From Eledone cirrhosa (taxonomy: Eukaryota): 64,000 bases of DNA. Below the pieces are notes generated by a model. It ran no database searches. It was not told the origin of the DNA and worked only from the letters and a program-made list of their open reading frames with translations. The position numbers were made by a program, and so were the translations under genes. The stretch lies in the NCBI GenBank assembly GCA_964016885.1, contig OZ024741.1, forward strand, positions 149,048,001-149,112,000, in the 5' to 3' direction. Shown piece after piece: positions 1 through 64,000 of the stretch (its first letter is position 1; the number at the start of each line of letters is the position of its first letter).

Positions 1-934
1 AAGTGAACCCCCAGATAAACTGTAAAACTAAAAATGTAGTCTATAGCATAAGATATACAGAGGGTACTTGCAAAAACATGACAACAACATACATAGGTGA
101 GAGAGCTCGAAGCATAGGAGAAAGAATAGACCAACACTGGGGGGAATTAAAAGGACAAAAACATGGTTCAGTACTATACGAACATGCTAGACAAAGACAT
201 GACGGTAATATAGACAACATGGAAATTAAAATAATATCTAAACATAGAAATGACCCAACAGGTAGGCAAATCAGAGAAGCGAGCGAAATAGAGCTTAGAA
301 AACCAAAGTTAAACAGGAAAAAACGAATGTTTCGCAGTATTAGTTATAGATGTTATCGCCGGTTTAGCAGGGTGGTAGAATCAGTGGTCGTTAGTTGCCA
401 GTGTGGTAAGTGATAGTATCCTCGTTGGATTATCTTGTTGACATAGACGTGAGGGAAGGTCCCTCGATCTATTTACCATCTATTTACAATATTCCTTTCG
501 TCAGGTCGCCAATTCCAGTAGCATGGATTAAAGATGTTATTGAGACACGAGTAACATAACAACGACTTCAACCGCAGTAATTAGAGATGAAATGTTTGTT
601 TATTTATATGGTTGAAGTTACAGATACAAAGAGGTTACAAAATGGAATGTGCCATTGCGCCGTTAAGCCGGCGAGGCTAGTGGTGCAATATCTCACTGTT
701 ACATTATGCGTGTTGCTGGCTCGAAGTTTCTGGTACAAGCTAGAGATTCTTCAAATCTTCGCGGGGAATTTCTTCCTCAGGGCGCGTAGGGATACATCCT
801 CTTCTACTGGCGCTGATTGGCTGAACTGAGCCAAATCACGCACAGAGAATGTATGTGAGCCCGTGGAATGTAGGTCACTACAAATGGAATAACAACAACC
901 ATACCCAAACAAAAATACTGACTTAAGAGAAATA

Positions 935-973
<39 letters not shown>

Positions 974-1422
974 ATATATACACAAGTACAATAACAACAA
1001 ACACATATAAACACACACTAGTACATAAAGGTAGAATACAAAAACCAAAACACATTCACTCAAATGCGAACACACATACCAAACATTATACACACACGCA
1101 AACGCATGCGCAGAGACGGAGACAAAAATAAATATATAAATAAATAAAATAAAAATGGCGTGAACATTACAATACAACACAATAGGAGGGAACATGATAA
1201 TAGTACCACTGATGATGTTGCAAAAGAACTTTGTTAGAGTATATATATATATTTATATCTGTATTTTTAACCGATAGTCAGTCAATGATAAACATTGATT
1301 GCCAAATAAATTAACTATGGAGATATAAAATATGCAGAGGCGAAAACCAACCAAACAGTGAATGTGTTATGTTATTATTTCTGGCAATGTTAACACTATG
1401 ACCCTCCCCAAGTATAACAATA
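1..1422 (+). mobile_element. Penelope-like element 3' part (GIY-YIG endonuclease C-terminus plus 3' UTR), diverged copy, interrupted at 330-882
   Basis: ORF 3..413 reads NVVYSIRY...TYIGERARSIGERIDQH (GIY-YIG) and is homologous to ~56065-56330. The UTR matches ~56360-56900 and ends in the same TATGACCCTCCCCAAGTATAACAATA, followed by (TA)n. Confidence 0.9.
330..882 (-). mobile_element. Probable solo LTR inserted in the PLE
   Basis: 553 bp absent from the other PLE copies, which read GAATGGAATAAC here. Flanked by a 4-bp duplication AATG (326-329 / 883-886). The minus strand starts TGTAGTG, like the Gypsy LTRs at 48485 and 53687. Confidence 0.65.
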
Positions 1423-1499
1423 TATATATATATATATATTATAAAATAACAGGAAGCTGAACTGGTGTAATTCCTTAAAGGTTTATTATACTATGAACA

Positions 1500-1687
1500 A
1501 GGGCGGTGGATTGGCAGTATCGGTAGACGGTCAGACGCCATGCTTTGGCGTATAGAGTTACGGCCCTTGCCATTCTCAGTTCAAATCCCGCCGAAGTTAA
1601 CCTTGCCTTTCATCTTTACGGGGTCGATAAAATAAAATACCAGTAATGCACTGGATTTTTGCTGCCCTTGTGCCAAAAGTAGAAACA
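1500..1687 (+). mobile_element. tRNA-derived SINE inserted in the left arm
   Basis: A-box-like TGGCAGTATCGG, B-box GTTCAAATCC, central GCCTTTCATCTTTACGGGGTCGATAAAATAAAATACCAG. 15-bp TSD ATTATACTATGAACA (1485-1499 / 1688-1702). Absent from the right arm. Confidence 0.9.
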
Positions 1688-1690
1688 ATT

Positions 1691-1748
1691 ATACTATGAA
1701 CATTTCAATGACCGGGTTCAGTATGAATCCGGTGACATCGTCAGGTAT
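1691..1748 (-). ncRNA. Type I hammerhead ribozyme motif (left arm)
   Basis: Minus strand ATAC-CTGACGA-[31-nt stem II, ACCGG/CCGGT]-GAAA-TGTTCAT-A-GTAT; same sequence as 35604-35661. Confidence 0.75.
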
Positions 1749-2276
1749 TCGAATTTTAAGAAAGGAAGTTGAAAAGGCAGAGACAAAAAGGCGACCACAC
1801 ATTTAGCAGTTTTTAGTTCGGTCGGCCACCTTCAAATGACGACTACCAATTCTTCTTATGTCTTTCTGGTGAAGAGGCGTAAGCTTATAGTGTACTACTA
1901 CCACTCCGTCATGGACAGAGGCTAGCAGTGGGATCAGGTTACATTGAAGTTGGTCAGAAGTGATAAAAGTACTAAGAAGTATATTTTTTCAAAAAACATA
2001 TATCTTTAACAAAGCTATATATAATGGACGCCTGTACAGTATATTTTTCATTGTAGGGTCAGAAAATACGATTAACGATTAGAAATGTAAAATTTGTGTT
2101 TAGAATTAAAAGATGTCATTTAAGATGAGATTAGAAAAGTAAGATTTAGGTTTAAAATTGGGAGATTTAATTAAAGAATTTACAGAAGGAGGCGTTTATG
2201 AAAAGGTTAAGTGTATTATTGATAGTCACGATAAAGTTTCAGGGTAGAATATAAAGTTAAGACTAAGCCCATGTTA

Positions 2277-2792
2277 GGCGGTCAGTAACCAGCGACGTTG
2301 CGGACTCCCAGCCCACCCGGGGCCCAATGGCATGTCAACCGTTCCGAGTATTTTCGTCTACGGAAAGAAAGGGAAATTTATTTTTCCGAGCACTCCAGGA
2401 ATGTTAACTGTCTCAAGCGCAGGGGGTGCTAGCGGGAAGCCCGCCATCGTCAGCTGATCATCGTGTATACCAAACGATTCTTAGTTATTCACACTGGTGG
2501 GAGATTTAGTTAGAGTGCTAGTAGGAGGCATGATAAATTTTAAAGTTATCATTAAGCCTAGAATTTAAAAGTAGTGTTTGGCGGTCAATAACCGGTGGCA
2601 CGGCGGATTCCAAGCCCGCACAGGGCCCAAGGACGTAACAGCCGTTCCGAGTATTTTCGTTTAGAAGGTGAAATTTATTTTTCCAAGCACTCTAGGAAGG
2701 CCGATCGACTCGAGCGCCTGGCGTGCGATCGGGAAAGCCGCCATATCAGTCGGATCATCGCGTGTACCAAACGATTATTAGTAATTCACACT
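2277..2792 (-). repeat. Two diverged ~215-nt GC-rich modules inside the left arm (2277-2495, 2580-2792)
   Basis: Shared blocks GGCGGTCARTAACC, CCGTTCCGAGTATTTTCGT, GAAATTTATTTTTCCRAGCACTC and TACCAAACGATT..TTAG..ATTCACACT. Confidence 0.9.
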
Positions 2793-2947
2793 CGTGATGT
2801 GAAGTTTAAAAGTGGCAAAATCTGATGAAATGGGTAAGAATACTATATTTAGTCCCCAGGTACCCGGGTTATATGTAGTGTGATTCCTGAGTGGGTATGG
2901 GGAGTGATTAAAGATAAACAGATATAAGGGTACAGAGAATAATAGTC

Positions 2948-5900
2948 TAGGGTTAGGGTTAGGGTTTGGATTTGGGTTAGGGTTTGGGTTTGGGTTTGCG
3001 TTTGGCTTTGGGTTAGGGTTAGGGTTTGGGTTTGAGTTAGGGTTTGGGTTTGGGTTAGGGTTATGATTAGGGCTAAGGTTAGAGTTAGGGTTAGGGTTAA
3101 GGTTAGGGTTAGGATTTGCATTTGGTTTAGAGTTAGGATAGGGTTTGGGTTAGGATTAATGTTAGGGTTAGGGTTAGGGTTAGGGTTAATGTTAAGGTTA
3201 GGGTTAGGGTTAGGGTTAATGTTAGGGTAAGGGTTTGGGTTTGTGTTAGGGATATGGTTAGGGTTAGGGTTAGGGCTAGGGTTAGGGTTCGGGTTTGGGT
3301 TAAGGTTAGGGTTTGGGTTTTGGTTAGGGTTATGGGTAGGGTTAGGGTTAGGTTTAGGGTTAGGGTTAGGGTTTGGATTGGGTTAGGGGTAGGGTTAGAG
3401 CTAGGGTTAGGGTTAGGGTTTGGGTTAGGGTTAGGGTTTGGATTTTGGTTAGGGTTATGGGTAGGGTTAGGGTTAGGTTTAGGGTAAGGGTTGGTGTTTG
3501 GGATGGGGTTTGGGTTAGGGTTAGGGTTAGGGTTACGGTTAGGGTTAATGTTAGGGTTACGGATAGGGTTACGGTTAGGGTTAGGGTCATGATTAGGGTT
3601 AGGGTTAAGGATAGGGTTAGGGGTAGTGTTAGGGTTAGGGTTAGGGTTAGGTTTAGGGTTAGGGTTAGGGTTATAGTTAGGGTTAATTTTAGGGTTAGGG
3701 TTAAGGTTAGGGTTAGGGTTAATGGTAGGGCGAGGGTTAGGGTTAATGTTAGGGTTAGGTATAGGGTTCGGGTTAATGTTAGGTTTTAGGGTTAGGGTTA
3801 GGGTTAATGTTAGGGTTAGGGTTAGGGTGAGTGTTAGGGTTAGGGTTAGGGTTAGGTTTAGGGTTAGGGTTAGGGTTAGAGTTAGGGTTAATTTTAGGGT
3901 TACGGTTAAGGTTAGGGTTAGGGTTAATGTTAGGGTTAGGGTTAGGGTTAGGGTTAATGTTAGGGTTAGGTATAGGGTTCGGGTTAATGTTAGGTTTTAG
4001 GGTTAGGGTTAGGGTTAATGTTAGGGTTAGGGTTAGGGTTAGGGTTTGGATTGGGTTAGGGGTAGAGTTAGAGCTAGGGTTAGGGTTAGGGTTTGGGTTA
4101 GGGTTAGGGTTTGGGTTTTGGTTAGGGTTATGGGTAGGGTTAGGGTTAGGTTTAGGTTTAGGGTTAGGGTTTGGATTGGGTTAGGGGTAGGCTAGGGTTA
4201 GAGTTAGGGTTTGGTTTAGGGTAAGGGTTGGTGTTTGGGATGGGGTTGGGTTAGGGTTAGGGTTTGGATTTGGTTTAGAGTTAGGATTTGGGTTTGGGTT
4301 AGGGTTAGGGTTAATGTTAGGGTTACGGATATGGTTACGGTTGGGGTTAGGGTCATGATTAGGGTTAGGGTTAAGGATAGGGTTAGGGTTAGTGTTAGGG
4401 TTAGGGTTAGGGTTAGGTTTAGGTTTAGGATTAGAGTTAGGGTTAATGTTAGGGTTAGGGTTAGGGTTAATGTTAGGGTTAGGTATATGGTTCGGGTTAA
4501 TGTTAGGTTTTAGGATTAGGGTTAGGGTTAATGTTAGGGTTAGGGTTAGGGTTAATGTTAGGGTTAGGGTTAGTGTTAGACTTAGTGTTATGATTAGGGT
4601 TAGATATAGGGTTCGGGTAAATGTTAGGTTTTAGGGTTAGGGTTAGGGTTAATGTTAAGGTTAGTGTTGGGTTAGGGTTAGGGTTAATGTTGGGGTAAGG
4701 GTTTGGGTTTGGGTTTGGGATAGGGTTAGGGTTTAGGTTTGGGTTAGGGTTAGGCTTAGGGTTAATGTTAGGGTTAGGGTTGGGTTAGGGTTAGGGTTAG
4801 GTTTAATGTTAAGGTTAGGGTTAGGGTTAGGGTTAATGTTATGGATAGTGTTCGGGTTAGGGTTAGGGTTAATGTTGGGGTAAGGGTTTGGGTTTGGGTT
4901 TGGGTTAGGGTTAGGGTTAGGGTTAGGGTTATGATTAGGGTTAGGGTTAGGGTTAGGGTTAATATAAGGGTTAGGGTTGGGGTTAGGGTTAGGGTTGGGG
5001 TTAGCGTTAGGTTTTGCGTTAGGGCTAGGGTTTGGGTTTGAGATAGGGTTTGGCTTTTAGTTAGGGTTATGGGTAGGGTTAGGTTTACGGTTATGGTTAG
5101 GATTAGGGTTTGGGTTTGGGTTAGGGTTTGGGTTAGGGTTTTGGATTGGGTTAGGTCTAGGGTTTGGGTTAGGGTTAGGGTTAGGGTTTGGGTCAGTGTT
5201 TGGTTTAGGGTTAGGATTTGATTTACGGTAAGGGTTGGTGTTTGAGTTGGTGTTTGGGTCAGGGTTAGGGTTTGGATTTTGTTTAAAGTTAGGATTTGAT
5301 TTTGGGTTAGGATTAATGTTAGGGTTTGGGATAGGGCTTCGGTTAGCGTTAGGGTTAGAGTTAGAGTTAGGATTAGGGTTAGGGTTAGCATTAATGTTAG
5401 CGTTAGGGTTAGGGTTAGGGTTAGGGTTAATGTTAGGGTTAGGTTTAGGTTTAATGTTAGTATTAGGGTTGGGGTTAAGGTCAGGGTTAATGTTAGGGTT
5501 ATGATTAGGTTAAGGGTTAGGGTTAGGGTTAGGGTTAATGTCAGGGTTAGCGTTAGGGTTAGGGTTAATGTTAGGGTTAGGGTTAGTGTTAGGGGTAATG
5601 TTAGGTTTACGGATAGGATTACGGTTAGGGTTAGGGTCATGATTAGGGTTAGGGTTAGGGTTAAGGTTCGGGTTAGGGTTAGGGTTAGGGGCAATGTTAG
5701 GGTTAGGGTTAGGGTTAATGTTAGGGTAAGGGTTTGGGTTTGGGATATGGTTAGGGTTAGGGTTAGGGCTAGGGTTAGGGTTAGGGTTTGGGTTAGGGTT
5801 AGGGTTTGAGTTAGGGTTTGGGATTGGGTTAGGGCTAGGGTTTGGGTTAGGGTTAGGGTTAGGCTTTGGTTTAGGGTAAGGGTTGGTGTTTGGGATGGGG

Positions 5901-8900
5901 TTTGGGTTATGGTTAGGGTTTGGATTTGGTTTAGAGTTAGGATTTGGGTTTGGGTTAGGGTTAGGGTTAGGTATAATGTTAGGGTTAGGGTTAATGTTAA
6001 GGTTAGGGTTAGGGTTAATGTTAGGATTAGGGTTAGGGTTAGGGTCAGTGTTAATGTTAGGCTTAGGGTTAGGGTTAGTGTAGGGGTAATGTTAGGGTTA
6101 CCGATAGGGTTACGGTTAGGGTTAGGGTCATGATTAGGGTTAGGGTTAAGTACAGGGTTAGGGTTAGGGTTAGGGTTTGGTTTAGGATTAGGGTTAGGGT
6201 TAGAGTTATGGTTAATTTTAGGGTTAGGTTTAAGGTTAGGGTTAGGGTTAATGGTAGGGTGAGGGTTAGGGTTAATGTTATTGTTAGGTATAGGGTTCGG
6301 GTTAATGTTAGGTTTTAGGGTTAGGGTTAGGGTTAATGTTAGGGTTAGGGTTAGGGTGAGTGTTAGGGTTAGGGTTAGGGTTAGGTTTAGGGTTAGGGTT
6401 AGGGTTAGAGTTAGGGTTAATTTTAGGGTTACGGTTAAGGTTAGGGTTAGGGTTAATGTTAGGGTTAGGGTTAGGGTTAGGGTTAATGTTAGGGTTAGGT
6501 ATAGGGTTCGGGTTAATGTTAGGTTTTAGGGTTAGGGTTAGGGTTAATGTTAGGGTTAGTGTTAGGGTTAGTGTTTGGATTGGGTTAGGGGTAGAGTTAG
6601 AGCTAGGGTTAGGGTTAGGGTTTGGGTTAGGGTTAGGGTTTGGGTTTTGGTTAGAGTTATGGGTAGGGTTAGGGTTAGGTTTAGGTTTAGGGTTAGGGTT
6701 TGGATTGGGTTAGGGGTAGGCTAGGGTTAGAGTTAGGGTTTGGTTTAGGGTAAGGGTTGGTGTTTGGGATGGGGTTTGGGTTAGGGTTAGGGTTTGGATT
6801 TGGTTTAGAGTTAGGATTTGGGTTTGGGTTAGGGTTAGGGTTAATGTTAGGGTTACGGATATGATTACGGTTGGGGTTAGGGTCATGATTAGGGTTAGGG
6901 TTAAGGATAGGGTTAGGGTTAGTGTTAGGGTTAGGGTTAGGGTTAGGTTTAGGTTTAGGATTAGAGTTAGGGTTAATGTTAGGGTTAGGGTTAGGGTTAA
7001 TGTTAGGGTTAGGTATATGGTTCGGGTTAATGTTAGGTTTTAGGATTAGGGTTAGGGTTAATGTTAGGGTTAGGGTTAGGGTTAGGGTTAGGGTTAATGT
7101 TAGGGTTAGGGTTAGTGTTAGACTTAGTGTTATGATTAGGGTTAGATATAGGGTTCGGGTAAATGTTAGGTTTTAGGGTTAGGGTTAGGGTTAATGTTAA
7201 GGTTAGTGTTGGGTTAGGGTTAGGGTTAATGTTGGGGTAAGGGTTTGGGTTTGGGTTTGGGATAGGGTTAGGGTTTAGGTTTGGGTTAGGGTTAGGCTTA
7301 GGGTTAATGTTAGGGTTAGGGTTGGGTTAGGGTTAGGGTTAGGTTTAATGTTAAGGTTAGGGTTAGGGTTAGGGTTAATGTTATGGATAGTGTTCGGGTT
7401 AGGGTTAGGGTTAATGTTGGGGTAAGGGTTTGGGTTTGGATTGGGTTAGGGTTAGGGTTAGGGTTAGGGTTATGATTAGGGTTAGGGTTAGGGTTAATAT
7501 AAGGGTTAGGGTTGGGGTTAGGGTTAGGGTTGGGGTTTGAGATAGGGTTTGGCTTTTAGTTAGGGTTATGGGTAGGGTTAGGTTTACGGTTAAGGTTAGG
7601 ATTAGGGTTTGGGTTTGGGTTAGGGTTTGGGTTAGGGTTTTGGATTGGGTTAGGTCTAGGGTTTGGGTTAGGGTTAGGGTTAGGGTTTGGGTCAGTGTTT
7701 GGTTTAGGGTTAGGATTTGATTTACGGTAAGGGTTGGTGTTTGAGTTGGTGTTTGGGTCAGGGTTAGGGTTTGGATTTTGTTTAAAGTTAGGATTTGGGT
7801 TTGGGTTAGGATTAATGTTAGGGTTTGGGATAGGGCTTCGGTTAGCGTTAGGGTTAGAGTTAGAGTTAGGATTAGGGTTAGGGTTAGCATTAATGTTAGC
7901 GTTAGGGTTAGGGTTAGGGTTAGGGTTAATGTTAGGGTTAGGTTTAGGTTTAATGTTAGTATTAGGGTTGGGGTTAAGGTCAGGGTTAATGTTAGGGTTA
8001 TGATTAGGTTAAGGGTTAGGGTTAGGGTTAATGTCAGGGTTAGCGTTAGGGTTAGGGTTAATGTTAGGGTTAGGGTTAGTGTTAGGGGTAATGTTAGGTT
8101 TACGGATAGGATTACGGTTAGGGTCATGATTAGGGTTAGGGTTAGGGTTAAGGTTCGGGTTAGGGTTAGGGTTAGGGGCAATGTTAGGGTTAGGGTTAGG
8201 GTTAATGTTAGGGTAAGGGTTAGGGTTTGAGTTAGGGTTTGGGATTGGGTTAGGGCTAGGGTTTGGGTTAGGGTTAGGGTTAGGCTTTGGTTTAGGGTAA
8301 GGGTTGGTGTTTGGGATGGGGTTTGGGTTATGGTTAGGGTTTGGATTTGGTTTAGAGTTAGGATTTGGGTTTGGGTTAGGGTTAGGGTTAGGTATAATGT
8401 TAGGGTTAGGGTTAATGTTAAGGTTAGGGTTAGGGTTAATGTTAGGATTAGGGTTAGGGTTAGGGTCAGTGTTAATGTTTGGCTTAGGGTTAGGGTTAGT
8501 GTAGGGGTAATGTTAGGGTTACGGATAGGGTTACGGTTAGGGTTAGGGTCATGTTTAGGGTTAGGGTTAAGTACAGGGTTAGGGTTAGGGTTAGGGTTTG
8601 GTTTAGGATTAGGGTTAGGGTTAGAGTTATGGTTAATTTTAGGGTTAGGTTTAAGGTTAGGGTTAGGTGTAATGTTAGGGTTAGGGTTCGGGTTAGGGTT
8701 AATGTTCGGTTTTAGGGTTAGGATTAGGGTTAATTTTGGGGTTAGGGTTAGGGTTAGGGTTAGGGTTAATGTTATGGATAGGGTTAGTGTTAGACTTAGT
8801 GTTATGGTTAGTGTTAGGGTTAGCTTTAGGGATAGGGTTAATGTTTGAGTTAGGATTAGGGTTAGGGTTAGTGTTAATGTTGGGGTAAGGGTTCGGGTTT

Positions 8901-11900
8901 GGCTTTGGGATAGGGTTAGGATTTAGGTTAGGGTTAGGGTTAGGGTTAATGTTAGAGTTAGTGGTGGCTTAGGGTTAGGGTTAATGTTAAGGTTAGGGTT
9001 AGGGTTAATGTTAGGTTTAGTGTTCGGGTTAGGGTTAGGGTTAATGTTAGGGTTAAGGTTAGGGTTATTGTTAATGTTAGGGTTAGGGTTAATGTTAGGT
9101 TAAGATTTGATTTTTGATTTGTCATATGGTTAGGGTTAGGGTTAGGGCTATGGTTAGGGTTAGGGTTTCGGTTAGGGTTATGGGTAGGGTTGGTGTTAGG
9201 GTTAGGGTTAGGGTTTGGTTTAGGATAAGGGTTGGTGTTTGGGATGGACTTTGGGTTAGGGCTAGGATTTGGGTTTGGGTTAGGACTAATGCTACGGTTT
9301 GGGTTAGGGTTAGGGTTAATGTTAAGATTAAGGTTAGGGTTAATGTTAGGATTAGGGTTAGGGTTAAGGTAGGGTTAATGTTAGGGTTACTGATAGGGTT
9401 ACGGTTAGGGTTAGCGTCATGATTAGGGTTAGGGTTAGGGTTAGGGTTAGAGTTAGGGTGAGGGTTAGGGTTAGGGTTAGGGTTGGGGATAGGGTTAGGG
9501 TTAGGGTTAGGGTTAGGTTTGGGGTTAGGCTTGGATTTAGGGTTAAGGTTAGGGTTAGGGTTGGGGTTAGGGTTGGGGTTAGGGCTAAGTTAGAGTTAGA
9601 GTTAGGGTTAGAGTTAGGGTTGGGGTCTGGGTTTGGTTTACGGTTAGGGTTTGGGTTAGGGTTAGGGTCAGGGTTAGGGTTAGGGTTAGGGTTAGGGTTG
9701 GGGTTGGGGTTAGGGTTAGGGTTGGGGTTAGGGTTAGGGTTAGGGTTAGGGTTGGGGTTAGGGTTAGGGTTAGGGTTGGGGTTGGGGTTAGGGTTAGGGT
9801 TAGGGTTAGGGTTAGGGTTGGGGTTGGTGTTGTGTTGGGGTTGGGGTTGGGGTTGGGGTTAGGGTTAGGGTTGGGGTTAGGGTTAGGGTGAGGGTGAATG
9901 TTAGGGTTAGGGTTAGGATTGGGATTGGGTTTGGGGTTAGGGTTGGGGTTGGGTCTAGGGTTAGGGTTGGGGTTAGGGTTAGGGTTAGGGTTAGCGTTAG
10001 GGTTAGGGTTCGGGTTACGGTTAGGGTTAGGGTTTGGGTTAAGGTTGGGGTTAGAGTTAGGGTTCGGGTTAGTGGTAGGGTTAGGGTTACGGTTAGGGTT
10101 AGGGTTGGGGCTGGGGTTGGTGTTGGGGTTGGGGTTAGGGTTAAGGTTGGGGTTGGGGTTGGGGTTAGGGTTAGTATTGGGTTGGGGTTGGGGTTAGTGT
10201 TATGGTTGGGTTTACGGTTAGTGTTAGGGTTTGGGTTAGGATTAGGGTTAGGGTTAGGTTTAAGGTTAGGGTTAGTTTTAGGGATAGGGTTAGCGATAGA
10301 GTTAGCATTAGGGTTAGGGTTAGGGTTAATGTTGGGGTAAGGGTTTGGGTTTGGGTTTCGGATAGGGTTAGGGTTTAGCTTAGGGTTAGGGTTAGGGTTA
10401 ATGTTAGGGTTAGTGGTGGGTTGGGGTTAAGGTTAGGGTTAAATTTAGGGTTAGGGTTAGGGTTAGGGTTAGGGTTAGGGTTAGGGTTAGGCTTTGGGTT
10501 AGTGTTAGGGTGTGAGTTAGGGTTTTGGTTTTGTTTAGGGTTATGGGTAGGGTTAGGGTTAGGGTTAGGATTAGCGTTAGGGTTAGGGTTTGGGTTTGAT
10601 TTAGGGTTAGGGATTGGTTTAGGGTTAGGGTTAGGGTTAGGGTTAATGTAAGGGTTGGGGTTAGGGTTAGCGTTAGGGTTAGGGTTAGGGTTAGAGTGGG
10701 GGTTAGGGTTAGTGTTAGGGTTGGGATTAGGGTTAGGGTTAGGGTTGGGGTTAGGGTTGAGGTTAGTGGTAGGGTTAGGGTTTGGGTTAGGGTTAGGGTT
10801 AGGGTTAGGTTTAGGGATAGGGTTAGGGTTAGGGTTAGGGTTAGGGTTAGGGTTGGGGTTAGGGTTAGGGTTAGGGTTAGGTTTAGTGTTAGGATTGGGT
10901 TTAGTGTTAGTGTTAGGGTTAGGGTTAGGGTTGGGGTTAGGGTTAGTGTTGGGGTTAGGGTTAGGGTTAGGGTTGGGGTTATGGTTAGGGTTAGGGTTAG
11001 GGTTAGATTTAGGGTTAGGGTTGGGGTTGGGGTTAGGGTTAGGGTTAGGGTTAGGGTAAGGGTTGGGGTTAGGGTTAGGGTTAGGGTTAGGGTTAGGGTT
11101 AGGGTTGGGGTTAGGGTTAGGGTTAGGTTTAGTGTTAGGATTGGGTTTAGTGTTAGTGTTAGGGTTAGGGTTAGGGTTGGGGTTAGGGTTAGTGTTGGGG
11201 TTAGGGTTAGGGTTAGGATTGGGGTTATGGTTAGGGTTAGGGTTAGGGTTAGATTTAGGGTTAGGGTTGGAGTTGGGGTTAGGGTTAGGGTTAGGGTTAG
11301 GGTAAGGGTTGGGGTTAGGGTTAGCGGTAGGGTTAGGGTTGGGGTTAGAGTGGGGGTTAGGGTAGGGTTAGGGTTGGGGTTAGGGTTAGGGTTAGGGTTG
11401 GGGTTAGGGTTAGGGTTGAGGTTAGTGGTAGGGTTAGGGTTACGGTTAGGGTTAGGGTTGGGGCGGGGTTGGTGTTGGGGTTGGAGTTAGGGTTAGGGTT
11501 GGGGTTGGTGTTGGGGTTAGGGTTAGGGTTTGGGTTAGGGTTAGGGTTAGGGTTAGGGTCAGGTTTAGGGATAGGGTTAGGGTTAGAGTTAGGGTTAGGG
11601 TTAGGGTTGGGGTTAGGGTTAGGGTTAGGGTTAGGTTTAGTGTTAGGATTGGAGTTAGTGTTAGGGTTAGAGTTAGGGTTAGGGTTGGGGTTAGGGTTAG
11701 GGTTGGGGTTAGGGTTAGGGTTAGGGTTAGGTTTAGGGATAGGGTTAGGTTTAGGGTTAGGGTTAGGGTTAGGGTTAGGGTTAGGGTTAGTGTTAGGATT
11801 GGGGTTAGTGTTATGGTTGGGGTTAGGGTTAGGGTTAGGGTTAGGGTTAGGGTTAGTGTTAGGATTGGAGTTAGTGTTAGGGTTAGGGTTAGGGTTAGGG

Positions 11901-14900
11901 TTGGGGTTAGGGTTAGGGTTGGGGTTAGGGTTAGGGTTAGGGTTAGGCTTAGGGATAGGGTTAGGTTTAGGGTTAGGGTTAGGGTTAGGGTTAGGGTTAG
12001 TGTTAGGATTGGGGTTAGTGTTATGGTTGGGGTTAGGGTTAGGGTTAGGGTTAGGGTTGGCGTTGGCGTTAGAGTTAGGGTTAGGTTTAGGGTTAGGTTT
12101 GGGTTTGGTGTTAGGGTTGGGGTTGGTGGTAGGGTTAGGGTTAGGATTAGGTTTAGGGGTAGGTTTAGGGTTAGGGTTCGGGTTAGGGTTCGGGTTAGGT
12201 TTAGGGTTAGGGTTAGGGTTCGGGTTAGAGTTGGTGTTAGAGTTGGGGTAGGGGTTGGGGTTGGGGTTGGGATTAGGTTTAGGGTTGGTATTGGGTTAGG
12301 GTTAGGGTTAGGGTGAGTGTTATGTTTAGGGTTGGGGTTGGAGTTAGGGTTAGGGTAGGGTTAGTGTTAGTGTTGGGGTTAGGATTAGAGTTAGGGTTAG
12401 CGTTAGGGTTCGGGTTAGGGTTAGGGTTAGGGTTAGGGTTGGGGTTGGGATTGGGGTTGGGGTCAGAGTTAGGGTTGGGGTTAGGGTTAGAGTTTGGGTT
12501 GGGGTAGGCGTTAGGGTTAGGGTTGAGGTCACGGTTAGGTTTAGAGTTTGGGTTTTGGTTAGGGTTAGGGTTTGGGTTAGGGTTAGGGTTAAGGTTGGTG
12601 TTCGGCTTAGGGTTAGGGTTGGTGTTAGTGTTAGGGTTAGGGTTAGGGTTAGGGTTAGGGTTAGGGTTGGGGTTAGGGTTAGATTTGTGGTTAGGTTTAG
12701 GGTTAGTGTTAGGGTTAGGGATAGGGTTGGGGTTAGGGTTGGATTTAGGGTTAAGGTTAGGGTTATGGTTGGGCTTAGGGTTGGGGTCAGGGTTAAGGTT
12801 AGAGTTAGGGTTAGGGTTAGGGTTGGGGTTTGGGTTAGGTTTAGGGTTAGGGTTTGTGTTAGGCTTAGGTTCAGGGTTAGGGTATGGGTTAAGGTTGGGG
12901 TTAGGGTTAGGGTTCGGGTTAGTGGTAGGGTTAGGGTTACGGTTAGGGTTAGGGTTGGGGCTGGGGTTGGTGTTGGGGTTGGGGTTAGGGTTAGGGTTGG
13001 GGTTGGGGTTGGGGTTAGGGTTAGGGTTGGGTTGGGGTTGGGGTTAGTGTTATGGTTGTGTTTACGGTTAGTGTTAGGGTTTGGGTTAGGATTAGGGTTA
13101 GGGTTAGGTTTAAGGTTAGGGTTAGTTTTAGGGATAGGTTTAGCGATAGAGTTAGCATTAGGGTTAGGGTTAGTGTTAATGTTGGGGTAAGGGTTTGGGT
13201 TTGGGTTTGGGATAGGGTTAGGGTTTAGCTTAGGGTTAGGGTTAGGGTTAATGTTAGGGTTAGTGGTGGGTTAGGGTTAAGGTTAGGGTTAAATTTAGGG
13301 TTAGGGTTAGGGTTAGGGTTAGGGTTAGGGTTAGGGTTAATGTAAGGTTAAGGTTTTGGATTTGGGATATGGTTAGGGTTAGGGTTATGGCTAGGGTTAG
13401 GGTTAGGCTTTGGGTTAGTGTTAGGGTGTGAGTTAGGGTTTTGGTTTTGGTTAGGTTTATGGGTAGGGTTAGGGTTAGGGTTAGGATTAGCGTTAGGGTT
13501 AGGGTTTGGGTTTGATTTAGGGTTAGGGATTGGTTTAGGGTTAGGGTTAGGGTTAGGGTTAATGTAAGGGTTGGGGTTAGGGTTAGGGTTAGGGTTAGGG
13601 TTAGGGTTAGAGTGGGGGTTAGGGTTAGGGTTGGGATTAGGGTTAGGGTTAGGTTTTGGGTTAGGGTTAGGGTTAGGGTTATGTTTAGGGATAGGGTTAG
13701 GGTTAGGGTTGGGGTTAGGGTTAGGGTTAGGGTTAGGTTTAGTGTTAGGATTGGGTTTAGTGCTAGTGTTAGTGTTAGGGTTAGGGTTGGGGTTCGGGTT
13801 AGTGTTGGGGTTAGGGTTAGGGTTAGGGTTGGGGTTATGGTTAGGGTTAGGGTTATGGTTAGGGTTAGGGTTAGGGTTGGGGTTAGGGTTAGGGTTAGGG
13901 TTAGGGTTAGGGTTAGGGTTGGGGTTAGGGTTAGCGGTAGGGTTAGGGTTGGGGTTAGAGTGGGGGTTAGGGTAGGGTTAGGGTTGAGGTTAGGGTTAGG
14001 GTTAGGGTTGGGTTTAGGGTTAGGGTTGGGGTTAGTGGTAGGGTTAGGGTTACGGTTAGGGTTAGGGTTGGGGCGGGGTTGGTGTTGGGGTTGGGGTTTA
14101 GGGTTAGGGTTGGGGTTGGTGTTGCGGTTCGGGTTAGGGTTTGGGTTAGGGTTAGGGTTAGGGTTAGGGTTAGGTTTAGGGATAGGGTTAGGGTTAGAGT
14201 TAGGGTTAGGGTTAGGGTTGGGGTTAGGGTTAGGGTTAGGGTTAGGGTTAGTGTTGGGGTTAGGGTTAGGGTTGGGGCTAGGGTTAGGGTTAGGGTTAGG
14301 TTTAGGGATAGGGTTAGGTTTAGGGTTAGGGTTAGGGTTACGGTTAGGGTTGGGGTTAAGGTTAGGGTTAGGTTTAGTGTTAGGATTGGGGTTAGTGTTA
14401 CGGTTGGGGTTAGGGTTAGGGTTAGGGTTAGGGTTAGGGTTAGGGTTGACGTTGCCGTTAGAGTTAGGGTTAGGTCTACGGTTAGGTTTGGGTTTGGTGT
14501 TAGGGTTGGGGTTGGTGGTAGGGTTAGGATTAGGTTTAGGGGTAGGTTTAGGATTAGGGTTCGGGTTAGGGTTCGGGTTACGTTTAGGGTTAGGGTTAGG
14601 GTTCGGGTTAGAGTTGGTGTTAGAGTTGGGGTTGGGGTTGTGGTTGGGGTTGGGATTAGGTTTAGGGTTGGGATTGGGTTAGGGTTAGGGTTATGGTGAG
14701 GGTTATGTTTAGGGTTGGGGTTGGAGTTAGGGTTAGGGTAGGGTTAGGGTTAGTGTTAGGGTTAGGATTAGAGTTAGGGCTAGCGTTAGGGTTTGGGTTA
14801 GGGTTAGGGTTAGGGTTAGGGTTAGGGTTGAGGTTGGGATTGGGGTTAGGGTTAGGGTTGGGATTAGGGTTAGGGTTAGGTTTTGGGTTAGGGTTAGGGT

Positions 14901-17900
14901 TAGGGTTAGGGTTATGTTTAGGGATAGGGTTAGGGTTAGGGTTGGGGTTAGGGTTAGGGTTAGGTTTAGTGTTAGGATTGGGTTTAGTGTTAGTGTTAGT
15001 GTTAGGGTTAGGGTTGGGGTTCGGGTTAGTGTTGGGGTTAGGGTTAGGGTTAGGGTTGGGGTTATGGTTAGGGTTAGGGTTATGGTTAGGGTTAGGGTTA
15101 GGGTTGGGGTTAGGGTTAGGGTTAGGGTTAGGGTTAGGGTTAGGGTTAGGGTTGGGGTTAGGGTTAGCGGTAGGGTTAGGGTTGGGGTTAGAGTGGGGGT
15201 TAGGGTAGGGTTAGGGTTGGGGTTAGGGTTAGGGTTAGGGTTGGGGTTAGGGTTAGGGTTGGGGTTAGTGGTAGGGTTAGGGTTACGGTTAGGGTTAGGG
15301 TTGGGGCGGGGTTGGTGTTGGGGTTGGGGTTTAGGGTTAGGGTTGGGGTTGGTGTTGCGGTTCGGGTTAGGGTTTGGGTTAGGGTTAGGGTTAGGGTTAG
15401 GGTTAGGTTTAGGGATAGGGTTAGGGTTAGAGTTAGGGTTAGGGTTAGGGTTGGGGTTAGGGTTAGTGTTAGGGTTAGGGTTAGTGTTGGGGTTAGGGTT
15501 AGGGTTGGGGCTAGGGTTAGGGTTAGGGTTAGGTTTAGGGATAGGGTTAGGTTTAGGGTTAGGGTTAGGGTTACGGTTAGGGTTGGGGTTAAGGTTAGGG
15601 TTAGGTTTAGTGTTAGGATTGGGGTTAGTGTTACGGTTGGGGTTAGGGTTAGGGTTAGGGTTAGGGTTAGGGTTAGGGTTGACGTTGGCGTTAGAGTTAG
15701 GGTTAGGTCTACGGTTAGGTTTGGGTTTGGTGTTAGGGTTGGGGTTGGTGGTAGGGTTAGGATTAGGTTTAGGGGTAGGTTTAGGATTAGGGTTCGGGTT
15801 AGGGTTCGGGTTACGTTTAGGGTTAGGGTTAGGGTTCGGGTTAGAGTTGGTGTTAGAGTTGGGGTTGGGGTTGTGGTTGGGGTTGGGATTAGGTTTAGGG
15901 TTGGGATTGGGTTAGGGTTAGGGTTATGGTGAGGGTTATGTTTAGGGTTGGGGTTGGAGTTAGGGTTAGGGTAGGGTTAGGGTTAGTGTTAGGGTTAGGA
16001 TTAGAGTTAGGGCTAGCGTTAGGGTTCGGGTTAGGGTTAGGGTTAGGGTTAGGGTTAGGGTTGGGGTTGGGATTGGGGTTGGGGTCAGAGTTAGGGTTGG
16101 GGTTAGGGTTAGAGTTTGGGTTGGGGTAGGCGTTAGGGTTAGGGTTGAGGTCACGGTTAGGTTTAGAGTATGGGTTTTGGTTAGGGTTAGGGTTAGGGTT
16201 AGGATTAGGGTTAGGGTTGGTGTTAGGCTTAGGGTTAGGGTTGGGGTTAGAGTTAAGGTTAGGGTTAGGGTTGGTGTTAGTGTTAGGGTTAGGGTTAGGG
16301 TTAGTGTTAGGGTTAGGGTTGGGGTTAGGGTTAGGTTTGTGGTTAGGTTTAGGGTTAGTGTTAGGGTTAGGGTTAGGGTTGGGGTTAGGGTTGGATTTAG
16401 GGTTAAGGTTAGGGTTATGGTTGGGCTTAGGGTTGGGGTCAGGGTTAAGGTTAGGGTTAGAGTTAGGGTTAGGGTTAGGGTTAGGTTTAGGGTTGGGGTT
16501 GGAGTTGTGTTGGGGTTGGGGTTGGGGTTAGGATTAGGGTTGGGGTTAGGGTTAGGGTGAGGGTGAATGTTAGGGTTAGGGTTAGGATTGGGATTGGGTT
16601 TGGGGTTAGGGTTGGGGTTGGGTCTATCGTTAGCGTTGGGGTTAGGGTTAGGGTTGGGGTTGGTTTTGTGTTGGGTTTGGGGTTGGGGTTAGGATTAGGG
16701 TTGGGGTTAGGGTTAGGGTGAGGGTGAATGTTAGGGTTAGGGTTAGGGTTGGGGTTGGGTTTGGGGTTAGGGTTGGGGCTGGGTCTAGGGTTAGGGATGG
16801 GGTTAGGGTTAGGGTTAGGGTTAGCGTTAGGGTTAGTGTTAGGTTTAGGGTTTGGGCTAGGGTTAGGGTTAGGGTTAGGGTTCGGGTTACGGTTAAGGTT
16901 AGGGTATGGGTTAAGATTGGGGTTAGGGTTAGGGTTCGGGTTAGTGGTAGGGTTAGGATTACGGTCAGGGTTAGGGTTGGGGCTGGGGTTGGTGTAGGAG
17001 TTGGGGTTAGGGTTAGGGTTGGGGTTGGGGTTGGGGTTAGGGTTAGGGTTGGCTTGGGGTTGGGGTTAGTGTTAGGGTTGGGGTTACGGTTAGGGTTAGG
17101 GTTTGGGTTAGGGTTAGGGTTAGGGTTAGGTTTAAGGTTAGGGTTAGGTTTAGGGATAGGGTTAGCGGAAGAGTTAGCATTAGGGTTAGGGTTAGGGTTA
17201 ATGTTGGGGTAAGGGTTTGGGTTTGGGTTTGGGATAGGGTTAGGCTTTAGCTTAGGGTTAGGGTTAGGGTTAATGTTAGGGTTAGTGGTGGGTTAGGGTT
17301 AAGGTTAGGGTTAAATTAAGGGTTAGGGTTAGGGTTAGGGTTAGGGTTAATGTAATGTTAAGGTTTTGGATTTGGGATATGGTTATGGTTAGGGTTATGG
17401 CTAGGGTTAGGGTTAGGCTTTGGGTTAGTGTTAGGGTGTGAGTTAGGGTTTGGGTTTTGGTTAGGGTTATGGGTAGGGTTAGGGCTAGGGTTAGGATTAG
17501 CGTTAGGGTTAGGGTTTGGCTTTGATTTAGGGTTAGGGATTGGTTTAGGGTTAGGGTTAGGGTTAGGGTTAGGGTAAGGGTTGGGGTTAGGGTTAGCGTT
17601 AGGGTTAGGGTTGGGGTTAGAGTGGAGGTTAGGGTTAGTGTTAGGGTTGGGGTTAGGATTAGGGTTAGGGTTGGGGTTAGGGTTTGGGTTGAGGTTAGTG
17701 TTAGGGTTAGGTTTTGGGTTAGGGTTAGGGTTAGGGTTAAGGTTAGGTTTAGGGATAGGGTTAGGGTTAGGGTTAGGTTTAGGGTTTGGGTTAGGGTTAG
17801 GGTTAGGTTTAGTGTTAGGATTGGGGTTAGTGTTAGGGTTAGGGTTAGGGTTAGAGTTGGGGTTAGGGTTAGTGTTGGGGTTAGGGTTAGGGTTAGGCTT

Positions 17901-20900
17901 GGGGTTAGGGTTAGGTTTAGGGTTAGGTTTAGGGATAGGGTTAGGGTTAGGGTTAGGGCTAGGGTTAGGGTTGGGGTTAGGGTTAGGGTTAGGGTGAGGT
18001 TTAGTGTTAGGATTGGGGTTAGTGTTACGGTTGGGATTAGGGTTAGGGTTAGGGTTAGGGTTAGGGTTGGGGTTGGCGTTAGAGTTAGGGTTAGGTTTAG
18101 GGTTAGGTTTGGGTTTGGTGTTAGGGTTGGGGTTGGTGGTAGGGTTAGGGTTAGGATTAGGTTTAGGGTTAGGTTTAGGGTTAGGGTTCGGGTTAGGGTT
18201 CGGGTTAGGTTTAGGGTTAGGGTTCGGGTTCGGGTTAGAGTTGGTGTTAGAGTTGGGGTTGGGGTTGGGGTTGGGGTTGGGATTAGGTTTAGGGTTGGGA
18301 TTGGGTTAGGGTTAGGGTTAGGGTGAGGGTTATGTTTAGTGTTAGGGTTGGGGTTGGGGTTGGGGTTAGGCTTAGAGTTAGGGTTAGGATTAGGGTTAGG
18401 GTTAAACTTAGGGTTAGGTTTAGGGTTAGGGCTAGGGTTGGGGTTGGAGCTAGGGTTAGGGTAGGGGTTAGGGTTAGGGTTAAGGTTAGGGTTAGAGTTA
18501 AGGTTAGCGTTAGGGTTCGGGTTAGGGTTCGGGTTAGGGTTAGGGTTAGGGTTAGGGTTAGGGTTGGGGTTGGGGTTAGGGTTAGGGTTAGTGTTGGGGT
18601 TAGGGTTGGGGTTAAGGTTAGTGTTAGTGTTGGGGTTAGGTTTAGGGTTGGGATTAGGGTTAGGGTTAGTGTTGAGGTTAGGGTTAGGGTTATGTTTAGG
18701 GTTAGGGTTAGGGTAAGGGTTAGGGTTAGGGTTGGTGTTGGGGTTTATGTTTAGGGTTAGGATTAGGGTAAGTTTGGGGTTGGTGTTAAGGTTGGAGTTG
18801 GTGGTATGGTTAGGGTTAGGCTTAGGTTTAGGGTTAGGGTTTGGGTTAAGGTTAGGGTTAGGGTTAGGGTTAGGATTAGGGTTAGTGTTGGGGTTGGGGT
18901 TGGCGTTGGGATTGGGGTTAGGGTTAGTGTTATGGTTAGGGTTAGGCTTAGGGTTAGGGTTAGGGTTAGGGTTAGGATTAGGGTTAGGGTTAGGCTTACG
19001 GTTAGGGTTAGTGTTAGGGTTAGGGTTAGGGTTGGGGTTGAGGTTAGGGTTGGGGTTGGAGCTAGGGTTAGGGTTGGGGTTAGCGTTAGGGTTAGGGTTA
19101 GGGTTAGGTTTATGGTTAGGATTAGGTTTAAGGTTAGTGTTAGGGTTAGGTTTAGGGTTCGGGTTAGGGATCGGGTTAGGGTTAAGGTTAGGGTCAGCGT
19201 TAGTGTTAGGGTTGGGGTTGGGGTTGGGTTAGGGTTGGGGTTAGGGTTAGGGTTGGGTTTAGGGTTAGGGTTAGGGTTGGGGTTGGGGTGTGGGTTGGCG
19301 TTGGGGTTAGGGTTAGTGTTGGGGTTGGGTTTGGTGTTAGGGTTAGGGTTTGGGTTACGGTTAGGTTTAGCGTTTGGGTTAGGGTTATGGTTAAGGTTAG
19401 GGTTAGGGTTAATGTTAGGGTTAGGGTTAGTTGTTAGGGTTAGCGTTAGAGTTAGGATTAGGGTTAGGTTTAGGGTTAATGTTGGGGTAAGGGTTTTTGT
19501 TTGGGTTTGGGATAGGGTTAGGTTTTAGTTTAGGGTTAGGGTTAGGGTTAATTTTAGGGTTAGTGGTGGGTTAGTGTTAGGGCTAGGTTTAATGTTAATG
19601 TTAGGGTTAGGGTTAGGGTTAATGTTAGGGTTAGTGTTCTGGTTAGAGTTAAGGTTAATGTTGGGGTAACGATTTGGGTTTGGGTGTGGGATAGGGTTAG
19701 AATTTGGGTTTGTGTTTGGGATAGTGTTATAGTTTGGGTTTGAGTTAGGGTTACGGTTAATGTTAGGGTTAGTGTTAGGGTTAGGGTTAATGTTAGGGTT
19801 AGGGTTAGGGTTAATGTTAGTGTTAGTGTTAGATTTAGGGTTAATGTTACGTTAAGGGTTTGGTTTTAGGGATATGGTTAGGGTTAGTGTTAAGCCTAGG
19901 GTTGGGGTTGGGGTTAGGGTTAGGTTTGGTGTTAGGGTTAGGGTTGGAGTTAGGGCTAGGGTTAGGGTTAGGGTTGGGGTTGGGTTTGGGGTTGGGGTTG
20001 GGGTTGGGGTTAGGGTTAGTGTTGGTGTTGGGGTTGGGGTTAGGGTTAGTTTTGGGGTTGGGGTTGGGGTTAGGGTTAGGGTTGGGATTACGGATAGGTT
20101 TAGCGTTTGGGTTATTTTAGGGTTAGTGTTATGTTAGGTTTAGTGTTAGGGTTAGGGTTAGGGTTAGGCTTAGGGTTAGGTTTAGGGCTAGGGTTAGGGT
20201 TAGGGTTGGGGTTAGGGTTGGGGTTGGGGCTAGGGTTAAGGTAGGGGTTAGGGTTAGGGTTAGGGTTAGGGTTAGGGTTAGGGTTAGGGTTAGGGTTAAT
20301 GTTAGTGTTAGAATTAGGGTTAGGGTTAATGTTAAGGTTAGGGTTAGGGTTAGAGTTAATGTTAGGGTTAGATTTAGGGTTAATATTATGTTAAGGGTTT
20401 GGGTTTAGGGATATGGTTAGGGTTAGTGTTAAGCCTAGGGTTGGGGTTGGGGTTAGGGTTAGGGTTGGGGTTAGGGTTAGGTTTGGAGTTAGGGCTAAGG
20501 TTATGGTTAGGGTTGGGGTTGGGGTTAGGGTTGGGGTTGGGGCTAGGATTAGGGTAGGGGTTAGGGTTAGGGTTAGGGTTATGCTTAGGGTTAGGGTTGG
20601 GGTTGGGATTGGGGTTGGGGTAAGTGTTAGGATTGGGGTTAGGGTTAGGATTTTGGTTGGGCTTGCCGTTAGTGTTAGGGTTGGGGTTACAGTTAGGTTT
20701 AGAGTTTTGGTTTTGGTTAGGGTTAGGGTTAGGGTTAGGGTTAAGGTTAGGGTTGGGGTTGGGGTTAGGCTTAGGGTTGGGTTAGGTTTAGGGTGAGGGT
20801 TAGGGTGAGGGTTAGGATTAGGGTTAGGGTTAGGGTTAGGGTTAGGGTGAGGGTTGGGGTTAGGGTTAGGGTTAGGGTTAGTGTTGGGGTTAGGGTTGGG

Positions 20901-21239
20901 GTTAAGGTTAGGATTAGGGTTGGTGTTAGGGATAGGGTTAGGGTTAGGGTTGGTGTTGGGGTTAGGGTTGGGGTTAGGGTTAGGGTTAGGGTTAGGGTTA
21001 GGGTTGGGTTTAGGGTTAGGGTTAGGTTTAGGGTTAGGGTTAGGGTTAGGGTTGGGGTTAGGGTCAGGGTTAGTGTACGGTTTAGGGTTAGGGTTGGGGT
21101 TGGGGTTTATGGTTAGGGTTAGGGATAGGGTAAGGGTTGGGGTTGGTGTTAAGGTTGGAGTTGGTGGTATGGTTAGGGTTAGGGTTAGGTTTAGGGTTTG
21201 TGTTAGGGTTAGGGTTAGGGTTGGGGTTAGGGTTAGGCC

Positions 21240-21271
<32 letters not shown>

Positions 21272-24200
21272 AGGTTAGGGTTGGGGTTGGGGTTAGGGTT
21301 GAGGTTGGAGCTAGGGTTAGGGTTGGGGTTAGCGTTAGGGTTAAGGTTAGGGTTAGGTTTATAGTTAGTGTTAGGGCTCGGGTTAGGGTTCGGGTTAGGG
21401 TTAGGGTTAGGGTTAGCTTTAGTGTTAGGGTTGGGGTTGGGGTTTGGGTTAGGGTTGGGGATAAGGTTATGGTTGGGGTTAGGGTTAGGGTTAGGGTTAG
21501 GGTTGGGGTTGGGGTGTGTGTTGGGGTTAAGTTTAGGGTTGGGGGTTGGGTTTGGTGTTAGGGTTAGGGTTAGGGTTAGGGTTAGGGTTAGGGTTAGGGT
21601 ATGGGTTAAGGTTGGGGTTAGGGTTAGTGTTCGGGTTAGTGGTAGGGTTAGGGTTACGGTTAGGGTTAGGGTTGGGGCTGGGGTTGGTGTTGGGGTTGGG
21701 GTTAGGGTTAGGGTTGGGGTTGGGGTTGGGGTTAGTGTTAGGGTTGGGTTGGGGTTGGGGTTAGTGTTAGGGTTGGGGTTACAGTTAGGGTTAGGGTTTG
21801 GGTTAGGGTTAGGGTTAGGGTTAGGTTTAAGGTTAGTGTTAGGTTTAGGGATAGGGTTAGCGGTAGAGTTAGCATTAGGGTTAGGGTTACGGTTAATGTT
21901 GGGGTAAGGGTTTGGGTTTGGGTTTGGGATAGGGTTAGGGTTTAGCTTAGGGTTAGGGTTAGGGTTAATGTTAGGGTTAGTGGTGGGTTAGGGTTACGGT
22001 TAGGGTTAAATTTAGGGTTAGGGTTAGGTTTAGGGTTAATGTAAGGTTAAGGTTTTGGATTTGGGACATGGTTAGGGTTAGGGTTATGGCTAGGGTTAGG
22101 GTTAGGCTTTGGGTTAGTGTTAGGGTGTGAGTTAGGGTTTGGGTTTTGGTTAGGGTTATGGGTAGGGTTAGGGTTAGGGTTAGGATTAGCGTTAGGGTTA
22201 GGGTTTGGCTTTGATTTAGGGTTAGGGATTGGTTTAGGGTTAGGGTTAGGGTTAGGGTTAGAGTAAGGGTTGGGGTTAGGGTTAGCGTTAGGGTTAGGGT
22301 TGGGGTTAGAGTGGGGGTTAGGGTTAGGGTTAGGGTTGGGGTTAGGGTTAGGGTTAGGGTTGGGGTTAGGGTTAGGGTTGAGGTTAGTGTTAGGGTTAGG
22401 GTATGGGTTAGGGTTAGGGTTAGGGTTAGGTTTAGGGATAGGGTTAGGGTTAGGGTTAGGGTTCGGGTTGGGGTTAGGGTTAGGGTTAGGGTTAGGGTTA
22501 GGTTGGGGTTAGGGTTAGTGTTGGGGTTAAGGTTAGGGTTAGGGTTGGGGTTAGGGTTAGGGTTAGGGTTAGGTTTAGGGATAGGGTTAGGGTTAGGGTT
22601 AGGGCTAGGGTTAGGGTTGGGGTTAGGGTTAGGGTTAGGGTTAGGTTTAGTGTTAGGATTGGGGTTAGTGTTACGGTTGGGGTTAGGGTTAGGGTTAGGG
22701 TTAGGGTTAGGGTTAGGTTTAGGGTTAGGTTTGGGTTTGGTGTTAGGGTTGGGGTTGGTGGTAGGGTTAGGGTTAGGATTAGGTTTAGCGTTAGGTTTAG
22801 GGTTAGGGTTCGGGTTAGGTTTCGGGTTAGGTTTAGGGTTAGGGTTAGCGTTCGGGTTAGAGTTGGTGTTAGAGTTGGGGTTGGGGTTGGGGTTGGGGTT
22901 GGGATTAGGTTTAGGGTTGGGATTTGGTTAGGGTTAGGGTTAGGGTGAGGGTTCTGTTTAGTGTTAGGGTTGGGGTTGGGGTTGGGGTTAGGCTTAGAGT
23001 TAGGGTTAGGATTAGGGTTAGGGTTAAGCTTAGGGTTAGGGTTAGGGTTAGGGCTAGGGTTGGGGTTGGAGCTAGGGTTAGGGTAGGGGTTAGGGTTAGG
23101 GTTAAGGTTAGGGTTAGAGTTAAGGTTAGCGTTAGGGTTCGGGTTAGGGTTCGGGTTAGGGTTAGGGTTAGGGTTGGGGTTGGGATTCAGGTTGGGGTCA
23201 GAGTTAGGGTTGTGGTTAGGGTTAGGGTTGGGGTTTGGGTTGGCGTTAGGGTTAGGGTTGGGTTTACGGTTAGGTTTAGAGTTTGGGTTTTGGTTAGGGT
23301 TAGAGTTAGGGTTAGGGTTAGGGTTGGGTTGGGGTTAGGGTTAGGGTTGGGTTAGGTTTAGGGTGAGTGTTAGGGTTAGGTTTAGGATTAGGGTTAGGGT
23401 TAGGGTTAGGGTGAGGTTGGGGTTAGGGTTAGGGTTAGTGTTGGGATTAGGGTTGGGGTTAACGTTAGTGTTAGTGTTGGGGTTAGGTTTAGGGTTGGGA
23501 TTAGGGTTAGGGTTAGTAGTGAGGTTAGGGTTAGGGTTATGTTTAGGGTTAGGGTTAGGGTTAGGGTAAGGGTTAGGGTTGGTGTTGGGGTTTATGTTTA
23601 GGGTTAGGATTAGGGTAAGTTTGGGGTTGGTGTTAAGGTTGGAGTTGGTGGTATGGTTAGGGTTAGGGTTAGGTTTAGGGTTAGGGTTTGGGTTAAGGTT
23701 AGGGTTAGGGTTAGGGTTAGGGTTAGTGTTGGGGTTGGGGTTGGGGTTGGGGTTGGCGTTGGGATTGGGGTTAGGGTTAGTGTTATGGTTAGGGTTAGGC
23801 TTAGGGTTAGGCTTAGCGTTAGGGTTAGGATTAGGGTTAGGGTTAGGCTTACGGTTAGGGTTAGTGTTAGGGTTAGGGTTAGGGTTGGGGTTGGGGTTGG
23901 GGTTGGAGCTAGGGTTAGGGTTGGGGTTAGCGCTAGGGTTAGGGTTAGGGTTAGGTTTATGGTTAGGATTAGGTTTAAGGTTAGGGTTAGGGTTAGGGTT
24001 AGGGCTAGGGTTAGGGTTAGGGTTAGGGTTAGGTTTAGTGTTAGGATTGGGGTTAGTGTTACGGTTGGGGTTAGGGTTAGGGTTAGGGTTAGGGTTAGGG
24101 TTAGGGTGAGGGTTAGGGTTAGGGTTAGGGTTAGGGTTAGGGTTCGGTTAGGGTTAGGGTTTGGGTTTAGGTTAGGGTTAGGGTTAGGGTTGGGGTTGGC

Positions 24201-27200
24201 GTTAGGGTTAGGGTTTGGATTAGGGTTAGGTTTGGGTTTGGGGTTGGGATTTGTGTTAGGTTTAGGGTTGGGCTTAGGGTTAGTATTCGGGTTGGGGTTG
24301 GTGTTAGGGTTAGGGTTAGGGTTAGGGTTAGGGTTAATGTTAAGGTTAGGGTTAGGGTTAATGATAGGGTTAGGGTTAGGGTTAATGTTAGGTTAAGGGT
24401 TTGGGTTTGGGATATGGTCAGTGTTAGGGTTAGGCCTAGGGTTGGTGTTGGGGTTAGGGTTAGGGTTAGGGTTATGGTTGGCTTGGGGTTAGGGTTGGGT
24501 TTGGCGGTAGTGTTGGGGTTGGGGTTGGGGTTGGGTTTAGCGTTAGGGTTGGGGTTGGGGTTGGTGTTAGGGTTAGTGTTGGGGTTGTGGTTGGGGTTAG
24601 GGTTAGGGTTGGGGTTACGGTTAGGTTTAGCATTTGGGTTAGGGTTAGGGTTAGGGTTAGGGTTAGGGTTAATGTTAGGGTTAGGGTTATTGTTAGACTT
24701 AGTGTTATGGTTAGGGTTAGAGTTAGCTTTAGTGATAGGGTTAGGGTTAGAGTTAGGATTAGGGTTAGGATTCGGGTTAATATTGGGGTAAGGGTTTTTG
24801 TTTGGATTTGGGATAGGGTTAGGTTTTAGTTTAGTGTTAGGGTTAGGGTTAATTATAGGGTTAGTGGTGGGTTAGAGTTAGGGCTATGTTTAATGTTAAG
24901 GTTAGGGTTAGGGTTAGGGTTATGTTAGGGTTAGTGTTCGGGTTAGAGTTAGGGTTCTAGTTGGGGTTAGGGTTAGGGTTGGGGTTGGGGTTGGGGTTAG
25001 GGTTAGGGTTAGGGTTAGGGTTCGGGTTAGGGTCAGGGTTAGGGTTAGTGTTGGGGTTGGTGTTGGGATTGGGGTTGGTGTTAGAGACGGGGTTAGGGTC
25101 GGGGTTGGGGCTACGGTTAGGGTAGGGGTTAGGGTTAGGGTTAGGGTTAGGGTTAGGGTTAGGGTTCGGGTTAGGGTCAGGGTTAGGGTTAGGGTTGGGG
25201 TTGGGATTGGGGTTGGGGTCAGGGTTAGGGTTAGGATTAGGGTTAGGGTTAAGGTTAGGGTTAGGGTTAGGGTTAGGGTTAGGGTTAGTGTTTGGGGTTA
25301 GGGTTGGGGTTGGGGTTAAAGTTAGGGTTAGGGTTAGGGTTAGGGTTAGGGTTAGGGTTCGGGTTAGGGCCAGGGTTAGGGTTAGTGTTAGGGTTAAGGT
25401 TAGGGTTTGCGGTTAGGGTTGGGTTTGGGGTTAAGATTACGGTTAGGGTTGGGGTTAAAGTTAGGGTGAGGGTTAGGGTTAGTGTTAGGGTTATGGTTGG
25501 GGTTGGGGTTGGGGTTGGGGTTAGGGTTATGGATAGGGTTGGGGTTAGGGTTAGGTTTGGGGTTAGGGTTAGGGTTAGGGTTAGGGTTAGGGTTAGGGTT
25601 AGGGTTAGGGTTAGGTTTATGGATAGGGTTAGGTTTAGGATTAGGGTTAGGATTAGGGTTAGGGTTTAGGTTAGGTTTAGGGTTAGGGTTGGGGTTGGCG
25701 TTAGGGTTAGGGTTTGGATTAGGGTTAGGGTTGGGTTTGGGGTTGGGATTTGTGTTAGGTTTAGGGTTGCGGTTAGGGTTAGTGTTCGGGTTGGGGTTGG
25801 TGTTCGGGTTAGGGTTAGGGTTAGGGTTAGGGTTAATGTTAAGGTTAGGGTTAGGGTTAGGGTTAATGATAGGGTTAGGGTTAATGATAGGGTTAGGGTT
25901 AGTGTTAATGTTAGGTTAAGGGTTTGGGTTTGGGATATGGTCAGTGTTAGGGTTAGGCCTAGGGTTGGTGTTGGGGTTAGGGTTAGGGTTAGGGTTAGGG
26001 TTGGGTTTGGGTTGGGGTTGGGCTGGGGTTGGGTTTGGCGTTAGGGTTGGGGTTAGGGTTGGGGTTGGGTTTAGCGTTAGGGTTGGGGTTGAGGTTGGGG
26101 TTAGGGTTAGTGTTGGGGTTGTGGTTGGGGTTAGGGTTAGGGTTAGGGTTAGGGTTAGGGTTAGGGTTAGGGTTAGGGTTAGGGTTTGGGTTGGCTTTGG
26201 GATTGGGGTTTGGGTCAGGGTTAGGGTTAGGATTAGGGTTAGGGTTAAGGTTAGGGTTAGGGTTAGTGTTAAGGTTAGGGTTAGGGTTAATGATACGGTT
26301 AGGGTTAGGGTTAATGTTAGGTTAAGGGTTTGGGTTTGGGATATGGTTAGGGTTAGGGTTAATGTTAGGTTAAGGGTTTGGGTTTGGGATATGGTCAGTG
26401 TTAGGGTTAGGCCTAGGGTTGGTGTTGGGGTTAGGGTTAGGGTTAGGGTTATGGTTGGCTTGGGGTTAGGGTTGGGTTTGGCGGTAGTGTTGGGGTTGGG
26501 GTTGGGGTTGGGTTTAGCGTTAGGGTTGGGGTTGGGGTTGGTGTTAGGGTTAGTGTTGGGGTTGTGGTTGGGGTTAGGGTTAGGGTTGGGGTTACGGTTA
26601 GGTTTAGCGTTTGGGTTAGGGTTAGGGTTAGGGTTAGGGTTAGGGTTAATGTTAGGGTTAGGGTTATTGTTAGACTTAGTGTTATGGTTAGGGTTAGGGT
26701 TAGGGTTAGGGTTAATGTTAGGTTAAGGGTTTGGGTTTGGGATATGGTTAGGGTTAGGGTTAATGTTAGGTTAAGGGTTTGGGTTTGGGATATGGTCAGT
26801 GTTAGGGTTAGGCCTAGGGTTGGTGTTGGGGTTAGGGTTAGGGTTAGGGTTATGGTTGGCTTGGGGTTAGGGTTGGGTTTGGCGGTAGTGTTGGGGTTGG
26901 GGTTGGGGTTGGGTTTAGCGTTAGGGTTGGGGTTGGGGTTGGTGTTAGGGTTAGTGTTGGGGTTGTGGTTGGGGTTAGGGTTAGGGTTGGGGTTACGGTT
27001 AGGTTTAGCGTTTGGGTTAGGGTTAGGGTTAGGGTTAGGGTTAGGGTTAATGTTAGGGTTAGGGTTATTGTTAGACTTAGTGTTATGGTTAGGGTTAGAG
27101 TTAGCTTTAGTGATAGGGTTAGGGTTAGAGTTAGGATTAGGGTTAGGATTCAGGTTAATATTGGGGTAAGGGTTTTTGTTTGGATTTGGGATAGGGTTAG

Positions 27201-30200
27201 GTTTTAGTTTAGTGTTAGGGTTAGGGTTAATTTTAGGGTTAGTGGTGGGTTAGAGTTAGGGCTATGTTTAATGTTAAGGTTAGGGTTAGGGTTAGGGTTA
27301 TGTTAGGGTTAGTGTTCGGGTTAGAGTTAGGGTTCTAGTTGGGGTTAGGGTTAGGGTTGGGGTTGGGGTTGGGGTTAGGGTTAGGGTTAGGGTTAGGGTT
27401 CGGGTTAGGGTCAGGGTTAGGGTTAGTGTTGGGGTTGGGGTTGGGATTGGGGTTGGTGTTAGAGTTGGGGTTAGGGTCGGGGTTGGGGATACGGTTAGGG
27501 TAGGGGTTAGGGTTAGGGTTAGGGTTAGGGTTAGGGTTAGGGTTAGGGTTCGGGTTAGGGTCAGGGTTAGGGTTAGGGTTGGGGTTGGGATTGGGGTTGG
27601 GGTCAGGGTTAGGGTTAGGATTAGGGTTAGGGTTAAGGTTAGGGTTAGGGTTAGGGTTAGGGTTAGGGTTAGTGTTTGGGGTTAGGGTTGGGGTTGGGGT
27701 TAAAGTTAGGGTTAGGGTTAGGGTTAGGGTTAGGGTTAGGGTCGGGTTAGGGCCAGGGTTAGGGTTAGGGTTAGGGTTAAGGTTAGGGTTTGCGGTTAGC
27801 GTTGGGTTTGGGGTTAAGATTACGGTTAGGGTTGGGGTTAAAGTTAGGGTGAGGGTTAGGGTTAGTGTTAGGGTTATGGTTGGGGTTGGGGTTGGGGTTG
27901 GGGTTAGGGTTATGGATAGGGTTGGGGTTAGGGTTAGGTTTGGGGTTAGGGTTAGGGTTAGGGTTAGGGTTAGGGTTAGGGTTAGGGTTAGGGTTAGGTT
28001 TATGGATAGGGTTAGGTTTAGGATTAGGGTTAGGATTAGGGTTAGGGTTTAGGTTAGGTTTAGGGTTAGGGTTGGGGTTGGCGTTAGGGTTAGGGTTTGG
28101 ATTAGGGTTAGGGTTGGGTTTGGGGTTGGGATTTGTGTTAGGTTTAGGGTTGGGGTTAGGGTTAGTGTTCGGGTTGGGGTTGGTGTTAGGGTTAGGGTTA
28201 GGGTTAGAGTTAGGGTTAATGTTAAGGTTAGGTTTAGGGTTAGGGTTAATGATAGGGTTAGGGTTAGGGTTAATGTTAGGTTAAGGGTTTGGGTTTGGGA
28301 TATGGTCAGTGTTAGGGTTAGGCCTAGGGTTGGTGTCGGGGTTAGGGTTAGGGTTAGTGTTAGGGTTGGGTTGGGTTGGGGTTGGCGTTGTTTTTAACGT
28401 TAGGGTTGGGATTGGGGTTGGGGTTAGTGTTAGTGTCGGGGTTGGGTTGGGGTTAGGGTCAGGGTTGGGGTTACGGTTAGGTTTAGCGTTTGGGTTAGGG
28501 TTAGGGTTAGGGTTAATGTTAGGGTTAGGATTAGTGTTAGACTTAGTGTTATGGTTAGGGTTAGAGTTAGCTTTAGAGATAGGGTCAGGGTTAGAGTTAG
28601 GATTAGGGTTAGGATTCGGGTTAATATTGGGGTAAGGGTTTTTGTTTGGGTTTGGGATAGGGTTAGGGTTTAGTTTAGTGTTAGGGTTAGGGTTAATTTT
28701 AGGGTTAGTGGTGGGTTAGAGTTAGGGCTATGTTTAATGTTAAGGTTAGGGTTAGGGTTAGGGTTATGTTAGGGTTAGTGTTCGGGTTAGAGTTAGGGTT
28801 CTAGTTGGGGTTAAGGTTAGGGTTGGGGTTGGGGTTGGGGTTAGGGTTAGGGTTAGGGTTAGGGTTAGGGTTCGGGTTAGGGTCAGGGTTAGGGTTAGTG
28901 TTGGGGTTGGGGTTGGGATTGGGGTTGGGGTTAGAGTTGGGGTTAGGGTTGGGGTTGGGGCTACGGTTAGGGTCCGGGTTAGGGTTAGGGTTAGGGTTAG
29001 GGTTAGGATTAGGGTTAGGTTTCGGGTTAGGGTTAGGGTTAGGGTTAGGGTTAGGGTTAGGGTTAGGGTTGGGGTTGGGATTGGGGTTGGGGTCAGGGTT
29101 AGGGTTAGGATTAGGGTTAGGGTTAGGGTTAGGGTTAGGGTTAGTGTTTGGGGTTAGGGTTGGGGTTGGGGTTAAAGTTAGGGTTAGGGTTAGGGTTAGG
29201 GTTGGGGTTAGGGTTAGGTTTGGGGTTAGGGTTATGGTTAGGGTTAGCGTTAGGGTTGGGGTTGGTGTTGGGGTTGGGGTTAGGTTTAGGGTTGGGGTTG
29301 GGGTTAGGTTTAGGGTTGGGGTTGGGGTTGTGGTTAGGGTAAGATTTGGAGTTGGCGTTAGGGTTAGGGTTGGGGTTACGGTTAGGTTTAGCGTTTGGTT
29401 TAGGGTTAGGGTTGAGGTTAGGGTTGGGATTAGGGTTAGGGTTAAGGTTGGGGTTTGGGTTAGATTTAGGGTTAGTTTTTGAGTTAGTGTTAGGGCTAGG
29501 GTCTGTGTTAGGGTTAGGGTTAGGGTTAGGTTTAGTTTTAGGATTGGGGTTTGGGTTAGGGTTAGGGTTAGGCTAAGGGTTAGGCTTAGGGTTAGGGTTA
29601 GGCTTATGCTTAGGGTTAGTGTTAGGGTTAGGGTTAGGGTTAGTTTGGGGTTGGGGTTAGTGTTGGGGTTGGGGCTAGGTTTGGGATTAGGGTTAGGTTT
29701 GGGTTTAGGGTTAGGGTTAGGGTTAGGGTTAGGGTTAGGGTTGGGGTTGGTATTGGGGTTGGGGTTAGGTTAGGTGTTGGGGTTGTGGTTAGGGTAAGAT
29801 TTGGGGTTGGCGTTAGGGTTGGGGTTACGGTTAGGTTTAGCGTTTGGGTTAGGGTTAGGGTTGAGGTTAGGGTTGGGATTAGGGTTAGGGTTAAGGTTGG
29901 GGTTATGGTTAGATTTAGGGTTAGTTTTGGAGTTAGGGTTAGGGCTAGGGTTGGTGTTAGGGTTAGGGTTAGGGTTAGGGTTAGGTTTAGTTTTAGGATT
30001 GGGGTTAGGTTTAGGGTTAATGTTAGGCTAAGGGTTAGGCTTAGGGTTAGGGTTAGGCTTAGGCTTAGGCTTAGGGTTAGTGTTAGGGTTAGGGTTAGTT
30101 TGGGCTTGTGGTTAGGGTTATGGTTAGGGTAGGGGTTAGCGTTAGGATTAGTGTTAGGGTTAGGGTTAGGGTTAGGGTTAGGTTTATGGATAGGGTTAGG

Positions 30201-33200
30201 TTTAGGATTAGGGTTAGGGTTATGGTTAGGTTTAGGGTTCGGGTTAGGGTTAGGGTTTAGGTTAGGCTTAGGGTCAGGGTTGGGGTTGGCGTTAGGGTTA
30301 CGGTTTGGATTAGGGTTAGGGTTGGGTTTGGGGTTGGGATTTGTGTTAGGTTTAGGGTTGGGGTTGGGGTTGGGGTTAGGGTTAGTGTTCGGGTTGGGGT
30401 TGGTTTTAGCGTTAGGGTTGGGGTTACGGTTAGGTTTAGCGTTTGGTTTAGGGTTTGGGTTAGGTTTAGGGTTAGGGTTAATGTTAGGGTTAGGGTTAGT
30501 GTTCGACTTAATCTTATTGTTAGGGTTAGGGTTAGCTTTAGTGATAGGGTTAGGGTTAGGGTTGGGATTACGGATAGATTTAGCGTTTGGGTTATGTTAG
30601 GGTTAGGGTTATGTTAGGGTTAGGGTTAGGGTTAGGGTTCGGGTTAGGGTCAGGCTTAGGGTTAGGTTTAGGGTTAGGGTTAGGGTTGGGGTTAGTGTTG
30701 GGGTTAGGGTTAGGTTTAGTGTTAGGATTGGTGTTAGGGTTATGGTTAGGTTTAGGGTTAGGGTTAGGGTTAGGGTTGGGGTTAGTGTTAGAGTTGGGGT
30801 TAGGTTTAGGGTTAGCGTTAGGGTTACGGTTGGGATTAGGGTTAGGGTTAGGGTTAAGGTTAGGGTGAGGGTTGGGGTTGGGGTTAGCGTTAGGGTTAGA
30901 TTTAGGGTTAGGTCTGGGGTTGGTGTTAGGTTTGTGTTTGGTGGTAGGGTTATAGTCAGGGTTAGGTTTAGGGTTAGGGTTAGGGTTAGGTTTAGGGTTA
31001 GGGTTAGGTTTAGGGTGAGGGTGAGGGTTAGTGTTAGGGTTGGGATTGGTGTTGGGGTTGAGGTTGGGGTTGGCGTTGGGGTTGGTGTTAGGGTTAGTGT
31101 TAGGCTTAGTGTTAGGGTTAGGATTAGGGTTAGGGTTAGGCTTAGGTTTAGGGTTAGGGTTAGGGTTAGGGTTAAGTTTAAGGTTAGGGTTATGGTTAGG
31201 GTTAAGTTTAGGTTTAGGGTTAGGGTTCGGGTTAGGGTTAGGGTTAGGGTTAGGGTTATGGTTGGGGTCGGGGTTGGGGTGGGGTTAGGGTTAGGGTTGG
31301 GGTTGGGTTAGGTTTGGGGATAGGGTTAGGGTTAGGGTTAGGGTTAGGGTTGGGGTTGGGGTTGGGGGTAGGTTTAGGGTTGGGGATGGGGTTGTGGTAA
31401 GATTTGGGGTTGGCGTTAGGGTTAGGGTTGGGGTTACGGTTAGGTTTAGCGTTTGGGTTAGGGTTAGGGTTGAAGTTAGGGTTGGGATTAGGGTTAGGGT
31501 TAGGGTTAGGGTTAGGGTTAGGGTTAGTTTTGGGGTTAGGGTTAGGGTTAGGGTTGCAGTTAGGGTTAGGGTTAGGGTTAGGTTTAGTGTTAGGATTGGG
31601 GTTAGGGTTAGGGTTAGGGTTAGGGTTAGGGTTGGGGTTATGGTTAGGGTTGGGGTTAGGGTTAGGGTTAGGGTTAGGGTTAGGGTTGGGGTTGGTGTTA
31701 GGGTTAGGGTTAGGGTTAGGGTTGGGGTTGGTTTTAGGGCTAGGGTTAGGTTTAGGCTAAGGGTTAGGCTTAGGGTTAGGGTTAGGCTTAGGCTTAGGCT
31801 TAGGGTTAGTGTTAGGGTTAGGGTTAGAGTTAGGTTGGGGTTGGGGTTAGTGTTGGGGTTGGGGTTAGGGTTAGGGTTGGAGTTAGCGTTAGGGTTAGGT
31901 TTAGGGTTAGGGTTAGGGTTAGGGTTAGGTTTATGGTTAGGGTTAGTGTTAGGATTATGGTTAGGGTTAGGGTTCGGGTTAGGGTTCGGGTTAGGGTTAG
32001 GGTTAGGGTTAGGGTTGGGGTTGGGGTTCGGGTTAGGTTTAGGGTTGGGGTTGGGGTTGTGGTTAGGGTAAGATTTGTGGTTTGCGTTAGGGTTAGGTTT
32101 GGGGTTACGGTTAGGTTTAACCTTTGGGTTACGGTTAGGGTTGAGGTTAGGGTTGGGATTAGGGTTAGGGTTAAGGTTGGTGTTAGGGTTAGGGATAGGG
32201 TTAGTTTTTGAGTTAGGGTTAGTGCTAGGGTTGGTGTTAGGGTTAGGGTTAGGTTTAGTATTAGGATTGCGGTTAGTGTTAGGGTTAGAGTTAGGGTTAG
32301 GGTTGGGGTTATGGTTAGGGTTGGGGTTAGGGTTAAGGTTAGGGTTGAGGTTAGGGTTAGTGTTAGGTTTAGGCTTGGGGTTGGTGTTAGGTTTAGGCTA
32401 AGGGTTAGGCTTAGGGTTAGGCTTAGACTTAGGATTAGTGTTAGTGTTAGGGTTCGGGTTAGGGTTAGGTTAGGGTTTGGGTTAGTGTTGGCGTTGGGGC
32501 TAGTGTTAGGGTTGGGATTAGCGTTAGGGTTAGGGTCAGGGTTAGGGTTAGGCTTAGGTTTATGGTTAGGGTTAGGGTTAGGATTAGGGTTAAGGTTAGG
32601 GTTAGGGTTAGGGTTGGGGTTAGGGTTGGGGTTAGGGTTAGGGTTAGGGTTGGCTTTGGGGTTAGGATTAGGGTTAGGGTTAGGGTTGGGGTTAGGATTA
32701 GGGTTGGGGTTGGGGTTGGGGTTAGGGTGAGTGTTAGGGTTAGGGTTGGGGTTTGGGTTGGGGTTAGTGTTTGGATTAGATTTGAGATTAGGGTTAGGTT
32801 TAGGGTCAGGGTTAGGGTTAGTGTTAGGGTTATTTTAGGGTTATGGTTAGGGTTAGTGTTAGGGTTAGGGTTAGGGTTAGGGTTAGGTTTGGGGTTAGGG
32901 TTAGGATTAGGGTTGAGGTTAGGGTTAGGGTTAGGGTTAGGGTTAGGTTTGGGGTTAGGGTTAGGGTTAGGGTTACGGTTAGGATTAGGGTTAGGGTTGG
33001 GTTAGGGTTGGTGTTAGGGTTAGGGTTGGCGTTAGGGTTAGGGTTAGGATTAGGGTTGGGGTTAGTTTTGGGTTTGGGGTTAGGTTTGGGGTTAGGTTTA
33101 GGGTTGGGGTTGGGGTTAGGGTTGGCGTTAGGGTTAGGGTTAGGGTTGGGGTTAGTTTTGGGTTTGGGGTTAGGTTTGGGGTTAGGATTAGGGTTGGAGT

Positions 33201-34029
33201 TGGGGTTGAGGTTGGGGTTAGGGTGAGTGTTAGGGTTAGGGTTGGAGTTAGGGTTTGGATTAGATTTGGGATTAGTGTTAGGTTTATGGTTAGGGTTAGG
33301 GTTAGGGTTACTTTATGGTTATGGTTAGGGTTAGTTTTAAGGTTAGGGTTTGGTTTAGGGTCCCGGTTGGTGTTAGGGTTAGGGTTAGGGTTAGGGTTTG
33401 AGTTTGCGTAGGTTTAGGGTTTGGGTTAGGGTTTGTGTTTGAGTCAGGGCTAGGGTTTTCGTTTAGGGTTAGTGTTTGGGTAAGGGTTAGGGTTTGGGTT
33501 TGGGTTTGGGTTAGAGTTAGGGTTATGTTTAGGGTCAAGGTTAGGGTTAGGTTTAATGTTAGTGTTAAGGTTAGAGTTAATGTTATGTTTAGTGTTATGG
33601 TTAGTGTTAGCGTTAGGGTTACAGTTAGTGTTATGTTAAGAGTTAGGTTTAAAATTAGTGTTCGGGTTAGGGTTAGGATTAGGTTTAATGTTAGGCTTAG
33701 TGTTAGCGTAATGTTATGGTTAGGGATAGGGTTACAGTTAGGGTTACATTTAGGCTTAGATTCAAGGATATGGTTATGCTTAATGTTCGTGTTACTGTTA
33801 GGGTTAGTGTTAGAGTTAGAGTTAGAGTTAGGTTTAGTTTTAGGGTTAGGGTTAGTTTTAGGGTTACGGTTAATGTTATGGTCAGGGTTTGGGTTAATGT
33901 TAGGGTTAATGCTAGGGTAAGCGTTAGGTTTAGGTTTAGGGTTAATGTTAGGCTAATGGTTAGTGTTAATGTCAGGTTTAGGGTTAAGGTTAGGGTTAGG
34001 GTTAGCGCTGGGGTTAATGTTAGGGTTAG
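2948..34029 (+). repeat. Interstitial telomere-like array, (TTAGGG)n with variant hexamers (TTGGGG, TTTGGG, TTAATG, TTAGTG, TTAGGT, TTAGGA, TTCGGG)
   Basis: About 31 kb of G-rich hexamers, all on the + strand; no CCCTAA block; most degenerate at the distal end. Confidence 0.98.
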
Positions 34030-34033
34030 TCTT

Positions 34034-34328
34034 ATCATCATCATCATTTGATTTTACATCCGCTTTTCCCTGCTTGCAAGGGTGGGACGGGAACTGATTC
34101 TGGCTTGATTTCTACAGCTTGATGCCCTTCCTAACACCAAACTCATTTACAGTGAGTGCTGGGTGCTTTTTTGCACCCAGCACTGTCATCTCATTTCTAC
34201 AGCTGAGTAAACTGGAGCAATGTGAAATAAAGTGTCTTGCTCAAATAACAACACATCATCCGGTCTGAGAATTGAACTCACAACCTTTCGATTGCAAGCC
34301 CAATGCTCTAACCACTAAGCTATGTGCC
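34034..34328 (-). mobile_element. Full-length tRNA-derived SINE with RTE-type (GAT)n tail
   Basis: Minus-strand head GGCACATAGCTTAGTGGTTAGAGC...GAGTTCAATTC (A/B boxes), body TTGAGCAAGACACTTTATTTCAC, tail ...GAAAAGCGGATGTAAAATCAAATGATGATGATGAT. The tail resembles the RTE 3' end at ~37645-37700. Confidence 0.88.
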
Positions 34329-34400
34329 TATTTATGTATTTCTTCAGTTTTCTCTCCATATATACTTATCCTTTTACTCTTCTGTTACCTAAAATTAACG

Positions 34401-35712
34401 ACCCTAGACTATTATTCTCCGTACCCTTATATCTGTTTATCTTTAATCACTCCCCATACCCACTCAGGAATCACACTACATATAACCCGGGTACTTGGGG
34501 ACTAAATATAGTATTCTTACTCATTTCATCAGATTTTGCCACTTTTAATCTTCACATCACGAGTGTGAATTACTAATAACCGTTTGGTACACGCGATGAT
34601 CCGACTGATATGGCGGCTTTCCCGATCGCACGCCAGGCGCTCGAGTCGATCGGCCTTCCTAGAGTGCTTGGAAAAATAAATTTCCCCTTCTTTCGGCAAA
34701 CGAAAATACTCGGAACGGCTGTTACGTCCTTGGGCCCTGTGCGGGCTTGGAATCCGCCGTGCCACCGGTTATTGACCGACAAACACTACTTTTAAATTCT
34801 AGGCTTAATCATAACTTTAAAATTTATCATACCTCCTACTAGCCCTTTAACTAAATCCCCCACCAGTGTGAATAACTAAGAATCGTTTGGTATACACGAT
34901 GATCAGCTGACGATGGCGGGCTTCCCGCTAGCACCCCCTGCGCTTGAGGCAGTTAATATTCCTGGAGTGCTCGGAAAAATAAATTTCCCTTTCTTTCCGT
35001 AGACGAAAATACTCGGAACGGTTGACACGCCATTGGGCAACGTCGCTGGTTACTGACCGCTAAACATGGGCTTAGTCTTAACTTTATATTCTACCCTGAA
35101 ACTTTATCGTGACTATCAATAATACACTTAACCTTTTCATAAACGCCTCCTTCTGTAAATTCTTTAATTAAATCTCCCAAATTTGAACCTAAATCTTACT
35201 TTTCTAATCTCATCTTAAATGCACATCTTTTAATTCTAAACACAAATTTTACATTTCTAATCGTTAATCGTAATTTCTGACCCTACAATGAAAAATATAC
35301 TGTACAGGCGTCCATTATATATAGCTTTGTTAAAGATATATGTTTTTTGAAAAAATATACTTCTTAGTACTTTTATCACTTCTGACCAACTTCAATGTAA
35401 CCTGATCCCACTGCTAGCCTCTGTCCATGACGGAGTGGTAGTAGTACACTATAAGCTTACGTCTCTTCACCAGAAAGACATAAGAAGAATTGGTAGTCGT
35501 CATTTGAAGGTGGCCGACCGAACTAAAAACGGCTAAATGTGTGGCCGCCTTTTTGTCTCTGCCTTTTCAACTCCATGGATTATATTCCTTTCTTAAATTT
35601 CGAATACCTGACGATGTCACCGGATTCATACTGAACCCGGTCATTGAAATGTTCATAGTATAATAAACCTTTAAGGAATTACACCAGACCAGCCTCCTGT
35701 TATTTTATAATA
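34401..35712 (+). repeat. Right arm of ~1.3-kb inverted repeat
   Basis: Reverse complement of 1437-2953 without the SINE. Contains modules 34562-34780 and 34865-35060 and the HHR at 35604. Preceded by ~70 bp of non-telomeric sequence (34329-34400) that the left arm lacks. Confidence 0.95.
35604..35661 (+). ncRNA. Type I hammerhead ribozyme motif (right arm)
   Basis: Stem I ATAC/GTAT; core CTGACGA 35608-35614; stem II with ACCGG/CCGGT and TTCA/TGAA; GAAA 35646-35649; near-palindromic stem III ATGTTCAT; predicted cleavage after AUA. Confidence 0.75.
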
Positions 35713-35851
35713 ATTAACTCCGTACTCGCACCACCAACAACACAAACGAAGACGGGTGAGTTGCATTACGTCGAGTGCTCTTCCTAATATTACATCGAGG
35801 TTGACCATACGGCATGACCAGTTCTATCCAGTGGTGAACCAACAAACCTAA

Positions 35852-35893
<42 letters not shown>

Positions 35894-36069
35894 GTATGTA
35901 TATATATATATATGTGTATGTATAATACAGAAGACATGCCTTCCCACGTGCACAGGTTGAAGCATACATCTAGTATGCACCACTTTACCTTTATTCTCCC
36001 CTCCCCTTCCATACACCTCCCACGTCATAATGTTAAATGTTGATGGTGATGATTAGATATGTATCAATT

Positions 36070-36197
36070 GATTTATTATGGCTGAGTGGTGAGTTTAGTT
36101 ACGCTGGTGTTTCACCTGCTCACTCACTCTGATGACCCTATTAGTGAGCAGGTGAAACTCCAGAGTGACAGGACTCACTATCTAGTCGTAATAAATG
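36070..36197. repeat. Fold-back with ~55-bp arms around a degenerate HHR core
   Basis: Perfect GTTTCACCTGCTCACT/AGTGAGCAGGTGAAAC with imperfect outer arms. CTGATGA lies in the loop; GAAACTCCAGAGT lies in the right arm. Confidence 0.7.
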
Positions 36198-36332
36198 AAT
36201 ATTTAAACTCTACTTTGGTATTAAGTACTTTTTCTCTCTCAGTCGTTAACTACATACAAATACATACATATATATACATACATATATATTTGGAAGAAAT
36301 AGGAAGCTGAGTGTTACTTGATAAAGTGTATT

Positions 36333-37469
<1,137 letters not shown>

Positions 37470-37539
37470 GTAATTCCGTCGGAAAAGTTCAGGAAAAAAG
37501 GTTTTTAGAATCCAATATCAATAAATACACCAGAATTTT

Positions 37540-37597
37540 TTCATTCTGATGATTGAGAGCAAAATTTTTTGCTTTTAAGAAACCACTGGTAAATGGA
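37540..37597 (+). ncRNA. Type I hammerhead ribozyme motif
   Basis: TTCATT-CTGATGA-TTGAGAGCAAAA/TTTTGCTTTTAA-GAAA-CCACTGG-TA-AATGGA; GUA cleavage triplet. Confidence 0.85.
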
Positions 37598-37644
37598 ATA
37601 ATTGCCTTATGTTGTTTATTACATAACTATATATATATATATAT

Positions 37645-38512
37645 ATCATCATCATAATCGTCATCGTTTTCATGTCTGTTTTTCCATGCTTGCATGGGTT
37701 CCTTTGTCATCTCCTCTGTGAGTCTCAACGACTTGAGATCAGCTCTCACCACCTCTGCCCAGGTCTTTCTTAGTCTGCTTCTACTCTGGCTTCCTTCCGC
37801 TGGCATTTCCTGGCACTTCCACACCCAGTGATCATCATCCATTATCATCACATGTCTGTACCAATACAGTCTTCTCTCCTGCACACCACTTCAGATTCCT
37901 CTTAAACCCAGCTTCTCCCTCAGCTCATCCAAGCTCTGCCTTTTTCTCAAATTAACATTGCACATCCAACGAAGCATGGTTGCTCCATTTCTCTCAAGTC
38001 TATGCATGTCTTTGCAGTCACAGCCCATGTTTTACTACCTCACAGAATCACACTTCACAAACAGGCATCATACAATCGTCCTTTTGTATGTAGGAAGAAA
38101 CCATTTGTTGTGAACAGTGGGAGTAGCTTTCTAAACGTTTCCTATCCTATTCTAGCTTATTCTCTCAGAGCAACCTCTTATATTGCTAATTAAGTCACAT
38201 AGATACTCAAAGCTATCAACCACTTCTATGGAACCTTCCCATGACTGGAAAAGATATATATCACGTTTTTCCCCTCAATTACCCCTGGGCACCTACATAC
38301 GAATCTTCCCTTCCTGTGAGTCTACCTGTTATCTCACATCTCTTGCATACCCACTTATTCTCTAGTTCTTTTACAGATTGAGCTATAAGGACCAGATCAT
38401 TCACATAGAGAAGCTCCCATAGACAACCATCTTAAACTCTTGATATAGCCTGGAGAACTATTATGGATAGCAATGGGCTAAGAACTGAATCCTGAAGAAC
38501 TCTTCCCTGCAT
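37645..38512 (-). mobile_element. RTE-clade LINE 3' fragment (degenerate)
   Basis: RRLYWYRHVMIMDDDHWVWK...SRSRLRKTWAEVVRADL is typical of an RTE ORF C-terminus. 3' end CATGCAAGCATGGAAAAACAGAC...(GAT)n. Confidence 0.8.
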
Positions 38513-38514
38513 TC

Positions 38515-38592
38515 GTGAGTTTGTCAGTTCGATTCCTGGACCGGGTGATGCGTTATGTCCCTGAGCAAGACACTTTATTTCACGTTGCTCCT
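38515..38592 (+). mobile_element. SINE fragment (related to 34034-34328 and 42847-42988)
   Basis: B box GTTCGATTCC followed by CTGAGCAAGACACTTTATTTCACGTTGCTCC. Confidence 0.75.
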
Positions 38593-38672
38593 TCTACTTG
38601 GAGTTGCGACCGATAGATAGTATTAACAATTGGAAAGACCAACGGAAATATTGTTTCCTCGGTCCGATTTGG

Positions 38673-40480
<1,808 letters not shown>

Positions 40481-40499
40481 CTGGTCTCGTATCGATTTC

Positions 40500-42287
<1,788 letters not shown>

Positions 42288-42426
42288 TACCTCCCTCTGC
42301 CTCTATCTTTACTTCGGCCCTTGAAAAAATTGATTCCACTTCATTTACTCTCATCTCGGGAACAGTTTTGGATAGCGCTAGTTCGTAATTTAAATTCAAG
42401 AATTTAATATTCTTCGAATGAAAAGA

Positions 42427-42510
42427 ACCTTCTGACGAGAATCTTTCTTTGCAACGAAGGCCGTATGGTCTCCGTTTATTTTTGAGATTCGAAACCGATT
42501 CGGTAAAGGT
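42427..42510 (+). ncRNA. Type I hammerhead ribozyme motif with extended stem II
   Basis: ACCTT-CTGACGA-GAATCT...AGATTC-GAAA-CCGATTCGG-TA-AAGGT; all three stems are Watson-Crick next to the core; GUA triplet. Confidence 0.9.
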
Positions 42511-42605
42511 AACTATAGCAGGTAAAGTCAATTTTTTAAAATTTATTTTGAAACTTTTTCATTATTTGCTAAACCTTGATTACATATATATATATATATA
42601 TATAT

Positions 42606-42770
<165 letters not shown>

Positions 42771-42846
42771 TATATATATACATATTTATATATATAATAA
42801 TAATAATAATATTAGTTATACTTATATATAAACTATATGTGAAGAA

Positions 42847-42988
42847 GGCGCATGGCTTAGTGGTTAGAGTATTGGGCTTGCAATCGAAAGGTTGTGAGTT
42901 CAATTCTCGAACCGGGTGATGTGTTGTTTCCTTGAGCAAGACACTTTATTTCACGTTGCTCCAGTTTACTCAGCTGTAGAAATGAGTA
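42847..42988 (+). mobile_element. tRNA-derived SINE, 3'-truncated
   Basis: GGCGCATGGCTTAGTGGTTAGAG...GAGTTCAATTCTC; closely similar to the head and body of the SINE at 34190-34328. Confidence 0.88.
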
Positions 42989-43222
42989 CCGGCCTGCTCG
43001 CCCAGCCAGCGGGATGGCGTTATCTTATGGCTAAAACAGCACGACGTGCTGTGAACAGCGGCGCCGATTGGCGCCCGGCAGACTGGTCGGTGAAGGTGAT
43101 CAAGGTAATATGAACTATATATAATTAAGGAAACGTCAGTATTTTTTTTATTTTTTACCACCTTATTAACAGTATGAAAAATAGTTCAATGTAAATACAT
43201 CAGATGTCTTACAGAGCAGGAG

Positions 43223-43436
43223 TATAAAGTACAGAACAATTAAAACTATGTTTAATACATTTTATTGCTGACAATCGGAGCATTGGCAAAGTTGAAACAC
43301 ATAACTAAATTCCTATTCCACAGAACAATCATAAAGATGTTCAAACTTTGCCAATTATCCGATGTTCCCAAACGGCTGTTTGGAAGAAACGATTGTCAGC
43401 AATAAAATGTATTAAGCATAGTTTTGATTGCTCTGT

Positions 43437-43444
<8 letters not shown>
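43223..43444. repeat. Branched fold-back (~55-bp outer inverted arms) next to (TA)n
   Basis: TATAAAGTACAGAACAATTAAAACTATGTTTAATACATTTTATTGCTGACAATCG is inverted at ~43390-43444. Inner hairpins TTGGCAAAGTT/AACTTTGCCAA and CCAAAC/GTTTGG. Confidence 0.85.
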
Positions 43445-43489
<45 letters not shown>

Positions 43490-43528
43490 GATATTGAAAA
43501 ATGGAAACTATATTTATAAAACCATATT

Positions 43529-43593
43529 TATTTCATTATACATATTTCAAGGACACCAAGTTAAATTATGGTGTGTTTTCATCAGATAAAATA
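43529..43593 (-). ncRNA. Minimal type I hammerhead ribozyme motif
   Basis: Minus strand TATTTTAT-CTGATGA-AAACACACCA...TGGTGTCCTT-GAAA-TATGTAT-A-ATGAAATA; same family as 63011-63075. Confidence 0.82.
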
Positions 43594-44709
43594 TAATATA
43601 GAGCAGTTTTATAAATAAATATTGACATACCCTTAAAGAATGCAACCATTACTGTTGGAAGCTCCCGGATAGTGGAGTTATATATACTTATAGTATTAGG
43701 TAAGTTAGTATTGGATATTTTTAAATAAGCCGTTGGGTTACGGAGAAAGAGAAAGAGAGAGAGCAGAATAACAGAGAGAAAAACGAGAGAAAAAAGAGAG
43801 AGAGCATAACAACAGAGAGAGAAAAGAAATAGAAATAGAAAAAAGAAAAAGAGAGAGAGGAGAAAGGGAAAGGAGAGAGAGAGTGAAAACTCCAAGTCAT
43901 ATCTTGTTGATTTATCTTAACATTTGAGATGAAATGAATAAATAAAATTAGAAATGTTAATAATCATGAATGGAATATACATATATAATATGAGAAATTT
44001 AACCATTCTTTATATATGATTAAATGTTTAGTTAATCGGTTATAATATTGAGATCAATACTTTAAAAATTGAGATCTATATATTAAGAAATTTATGAAGA
44101 TAAATTTAAAGGATTTACGAAGCCCGCGAAAGAAAGAAAATATACATATAATGTTCAATATTCCCACAAAGGTAAATCCTTTAAATTTGTCTTCATAAAA
44201 TTTTGAATTTTAGAAATTTAACATAATTATATTATAATATTAATACAAATACCCATCAACTTTTAAAACCTAAAATTTTGATTCATTAGCCTGAAATAAC
44301 ATAAATTAAATATTTTGAAAATTAACCGCCAAAACTATATATGAATATGTGTGTATATAGAAACTTGAGCATAAATTACTCCCCTTTGTCTATCCCTCTC
44401 TTTATTTATCTGTCATTTGTCTTCTCAAACTAAATACTAAATAAGTTATAACTTCAGCTACGCCTTCCTCTATACTTTCTTCTACCGCATAGTTCTATAG
44501 TAGTATCTTAAATATTAAAAATTCTATAACTGTTGCATTTAGGCAATGTATTTCTTAAAATATATTACTCACACTCTCTCTATTAATTCTATTACGTTTT
44601 CTCATGTTCTCAATATTAGGGTATAAATATTGAGTTTTCTCATAAGTTAATCACTACCTTCATTAAATCTTAACCATTTATCATGTCAGGGTATGTCATG
44701 TATCATTTT

Positions 44710-44774
44710 ATTTTATCTGACGAGGAAGTACTGTTGAACTTAATTCAGTACCTCTGAAATATGTATAATAAAAT
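44710..44774 (+). ncRNA. Minimal type I hammerhead ribozyme motif
   Basis: ATTTTAT-CTGACGA-GGAAGTACTG...CAGTACCTCT-GAAA-TATGTAT-A-ATAAAAT. Confidence 0.85.
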
Positions 44775-44909
44775 TTAATTGATCACAAGAATATCTATTT
44801 TGTTAATATTTGAATTAATATTAATAACTCTGGAAAATATTTCTGTAGAGTGCTTCCAATCTACTGTAAAACTCATTCTTTGATATACTCATTGAATCTT
44901 GTTTAACTC

Positions 44910-44998
<89 letters not shown>

Positions 44999-45340
44999 AG
45001 TGGAAGCTTAGTAAAATCGAAGCTTTGGCTGCGGCCAAGCAAAGTCGACCTACAATTAGGAATGAGTAGCTCTATAACTCTATAACTAAGCACTCTATTA
45101 ACTAAGCACTCTATTACTCCTTAGAGTAATAACATACGTTTAAATAGCTTGACAAATTGAAAATTGCGGTAGGCAACACCCAACCATACAATACCAAAAC
45201 AACGAAAGAACAGGTTAAAAACAGATCTGGACAGATCGGACGATATTCTGCCATACGTCCGATATGTTTCTATGAATCCGAAATCATCTATGCAACTTAC
45301 GTTACACGTAAGCTTGTGGTATTCTATGATCGAATAGGGG

Positions 45341-45380
<40 letters not shown>

Positions 45381-45660
45381 TTTTAAGACTATATAGAGCA
45401 TTTGTAGTTTTTCCAAATTGAAGGATGAGTATTTAAACTTTATTTTATTCTGAGTTAAGACTCTATTGGTTTTTTCCCTGGATTTCACAAAATCTGTGGA
45501 TAAAATCTCTCTATGGATTTATTTTTAATTGAGTTTGAATTATTTTCCCATATCTTACGTCAAATATTTTCCATTTTGACGTTATAGTCATTTATATATT
45601 ATGAAATACTGTTGGCTTCTTTCTCACATTAATTTTTCTATTTTCATATATATATATATA

Positions 45661-47571
45661 TATTGTTATACTTGGGGAGGGTCATATTTGTGTAATATTG
45701 CCAGAATTAATAACAGAACACACTCACTGTTTGGTTGGTTTTCGCTTCTCGCTTTTGTGTCTTTTATATCGGTAATCTAACTTACTCGATCCTCAATGTT
45801 GCCATTGACTGACCGACGGTCAAAAATAATACAGATACAATATAGACACAAACACATATATATAGTTTATCATAAATCTTTCGTTGCACATCTGCAACAT
45901 CGTCAGTGGTGTTATATCTTCCTCCTGTTGTATTGTATGTCTACGCTATTTTTATTCAGTCTGTCTATATATTTATTTATTTATTTGCTTGTTTGTTTAT
46001 TTTATTTTGTCTTCTTTGCGCATGCGTTTGCGTGTGTGTATAGTGTTTTGTTTGCTGTGATGGGTGACTAGTGTGTGTTTATGTGCTTGTTGTTATTGTG
46101 CTTGTGTATGTATTTATTTATTTTATTTTATTTACTTATTTATACTTCTCTTAGGTCAGTGTTGTTTGTTTGGGTGTTGTTGTTATTCCATTCATTCTTT
46201 CTGTTTAGCCTTGGTCTTCTAATTTCTATTTCACTGGCCTATTTCTATGTTTAGATATTATTCTAATTTCTATGTTGTCTATGTTACCGTCATGTTGTTG
46301 TCTAGCATGTTCGTATAGTACTGACCCGTTTTTTCGTCCTTTTAGTTCCCCCCAGTGTTGGTCTATCCTTTCACCTATGCTACGAGCTGTCTCACCTATG
46401 TATGTTGTTCTCATGTTTCTGCAAGTACCCTCTGTACATCTTATGCTATAGACTACGTTTCTAGTTTTACAGTTTATCAGGGGGTTCACCTTACATATGA
46501 TACATTTCCTATTGGTACAGTGGGTTTTCTTAAAAGGGTAGGTTTTGCTGATCAGGGATTTTATGGTGGTTCCTGGCTTTTCTACCACCTTTATTTTTAA
46601 GTGGGTCTTTCTCAGGGCCTTTCTACACTGGTTAGCTAATTTCCCTCCAGGGGTGGCGTCCACAAACATGACACTCTGGTATCTCTGGTTGTCGTACCAT
46701 GAGGTGGCTTTCCCTATCTTATGTCTAGCCCTATCTAAGCTATTCCATGATTTGCTCCTGTATAATGGGCAAATTCCTTTCATGTCCAGTTCTATGAGGG
46801 TCTTATATACTTTTCCATGGCTCCTTCGTATACTCTGACTCTGTCTCTTTGGTTGTAGCCAGAGAACTGCATACGGTTGATGAAGTGTTGGATGTGTCTT
46901 TCCATTTCTGTTGGGTCGCACATGCGGGACACATTCTTTATCACTCGTACCAAATCTGCGATCAGAATATTAAACTTAGCACTACTGGACATTGCTGAGT
47001 TTTTGAGTATCAGGTATTTGGAGGCCACGGGTTTAGCATAGTGTGAGTGGAGAATTTGGGCTCTCTCGTCTATAGTGTTAATCCAGAGTTCTGTGTCTAA
47101 TACAGGTAGTCTATTGTTAGGGTGTTTGGAAGGGAAGTCGATAGTTACAGTTATACTCTGGTGTATGGAATTAGCTATCTACTGGATGCTTTCCATCGTG
47201 CTACGTTCTAAATCAAACTTGTTAGTGCTCTCTAGTGGGGGTGTTCTTATAACTATATTGATATCGTCTACATAACGAGAGTACATGATGAGGTCTATGG
47301 AGCTCTCATTAAGGAGATCTTTAAGTCTCCTTTCCCACCATACCATGAAAAGGTTGGCAACATCACCAGCTATGCTGACGCCGAAGGCTGCTCCCTCATT
47401 TTGGGTGTAGATCTTCTCGTTGAACTTAAATATGTGGCCCTTTAGGGTAGTTTTGATACTAGCCCCTATTGCATGTGCGACCATTTTTCTTACCTGATCA
47501 TTGTTTTGGGGGGTCCGTATAGCTTTGGTCCACCCAATCCACCTTCCCATGGGAGTCTCTTTTGCCATTGA
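45661..47571 (-). mobile_element. Inverted 5'-truncated copy of the Penelope-like element (RT C-terminal half, GIY-YIG, 3' UTR)
   Basis: Reverse complement of 54984-56901. ORF pieces 47179-47568 (RYVDD), 46792-47028 and 46226-46921 (YIGET). Ends in (TA)n. Confidence 0.95.
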
Positions 47572-48221
47572 TACACAACAAACATATCAAAACAAGTAAA
47601 TAATTTATTATTGAACAAAACACAAGCCGAACGACTAAAACACACAATAACAGTTAATATGAAAAGAACAACATACACAAAAGTCAACGCACTTTACAGA
47701 CAGAAACGCATTAACGGTAAGGAAATCCGAAATCTCATCACAGCAAACGAGAGAGATAACTTCATGAGCGTCATCCGACGTGAAACGAAATACGCTCGAA
47801 ACGAATGCAATAGGCATTTCAATAAGAAATTAGAATGGATGAATAAGAAAAAACTACAAGAAAGGAAAATCGAATATTCTCAAAAATACCCAGATAACAT
47901 CGACAATATCCGTATGACTGATGTAAAACTACCGGAAGAATTTACCAATGACCACACAGTAAATATCTATGGGAACACTTTAATCAGTGAACAAGAACAA
48001 CAAATCCTGCGGCTACCACCAAAATTTGCCATCTACAAAAAGATTAACCCTATGGAGTGCAAAACGGAGCTGGAAAAGTGTTTCACAAAAATACGTTGGA
48101 ATGCAAAGGTAAACAACAACAACAATAATAACGGTAGTAGTAATATAAACAATAACTCTGAGTATAGAAATAACAGCCATAACTATAACAATAGCAGGAA
48201 AATGAGAAATAGTGATAATGG

Positions 48222-48485
48222 TAAAGAAAAGTGATGTTTCTCTTTGTCGAATAAATAAATGCACAACCAAGTCTAACAATCATTTTATTTAATGCAATAA
48301 TTTAGTAAATTTCCTACAACGTCAATATTTTGAGGAGCGGATCTTTCCACGTCTGTTCATGTCCGTGGTCCAAAAAGAGTGAGTGAACCTGTGGCTGTGT
48401 CCGGGTGTATTTTTGCCTCCCCTCCCTGAAGGGTTGTTAAGGGGAGGCAACTGCTAGCTACCAAGCGACCATCTCAGCCACTACA
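48222..48485 (-). repeat. 3' LTR
   Basis: Direct repeat of 53424-53687; element strand TGTAG...TTTA. Confidence 0.95.
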
Positions 48486-48969
48486 TTCACCTCGGAGCAG
48501 ATTTTTTGTCGCAAAATCGTTAACAATGAAGCGAAGGTAGTTTACAAAATGTAGAAGGATGTATCAACAAATTCAAAATTAAAAAAAAAAATAATAAATA
48601 GGTTCATGTCTGCAAGCATTAACGCAGACAAAAAAAAAAAAAAAAAAAAAACGTACAGTAAAAGATGCAAAATGCATGAAAAGATAACACTCTTCGCAAT
48701 AAAGGGGCCCCGGATGCGATAAACAAGAAAAAAAATGTTTTGCTAGGCAATGAAAATGCCATATGTAGCATAGTTATAAAAATGCACTAAAAAAAAAGGG
48801 ACTGTGTCAGAATTGACAACAGTCGTAATGTTACGCAAAATATAATATATTGACACTGCCGTAGGCAGTCAAGAATCCAAAGGTAACAAAATGCAATGTA
48901 CAACAAAAACAATTGGAAGGAAAAAAATAACAAAACAAAACAAAAAAATAAAAAAAAAAAAAATACAAT

Positions 48970-51900
48970 TCAGTTTATATTACTGCATAGCTTACGGGGC
49001 CAATGCACCCTTCGCCCAGAACGGGTCGTAGTTCTGTGTGTTGATGGTGGGGGAGGGGAAGAAATAGGCCTGTGTGGCAAAGAAAAAGAGGGGGGCATTT
49101 GAGTTTCAAGTGTCATTGTGTCATTGTCCAGGTTTGCTCGTTTGAGACGATCAACGGAAACCGTTTCCCTGGAACCCCGAATGTCCAGTGTGAAATGTTT
49201 GTCTGTGCGAGCAAGCACACGATAGGGTCCAGAGTACGGCCGTTGAAGAGGGGGTCTCACGGCGTCGTCTCTAACGAACACATGGGTCCACAAGGCAATA
49301 TCCCTTGGGACGGCAGTTTTTACAGTCTGCTTCCTAGTGCCCATCGGTGGTAGATCCTTGAAATAAGAGTGAAGCCGGGACACGTAGGAAGCGGGGTCCT
49401 GCGAAGTCAAGTCAAAAGGGGCCAGCATTTGCCCCGGTAACGCCAGAGGCGTACCATAAACTAATTCGGCAGAGGAGAACCCAAGGTCCACCTTTACCGT
49501 CGACCGAATACCCAACAATACAATGGGTAGGTACTCGCTCCAACGTGAAGAGTCCATGGAAGCCCTTAAGGAGGCTTTGAGCTGCCTGTGGAATCTTTCC
49601 ACCATTCCGTTTGAGGCTGGGTGGTAAGCCGTGGTTCTTATTCGAGTAGCCCCCAGGATTTGGGTTAGCTCTCGGAAGAGGTTAGACTCGAATTGACGAC
49701 CACGATCTGTTGTTATGGTGGTTGGTACACCGAAACGAGCGATCCACGAAGATACGAGGGTACGGGCTGTGGTTTCGGCGGTGATATCTGTTATAGGGAC
49801 GGCTTCAGGCCAACGCAAAAAACGGTCAACAATCGTCAAAAGATACGAAAAACCACGACTAACCGGCCACGGGCCGACGATGTCCACATGAATGTGACGA
49901 AATCTTGCATCGGGGCAGGTGAAGGTTCCGAGAGGAGCCTTAACATGTCTATGAACTTTCGCTTGTTGGCAAGCGACACAGGAACGACACCAAGCAGCAA
50001 TGTCACGTCTCATACCAGGCCAGAAAAATCTGGCTGTTATGAGTTTTACTGAGGCTGATACTCCTGGGTGAGAAATGCCATGTAAAGCGAGAAACGCAGT
50101 TCGTCGATGTTCCACTGGGACTAGAGGTCGTGGTGAGTCCAACGAAACATCACACAGTATCTGTCCGTCAGCAGTTGAGATCGGAATGTATTTCAGTTTG
50201 CAATGTACAAACTCTGGCGATGTAACATCCAACGATTCGAGAGTGGGTTGGGCAGCTGCCATTCGATGTAAATCTATCTGCTCGGAAGACGAAATCGATG
50301 CGATCGGCAGGCGAGACAGCGCATCGGCCGCTGTATTCAAAGAACCCGGAATATGTTGAATGTCGTTCGTGAACTGTGAGATGAAGTCCAGATGTCTCGT
50401 TTCTCTGGGCGAGTATTTGTCTGCCTTAGTTCGAAGAGCAAACGTCAAGGGTTTATGATCAGTGAAAATGGTGAATGTTCTACCTTCAAGTACATGAGCA
50501 AAATGTTTCACTGATAAATAAATTGCTAATAGCTCCCTTCCAAAGGTGCTATAGCGAGTTTCTGCAGGCTTTAACTTCCTCGAAAAGAACTCGAGTGGTT
50601 GCTGTACCCCATCACCCTTCTGCTGTAAAACTGCGCCCACAGCGCTGTCCGAAGCATCAACACAGAGCGATAGCTCGGCGTTGGGTACTGGGTGGGCGAG
50701 CAAAGACGCGTTCGCTAACGCCTTTTTCACTTTTTTAAAATCATCAAGCTGCGTTTCATTTAAGGAAATGTCCATATTCTTACGCGGGCAACCCTTAAAA
50801 ATCTCTGTCAACGAGAACAACAATTTGGAACAACCAGGTACGAATCGCCTATAAAAATTTACAAGGCCCAGGAATTGACGCAATTGACGCAGTGAACTTG
50901 GCGGAGGCAAATCCGATACTGCCTTAACCTTCTCAGGAAGAGGTCGAATACCATCGGCGTCAATCAGATGGCCTAAAAATGTTAGTGAAGTCGAGCCGAA
51001 AACACACTTGGAAGCATTAATTCGAACATTATAGATCTGTAAACGACGAAATACGAGATCCAGATGCTTTGAATGCTACTGAGGGGAAGAACTAGCAATC
51101 AACACGTCGTCGATATACGTGTACACAAAATCCAGGCCCCGAGTAATATCATCCATAAATCGTTGGAAGGTACTTGCAGCGTTTCTAAGGCCGAAAGGCA
51201 TAGTGAGGAACTCGAACGATCCGAAAGGAGTGGCAATAGCAGTCTTTGGGATATCCTCCTCGTTAACCGGAATTTGGTTATAAGCGCGGATCAAATCAAG
51301 CTTAGAAAAGATTCTGCAACCCTGCAATGACGACGCAAAATCCTGCAAATGCGGGATTGGATAACGGTCAGGCACAGTAATCGCGTTTAAGCGTCGGTAG
51401 TCACCCGTCGGTCTCCAATCCCCAGAAGATCTAGGTACCATATGCAGAGGCGATGCCCAAGGACTTGTGGAGCGCCGAATTATTCCCAATTCCAGCATGT
51501 GGTCGAATTCAAGACGTGCAGCTTTCAACTTCTCTGTAGACAATCTTCGAGGACGTGAGAAAACAGGTGGACCTGTAGTGGATATGAAGTGTTCAATCGC
51601 GTGGTCCGGGCTAGTTATTCGTAACTTTCCCTGCGTCAACTGAGGGAATGAATGCAGCAGGCTTTGATACTGGTTGCCCACTTCAGCCAAGAAAAAGGAA
51701 GGGCTGACGGTGGCGACGTCCGGCTCAGAACCCTCGAAAGAAAGGCCTGTTTCAGCATCAACAAGGCGTTGTCTGCGAATGTCCACCAACAAGGGAAAAT
51801 GGTGGAGAAAATCCGCTCCCAAAATGGCGTATGGCAAGTCGGCGACAGTAAACTTCCACCTCAAATCACGCCGCAAATTTTTTAACCGAAGAGGAAGCGA

Positions 51901-52125
51901 AATTTGCCCATACGTTCGAATGGCCGTGTGGTTGACTGCTCGTAGATTTATATCTGCTTCGGCTGGGCTTTTTTTGAGATAACTGACTGGCCAAATACTC
52001 AGCGACGCGCCAGTATCGACAAGGAAAAATTTTTTTGACCGCAGGTCGTATACGAAAAGATGGCGGTTCGGTCGGTTTTCCCAGAGTTCACTAGCCGCTC
52101 CTAGTGGCTCTGCTTGGCGTTTCCC
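48970..52125 (-). pseudogene. pol: Gypsy pol (protease, RT, RNase H, integrase) with one in-frame TAG
   Basis: One frame from the slippery site: [21 protein letters not shown] at 51076-51078, DASD..VGAVL, HHCC zinc finger, DDE core (IHVDIVG, ITTDRG, GMVER), GPY module. Confidence 0.92.
52081..52125 (-). promoter_or_regulatory. Programmed -1 ribosomal frameshift signal (gag-pol)
   Basis: G GGA AAC heptamer in the gag frame (52125-52119), a 6-nt spacer, then stem-loop CAGAG-C-CACTAG/CTAGTG-AA-CTCTG. pol is in the -1 frame. Confidence 0.8.
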
Positions 52126-52886
52126 GATCTCTTATAATCACAGGGCGTGCGACAACGTTGCGCCCTACTGCCGAAGTTAGCATGGTACCAACACAACGAA
52201 GAATTATTGTTGCCTGCATTGTAGTGCTGGCGATGAATAGAGGACGGCGGCGAACGATACCTCAAACGTTGAGAAGGCTCTCTGTGATGTACCGTCAAAT
52301 CCTCTACCTTTTTGGTGAGAGCTTCAATCAACTCCAACAGTTTGCCGTCGGCCACAGAAGAACTGCGTGGAGGGACGCAAGCTGAAGCCACATATGGGTT
52401 ATGCTGATTGCTGTTCGAGTCCACCTCAAGTATCCTATCCGCGGACGCGGCAAGTTGCTCCAGTGAATCCTTCTCTAAACTATTGACCAATATTCTTTGC
52501 GCACTTGGTGGTAGGCGTGAGAAAAAAAGTTGCTTTATGAAGGGGGTGTCAATCCTCTGGGAGTCGCTCAACTCCCGCAAATGTCGCAAATAGGAGCTCG
52601 GCTTCCTGTCACCCATTTGAGCATCGTCCAACAACTCCCGCAAACGGCTCTCTACCGACTTGGTATTTCGGCGAAGGATTTCTTTTTTTAATGAGCCGTA
52701 GGTAACGTCGGCGTCTAAATCCGTCACAACGTCCTTCACCGAGAATGCCAAGGAAACAGGTAGGCCATTGATCAGGACCTTCAGCTTATGCTGTTCCTTT
52801 GTCTTCGTCAATTCGAAGAAACATTCCAGCTGCGCAAACCACAACTTGATGTCGCCTGCGAAGGACGGCAAATGATGTTGACTCAT
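52101..52886 (-). CDS. gag: Gypsy Gag (261 aa)
   Basis: LPSF...[38 protein letters not shown] (CX2HX9CX3C). Confidence 0.92.
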
Positions 52887-53408
52887 GGTGCCACGTATTT
52901 GATGACTTTTTGGTGTTGGTCAATAGTTAGCCAGGTGTTGCTGCTGATTGCTGGTAATTTTTTTTCTTTAAAAAAAAATATCCCAAAGAAAATTTTAATA
53001 ATAAAAAAAAAATCATTTTCTATGAAAATTAATGGTAAGGAAATCCAAGATGGCTGATTTAAAAATGTGTCCGTGATGAAGCCGTCATGAAGCACGATGC
53101 AGCCAATCAGATGGCTGGGATTGGAGAAGACAGGCTGAACGCGGGAAAACGAAATATCTCCATTTGTAATTTCCACAGGATGTTGGAAGCAAAATTCTAT
53201 TTCCAGAGAAATCCTTTTTTTTTTTTTTTTTTTTTTTTTTGTTGTGTGTTGTATTTTTGTGTTTGTCTGTATGCGTGCTATAACAAATGGAATATAATGA
53301 ATTTTATGGACTTACGCTAAGTGATTCGGACATTCCAAATGTTAAGCCATTCCACATTGCCGTTAAAAAGAATTTCGGACTCCAATAGGCTGCGTTTTCA
53401 TTCTTTAT

Positions 53409-53422
53409 CGTCAGGGTCGCCA
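53409..53422 (-). promoter_or_regulatory. Primer-binding site
   Basis: TGGCGACCCTGACG begins 1 nt inside the 5' LTR boundary; close to the tRNA-Trp-type PBS TGGTGACCCCGACG of CsRn1-like elements. Confidence 0.75.
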
Positions 53423-53423
53423 A

Positions 53424-53687
53424 TAAAGAAAAGTGATGTTTCTCTTTGTCGAATAAATAAATGCACAACCAAGTCTAACAATCATTTTATTTAATGCAAT
53501 AATTTAGTAAATTTCCTACAACGTCAATATTTTGAGGAGCGGATCTTTCCACGTCTGTTCATGTCCGTGGTCCAGAAAGAGTGAGTGAACCTGTGGCTGT
53601 GTCCGGGTGTATTTTTGCCTCCCTTCCCTGAAGGGTTGTTAAGGGGAGGCAACTGCTAGCTACCAAGCGACCATCTCAGCCACTACA
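53424..53687 (-). repeat. 5' LTR
   Basis: Direct repeat of 48222-48485, adjacent to the PBS. Confidence 0.95.
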
Positions 53688-56600
53688 ATGGTAATAATAC
53701 TAGCGATAGACAGAACAACAACAACCACAATAATAATAATAATAGAAACATTAACCACAGACACAGCAGCAGCGACCACAGTAGTAATAACGGTAACAAT
53801 ACGAACAACAACAACAATAACCACAGTGGTAATAATGGAAATAGTACATGTAGCAACATCAATGATAGACACAACAAAAACAAGAAACATAATAAAAGTA
53901 ACAACCACAACAATAACGGTGAAGTAAACAACAATACATCTAGCAATCATAACAATAATAATAATGCTAATGATAGAAACAACAACAACCACCATGATAA
54001 CAATAATAGCAACACACACAACTATGACGATAGATATAATGACAACCCCTTAGAGAAACTATTTTTCAACCCAGCTGACAAAACATATAAGGTGGGTAAT
54101 ATCTATCCTACGAGGTTACCCTTTAATAAAAGAGTTTGCATACCACAACAAATAGATGACGAGACAGAGGCACAGTTCACCATAGCTAGAAATAAGATTA
54201 GACAAATAGTAGACAGGTATACTAAGAGACAGAGCAGACCAGAGGCCCAACAACTTGGGAGGAAACCTGTAGAAGGCTTGGTTAGCCTCAAGCAGCGCAC
54301 AAGGGATGTCTACCCACGGATAAGTCTGGTCGGATGTCAATAGATAGCATGCCGAACTACATCGAGGCTATGCAACCCCACATCACCAACACGAGCGAAA
54401 TTGCACAACAAATACACGATGGGAGAGAGAAAATCCTCAACGCTCACATGATGATGTGGACTGACATCCTAAAGCCAAGCAGACGCACTGCCAACAACTT
54501 CCAGGCGTCTAACAATGGCATACCACGCTTGTATGGGCTCCGCAAAGACCACAAGACAGTCGACGACCCGACAACAGGACCACCAACAAGACCCGTATGC
54601 GGAGCTAATATAGCTAGCAACTACAGGATCTCCTACTTCCTCTCAATGGTTATACGCCCCATAATCAAGATGTCCCCAGATGTATGTGACAGTACAGAGG
54701 ACCTCCTCAGCAGAATCAGTGAGTGCAACAAAACAGGAGCCTATCCAACTGCATAATAGGCAGCATGGATGTGGTGTCACTGTACCCATCCATTAACATT
54801 GATTTTGCTGTGAAAAGATGTGTGGAGATGATCATTGAGAGTGAGGTGGAGTTCTGCGACGTCGACACAGACGAACTGGGCCTCCTACTTAGACTTACCT
54901 ACGACACTGACTACCTAGACAGCCATGACCTTAGATGTTTCTGCCCTAGTAGACCTATAAGAGGTAGACCCCCCACCATAACCTCAATGGCAAAAAAGAC
55001 TCCCATGGGAAGGTGGATTGGGTGGACCAAAGCTATACGGACCCCCTAAAACAATGATCAGGTAAGAAAAATGGTCGCACATGCAATAGGGGCTAGTATC
55101 AAAACTACCCTAAAGGGCCACATATTTAAGTTCAACGAGAAGATCTACACCCAAAATGAGGGAGCAGCCATCGGCGTCAGCATAGCTGGTGATGTTGCCA
55201 AACTTTTCATGGTATGGTGGGAAAGGAGACTTAAAGATCTCCTTAATGAGAGCTCCATAGACCTCATCATGTACTCTCGTTATGTAGACGATATCAATAT
55301 AGTTATAAGAACACCCCCACTAGAGAGCACTAACAAGTTTGATTTAGAACGTAGCACGATGGAAAGCATCCAGCAGATAGCTAATTCCATACACCAGAGT
55401 ATAACTGTAACTATCGACTTCCCTTCCAAACACCCTAACAATAGACTACCTGTATTAGACACAGAACTCTGGATTAACACTATAGACGAGAGAGCCCAAA
55501 TTCTCCACTCACACTATGCTAAACCCATGGCCTCCAAATACCTGATACTCAAAGACTCAGCAATGTCCAGTAGTGCTAAGTTTAATATTCTGATCGCAGA
55601 TTTGGTACGAGTGATGAAGAATGTGTCCCGCATGTGCGACCCAACAGAAATGGAAAGACACATCCAACACTTCATCAACCGCATGCAGTTCTCTGGCTAC
55701 AACCAAAGAGACAGAGTCAGAGTATACGAAGGAGCCATGGAAAAGTATAAGACCCTCATAGAACTGGACATGAAAGGAATTTGCCCATTATACAGGAGCA
55801 AATCACGGAATAGCTTAGATAGGGCTAGACATAAGATAGGGAAAGCCACCTCATGGTACGACAACCAGAGATACCAGAGTGTCATGTTTGTGGACGCCAC
55901 CCCTGGAGGGAAATTAGCTAACCAGTGTAGAAAGGCCCTGAGAAAGACCCACTTAAAAATAAAGGTGGTAGAAAAGCCAGGAACCACCATAAAATCCCTG
56001 ATCAGCAAAACCTACCCTTTTAAGAAAACCCACTGTACCAATAGGAAATGTATCATATGTACGGTGAACCCCCGGATAAACTGTAAAACTAGAAACGTAG
56101 TCTATAGCATAAGATGTACAGCGGGTACTTGCAGAAACATGACAACAACATACATAGGTGAGACAGCTCGTAGCATAGGTGAAAGGATAGACCAACAGTG
56201 GGGGAACTAAAAGGACGAAAAAACGGGTCAGTACTATACGAACATGCTAGACAACAACATGACGGTAACATAGACAACATAGAAATTAGAATAATATCTA
56301 AACATAGAAATAGGCGAGTGAAATAGAAATTAGAAGACCAAGGCTAAACAGAAAGAATGAATGGAATAACAACAACACCCAAACAAACAACACTGACCTA
56401 AGAGAAGTATAAATAAGTAAATAAAATAAAATAAATAAATAAATAAATATATACACAAGCACAATAACAACAAGCACATAAACACACACTAGTCACCCAT
56501 CACACAGCAAACAAAACACTATACACACACGCAAACGCATGCGCAAAGAAGACAAAATAAAATAAACAAACAAGCAAATAAATAAATAAATATATAGACA

Positions 56601-56961
56601 GACTGAATAAAAATGGCGTAGACATACAATACAACAGGAGGAAGATATAACACCACTGACGATGTTGCAGATGTGCAACGAAAGATTTATGATAAACTAT
56701 ATATATGTGTTTGTGTCTATATTGTATCTGTATTATTTTTGACCGTCGGTCAGTCAATGGCAACATTGAGGATCGAGTAAGTTAGATTACCGATATAAAA
56801 GACACAGAAGCGAGAAGCGAAAACCAACCAAACAGTGAGTGTGTTCTGTTATTAATTCTGGCAATATTACACAAATATGACCCTCCCCAAGTATAACAAT
56901 ATTTGTTTCGACACACGATTTCATATAAAAAACCTTGCAAAACTAATTCACCGCCGCTATA

Positions 56962-57075
<114 letters not shown>

Positions 57076-57112
57076 TATATATATATATATATATATATGC
57101 ATATATATATAT

Positions 57113-57227
<115 letters not shown>

Positions 57228-57229
57228 GT

Positions 57230-58460
57230 AGAAGGTGAGTAATATTGTAGAACAATAAAACTATGCATATATCAATAAAATTGATGAGGTATATGTGTGA
57301 ATATTATAGATGGTATTCAAATATTATAGGTCTAAAATATAGAAACTGGGTATATTATTTTATATTGGGTTTAAATACTAAAACTTGGATTAAGAAGTGT
57401 AAAAATGTATTAATAAAATAAAATAAAATAAAATTAAAATAAGTATAAAAAAGATTTTCATATAAAATAAATTAAAATAAAATAAAAAATAAAAATAGTC
57501 TATCTATGTCAAAATTAAAAATTTCTGTTAAAAATCTACATATGTGGGATATACTATTTAATTATTATTTAATACCAACAAGTAAATAAAGGAAATTGCT
57601 AGAATTATTTATAAACGTAGAAAAAACATATGACGTCTTAGTTTGTTTACAAAATCTACGAAGGGTTTGAGCGAAAATTTAAGGCTATCGAAAAAAGGTC
57701 AAAGGCTTAAAATATGCTGAGAAAACTAAATTAATACATTGTAGAATATAATGAAATATGTGTAAAAAAATATATTTTAAAAATATATATATGTAAAAAG
57801 AATATATATGTAAAAAATGTGTGTAAAAAAATTAACCGTTATTCGTGGAAAAAGTTATAGGACATTAGCTATATGCTTTGTGAAAGGTCTTGAAGTATTT
57901 ATGATTACAAAGACCAAATCAATCTGTTCTATTTATTATAGAGTTGAAATTCGAGATAATGGTAAATTTTTCAACTAGACATAAATTACAAACACTAGAT
58001 ATGGAAGCATTGAAGTATGGAGATGCGTTGTAGATTTTACGCCAAGAAATTTCGTAATTAATGTGTTTGTCTTTTAAAGACCAAATAAGCTCTGAGAGTG
58101 CGATGCTGGTCCTTTTAAGTGGATATTTAAATGAAGAAGAATGATTATAGAATCTTGCTTTAAAAGAGGTAGAAGTAGAGCCAATGTGGGTATAGGTATT
58201 GGTACTAGTTACCACTTTACATTCATATACTAGGTTTTTATCGAGACAGAAATTACTAAGCGGACAATTAGTTCTAATAGGGCAGTTGCATTTACGATTA
58301 AGATTATTTACAGTGTTATTGGCAAGTGGCCCAGGGTTAATTATATTAGGAACTGGAGTGGTGGAATTAACTAAAAGAGGTGCTAAAGTTTCTAGATTTA
58401 CATTACTATTTGATGTATTCCTCAAAGTTACGTTTGACGTCGTATTTATATTTGTGTTAT
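57230..58460 (-). mobile_element. Neptune-like PLE 3' fragment (GIY-YIG) with AT-rich UTR
   Basis: ORF 57919-58425: CNC...CPLSNFCLDKNLVYECKV...THIGST...FKARFYNH...CNLCLVEKF. Confidence 0.85.
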
Positions 58461-58473
58461 TTAATAATAATTA

Positions 58474-59110
58474 AATAATAATTAAATAGTATACCCCACA
58501 TATATAGATTTTTAACAGAAATTTTTAATTTTGACATAGATAGACTATTTTTATTTTTTATTTTATTTTAATTTATTTTATATAAAAATCTTTTTTTATA
58601 CTTATTTTAATTTAATTTAATTTAATTTTATTTTATTAATATATTTTTACACTTCTTAATCCAAGTTTTAGTATTTAAACCCAATATAAAATAATATACC
58701 CAGTTTCTATATTTTAGACCTCTAATATACCATCTATAATATTCGCACATACGCCTCATCAATTTACTTTTTAACCGTTATCTACAGCTGCTTTCATTTT
58801 GACAGCGTTCCTGATCAAAAGTCTCTCTCTCTTCCTTCTTTCTTTTTTCTTTTTTTCCTCTCCTCACTTTCTTTTTCCTTTTTGTCTTTCTTCTTTCTTT
58901 TTTTCTATTTTCCTATCTTTTTCTTACTATTATATTTTCTGTCATATGCAGGTTTTGCACTTTCCTGTTGACAAGTGTTTTTAAGCCTCATATCATGTTA
59001 CGTTATTTTATCTGATGAGAACACAATTTTTGTCCCAGGATGATGTTGTTTTCGAAATGCGCATAATAAAATATATAGAACTTCTTTAACCATCTTTAAA
59101 TTTCTTCTTT
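58474..59110 (+). mobile_element. Inverted terminal (pLTR-like) copy of the same PLE, carrying an HHR
   Basis: 58474-58764 is the reverse complement of ~57278-57572, then continues to the HHR at 59004 and (TA)n. Confidence 0.8.
59004..59073 (+). ncRNA. Minimal type I hammerhead ribozyme motif
   Basis: TATTTTAT-CTGATGA-GAACACAA...TTGTTTTC-GAAA-TGCGCAT-A-ATAAAATA; palindromic stem III. Confidence 0.88.
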
Positions 59111-59139
59111 ATATATGTATATATATGTATATATATATG

Positions 59140-59255
<116 letters not shown>

Positions 59256-59544
59256 CTATAAAGTATGTCCATAGAAACATTTGATAATGTATATACTCCA
59301 TTTCCTCTCCCAATTAGCATAATTAACCACACAAAAAATCAATTAGACCAGGCTATAAAATTAAAAGGCACCTATGAAGAAATAGTAAATAAATAAACGA
59401 CAGCAATATCTTCGCGGCCAACCAAATAATAGAATATTTACCCAACATTTCAACAGCACGTGGAAATCGATTAAATATACGGTCAACCATACACAATTAG
59501 GTATACAATTAAAGTTAGAAATGCTCATACACATACCAGGATTG

Positions 59545-59626
59545 TGTCCCTAGCCTTGGGTTTCGTTCGCATTTTGATATATCTTATTAAGGAATAAATC
59601 TCGAGCTTCGAACTCATCAGGAGACA
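59545..59626 (-). ncRNA. Type I hammerhead ribozyme motif (one stem III mismatch)
   Basis: Minus strand TGTCTC-CTGATGA-GTTCG...CGAAC-GAAA-CCCAAGGC-TA-GGGACA. Confidence 0.75.
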
Positions 59627-59939
59627 AACTGGTTAGGACAGATTATTTTCTAAAGTGGTGCCCGCCAAACACGAATTCAAAATGGCTAAGAATTGTGACG
59701 TGGCAGTGGTCAAGTCAGAAAGAATGTGATTGGTTGCTTACGGCGAGTGGGTTGGTTACTAGAAAGCGCAGTCCAATATTGCCCAAATTGCATTTCAACC
59801 TTATGGGAGATTATTAAATATAAAGATATACATATAGACAAACTAAACAAAGTCACAGATATATATGTGTTTTGGCAACCATTCACGATGTGGAGCAATG
59901 AAGAATTAATAAGCAATATACTATAAAGTATGTCCATAA

Positions 59940-60105
59940 TATGTGTATATATATATATATATAATTGTATATATATATATATGTATATATATATATGTAT
60001 ATATACATGTATATATATATATATATGTATATATATATGTATATATACTATATAATATATATATATATGTATATATATATGTATATATACTATATAATAT
60101 ATATA

Positions 60106-60180
<75 letters not shown>

Positions 60181-60510
60181 ATATATATATGTATATATAT
60201 ATATGTATATATGTATATATATTTGTATATGTATATATATATATGTATATATATGTATATGTATTAATATATATATATAGATATGTATCTGTATATATAT
60301 ATGTGTGTATATATATATGTATATATATATGTGTATATATATATGTGTGTATATATGTGTATATAAATGTGTATATATATATATGTGTATATATATATGT
60401 GTATAAATATATGTATATATATATATGTATATATATATATGTATATATATATGTATATATGTATGTATATATATGAATGTAATTATATATATATGTATAT
60501 ATATATATTT

Positions 60511-60601
<91 letters not shown>

Positions 60602-60625
60602 CTATATAAATATATATATATATGA
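59940..60625. repeat. Compound (TA)n/(TATG)n/(TG)n microsatellite
   Basis: Direct reading. Confidence 0.95.
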
Positions 60626-60930
60626 ATATATAGAAACATGTTTTTGGTATGTTTAATGTACATTTTTTCTTCTAACTTTGATTTTGTACCTAATTGTGTA
60701 TGGTTGGCTATATGTCAAGTCAATTTCTACGGGCTATTAGAAATACTAGGTAAATCTTTTGTGGCTGTGGATCGCGGATAAAACAGCTATCATTTATTTA
60801 TCTATTGTTTCTTCATAAGTATATTTTAAACTTATTGCTTCGTTTAATTGATTTTTTGTGTGGTTGACTATGCTAATTGGGAGAAGAAATACTGTCTATA
60901 TTTTATCAAATGATTCTATGGACTTACTTT

Positions 60931-60988
<58 letters not shown>

Positions 60989-61016
60989 ATCAAAAGATGG
61001 TTAAAAGAGTTCCATG

Positions 61017-61087
61017 TATTTTATTATGCGCATTTCAAAAACAAATATCATCATGCGATGACATTTGCGTTTTCGTCAGATAAAATA
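61017..61087 (-). ncRNA. Minimal type I hammerhead ribozyme motif
   Basis: Minus strand TATTTTAT-CTGACGA-AAACGCAAATGTCATCG...TGATGATATTTGTTTTT-GAAA-TGCGCAT-A-ATAAAATA. Confidence 0.88.
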
Positions 61088-61405
61088 GGGAGACATGATA
61101 TGAAGGTTAAAAAATACTTGTGAATAGTGCAGTTTTAAATCAACATATGAAAAGTAGTTTTAGATTGATGTGTGATATTGGGAAAAAATTGAGGGGCGGG
61201 GTGAAAAAGAGGAGAAGATGAGAGTAAAGAATGGAGGGGGAGGAGTATAATAAGGAAGGATGAGATAGGAGGATAGATGGGTGATAGAGAGAGAGATAGC
61301 TTTTATAACTGAGAAAAATATATTGTTTTACAGAGAGAGGTTAAAAAACCGTTGGAAGATAATATATAAATTAAAAGAATTTGAAAATTAACGAAGAGAA
61401 AATTT

Positions 61406-61563
61406 AAGAATAATGTTAAATTAAGGTTTGTATATTGAAGGGTTTAATAATATGTGCGATGAAAAGAAATTGTTAATATGTATTAAGAATAATATTAAGT
61501 TAAGGTTTGAATATTGAAGGGTTTAATAATATGTGCGATGGAAAGAAATTGTTGATATGTATT
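61406..61563. repeat. Tandem duplication, ~79-bp unit, two copies
   Basis: AAGAATAAT.TTAA.TTAAGGTTTG.ATATTGAAGGGTTTAATAATATGTGCGATG.AAAGAAATTGTT.ATATGTATT occurs twice. Confidence 0.9.
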
Positions 61564-62879
61564 ATTAAAAATAAAAATAGTAATGTAATTAAGGATATAT
61601 TGTGAAAAGAAGTAGAAGAGTGGATGAATTATGAATTTAGAGGAGTTAGTTAGTGTTTAAGTATGTTTTTATGTAAAGTAATATGTATGTGTAATATATG
61701 TAAATAGTTTGTTTACAAATGAGCGCAGAAAGCAAAGAAGGAGATAGTGTTTAAGGAGAAGACCTTAACATCAAAATATGTATGTTTATGAAGTATTTCC
61801 TAATGGTAATAATATAATGTAATAAAGGAGATTAGTTAGGGTTTAAGTTTGTTTTCATGTGTTGTGATGTGTAAGTTAGGCGAGCATGAAAGGGAGAAAA
61901 AAATAATGAATTGAGGATAAATAATCTAACGTAAAAAAAAATGTTTATGTTTGCGAAGGATTTTTCAAGGTGATACTATAAAGTATTTAAAAGGGTGATA
62001 GTAAGTTTTATGGCCAGTGATAGCATGGAAGAAGGAAGAGTGGATATATTGTGGTGAGTAATAATGAGAATTGAGAAGTATCTAGGAAGAAAAGGTACAG
62101 ATTAGAGGTTAGAAATTAAAAGAAAAAAGGAAAAAGGAAGAAAGGGAAGTGATAAATAGGAATGATATAGAATGGGTAACTAGTGTTATATAATGTATAA
62201 TAAATAACATTGAAATAAGGTAGAAAGATGGGTATATTTTTAAAGAAATATATATATATATATGTGTGCCTTTGAGAAAAAGGATTTTAAATTGGTAAAG
62301 TATTAGATATTAGCTGTATGAACTGTTGACCTTTCAACATGACTGCAATTCACACACACATCCCTACTGACCATTATCACAACAATGAACCTCTTTACTA
62401 CACACACACACACATACATATTTGTCTTAAAAGACTTATTTTTCAGTGACTTCTCAATCAGGCGCAAAATGACACTCTTCGACAAACCTACATTTGGCGC
62501 AAAATCAATTTTTAACATTCACGTGACCTCTACCGACCAATCAAAATTGTTTTGACCACAAGAATTTTTGCAACACGAATTGGCGCGAAACTTATTTTAA
62601 TACCTCTGGAGCCACTTTTTTCACATAAAACAGGTAGAATTTCCAAAACTAATCAGATTAGAGCAAACATCACGGGCGCTCTATCTCAAAATTATTTTTG
62701 AAAAGCATTAGAAATGGGCAACAGGTAAAAACTTAAAACTAAAACTGAATACTAACCAATACTTATTACTAATTTATATTTATTCCTAATTAAACTATTT
62801 TTCACTGGGAACAATTTGTCAGCATTTTCTTTTCCTTTTACCAATATATCACAACTCGTGTGTTACACCTCTATTCTTT

Positions 62880-62923
<44 letters not shown>

Positions 62924-63010
62924 TAACCCCACTATCCGGGAGCTTCCAACCGACATGGTCATATTCTTTAAGGGTATGTCAATATTTGTTTATAAAACTG
63001 ATCTATATTA

Positions 63011-63075
63011 TATTTTATCTGATGAAAGCGCACCATAATTTGCTTCGGTGTCCTTGAAATATGTATAATGAAATA
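63011..63075 (+). ncRNA. Minimal type I hammerhead ribozyme motif
   Basis: TATTTTAT-CTGATGA-AAGCGCACC...GGTGTCCTT-GAAA-TATGTAT-A-ATGAAATA. Confidence 0.85.
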
Positions 63076-63887
63076 AATATGGTTTTATAAATATAGTATA
63101 CATTTGTTAATATATTGTATTTTTACTCCCAAAATTTGTTGAGTGCTTTATATCAGTTATAAAAATACTTGCTTGTTGTATCCCAACAAATTAAATATAA
63201 CTTCTACATATATATATTTATCTAAGCGCTCATATATTCACCTAGCTTATGCTAACAGAATAACTATGAACCTTGTTTCCTTCCTCTACGGTTAGCTCTA
63301 CTCTTTGTTGTTTTCCTGTCTCACTCGCTTTACGCGTTTTAATTGTCCTAATAACTTAATTTAGTTATTATTGCACCGACGTGAGGTATATGATTTTTAA
63401 TGCAATGAAATATCTATGATCGTCGGCAAATCACTGATGAGGGACTTATTTTATTACATGTTATCCATGTGCTACCAGCAGTATTTTTCTCCCCATTTTA
63501 TCATATATATATACAACCATGTTACTCTTCATTCTTTCCCTATATATACATTTGTATAACAGTTTCTGAAGATCTGATCGAGCTAGCACTGTATTTGAAA
63601 TTGAGTGGCACTGCTTTTAGTGTTCAGCAATTTTTAGACAACTTTATCAGAGAAACAATTGTTAGACTGTAAATAAATCCCCTTTATTGTACTCTTCCCC
63701 ATGTTATTCTCAACCTTTTCAATTTTATTACTCCAAAATTAACTTACATAGGAATACAAATGAAATCATAAACACGCCATCTACGTAAACATCTTGTTGA
63801 GTCAAACAACGCCGTACGCTAAAACTATCTATAATAATAAGTATTCACAACCTCTAACTGGATTATCTGTAACGATATTTTGTTATC

Positions 63888-63955
<68 letters not shown>

Positions 63956-64000
63956 ATATAATATAAAACGAAAAATCACTGATGTATCTGAACTCAATTT

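What the first reader, a model, noticed from the sequence alone, without database searches (positions are those of the whole stretch)
1437..35712. 31-kb telomere-repeat array bracketed by 1.3-kb inverted arms that each end in a hammerhead ribozyme
Seen: arms 1437-2953 and 34401-35712 are inverted copies with HHR motifs pointing outward, enclosing a one-polarity TTAGGG-variant array. They differ by substitutions, indels and a SINE, so they are not a trivially mirrored read. Known: HHRs mark the terminal repeats of Penelope-like elements, PLEs often insert as inverted pairs, and Athena/Terminon PLEs have 5' ends capped by telomeric repeats and HHRs at their 3' ends. Read on its HHR strand, the left arm has that layout: (CCCTAA)n, body, HHR. 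Inference: either a non-autonomous ribozyme-bearing element family tied to telomeric DNA, or the scar of a break inside an inverted PLE pair that was telomere-healed and later rejoined.
Basis: partly seen in the sequence, partly recalled or inferred. Interest (0 to 1): 0.85.

Follow-up and report, generated by a model that had tools for sequence, protein, structure and literature searches.

The report
Telomere repeats inside an inverted retroelement
A 31-kb run of decayed telomere-type repeats sits between two back-to-back sister copies of a common non-coding jumping element, likely because a break in that pair was patched with telomere repeats that later grew; it is a one-off scar, not a telomere-seeking element family.

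Summary
The two copies are sisters (2.0% apart; at least 7.2% from 24 others). They face head-to-head, sit in (TA)n and carry the 3' tail at one end only, as 23 of 25 other inverted pairs do, so they are likely one insertion. The array starts in register at an internal TAGGGT of the left copy; the right copy and 94 other genomic sites run on past that site, and only this one has TTAGGG there. None of about 105 other element loci touches a telomeric tract, and 16 chromosome ends hold no copy, so the Athena/Terminon reading fails. At least nine other decayed interstitial TTAGGG arrays exist without this element. Best reading: a break in the pair was repaired with microhomology-primed TTAGGG, rejoined, and grew by local duplication. 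Open problem: the array is 12-18% off TTAGGG while the arms differ by 2%, so an older array joined to the pair remains possible. The hammerhead is a plausible dimer-type type I motif, untested. No read spans the unit.

The parts
1437..2953 (-). Left copy of a non-autonomous PLE-type element: tail-less 3' end in (TA)n at about 1419-1440, 5' side cut at the internal TAGGGT
   Evidence: reference positions 585-1864 of a 2003-bp unit
1500..1687 (+). SINE-like insert in the left copy, 15-bp target duplication (1485-1499 / 1688-1702); later than the pair
   Evidence: sequence read directly; repeats elsewhere at 84-91%
1691..1748 (-). Type I hammerhead-like motif of the left copy (predicted, untested)
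2272..2796 (-). Two copies (2272-2499, 2575-2796) of an internal GC-rich module, predicted long stem capped by a three-way junction
2948..2953 (+). TAGGGT shared by element and array: in-register microhomology at the left seam
2948..34029 (+). One-polarity degenerate TTAGGG array, about 5190 units, 43% perfect among parsed units, with internal duplications at offsets of 0.4-4.8 kb and unique edges
34030..34329 (-). tRNA-derived SINE with (ATG)n tail at the right seam, internally deleted relative to relatives
   Evidence: (tRNA-like head 34265-34322, 32.5 bits)
34330..35853 (+). Right copy of the element (reference 507-2003): runs past the TAGGGT site and carries the 3' tail (35713-35853), ending in (TA)n at 35855-35924
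34558..35038 (+). The two internal GC-rich modules of the right copy (34558-34785, 34861-35038)
35604..35661 (+). Type I hammerhead-like motif of the right copy; predicted cut after the AUA at 35657

Best explanation
Two head-to-head sister copies of a non-coding Penelope-like element, likely one insertion into (TA)n, flank a 31-kb TTAGGG array that likely began when a break in the pair was patched with telomere repeats primed on an internal TAGGGT of the left copy. Shown: family membership by architecture, sister status, one-ended tail, the in-register seam, loss of the left copy's 5' part, local duplications in the array. Inferred: that an autonomous PLE supplied reverse transcriptase and endonuclease; that the near-palindromic pair broke later; that telomerase, or copying from one of the genome's large TTAGGG tracts, extended the TAGGGT 3' end; that end-joining reconnected it to the right copy with the SINE at the seam; that unequal exchange and faster decay of G-runs made today's array.
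For: Arms 2.0% apart, at least 7.2% from 24 other copies, FastTree support 1.0; 35 shared changes from the subfamily majority, 17 absent from all 24 others. Tail at one end only in 23 of 25 other head-to-head loci (after setting aside 12 loci cut by 1.5-kb flanks); Craig et al. describe this layout for PLEs (PMC8557442, passages). An array-free analogue exists: L052, reference 507-2003 with tail facing 217-1864 without. All 19 of 28 other loci that reach the TAGGGT site continue as element; 94 exact sites with the ordinary continuation against 1 with TTAGGG. A 6-nt match to the telomere unit occurs at 3 of 1524 positions of the element's cDNA strand, about 0.2% for a random seam by hand calculation. 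G-rich strand runs away from that 3' end with one polarity, as Nergadze et al. report for repeats inserted at breaks, where deletions are the commonest flank change (PMC2246262, passages). TTAGGG is the telomere repeat here (pure 10 kb at the C5 end). A second array (C5:98.287 Mb, 12.3% off TTAGGG) abuts a LINE cut at its 3' side that is only 3.3% from its relatives' majority, so arrays that look older than their hosts are not peculiar to this locus.
Against: Age mismatch: the array is 11.9% (left edge), 12.9% (all) and 17.7% (right edge) off TTAGGG, while each arm has about 1% private change and is 2% (A/T sites) to 6% (G/C sites) from the subfamily majority. G-triplets in a LINE control changed only slightly faster than other G/C sites (118/1702 vs 612/10637), which does not supply the needed several-fold speed-up. 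Other inverted pairs of the family are 4-9% apart, so arm-to-arm conversion is not routine. No donor was found for a copied tract. No read or contig shown spans either seam or the unit. No autonomous partner was found.
Confidence: 0.52

Rival explanations
1. The array is older than the pair. The element arrived beside an existing decayed array, and the left copy was joined to it through TAGGGT, either as a second cDNA primed across the array or as a DNA-level copy of the right arm made during break repair, using (TA)n/TATTATA and TAGGGT as microhomologies.
For: Array 12-18% off TTAGGG against 2% between arms; both array edges lack close duplicates and a right-edge 27-mer is unique in the genome at up to 2 mismatches; at least nine other interstitial arrays exist; the 35 shared changes fit a copy of an aged genomic insertion.
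Against: The left end is exactly the family's natural tail-less end; a young pair from an aged source also occurs at L038 (terminal repeats 1.1% apart); the model needs two nicks 34 kb apart or a templated copy landing at the old edge with all intervening flank lost.
Confidence: 0.27
2. The repeats were added during the insertion itself: the growing cDNA of the left copy ended in TAGGGT-3' and was extended by telomerase, or the PLE reverse transcriptase switched to a C-rich telomeric RNA, before the two cDNAs were joined.
For: Polarity is right: the left copy's cDNA is the + strand, and its 3' end reads TAGGGT straight into TTAGGG. Switching to a transcript of a decayed array would explain an array born degenerate. 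PLE and telomerase RTs are sister groups (PMC8557442, abstract).
Against: Only 1 such seam in the genome at this site and 0 of about 105 other loci with a tract; 0 of 20 short tracts sampled on C1 lie in this element. Sequence alone cannot separate it from later repair.
Confidence: 0.12
3. Assembly artefact: the array or one arm is mis-joined.
For: No spanning read or contig was shown; long satellites are hard to assemble, so the 31-kb length may be off.
Against: No N in the window; a mis-join would not bring together sister copies with the one-tail layout; the flanks beyond the arms share only dispersed repeats, so they are not two haplotypes of one site; right-edge array sequence (33600-33768) is held in contigs of three runs of one sample at depth 6-9 (possibly the source sample).
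Confidence: 0.05
4. A telomere-linked ribozyme element family (Athena/Terminon-like), or an end-to-end fusion of two chromosome ends that carried the same subtelomeric element.
For: The left arm read alone has the order (CCCTAA)n, body, hammerhead; the four largest contigs are 379-443 Mb and carry very large interstitial arrays.
Against: No telomere association of the family; no RT frame; no polarity switch in the array; no pure run above 9 units; locus at 149 Mb of a 416-Mb contig.
Confidence: 0.04

Closest known systems
EN+ Penelope-like elements with pseudo-LTRs and inverted 5'-truncated partners (Craig et al. 2021, PMC8557442, passages read)
   Same: Partial tandems forming pseudo-LTRs, inverted 5'-truncated partner, tail at one end, (TA)n bias, non-autonomous derivatives are mentioned there for Chlamys.
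   Different: No ORF; tail is about 140 bp rather than 30-40 bp; has a hammerhead-like motif (Naiads lack it); carries an internal structured module; the pair is split by a 31-kb telomeric array.
PLE hammerheads (Cervera and de la Pena 2014, PMC4209133, part 1 of 4 and passages read)
   Same: Type I layout in the terminal repeat, short helix I (4 bp), long helix II, palindromic helix III that needs a dimer.
   Different: No extra base before a G10.1-C11.1 pair; helix II opens with U10.1-U11.1, a variant noted by Perreault et al. 2011 (PMC3088659, passage).
Short interstitial telomeric sequences inserted at double-strand breaks (Nergadze et al. 2007, PMC2246262, passages read)
   Same: [quoted passage not shown]
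   Different: 31 kb instead of a short tract; strongly decayed with higher-order duplications; invertebrate-type repeat landscape.
Athena/Terminon EN- PLEs (from the introduction of PMC8557442; the 2017 Terminon paper was not held, rest recalled)
   Same: Order telomeric repeats, body, hammerhead on one strand of the left arm.
   Different: Dispersed, (TA)n-targeted, no RT, no C-rich telomeric stretch beside the hammerhead, no presence at the chromosome ends examined.
Animal non-LTR retrozymes (bioRxiv 10.64898/2026.07.22.740005, part 1 of 5 read)
   Same: Non-coding, type I hammerhead, linked to PLE terminal repeats.
   Different: Unit is about 2 kb with PLE-style partial tandems and inversions, not short tandem arrays; one full tandem dimer seen (L054).

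Membership tests
Penelope-like element (non-autonomous, EN+ mobilised) | Pseudo-LTR: 3' end repeated in tandem at the 5' end | tested here: met
   59 exact tail-to-start junctions; L038 repeats 351 bp at 1.1%
Penelope-like element (non-autonomous, EN+ mobilised) | Inverted 5'-truncated partner with tail at one end only | tested here: met
   23 of 25 informative head-to-head loci; 29 of 37 with truncated loci included; the window pair conforms
Penelope-like element (non-autonomous, EN+ mobilised) | Insertion bias for microsatellites | tested here: met
   All 29 tail ends printed run into (TA)n-type sequence; both window ends too
Penelope-like element (non-autonomous, EN+ mobilised) | Hammerhead motif in the terminal repeat | tested here: met
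   Core intact in 92 of 121 ungapped copies; pair II.2 kept as GU 69, AU 39, GC 10; by sequence only
Penelope-like element (autonomous) | RT plus GIY-YIG ORF | tested here: not met
   No such frame in 18 fetched loci or in the first 1.5 kb after 30 of 59 tandem junctions; partner not identified
Athena/Terminon | Located at chromosome ends, attached to telomeric repeats as a family trait | tested here: not met
   1 vs 94 sites; 0 of about 105 loci; 0 hits in 16 contig ends of 10 kb, of which only 2 reach a telomere
Athena/Terminon | EN-less RT ORF | tested here: not met
Athena/Terminon | Reverse-complement telomeric stretch beside the hammerhead | tested here: not met
   None in 35560-35853 or in the 3' ends
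Type I hammerhead ribozyme | Core CUGANGA, GAAA, NUH with helices I-III | tested here: met
   AUA triplet in 112 of 121; helix III 8-mer AUGAUCAU 64, AUGUUCAU 39; U10.1-U11.1 in 118
Type I hammerhead ribozyme | Match to an Rfam hammerhead model | tested here: not met
   No hit at gathering score or at E up to 10; lowest-energy fold is not the hammerhead, z -1.8 and -1.2
Type I hammerhead ribozyme | Self-cleavage | not testable with these tools
   Needs an in vitro assay
Break-repair interstitial telomeric insertion | In-register microhomology and single polarity | tested here: met
   6 nt; no CCCTAA
Break-repair interstitial telomeric insertion | Empty orthologous site in a relative | not testable with these tools
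   No relative genome is held; sister arm and L052 serve only as proxies
Fusion-type interstitial telomere | Head-to-head polarity switch between two telomeres | tested here: not met
Non-LTR retrozyme | Tandem units each with a type I hammerhead | tested here: inconclusive
   One full tandem dimer at 2077-bp spacing (L054); most copies are partial tandems or short 3' ends

The most novel reading that the evidence does not exclude
Telomerase captured a retrotransposition intermediate: the truncated cDNA of an endonuclease-mobilised PLE ended in TAGGGT, was extended with telomere repeats mid-chromosome, and seeded a 31-kb interstitial satellite. PLE insertion would then be a route by which interstitial telomeric satellites are born, with the sister arm as a built-in empty allele and clock showing that such arrays decay several times faster than neighbouring DNA.
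Probability: 0.12. Interest if true: 0.7.

Novelty: new variant of a known kind. Interest (0 to 1): 0.35.

Why it matters
It removes the exciting reading (a telomere-seeking ribozyme element) and leaves a well-marked scar: a large interstitial telomeric array whose start point can be read to the base because the sister copy shows the sequence before the event. With an orthologous site it would test whether such arrays are born at breaks and decay fast, or are old and get joined to new neighbours. It also uncovers a large radiation of non-coding PLE-type elements with a conserved hammerhead-like motif and an internal structured module that Rfam does not know.

Tried and rejected
Telomere-linked family: rejected. 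Chance pairing of two unrelated copies: rejected by the tree, with the caveat that only 40 of 2381 candidates were scored. Two haplotypes mis-joined: rejected, flanks not homologous. Donor array for a copied tract: none found among 40 of 3044 candidates (best 84%), by a 27-mer at up to 2 mismatches or in 214 kb of other arrays. A 4-bp remnant of a target duplication at the seam SINE: dropped, since four close relatives show no clear duplication and one has the same four letters. My guess that the C5:98.287 array sits inside an otherwise unbroken LINE: wrong, the far side is unrelated. Autonomous partner: not found. SECIS or other known RNA for the internal module: no Rfam hit. Pfam gave nothing for four neighbouring ORFs; PDB only weak RT hits. 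Earlier scan notes: none for this genome. Literature: no paper held all of Penelope, inverted repeat, telomerase and chromosome healing; three unrelated papers for octopus, interstitial telomere and fusion; the Terminon paper was not held.
Full report
Observation. The described parts are in the sequence. The arms align at 94.9% over 1286 columns plus a 63-bp outer piece. The left arm holds a 188-bp SINE-like insert with a 15-bp target duplication. A single period-6 array spans 2948-34029, with TTAGGG on the + strand, no CCCTAA, and no perfect run above 9 units. The window has no N and lies at 149.05 Mb of a 416-Mb contig in a 3.0-Gb genome. The repeat landscape looks cephalopod-like to me; that is recalled and untested.

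The arms are not a unit of their own. A search with the left arm gave 2381 candidates, of which 40 were scored; the best other copies are 90% identical. The right copy runs from 34330 to 35853. Full units are about 2.0-2.1 kb, have their 3' end repeated in tandem upstream (59 exact junctions; L038), end in (TA)n (29 of 29 tail ends printed) and show no RT or endonuclease frame (18 loci; first 1.5 kb after 30 of the 59 junctions). Many have an inverted, 5'-truncated partner. Among 37 distinct head-to-head loci, 29 have the 141-bp tail at one end only; 12 of the 37 were cut by short flanks, and of the remaining 25, 23 conform. Craig et al. (PMC8557442, passages read) give this layout, a one-ended tail and microsatellite bias as PLE traits. 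I therefore call the family a non-autonomous PLE-type element; its autonomous partner was not found.

The two copies are likely one insertion. They differ at 25 of 1244 bases (2.0%); the nearest of 24 other near-full copies is 7.2% away (4 shorter loci were left out), and the pair has support 1.0. They share 35 changes from the subfamily majority, 17 of them absent from all 24 others. The left copy ends at the tail-less position and the right copy has the tail. L052 (C1:132.878 Mb) is the same structure without an array: a tailed copy cut at reference 507, the position where the right arm here also begins, faces a tail-less copy reaching 217, joined directly.

The telomeric repeats are not a family trait. 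The array begins at TAGGGT (2948-2953), an internal site. The right copy and all 19 of 28 other loci that reach this site continue as element. An exact pattern finds 94 sites with the ordinary continuation and 1, this one, with TTAGGG. None of about 105 distinct element loci fetched has three telomere units within 300 bp. No copy lies in 16 contig ends of 10 kb, two of which reach TTAGGG tracts, one of them pure for 10 kb. Athena and Terminon elements attach to telomere overhangs through C-rich stretches beside their hammerheads (PMC8557442 introduction; the 2017 Terminon paper was not held); none of that is present.

The seam is microhomology-guided. On the element's cDNA strand a 6-nt match to the telomere unit occurs at 3 of 1524 positions; by hand, about 0.2% for a random seam and phase. 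The G-rich strand runs on from that 3' end, which is the polarity telomerase needs. Nergadze et al. (PMC2246262, passages) found in-register bases at about 75% of mammalian insertion sites, with deletions the commonest flank change. At the right seam a ~300-bp tRNA-derived SINE separates array and right copy; its order relative to the array is not resolved.

The array belongs to a common class here. At least nine other interstitial decayed TTAGGG arrays were met: C1:27.3 (0.9 kb), C1:208.56 (36 kb), C1:217.8-218.1 (300 kb), C2:242-243.6, C3:184.6, C4:101.5, C5:98.287 (2 kb), C6:61.7 and C8:23.8 Mb, 7-14% off TTAGGG. The element was absent from every edge that I fetched; several edges were not reached. 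Twenty short tracts of 18-36 bp were sampled on the first 233 Mb of C1, none inside this element. Within our array, duplications at offsets of 0.4-4.8 kb, often 0.3-3% apart, cover most of the interior, while both edges are unique, so it grew in place.

The result against my reading is an age mismatch. The array is 11.9-17.7% off TTAGGG, each arm has about 1% private change, and the arms are 2% (A/T) to 6% (G/C) from the subfamily majority. Duplication alone cannot raise expected divergence (inference). Other inverted pairs are 4-9% apart, so conversion between arms is not routine, and G-triplets in a LINE control changed at 6.9% against 5.8% for other G/C sites. On the other side, the C5:98.287 array (12.3%) abuts a LINE that has lost its 3' part and is only 3.3% from its relatives, so the same mismatch appears at a second seam. 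Either such arrays decay fast or are born decayed by copying, or they are old and get new neighbours. No donor was found. I give break-and-patch 0.52, an older array 0.27, capture during insertion 0.12, mis-assembly 0.05 and a telomere-linked family or fusion 0.04.

The hammerhead. The motif reads AUAC, CUGANGA, a long helix II, GAAA, a helix III with a 2-nt loop, AUA, GUAU. In 121 ungapped copies the core is intact in 92; pair II.2 is kept as GU (69), AU (39) or GC (10); helix III is the palindrome AUGAUCAU in 64 and AUGUUCAU, as in both arms, in 39; helix II opens with U-U in 118. Short helix I, long helix II and a palindromic helix III that needs a dimer match the PLE hammerheads of Cervera and de la Pena (PMC4209133, part 1 of 4 and passages); the U10.1-U11.1 opening is a variant noted by Perreault et al. 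(PMC3088659, passage). Against: Rfam finds nothing, the lowest-energy fold is different, and core positions are only slightly more conserved than the rest (0.030 vs mean 0.055, median 0.033). Activity is untested.

An internal module. Each unit has two copies of a ~190-230-bp GC-rich module whose 23-nt core occurs 1087 times exactly, in subfamilies down to about 65% identity that share the same 3' end. Across 24 copies a long stem capped by a three-way junction has 20 of 60 pairs with two-sided changes against 13.1 +/- 2.3 in shuffles. The structure was derived from these sequences, they are related, and the core was fixed by my search pattern, so this is a lead. RNAalifold kept only the 21-pair cap, and 14 of 24 copies fold with z of -2 or lower on the sense strand.

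Assembly. Contigs of three runs from one sample hold arm sequence and right-edge array sequence but nothing shown spans a seam. A mis-join is unlikely to unite sister copies with the one-tail layout, and the outer flanks share only dispersed repeats.

Verdict. Real, and a one-off meeting of known processes: an inverted PLE-type insertion, a telomeric tract joined at a microhomology, and satellite growth. I found no paper on this combination in one search; most subscription journals and all supplements were not seen. New variant of a known kind; interest 0.35.

Noticed in passing
window 45646-56960: A second inverted PLE pair, 98.3% identical (45660-47571 vs 56902-54984), with an RT-like frame (55050-56210; Atlas hits with RVT_1/GIY-YIG shares), tail at one end only, and a Gypsy-type LTR element (48222-53687, LTRs 99.2% alike) between the copies. 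Same layout as the finding, different filler.
   Followed up: partly
window 34558-35038 and L105-L134: Conserved internal module (long stem, three-way cap, AAUAAA in a hairpin loop) in a large radiation of non-coding PLE-type subfamilies; no Rfam match; moderate covariation.
   Followed up: partly
G000:C2:242.07-243.64 Mb; C1:217.83-218.13 Mb; C3:184.6-184.77 Mb; C4:101.5 Mb: Very large interstitial decayed TTAGGG satellites near the middle of the four biggest contigs or on an arm; candidates for centromeres or fusion scars.
   Followed up: partly
L190:1000-1100 (C6:61.736 Mb); between L198 and L199 and in L200 (C8:23.83-23.87 Mb): Arrays with polarity switches, TTAGGG facing CCCTAA across a ~55-bp spacer at C6, the layout expected of fusions or inversions.
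   Followed up: no
L188:6970-8810 (C5:98.287 Mb): A 1.8-kb array, 12.3% off TTAGGG, abuts a LINE copy broken in its RT region that is 3.3% from relatives.
   Followed up: yes
L166, L171 (C1:153.31, 175.22 Mb); L153, L154, L155, L173: Two other repeat families carry 3-6 TTAGGG units as built-in parts; one shows weak likeness to this element's tail, the other has them in inverted arms.
   Followed up: no
L064:8100-8720 (C1:217.828 Mb): The 300-kb array starts directly in a (TA)n-type tract that follows the 3' tail of the coding PLE family seen in the window.
   Followed up: no
window 1-1437: 3' end of another PLE copy (endonuclease C-terminus and terminal repeat, 71-92% to the pair at 45646-56960); the left arm sits in its (TA)n end.
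   Followed up: partly

Follow-up and report, generated by a model that had tools for sequence, protein, structure and literature searches.

A degenerate 31-kb TTAGGG-like array enclosed by inverted, putatively Penelope-like arms in Eledone cirrhosa

The window, i.e., the whole stretch of DNA analysed here, comprises 64,000 nucleotides from Eledone cirrhosa (assembly GCA_964016885.1, contig OZ024741.1, positions 149,048,001 to 149,112,000 of the forward strand). It contains two inverted arms of about 1.3 kb, which enclose a long TTAGGG-like array and are bounded on their outer sides by (TA)n runs. The features of this locus, in window coordinates, are the following:

1420-1438: (TA)n run that borders the left arm on its outer side and also stands at the 3' end of another Penelope copy (1-1439)
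1437-2953, minus strand: left arm, an inverted copy, lacking a tail, of a putatively Penelope-like 3' module whose sense strand is the minus strand
1500-1687, plus strand: insert private to the left arm, flanked by a 15-nt target duplication (1485-1499 / 1688-1702)
1691-1748, minus strand: minimal type I hammerhead-like motif, left copy (relaxed descriptor)
2052-2271, plus strand: C-poor spacer with cryptic TTAGGG phasing
2272-2499: GC-rich unit A, 76% identical to unit B
2500-2574, plus strand: C-poor spacer with weak TTAGGG phasing
2575-2796: GC-rich unit B, tandem paralogue of unit A
2797-2947, plus strand: C-poor spacer before the junction (spacer C)
2947-34032, plus strand: degenerate (TTAGGG)n array of 31 kb with higher-order duplications (hexamer scan and block-duplication search)
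2948-2953, plus strand: junction, where arm and array overlap by the 6 nt TAGGGT (arm alignment end, seed scan and 19-mer search)
34035-34329, minus strand: SINE-like element with a tRNA head, lying between the end of the array and the right arm (Rfam tRNA at 34265-34322)
34330-34400, minus strand: 71-nt continuation of the right arm, of spacer-like composition, with an array-type 12-mer at its start
34401-35712, plus strand: right arm, a putatively Penelope-like 3' module whose sense strand is the plus strand
35604-35661, plus strand: right copy of the minimal type I hammerhead-like motif, with an AATAAA signal after it (relaxed descriptor)
35713-35854, plus strand: extension of about 140 nt (putative tail), right copy only
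35855-35924: (TA)n run at the right outer end

Using blastn, the left pieces 1437-1499 and 1688-2953 align to 35712-34401, and mismatches between the arms occupy 27 of the 1292 columns of the alignment (2.1%), a count obtained after cutting out the 188-nt left-arm insert, which may move it by one or two. Gene conversion can homogenise inverted repeats, in which case 2.1% would understate the age of the arms. The insert itself is presumably SINE-like. The arm alignment ends exactly past 2953/34401, and the inner end of the inverted pair (1437-2953 / 35712-34401) is formed by a shared 19-mer located at 2935-2953 on the plus strand and 34401-34419 on the minus strand. These are the sole two matches in the 64-kb window at up to three mismatches, with a mean of 0.05 matches in shuffled sequence. 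Past the 6-nt seed at its end, the left copy passes in register into the 31-kb array. The letters at the junction are therefore as the preliminary description had claimed, with the 19-mer at both arms and the left copy running on into the array. The arm is present in two copies in the window, and bacterial and archaeal genomes gave 0 matches to it.

The arm spacers carry traces of the TTAGGG period. The phasing score of spacer 2052-2271 was attained by 1 of 2000 dinucleotide shuffles (2/2000 for the right copy) and by 15 of 2344 background windows, and 14 nt of this spacer recur exactly in the distal array, a match length that 53 of 2000 shuffles also reach. For spacer 2500-2574, the corresponding numbers were 21/2000 shuffles (101/2000 for the right copy) and 11/2368 background windows, and in spacer 2797-2947 no significant phasing was found (601/2000). 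An order-4 Markov score for array-likeness flagged zero arm windows, and the phased test alone gave a signal. There is thus moderate evidence for fossil tracts in the arm spacers. A coding origin of units A and B was rejected for lack of support, with substitutions spread 17/18/18 by position modulo 3. The units had no relevant Pfam match, and the one unit B frame searched had no homologue. Their RNA fold z ranged from +0.54 to -2.77 depending on the strand, and on the right-arm side no relevant Rfam family that would make the units a structured RNA was found in 33900-36600. The frames across the junction gave no match in one search and a single match in another, at 36% identity in 10 stretches and apparently of low complexity, which was set aside.

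The array contains 2137 perfect hexamers among 5105 units (42%), with a mismatch of 13.2% per base or 0.79 per unit, no perfect run longer than 9 units and 108 phase jumps. It is degenerate from its first units. The initial two units past the seed hexamer are perfect; overall, perfect hexamers account for 3 of the first 10, 8 of the first 20 and 20 of the first 50, so that the sequence after the seed does not resemble a telomerase product as had been proposed. Among the last 50 units, 11 are perfect. The first 20 units show 14.2% mismatch, and the probability of finding at most 8 perfect units in 20 at the 2.1% of the arms is 4e-7. With 0.88 mismatches per unit (74th percentile of the array), the junction edge is ordinary for the interior, and the distal edge is the most decayed, with 1.24 mismatches per unit (99.7th percentile). 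The decay pattern at both edges is that of a sharp cut into an old array and is the opposite of telomerase polarity.

Duplicated blocks (at least 200 nt, at least 95%) cover 47% of the array. Seven large blocks that were compared are 0.4-3.3% apart, so the age of much of the array growth is similar to that of the arms or below it. The double variant TTAATG was observed 139 times versus 21 expected, spread from 3156 to 34014. Furthermore, the variant profile of the distal end has a cosine of 0.77-0.83 with positions 3400-9000, 0.55 with the first 450 nt and 0.38-0.50 with the TTGGGG-rich middle. The TTAATG excess and the likeness of the distal end to 3400-9000 point to descent from a pre-diverged founder, and the satellite would accordingly have been enlarged internally from a founder that had already diverged. 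The array is internal, as 30 kb of ordinary repeat-rich DNA without N lie beyond it, and it mixes exact and degenerate TTAGGG over many kb, as in the multi-kb internal tracts classed as het-ITS. A coding role was rejected because every frame contains more than 1000 stops and because of the 108 phase jumps. A head-to-head telomere fusion was rejected as well, since the array holds no CCCTAA block and its G skew is positive throughout.

At the far end, the array is followed by the SINE-like element, whose Rfam tRNA match at 34265-34322 scores 32.5 bits against a gathering threshold of 29 and which is 93% identical to 42846-42986. No target duplication was seen in the flanks of 34035-34329. One end of this element lies at the right continuation and the other abuts the far end of the array, which places the array end 370 nt from the right arm. 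The 71 nt between this element and the right arm have the composition of the arm spacers (purine 0.70, C 0.056), and 54 of 5021 background windows are as extreme. Their TTAGGG phasing is not significant, as 415 of 2000 shuffles attain the score. One nucleotide into them begins a 12-mer, first spotted by eye, of which the array holds 8 instances as a variant unit; when the 71 nt were shuffled with their dinucleotides preserved, an array match of 12 nt arose in 35 of 2000 cases, and in 1 of those it begins within the first 5 nt. The earlier view of this continuation as non-telomeric is not confirmed, given the array-type 12-mer at its start, although the phasing result speaks for it. In addition, the right arm had been proposed to preserve the unbroken state. 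Because their composition matches the arm's own spacers, the 71 nt are probably native to the arm, in keeping with this proposal, whereas the polarity of the change cannot be proven from one locus with two copies and no outgroup. These observations suggest that the native continuation is itself decayed telomere-like DNA.

The architecture of Penelope-like elements (PLEs) has been described, including a microhomology-mediated 5' junction and unrelated DNA captured between pLTRs (PMC3846280). Inverted truncated copies, one-sided tails and a microsatellite bias are known for these elements (10.1101/2021.04.23.441226), and minimal hammerheads mark their pLTRs (PMC4209133, PMC7761336). The present insertion has an inverted 5'-truncated copy, a tail at one end and microsatellite flanks, and a target duplication of 1437-35854 would be indistinguishable inside (TA)n. 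The tail, with about 140 nt, is longer than the 30-40 nt described for PLE extensions (10.1101/2021.04.23.441226) and had no other match within the window.

A hammerhead-like motif and AATAAA lie near the outer end of both arms. The core and the helices of the motif are present, with an imperfect helix II, a loop 3 that is not a perfect palindrome and a helix I of only 4 bp. The descriptor that recognises it was loosened after the motif had been seen; both arms and 5 other motifs pass, compared with 0 of 2000 arm shuffles. Two stricter descriptors missed the motif, Rfam did not list it in a scan of 33900-36600, and the overall fold z of the right copy is -0.13.

A neighbouring protein-coding Penelope in the same window (45660-56957), whose ORF shares 64% identity with an RT-domain protein from Octopus vulgaris, provides a direct comparison. 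It has an inverted 1.9-kb copy, 1.0% apart, that ends in (TA)n without an extension, and its main copy carries an extension of about 55 nt followed by (TA)n. The arms repeat this outer-end pattern, with a tail on one side only and (TA)n at both outer ends. We infer that the arms are the inverted pair of a Penelope-like insertion at 1437-35854. Since no RT or GIY-YIG coding remnant was found in them by Pfam on 9 arm frames or by homologue searches, the structure is rated as one that appears to work like a non-autonomous PLE insertion and not as a member of the group; it would be at most a non-autonomous derivative of putative kinship. A DNA transposon with long terminal inverted repeats is disfavoured, given that the extension is one-sided, that a hammerhead-like motif is present and that the locus resembles the neighbouring PLE, and Pfam named no transposase among 16 frames selected from the ORFs of the window.

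On the strand of the right copy that corresponds to the junction, the longest TTAGGG match is 6 nt, reached at 3 of 1383 positions in three separate places, and none reaches 7 nt. The array does start in register at a 6-nt telomere-matching seed, as first described, and this overlap is real and unlikely to have arisen by chance. Counted with the array's own variants, the overlap is 9 nt, and such a 9-mer occurs 4 times in the array; this longer overlap is not significant, as 30 of the 64 possible 3-mers are found directly before the seed at some place in the array. However, the in-register overlap does not single out telomerase, because microhomology-mediated joining to an existing array predicts the same. 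It is expected under every reading except an assembly misjoin and hence cannot carry the telomerase claim. More generally, an in-register TTAGGG overlap alone is no proof of telomerase action.

Two origins had been offered for the junction. The first, a healed chromosome end, conflicts with an array that is internal and stops 370 nt from the partner arm, with 0.79 mismatches per unit versus 2.1% between the arms, with the strongest decay at the distal end and with the higher-order duplications. A recombination-type join fits better than a freshly healed chromosome end. The second, a telomerase-capped cDNA end, agrees with the strand polarity, as the plus strand of the left arm is the antisense (cDNA) strand of the Penelope-like 3' module, but it draws nothing particular from the overlap, which microhomology joining leads one to expect equally.

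The reading that we tentatively prefer, with a probability of roughly 0.45, is that a 5'-truncated inverted PLE-like copy was joined by microhomology to a pre-existing degenerate tract, which later expanded. The junction would then be the 5' truncation point of the inverted copy in the PLE-like insertion 1437-35854, between its (TA)n runs. The growing strand of this copy, which is G-rich and corresponds to the plus strand of the window, may have halted at the arm's best TTAGGG-like seed and re-annealed in register to a TTAGGG-like tract that was already degenerate and lay upstream of the main copy, either through a template switch or through microhomology-mediated joining. Afterwards, the tract could have lengthened in place to 31 kb via block duplication. 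An array older than the junction is favoured because it lies 13.2% off TTAGGG (14.2% in its first 20 units), compared with 2.1% between the arms. Since only 47% of the array lies in detected duplicated blocks, the founder tract may have been many kb, which is long for an RNA template. In addition, an earlier inversion would be needed, because the G-strand of the array is opposite to that of the right copy's spacers.

Seeding by telomerase is unlikely. Here, a truncated cDNA end would have been extended by telomerase from the 6-nt seed during PLE integration. The short tract would next have been joined to the other break end, as in telomerase-made short ITSs, or would have formed a chromosome end that was later re-fused; unusually fast decay and amplification would have followed. 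The position of the break at a longest seed and the two perfect units after it are in line with this, and so is the G-strand polarity on the cDNA end, since in PLEs that lack an endonuclease telomeric repeats are added to the truncated 5' ends (PMC3846280, PMC6431247). ITSs made by telomerase typically show 1-8 nt of in-register microhomology (PMC2246262), an octopod is reported to have TTAGGG as its telomere motif (PMC13218726), and the right continuation looks native in composition. As for the later history of the tract, proximal telomere variants can build higher-order repeats of up to 3.4 kb (PMC11406999), and a G>T excess at GGG suggests that the tract may mutate faster than neutral. Nevertheless, an approximately twelvefold higher per-lineage change than in the arms would be required (13.2% vs about 1%). 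Telomerase seeding also leaves unexplained why purity is lowest distally, and the 31 kb hold no perfect run of more than 9 units. An internal array that lacks a CCCTAA block in head-to-head orientation and stops beside the partner arm, to which it would have had to be re-fused, likewise speaks against this origin, and no telomeric stretch follows the hammerhead-like motif, unlike in Terminons.

A wider form of this idea is more doubtful still, namely that the truncated cDNA of a Penelope-type element that integrates internally is capped by host telomerase at a built-in TTAGGG-like seed, that the sealed end grows into a satellite of tens of kb and that a non-autonomous octopus PLE family, with spacers that are fossil telomere-like tracts left by earlier rounds, is a repeated source of ITSs. 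If true, the capped-cDNA reading would link telomeric (Athena-like) and internal PLE behaviour. Should independent copies have switched to pure TTAGGG at the same base, this would mean that telomerase finishes internal retroelement insertions in octopus, which would interest both the telomere and the transposon fields.

It is likewise rather improbable that the repeat family itself has a TTAGGG-like tract at this position, which the left copy kept and expanded while the right copy was truncated or rearranged. Such a native tract would account for the cryptic phasing in two of the three arm spacers, one of them with the 14-nt exact match to the distal array, and for the array-type 12-mer at the start of the right continuation. 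The arm can moreover be regarded as a tandem of GC-rich unit plus C-poor spacer, in which the array occupies the place of a further spacer. However, divergence between the copies is 2.1% as far as the junction, beyond which they cannot be aligned, so that the right copy is not accounted for by simple decay. If the right copy were the derived one, extra breakpoints within 14 nt would be needed as well as a filler that happens to be of spacer-like composition (54/5021 windows), and neither spacer C nor the 71 nt is significantly phased. Judging from the neighbouring element and the PLE insertions described in 10.1101/2021.04.23.441226, the tail-less copy would usually be the inverted truncated one.

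A DNA-level rearrangement without retrotransposition has a low probability. In this case, a template switch at a replication fork or in break repair would have begun at (TA)n, produced an inverted copy of 1.3 kb of the right arm and left it at the seed for the array close by. The left arm does have a short overlap at either end, (TA)n on the outer and 6-9 nt on the inner side, the array end is only 370 nt from the seed of the right arm, and ITSs are reported to be fragile and recombinogenic (PMC6410037). On the other hand, the two switches must jointly mimic the PLE layout that is seen independently in the neighbouring element. An assembly misjoin at a repeat boundary is very improbable: junctions of long repeats are error-prone and PLE structures trouble assemblers (10.1101/2021.04.23.441226), but the window contains no N, 27 substitutions, several indels and one private insertion flanked by its target duplication set the arms apart, and the array blocks are distinct and not collapsed.

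A Helentron-type element was also considered, as we take such elements to be possible carriers of TAACCC tracts. Neither the literature search nor PMC12818792 gave support for a carrier of this type.

The microhomology-joined PLE-like copy that we prefer combines two parts that are known separately, namely large degenerate ITSs and inverted PLE insertions. In the literature surveyed, with Dfam and Repbase outside its scope, no description was found of their combination at this size or of this element. The locus is best read as a clear case of a large telomere-like satellite inside, and bounded by, a retroelement insertion, and its arms, at 2.1% divergence, offer a dated setting in which to measure satellite growth.

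In comparison with endonuclease-bearing PLEs that carry an inverted 5'-truncated copy (pLTR pair), the structure shares the head-to-head 3' modules, the extension at one end, the microsatellite flanks, a candidate minimal hammerhead-like motif near the 3' end and the DNA captured between the repeats. It differs in that the arms have no ORF and contain two GC-rich units, the interior is 31 kb of telomere-like DNA and the extension measures about 140 nt. The endonuclease-less telomeric PLEs Athena, Coprina and Terminons (the last as described in a review) also have G-rich repeats after the truncated 5' end on the cDNA strand, a hammerhead near the 3' end, to which the candidate motif would correspond, and decayed C-rich repeat stretches within the sense strand. 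In contrast to these, the 3' end here lies in (TA)n and not in a telomeric overhang, the copies form no head-to-tail chain, the cap is neither short nor pure, and there is no RT by which to place the element. The sequence after the hammerhead-like motif also has no CCCTAA run, the reverse-complement telomeric stretch that is a trait of Athena and Terminons.

Large degenerate ITSs that were amplified in place and are flanked by mobile elements are known (PMC6410037; 10.64898/2026.05.10.723265; PMC11406999). Like het-ITS (PMC6410037), which are heterochromatic and often pericentromeric and to which it can be likened by sequence alone, the array is a long internal tract mixing exact with degenerate TTAGGG, which grew by duplication and has mobile elements at its flanks, whereas here near-identical inverted retroelement arms enclose it and 42% of its units are perfect. 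With telomerase-made short ITSs and neotelomeres it has in common the 6-nt in-register microhomology, which falls within the 1-8 nt reported (PMC2246262; 10.1101/2022.10.31.514589), but it is not terminal, is hundreds of times longer than short ITSs and shows the greatest decay distally, whereas the repeats added at a neotelomere are expected to be canonical and purest towards the distal end. Mammalian ITSs contain 0-0.14 mismatches per unit when young and 0.29-0.40 when old, in a set that excluded ITSs with at least 1 per unit (PMC2246262, Table 3), compared with 0.79 in the present array.

The inverted arms flanking the telomere-like array were compared with an internal model, the Penelope-type element at 45660-56957. 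This element and further repeats and remnants of the window are as follows:

1-1439, 3' part of a Penelope element of the same family, older and more diverged
2272-2499 and 2575-2796, two tandem 228-nt GC-rich units of the left arm, with copies in the right arm
36335-36483, long, near-perfect hairpin
38800-39950, remnant resembling the one at 57278-58765
40560-42050, minus strand, broken non-LTR (LINE-type) reverse transcriptase (RT) fragment (Pfam RVT_1, 7e-21)
45660-56957, Penelope-type element carrying a 5'-truncated copy of 1.9 kb in inverted orientation
48222-53687, minus strand, Gypsy-like LTR retrotransposon
57278-58765, inverted pair (302 nt, 93%) enclosing an ORF remnant (57922-58470, minus strand)

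The model element encodes an RT, a GIY-YIG-like C-terminus and an Asn-rich linker, its coding sequence being interrupted by frameshifts and stops, and its inverted copy mismatches at 19 of 1909 positions. The Gypsy-like element lies inside the Asn-rich linker; it carries gag-like, protease, RT, RNase H and integrase regions between 264-nt LTRs that differ at two positions. The Penelope part at the left edge of the window shows 91-92% identity across 3-251 and 71-72% in the pLTR, and meets the left arm tail to tail at a single (TA)n run.

The ORF remnant at 57922-58470 resembles a GIY-YIG end by eye, and Pfam returned no relevant match for it; together with its inverted pair, it is probably another Penelope remnant. 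The hairpin is possibly a small inverted-repeat element, its miRNA matches being spurious and under the gathering score.

The tandem GC-rich units share 76% identity with each other and contain conserved AT-rich blocks; neither coding bias nor an Rfam family match was found for them. Within the array, two variant styles were distinguished, with TTAATG/TTTGGG-rich edges (2947-9000 and 33250-34032) and a TTGGGG-rich middle (9000-33250); the favored substitution at position 3 is A>G, and at positions 5-6 it is G>T.

Further minimal hammerhead motifs occur at 37539, 42427, 43585 (minus strand), 44717, 59012, 61079 (minus strand), 63019 and 63559, with shuffles giving ≤0.18. An identical helix I is common to several of them, as is a palindromic helix III, and some lie within short inverted pairs (43491-43692/62908-63113 and 58942-59520/60670-61150).
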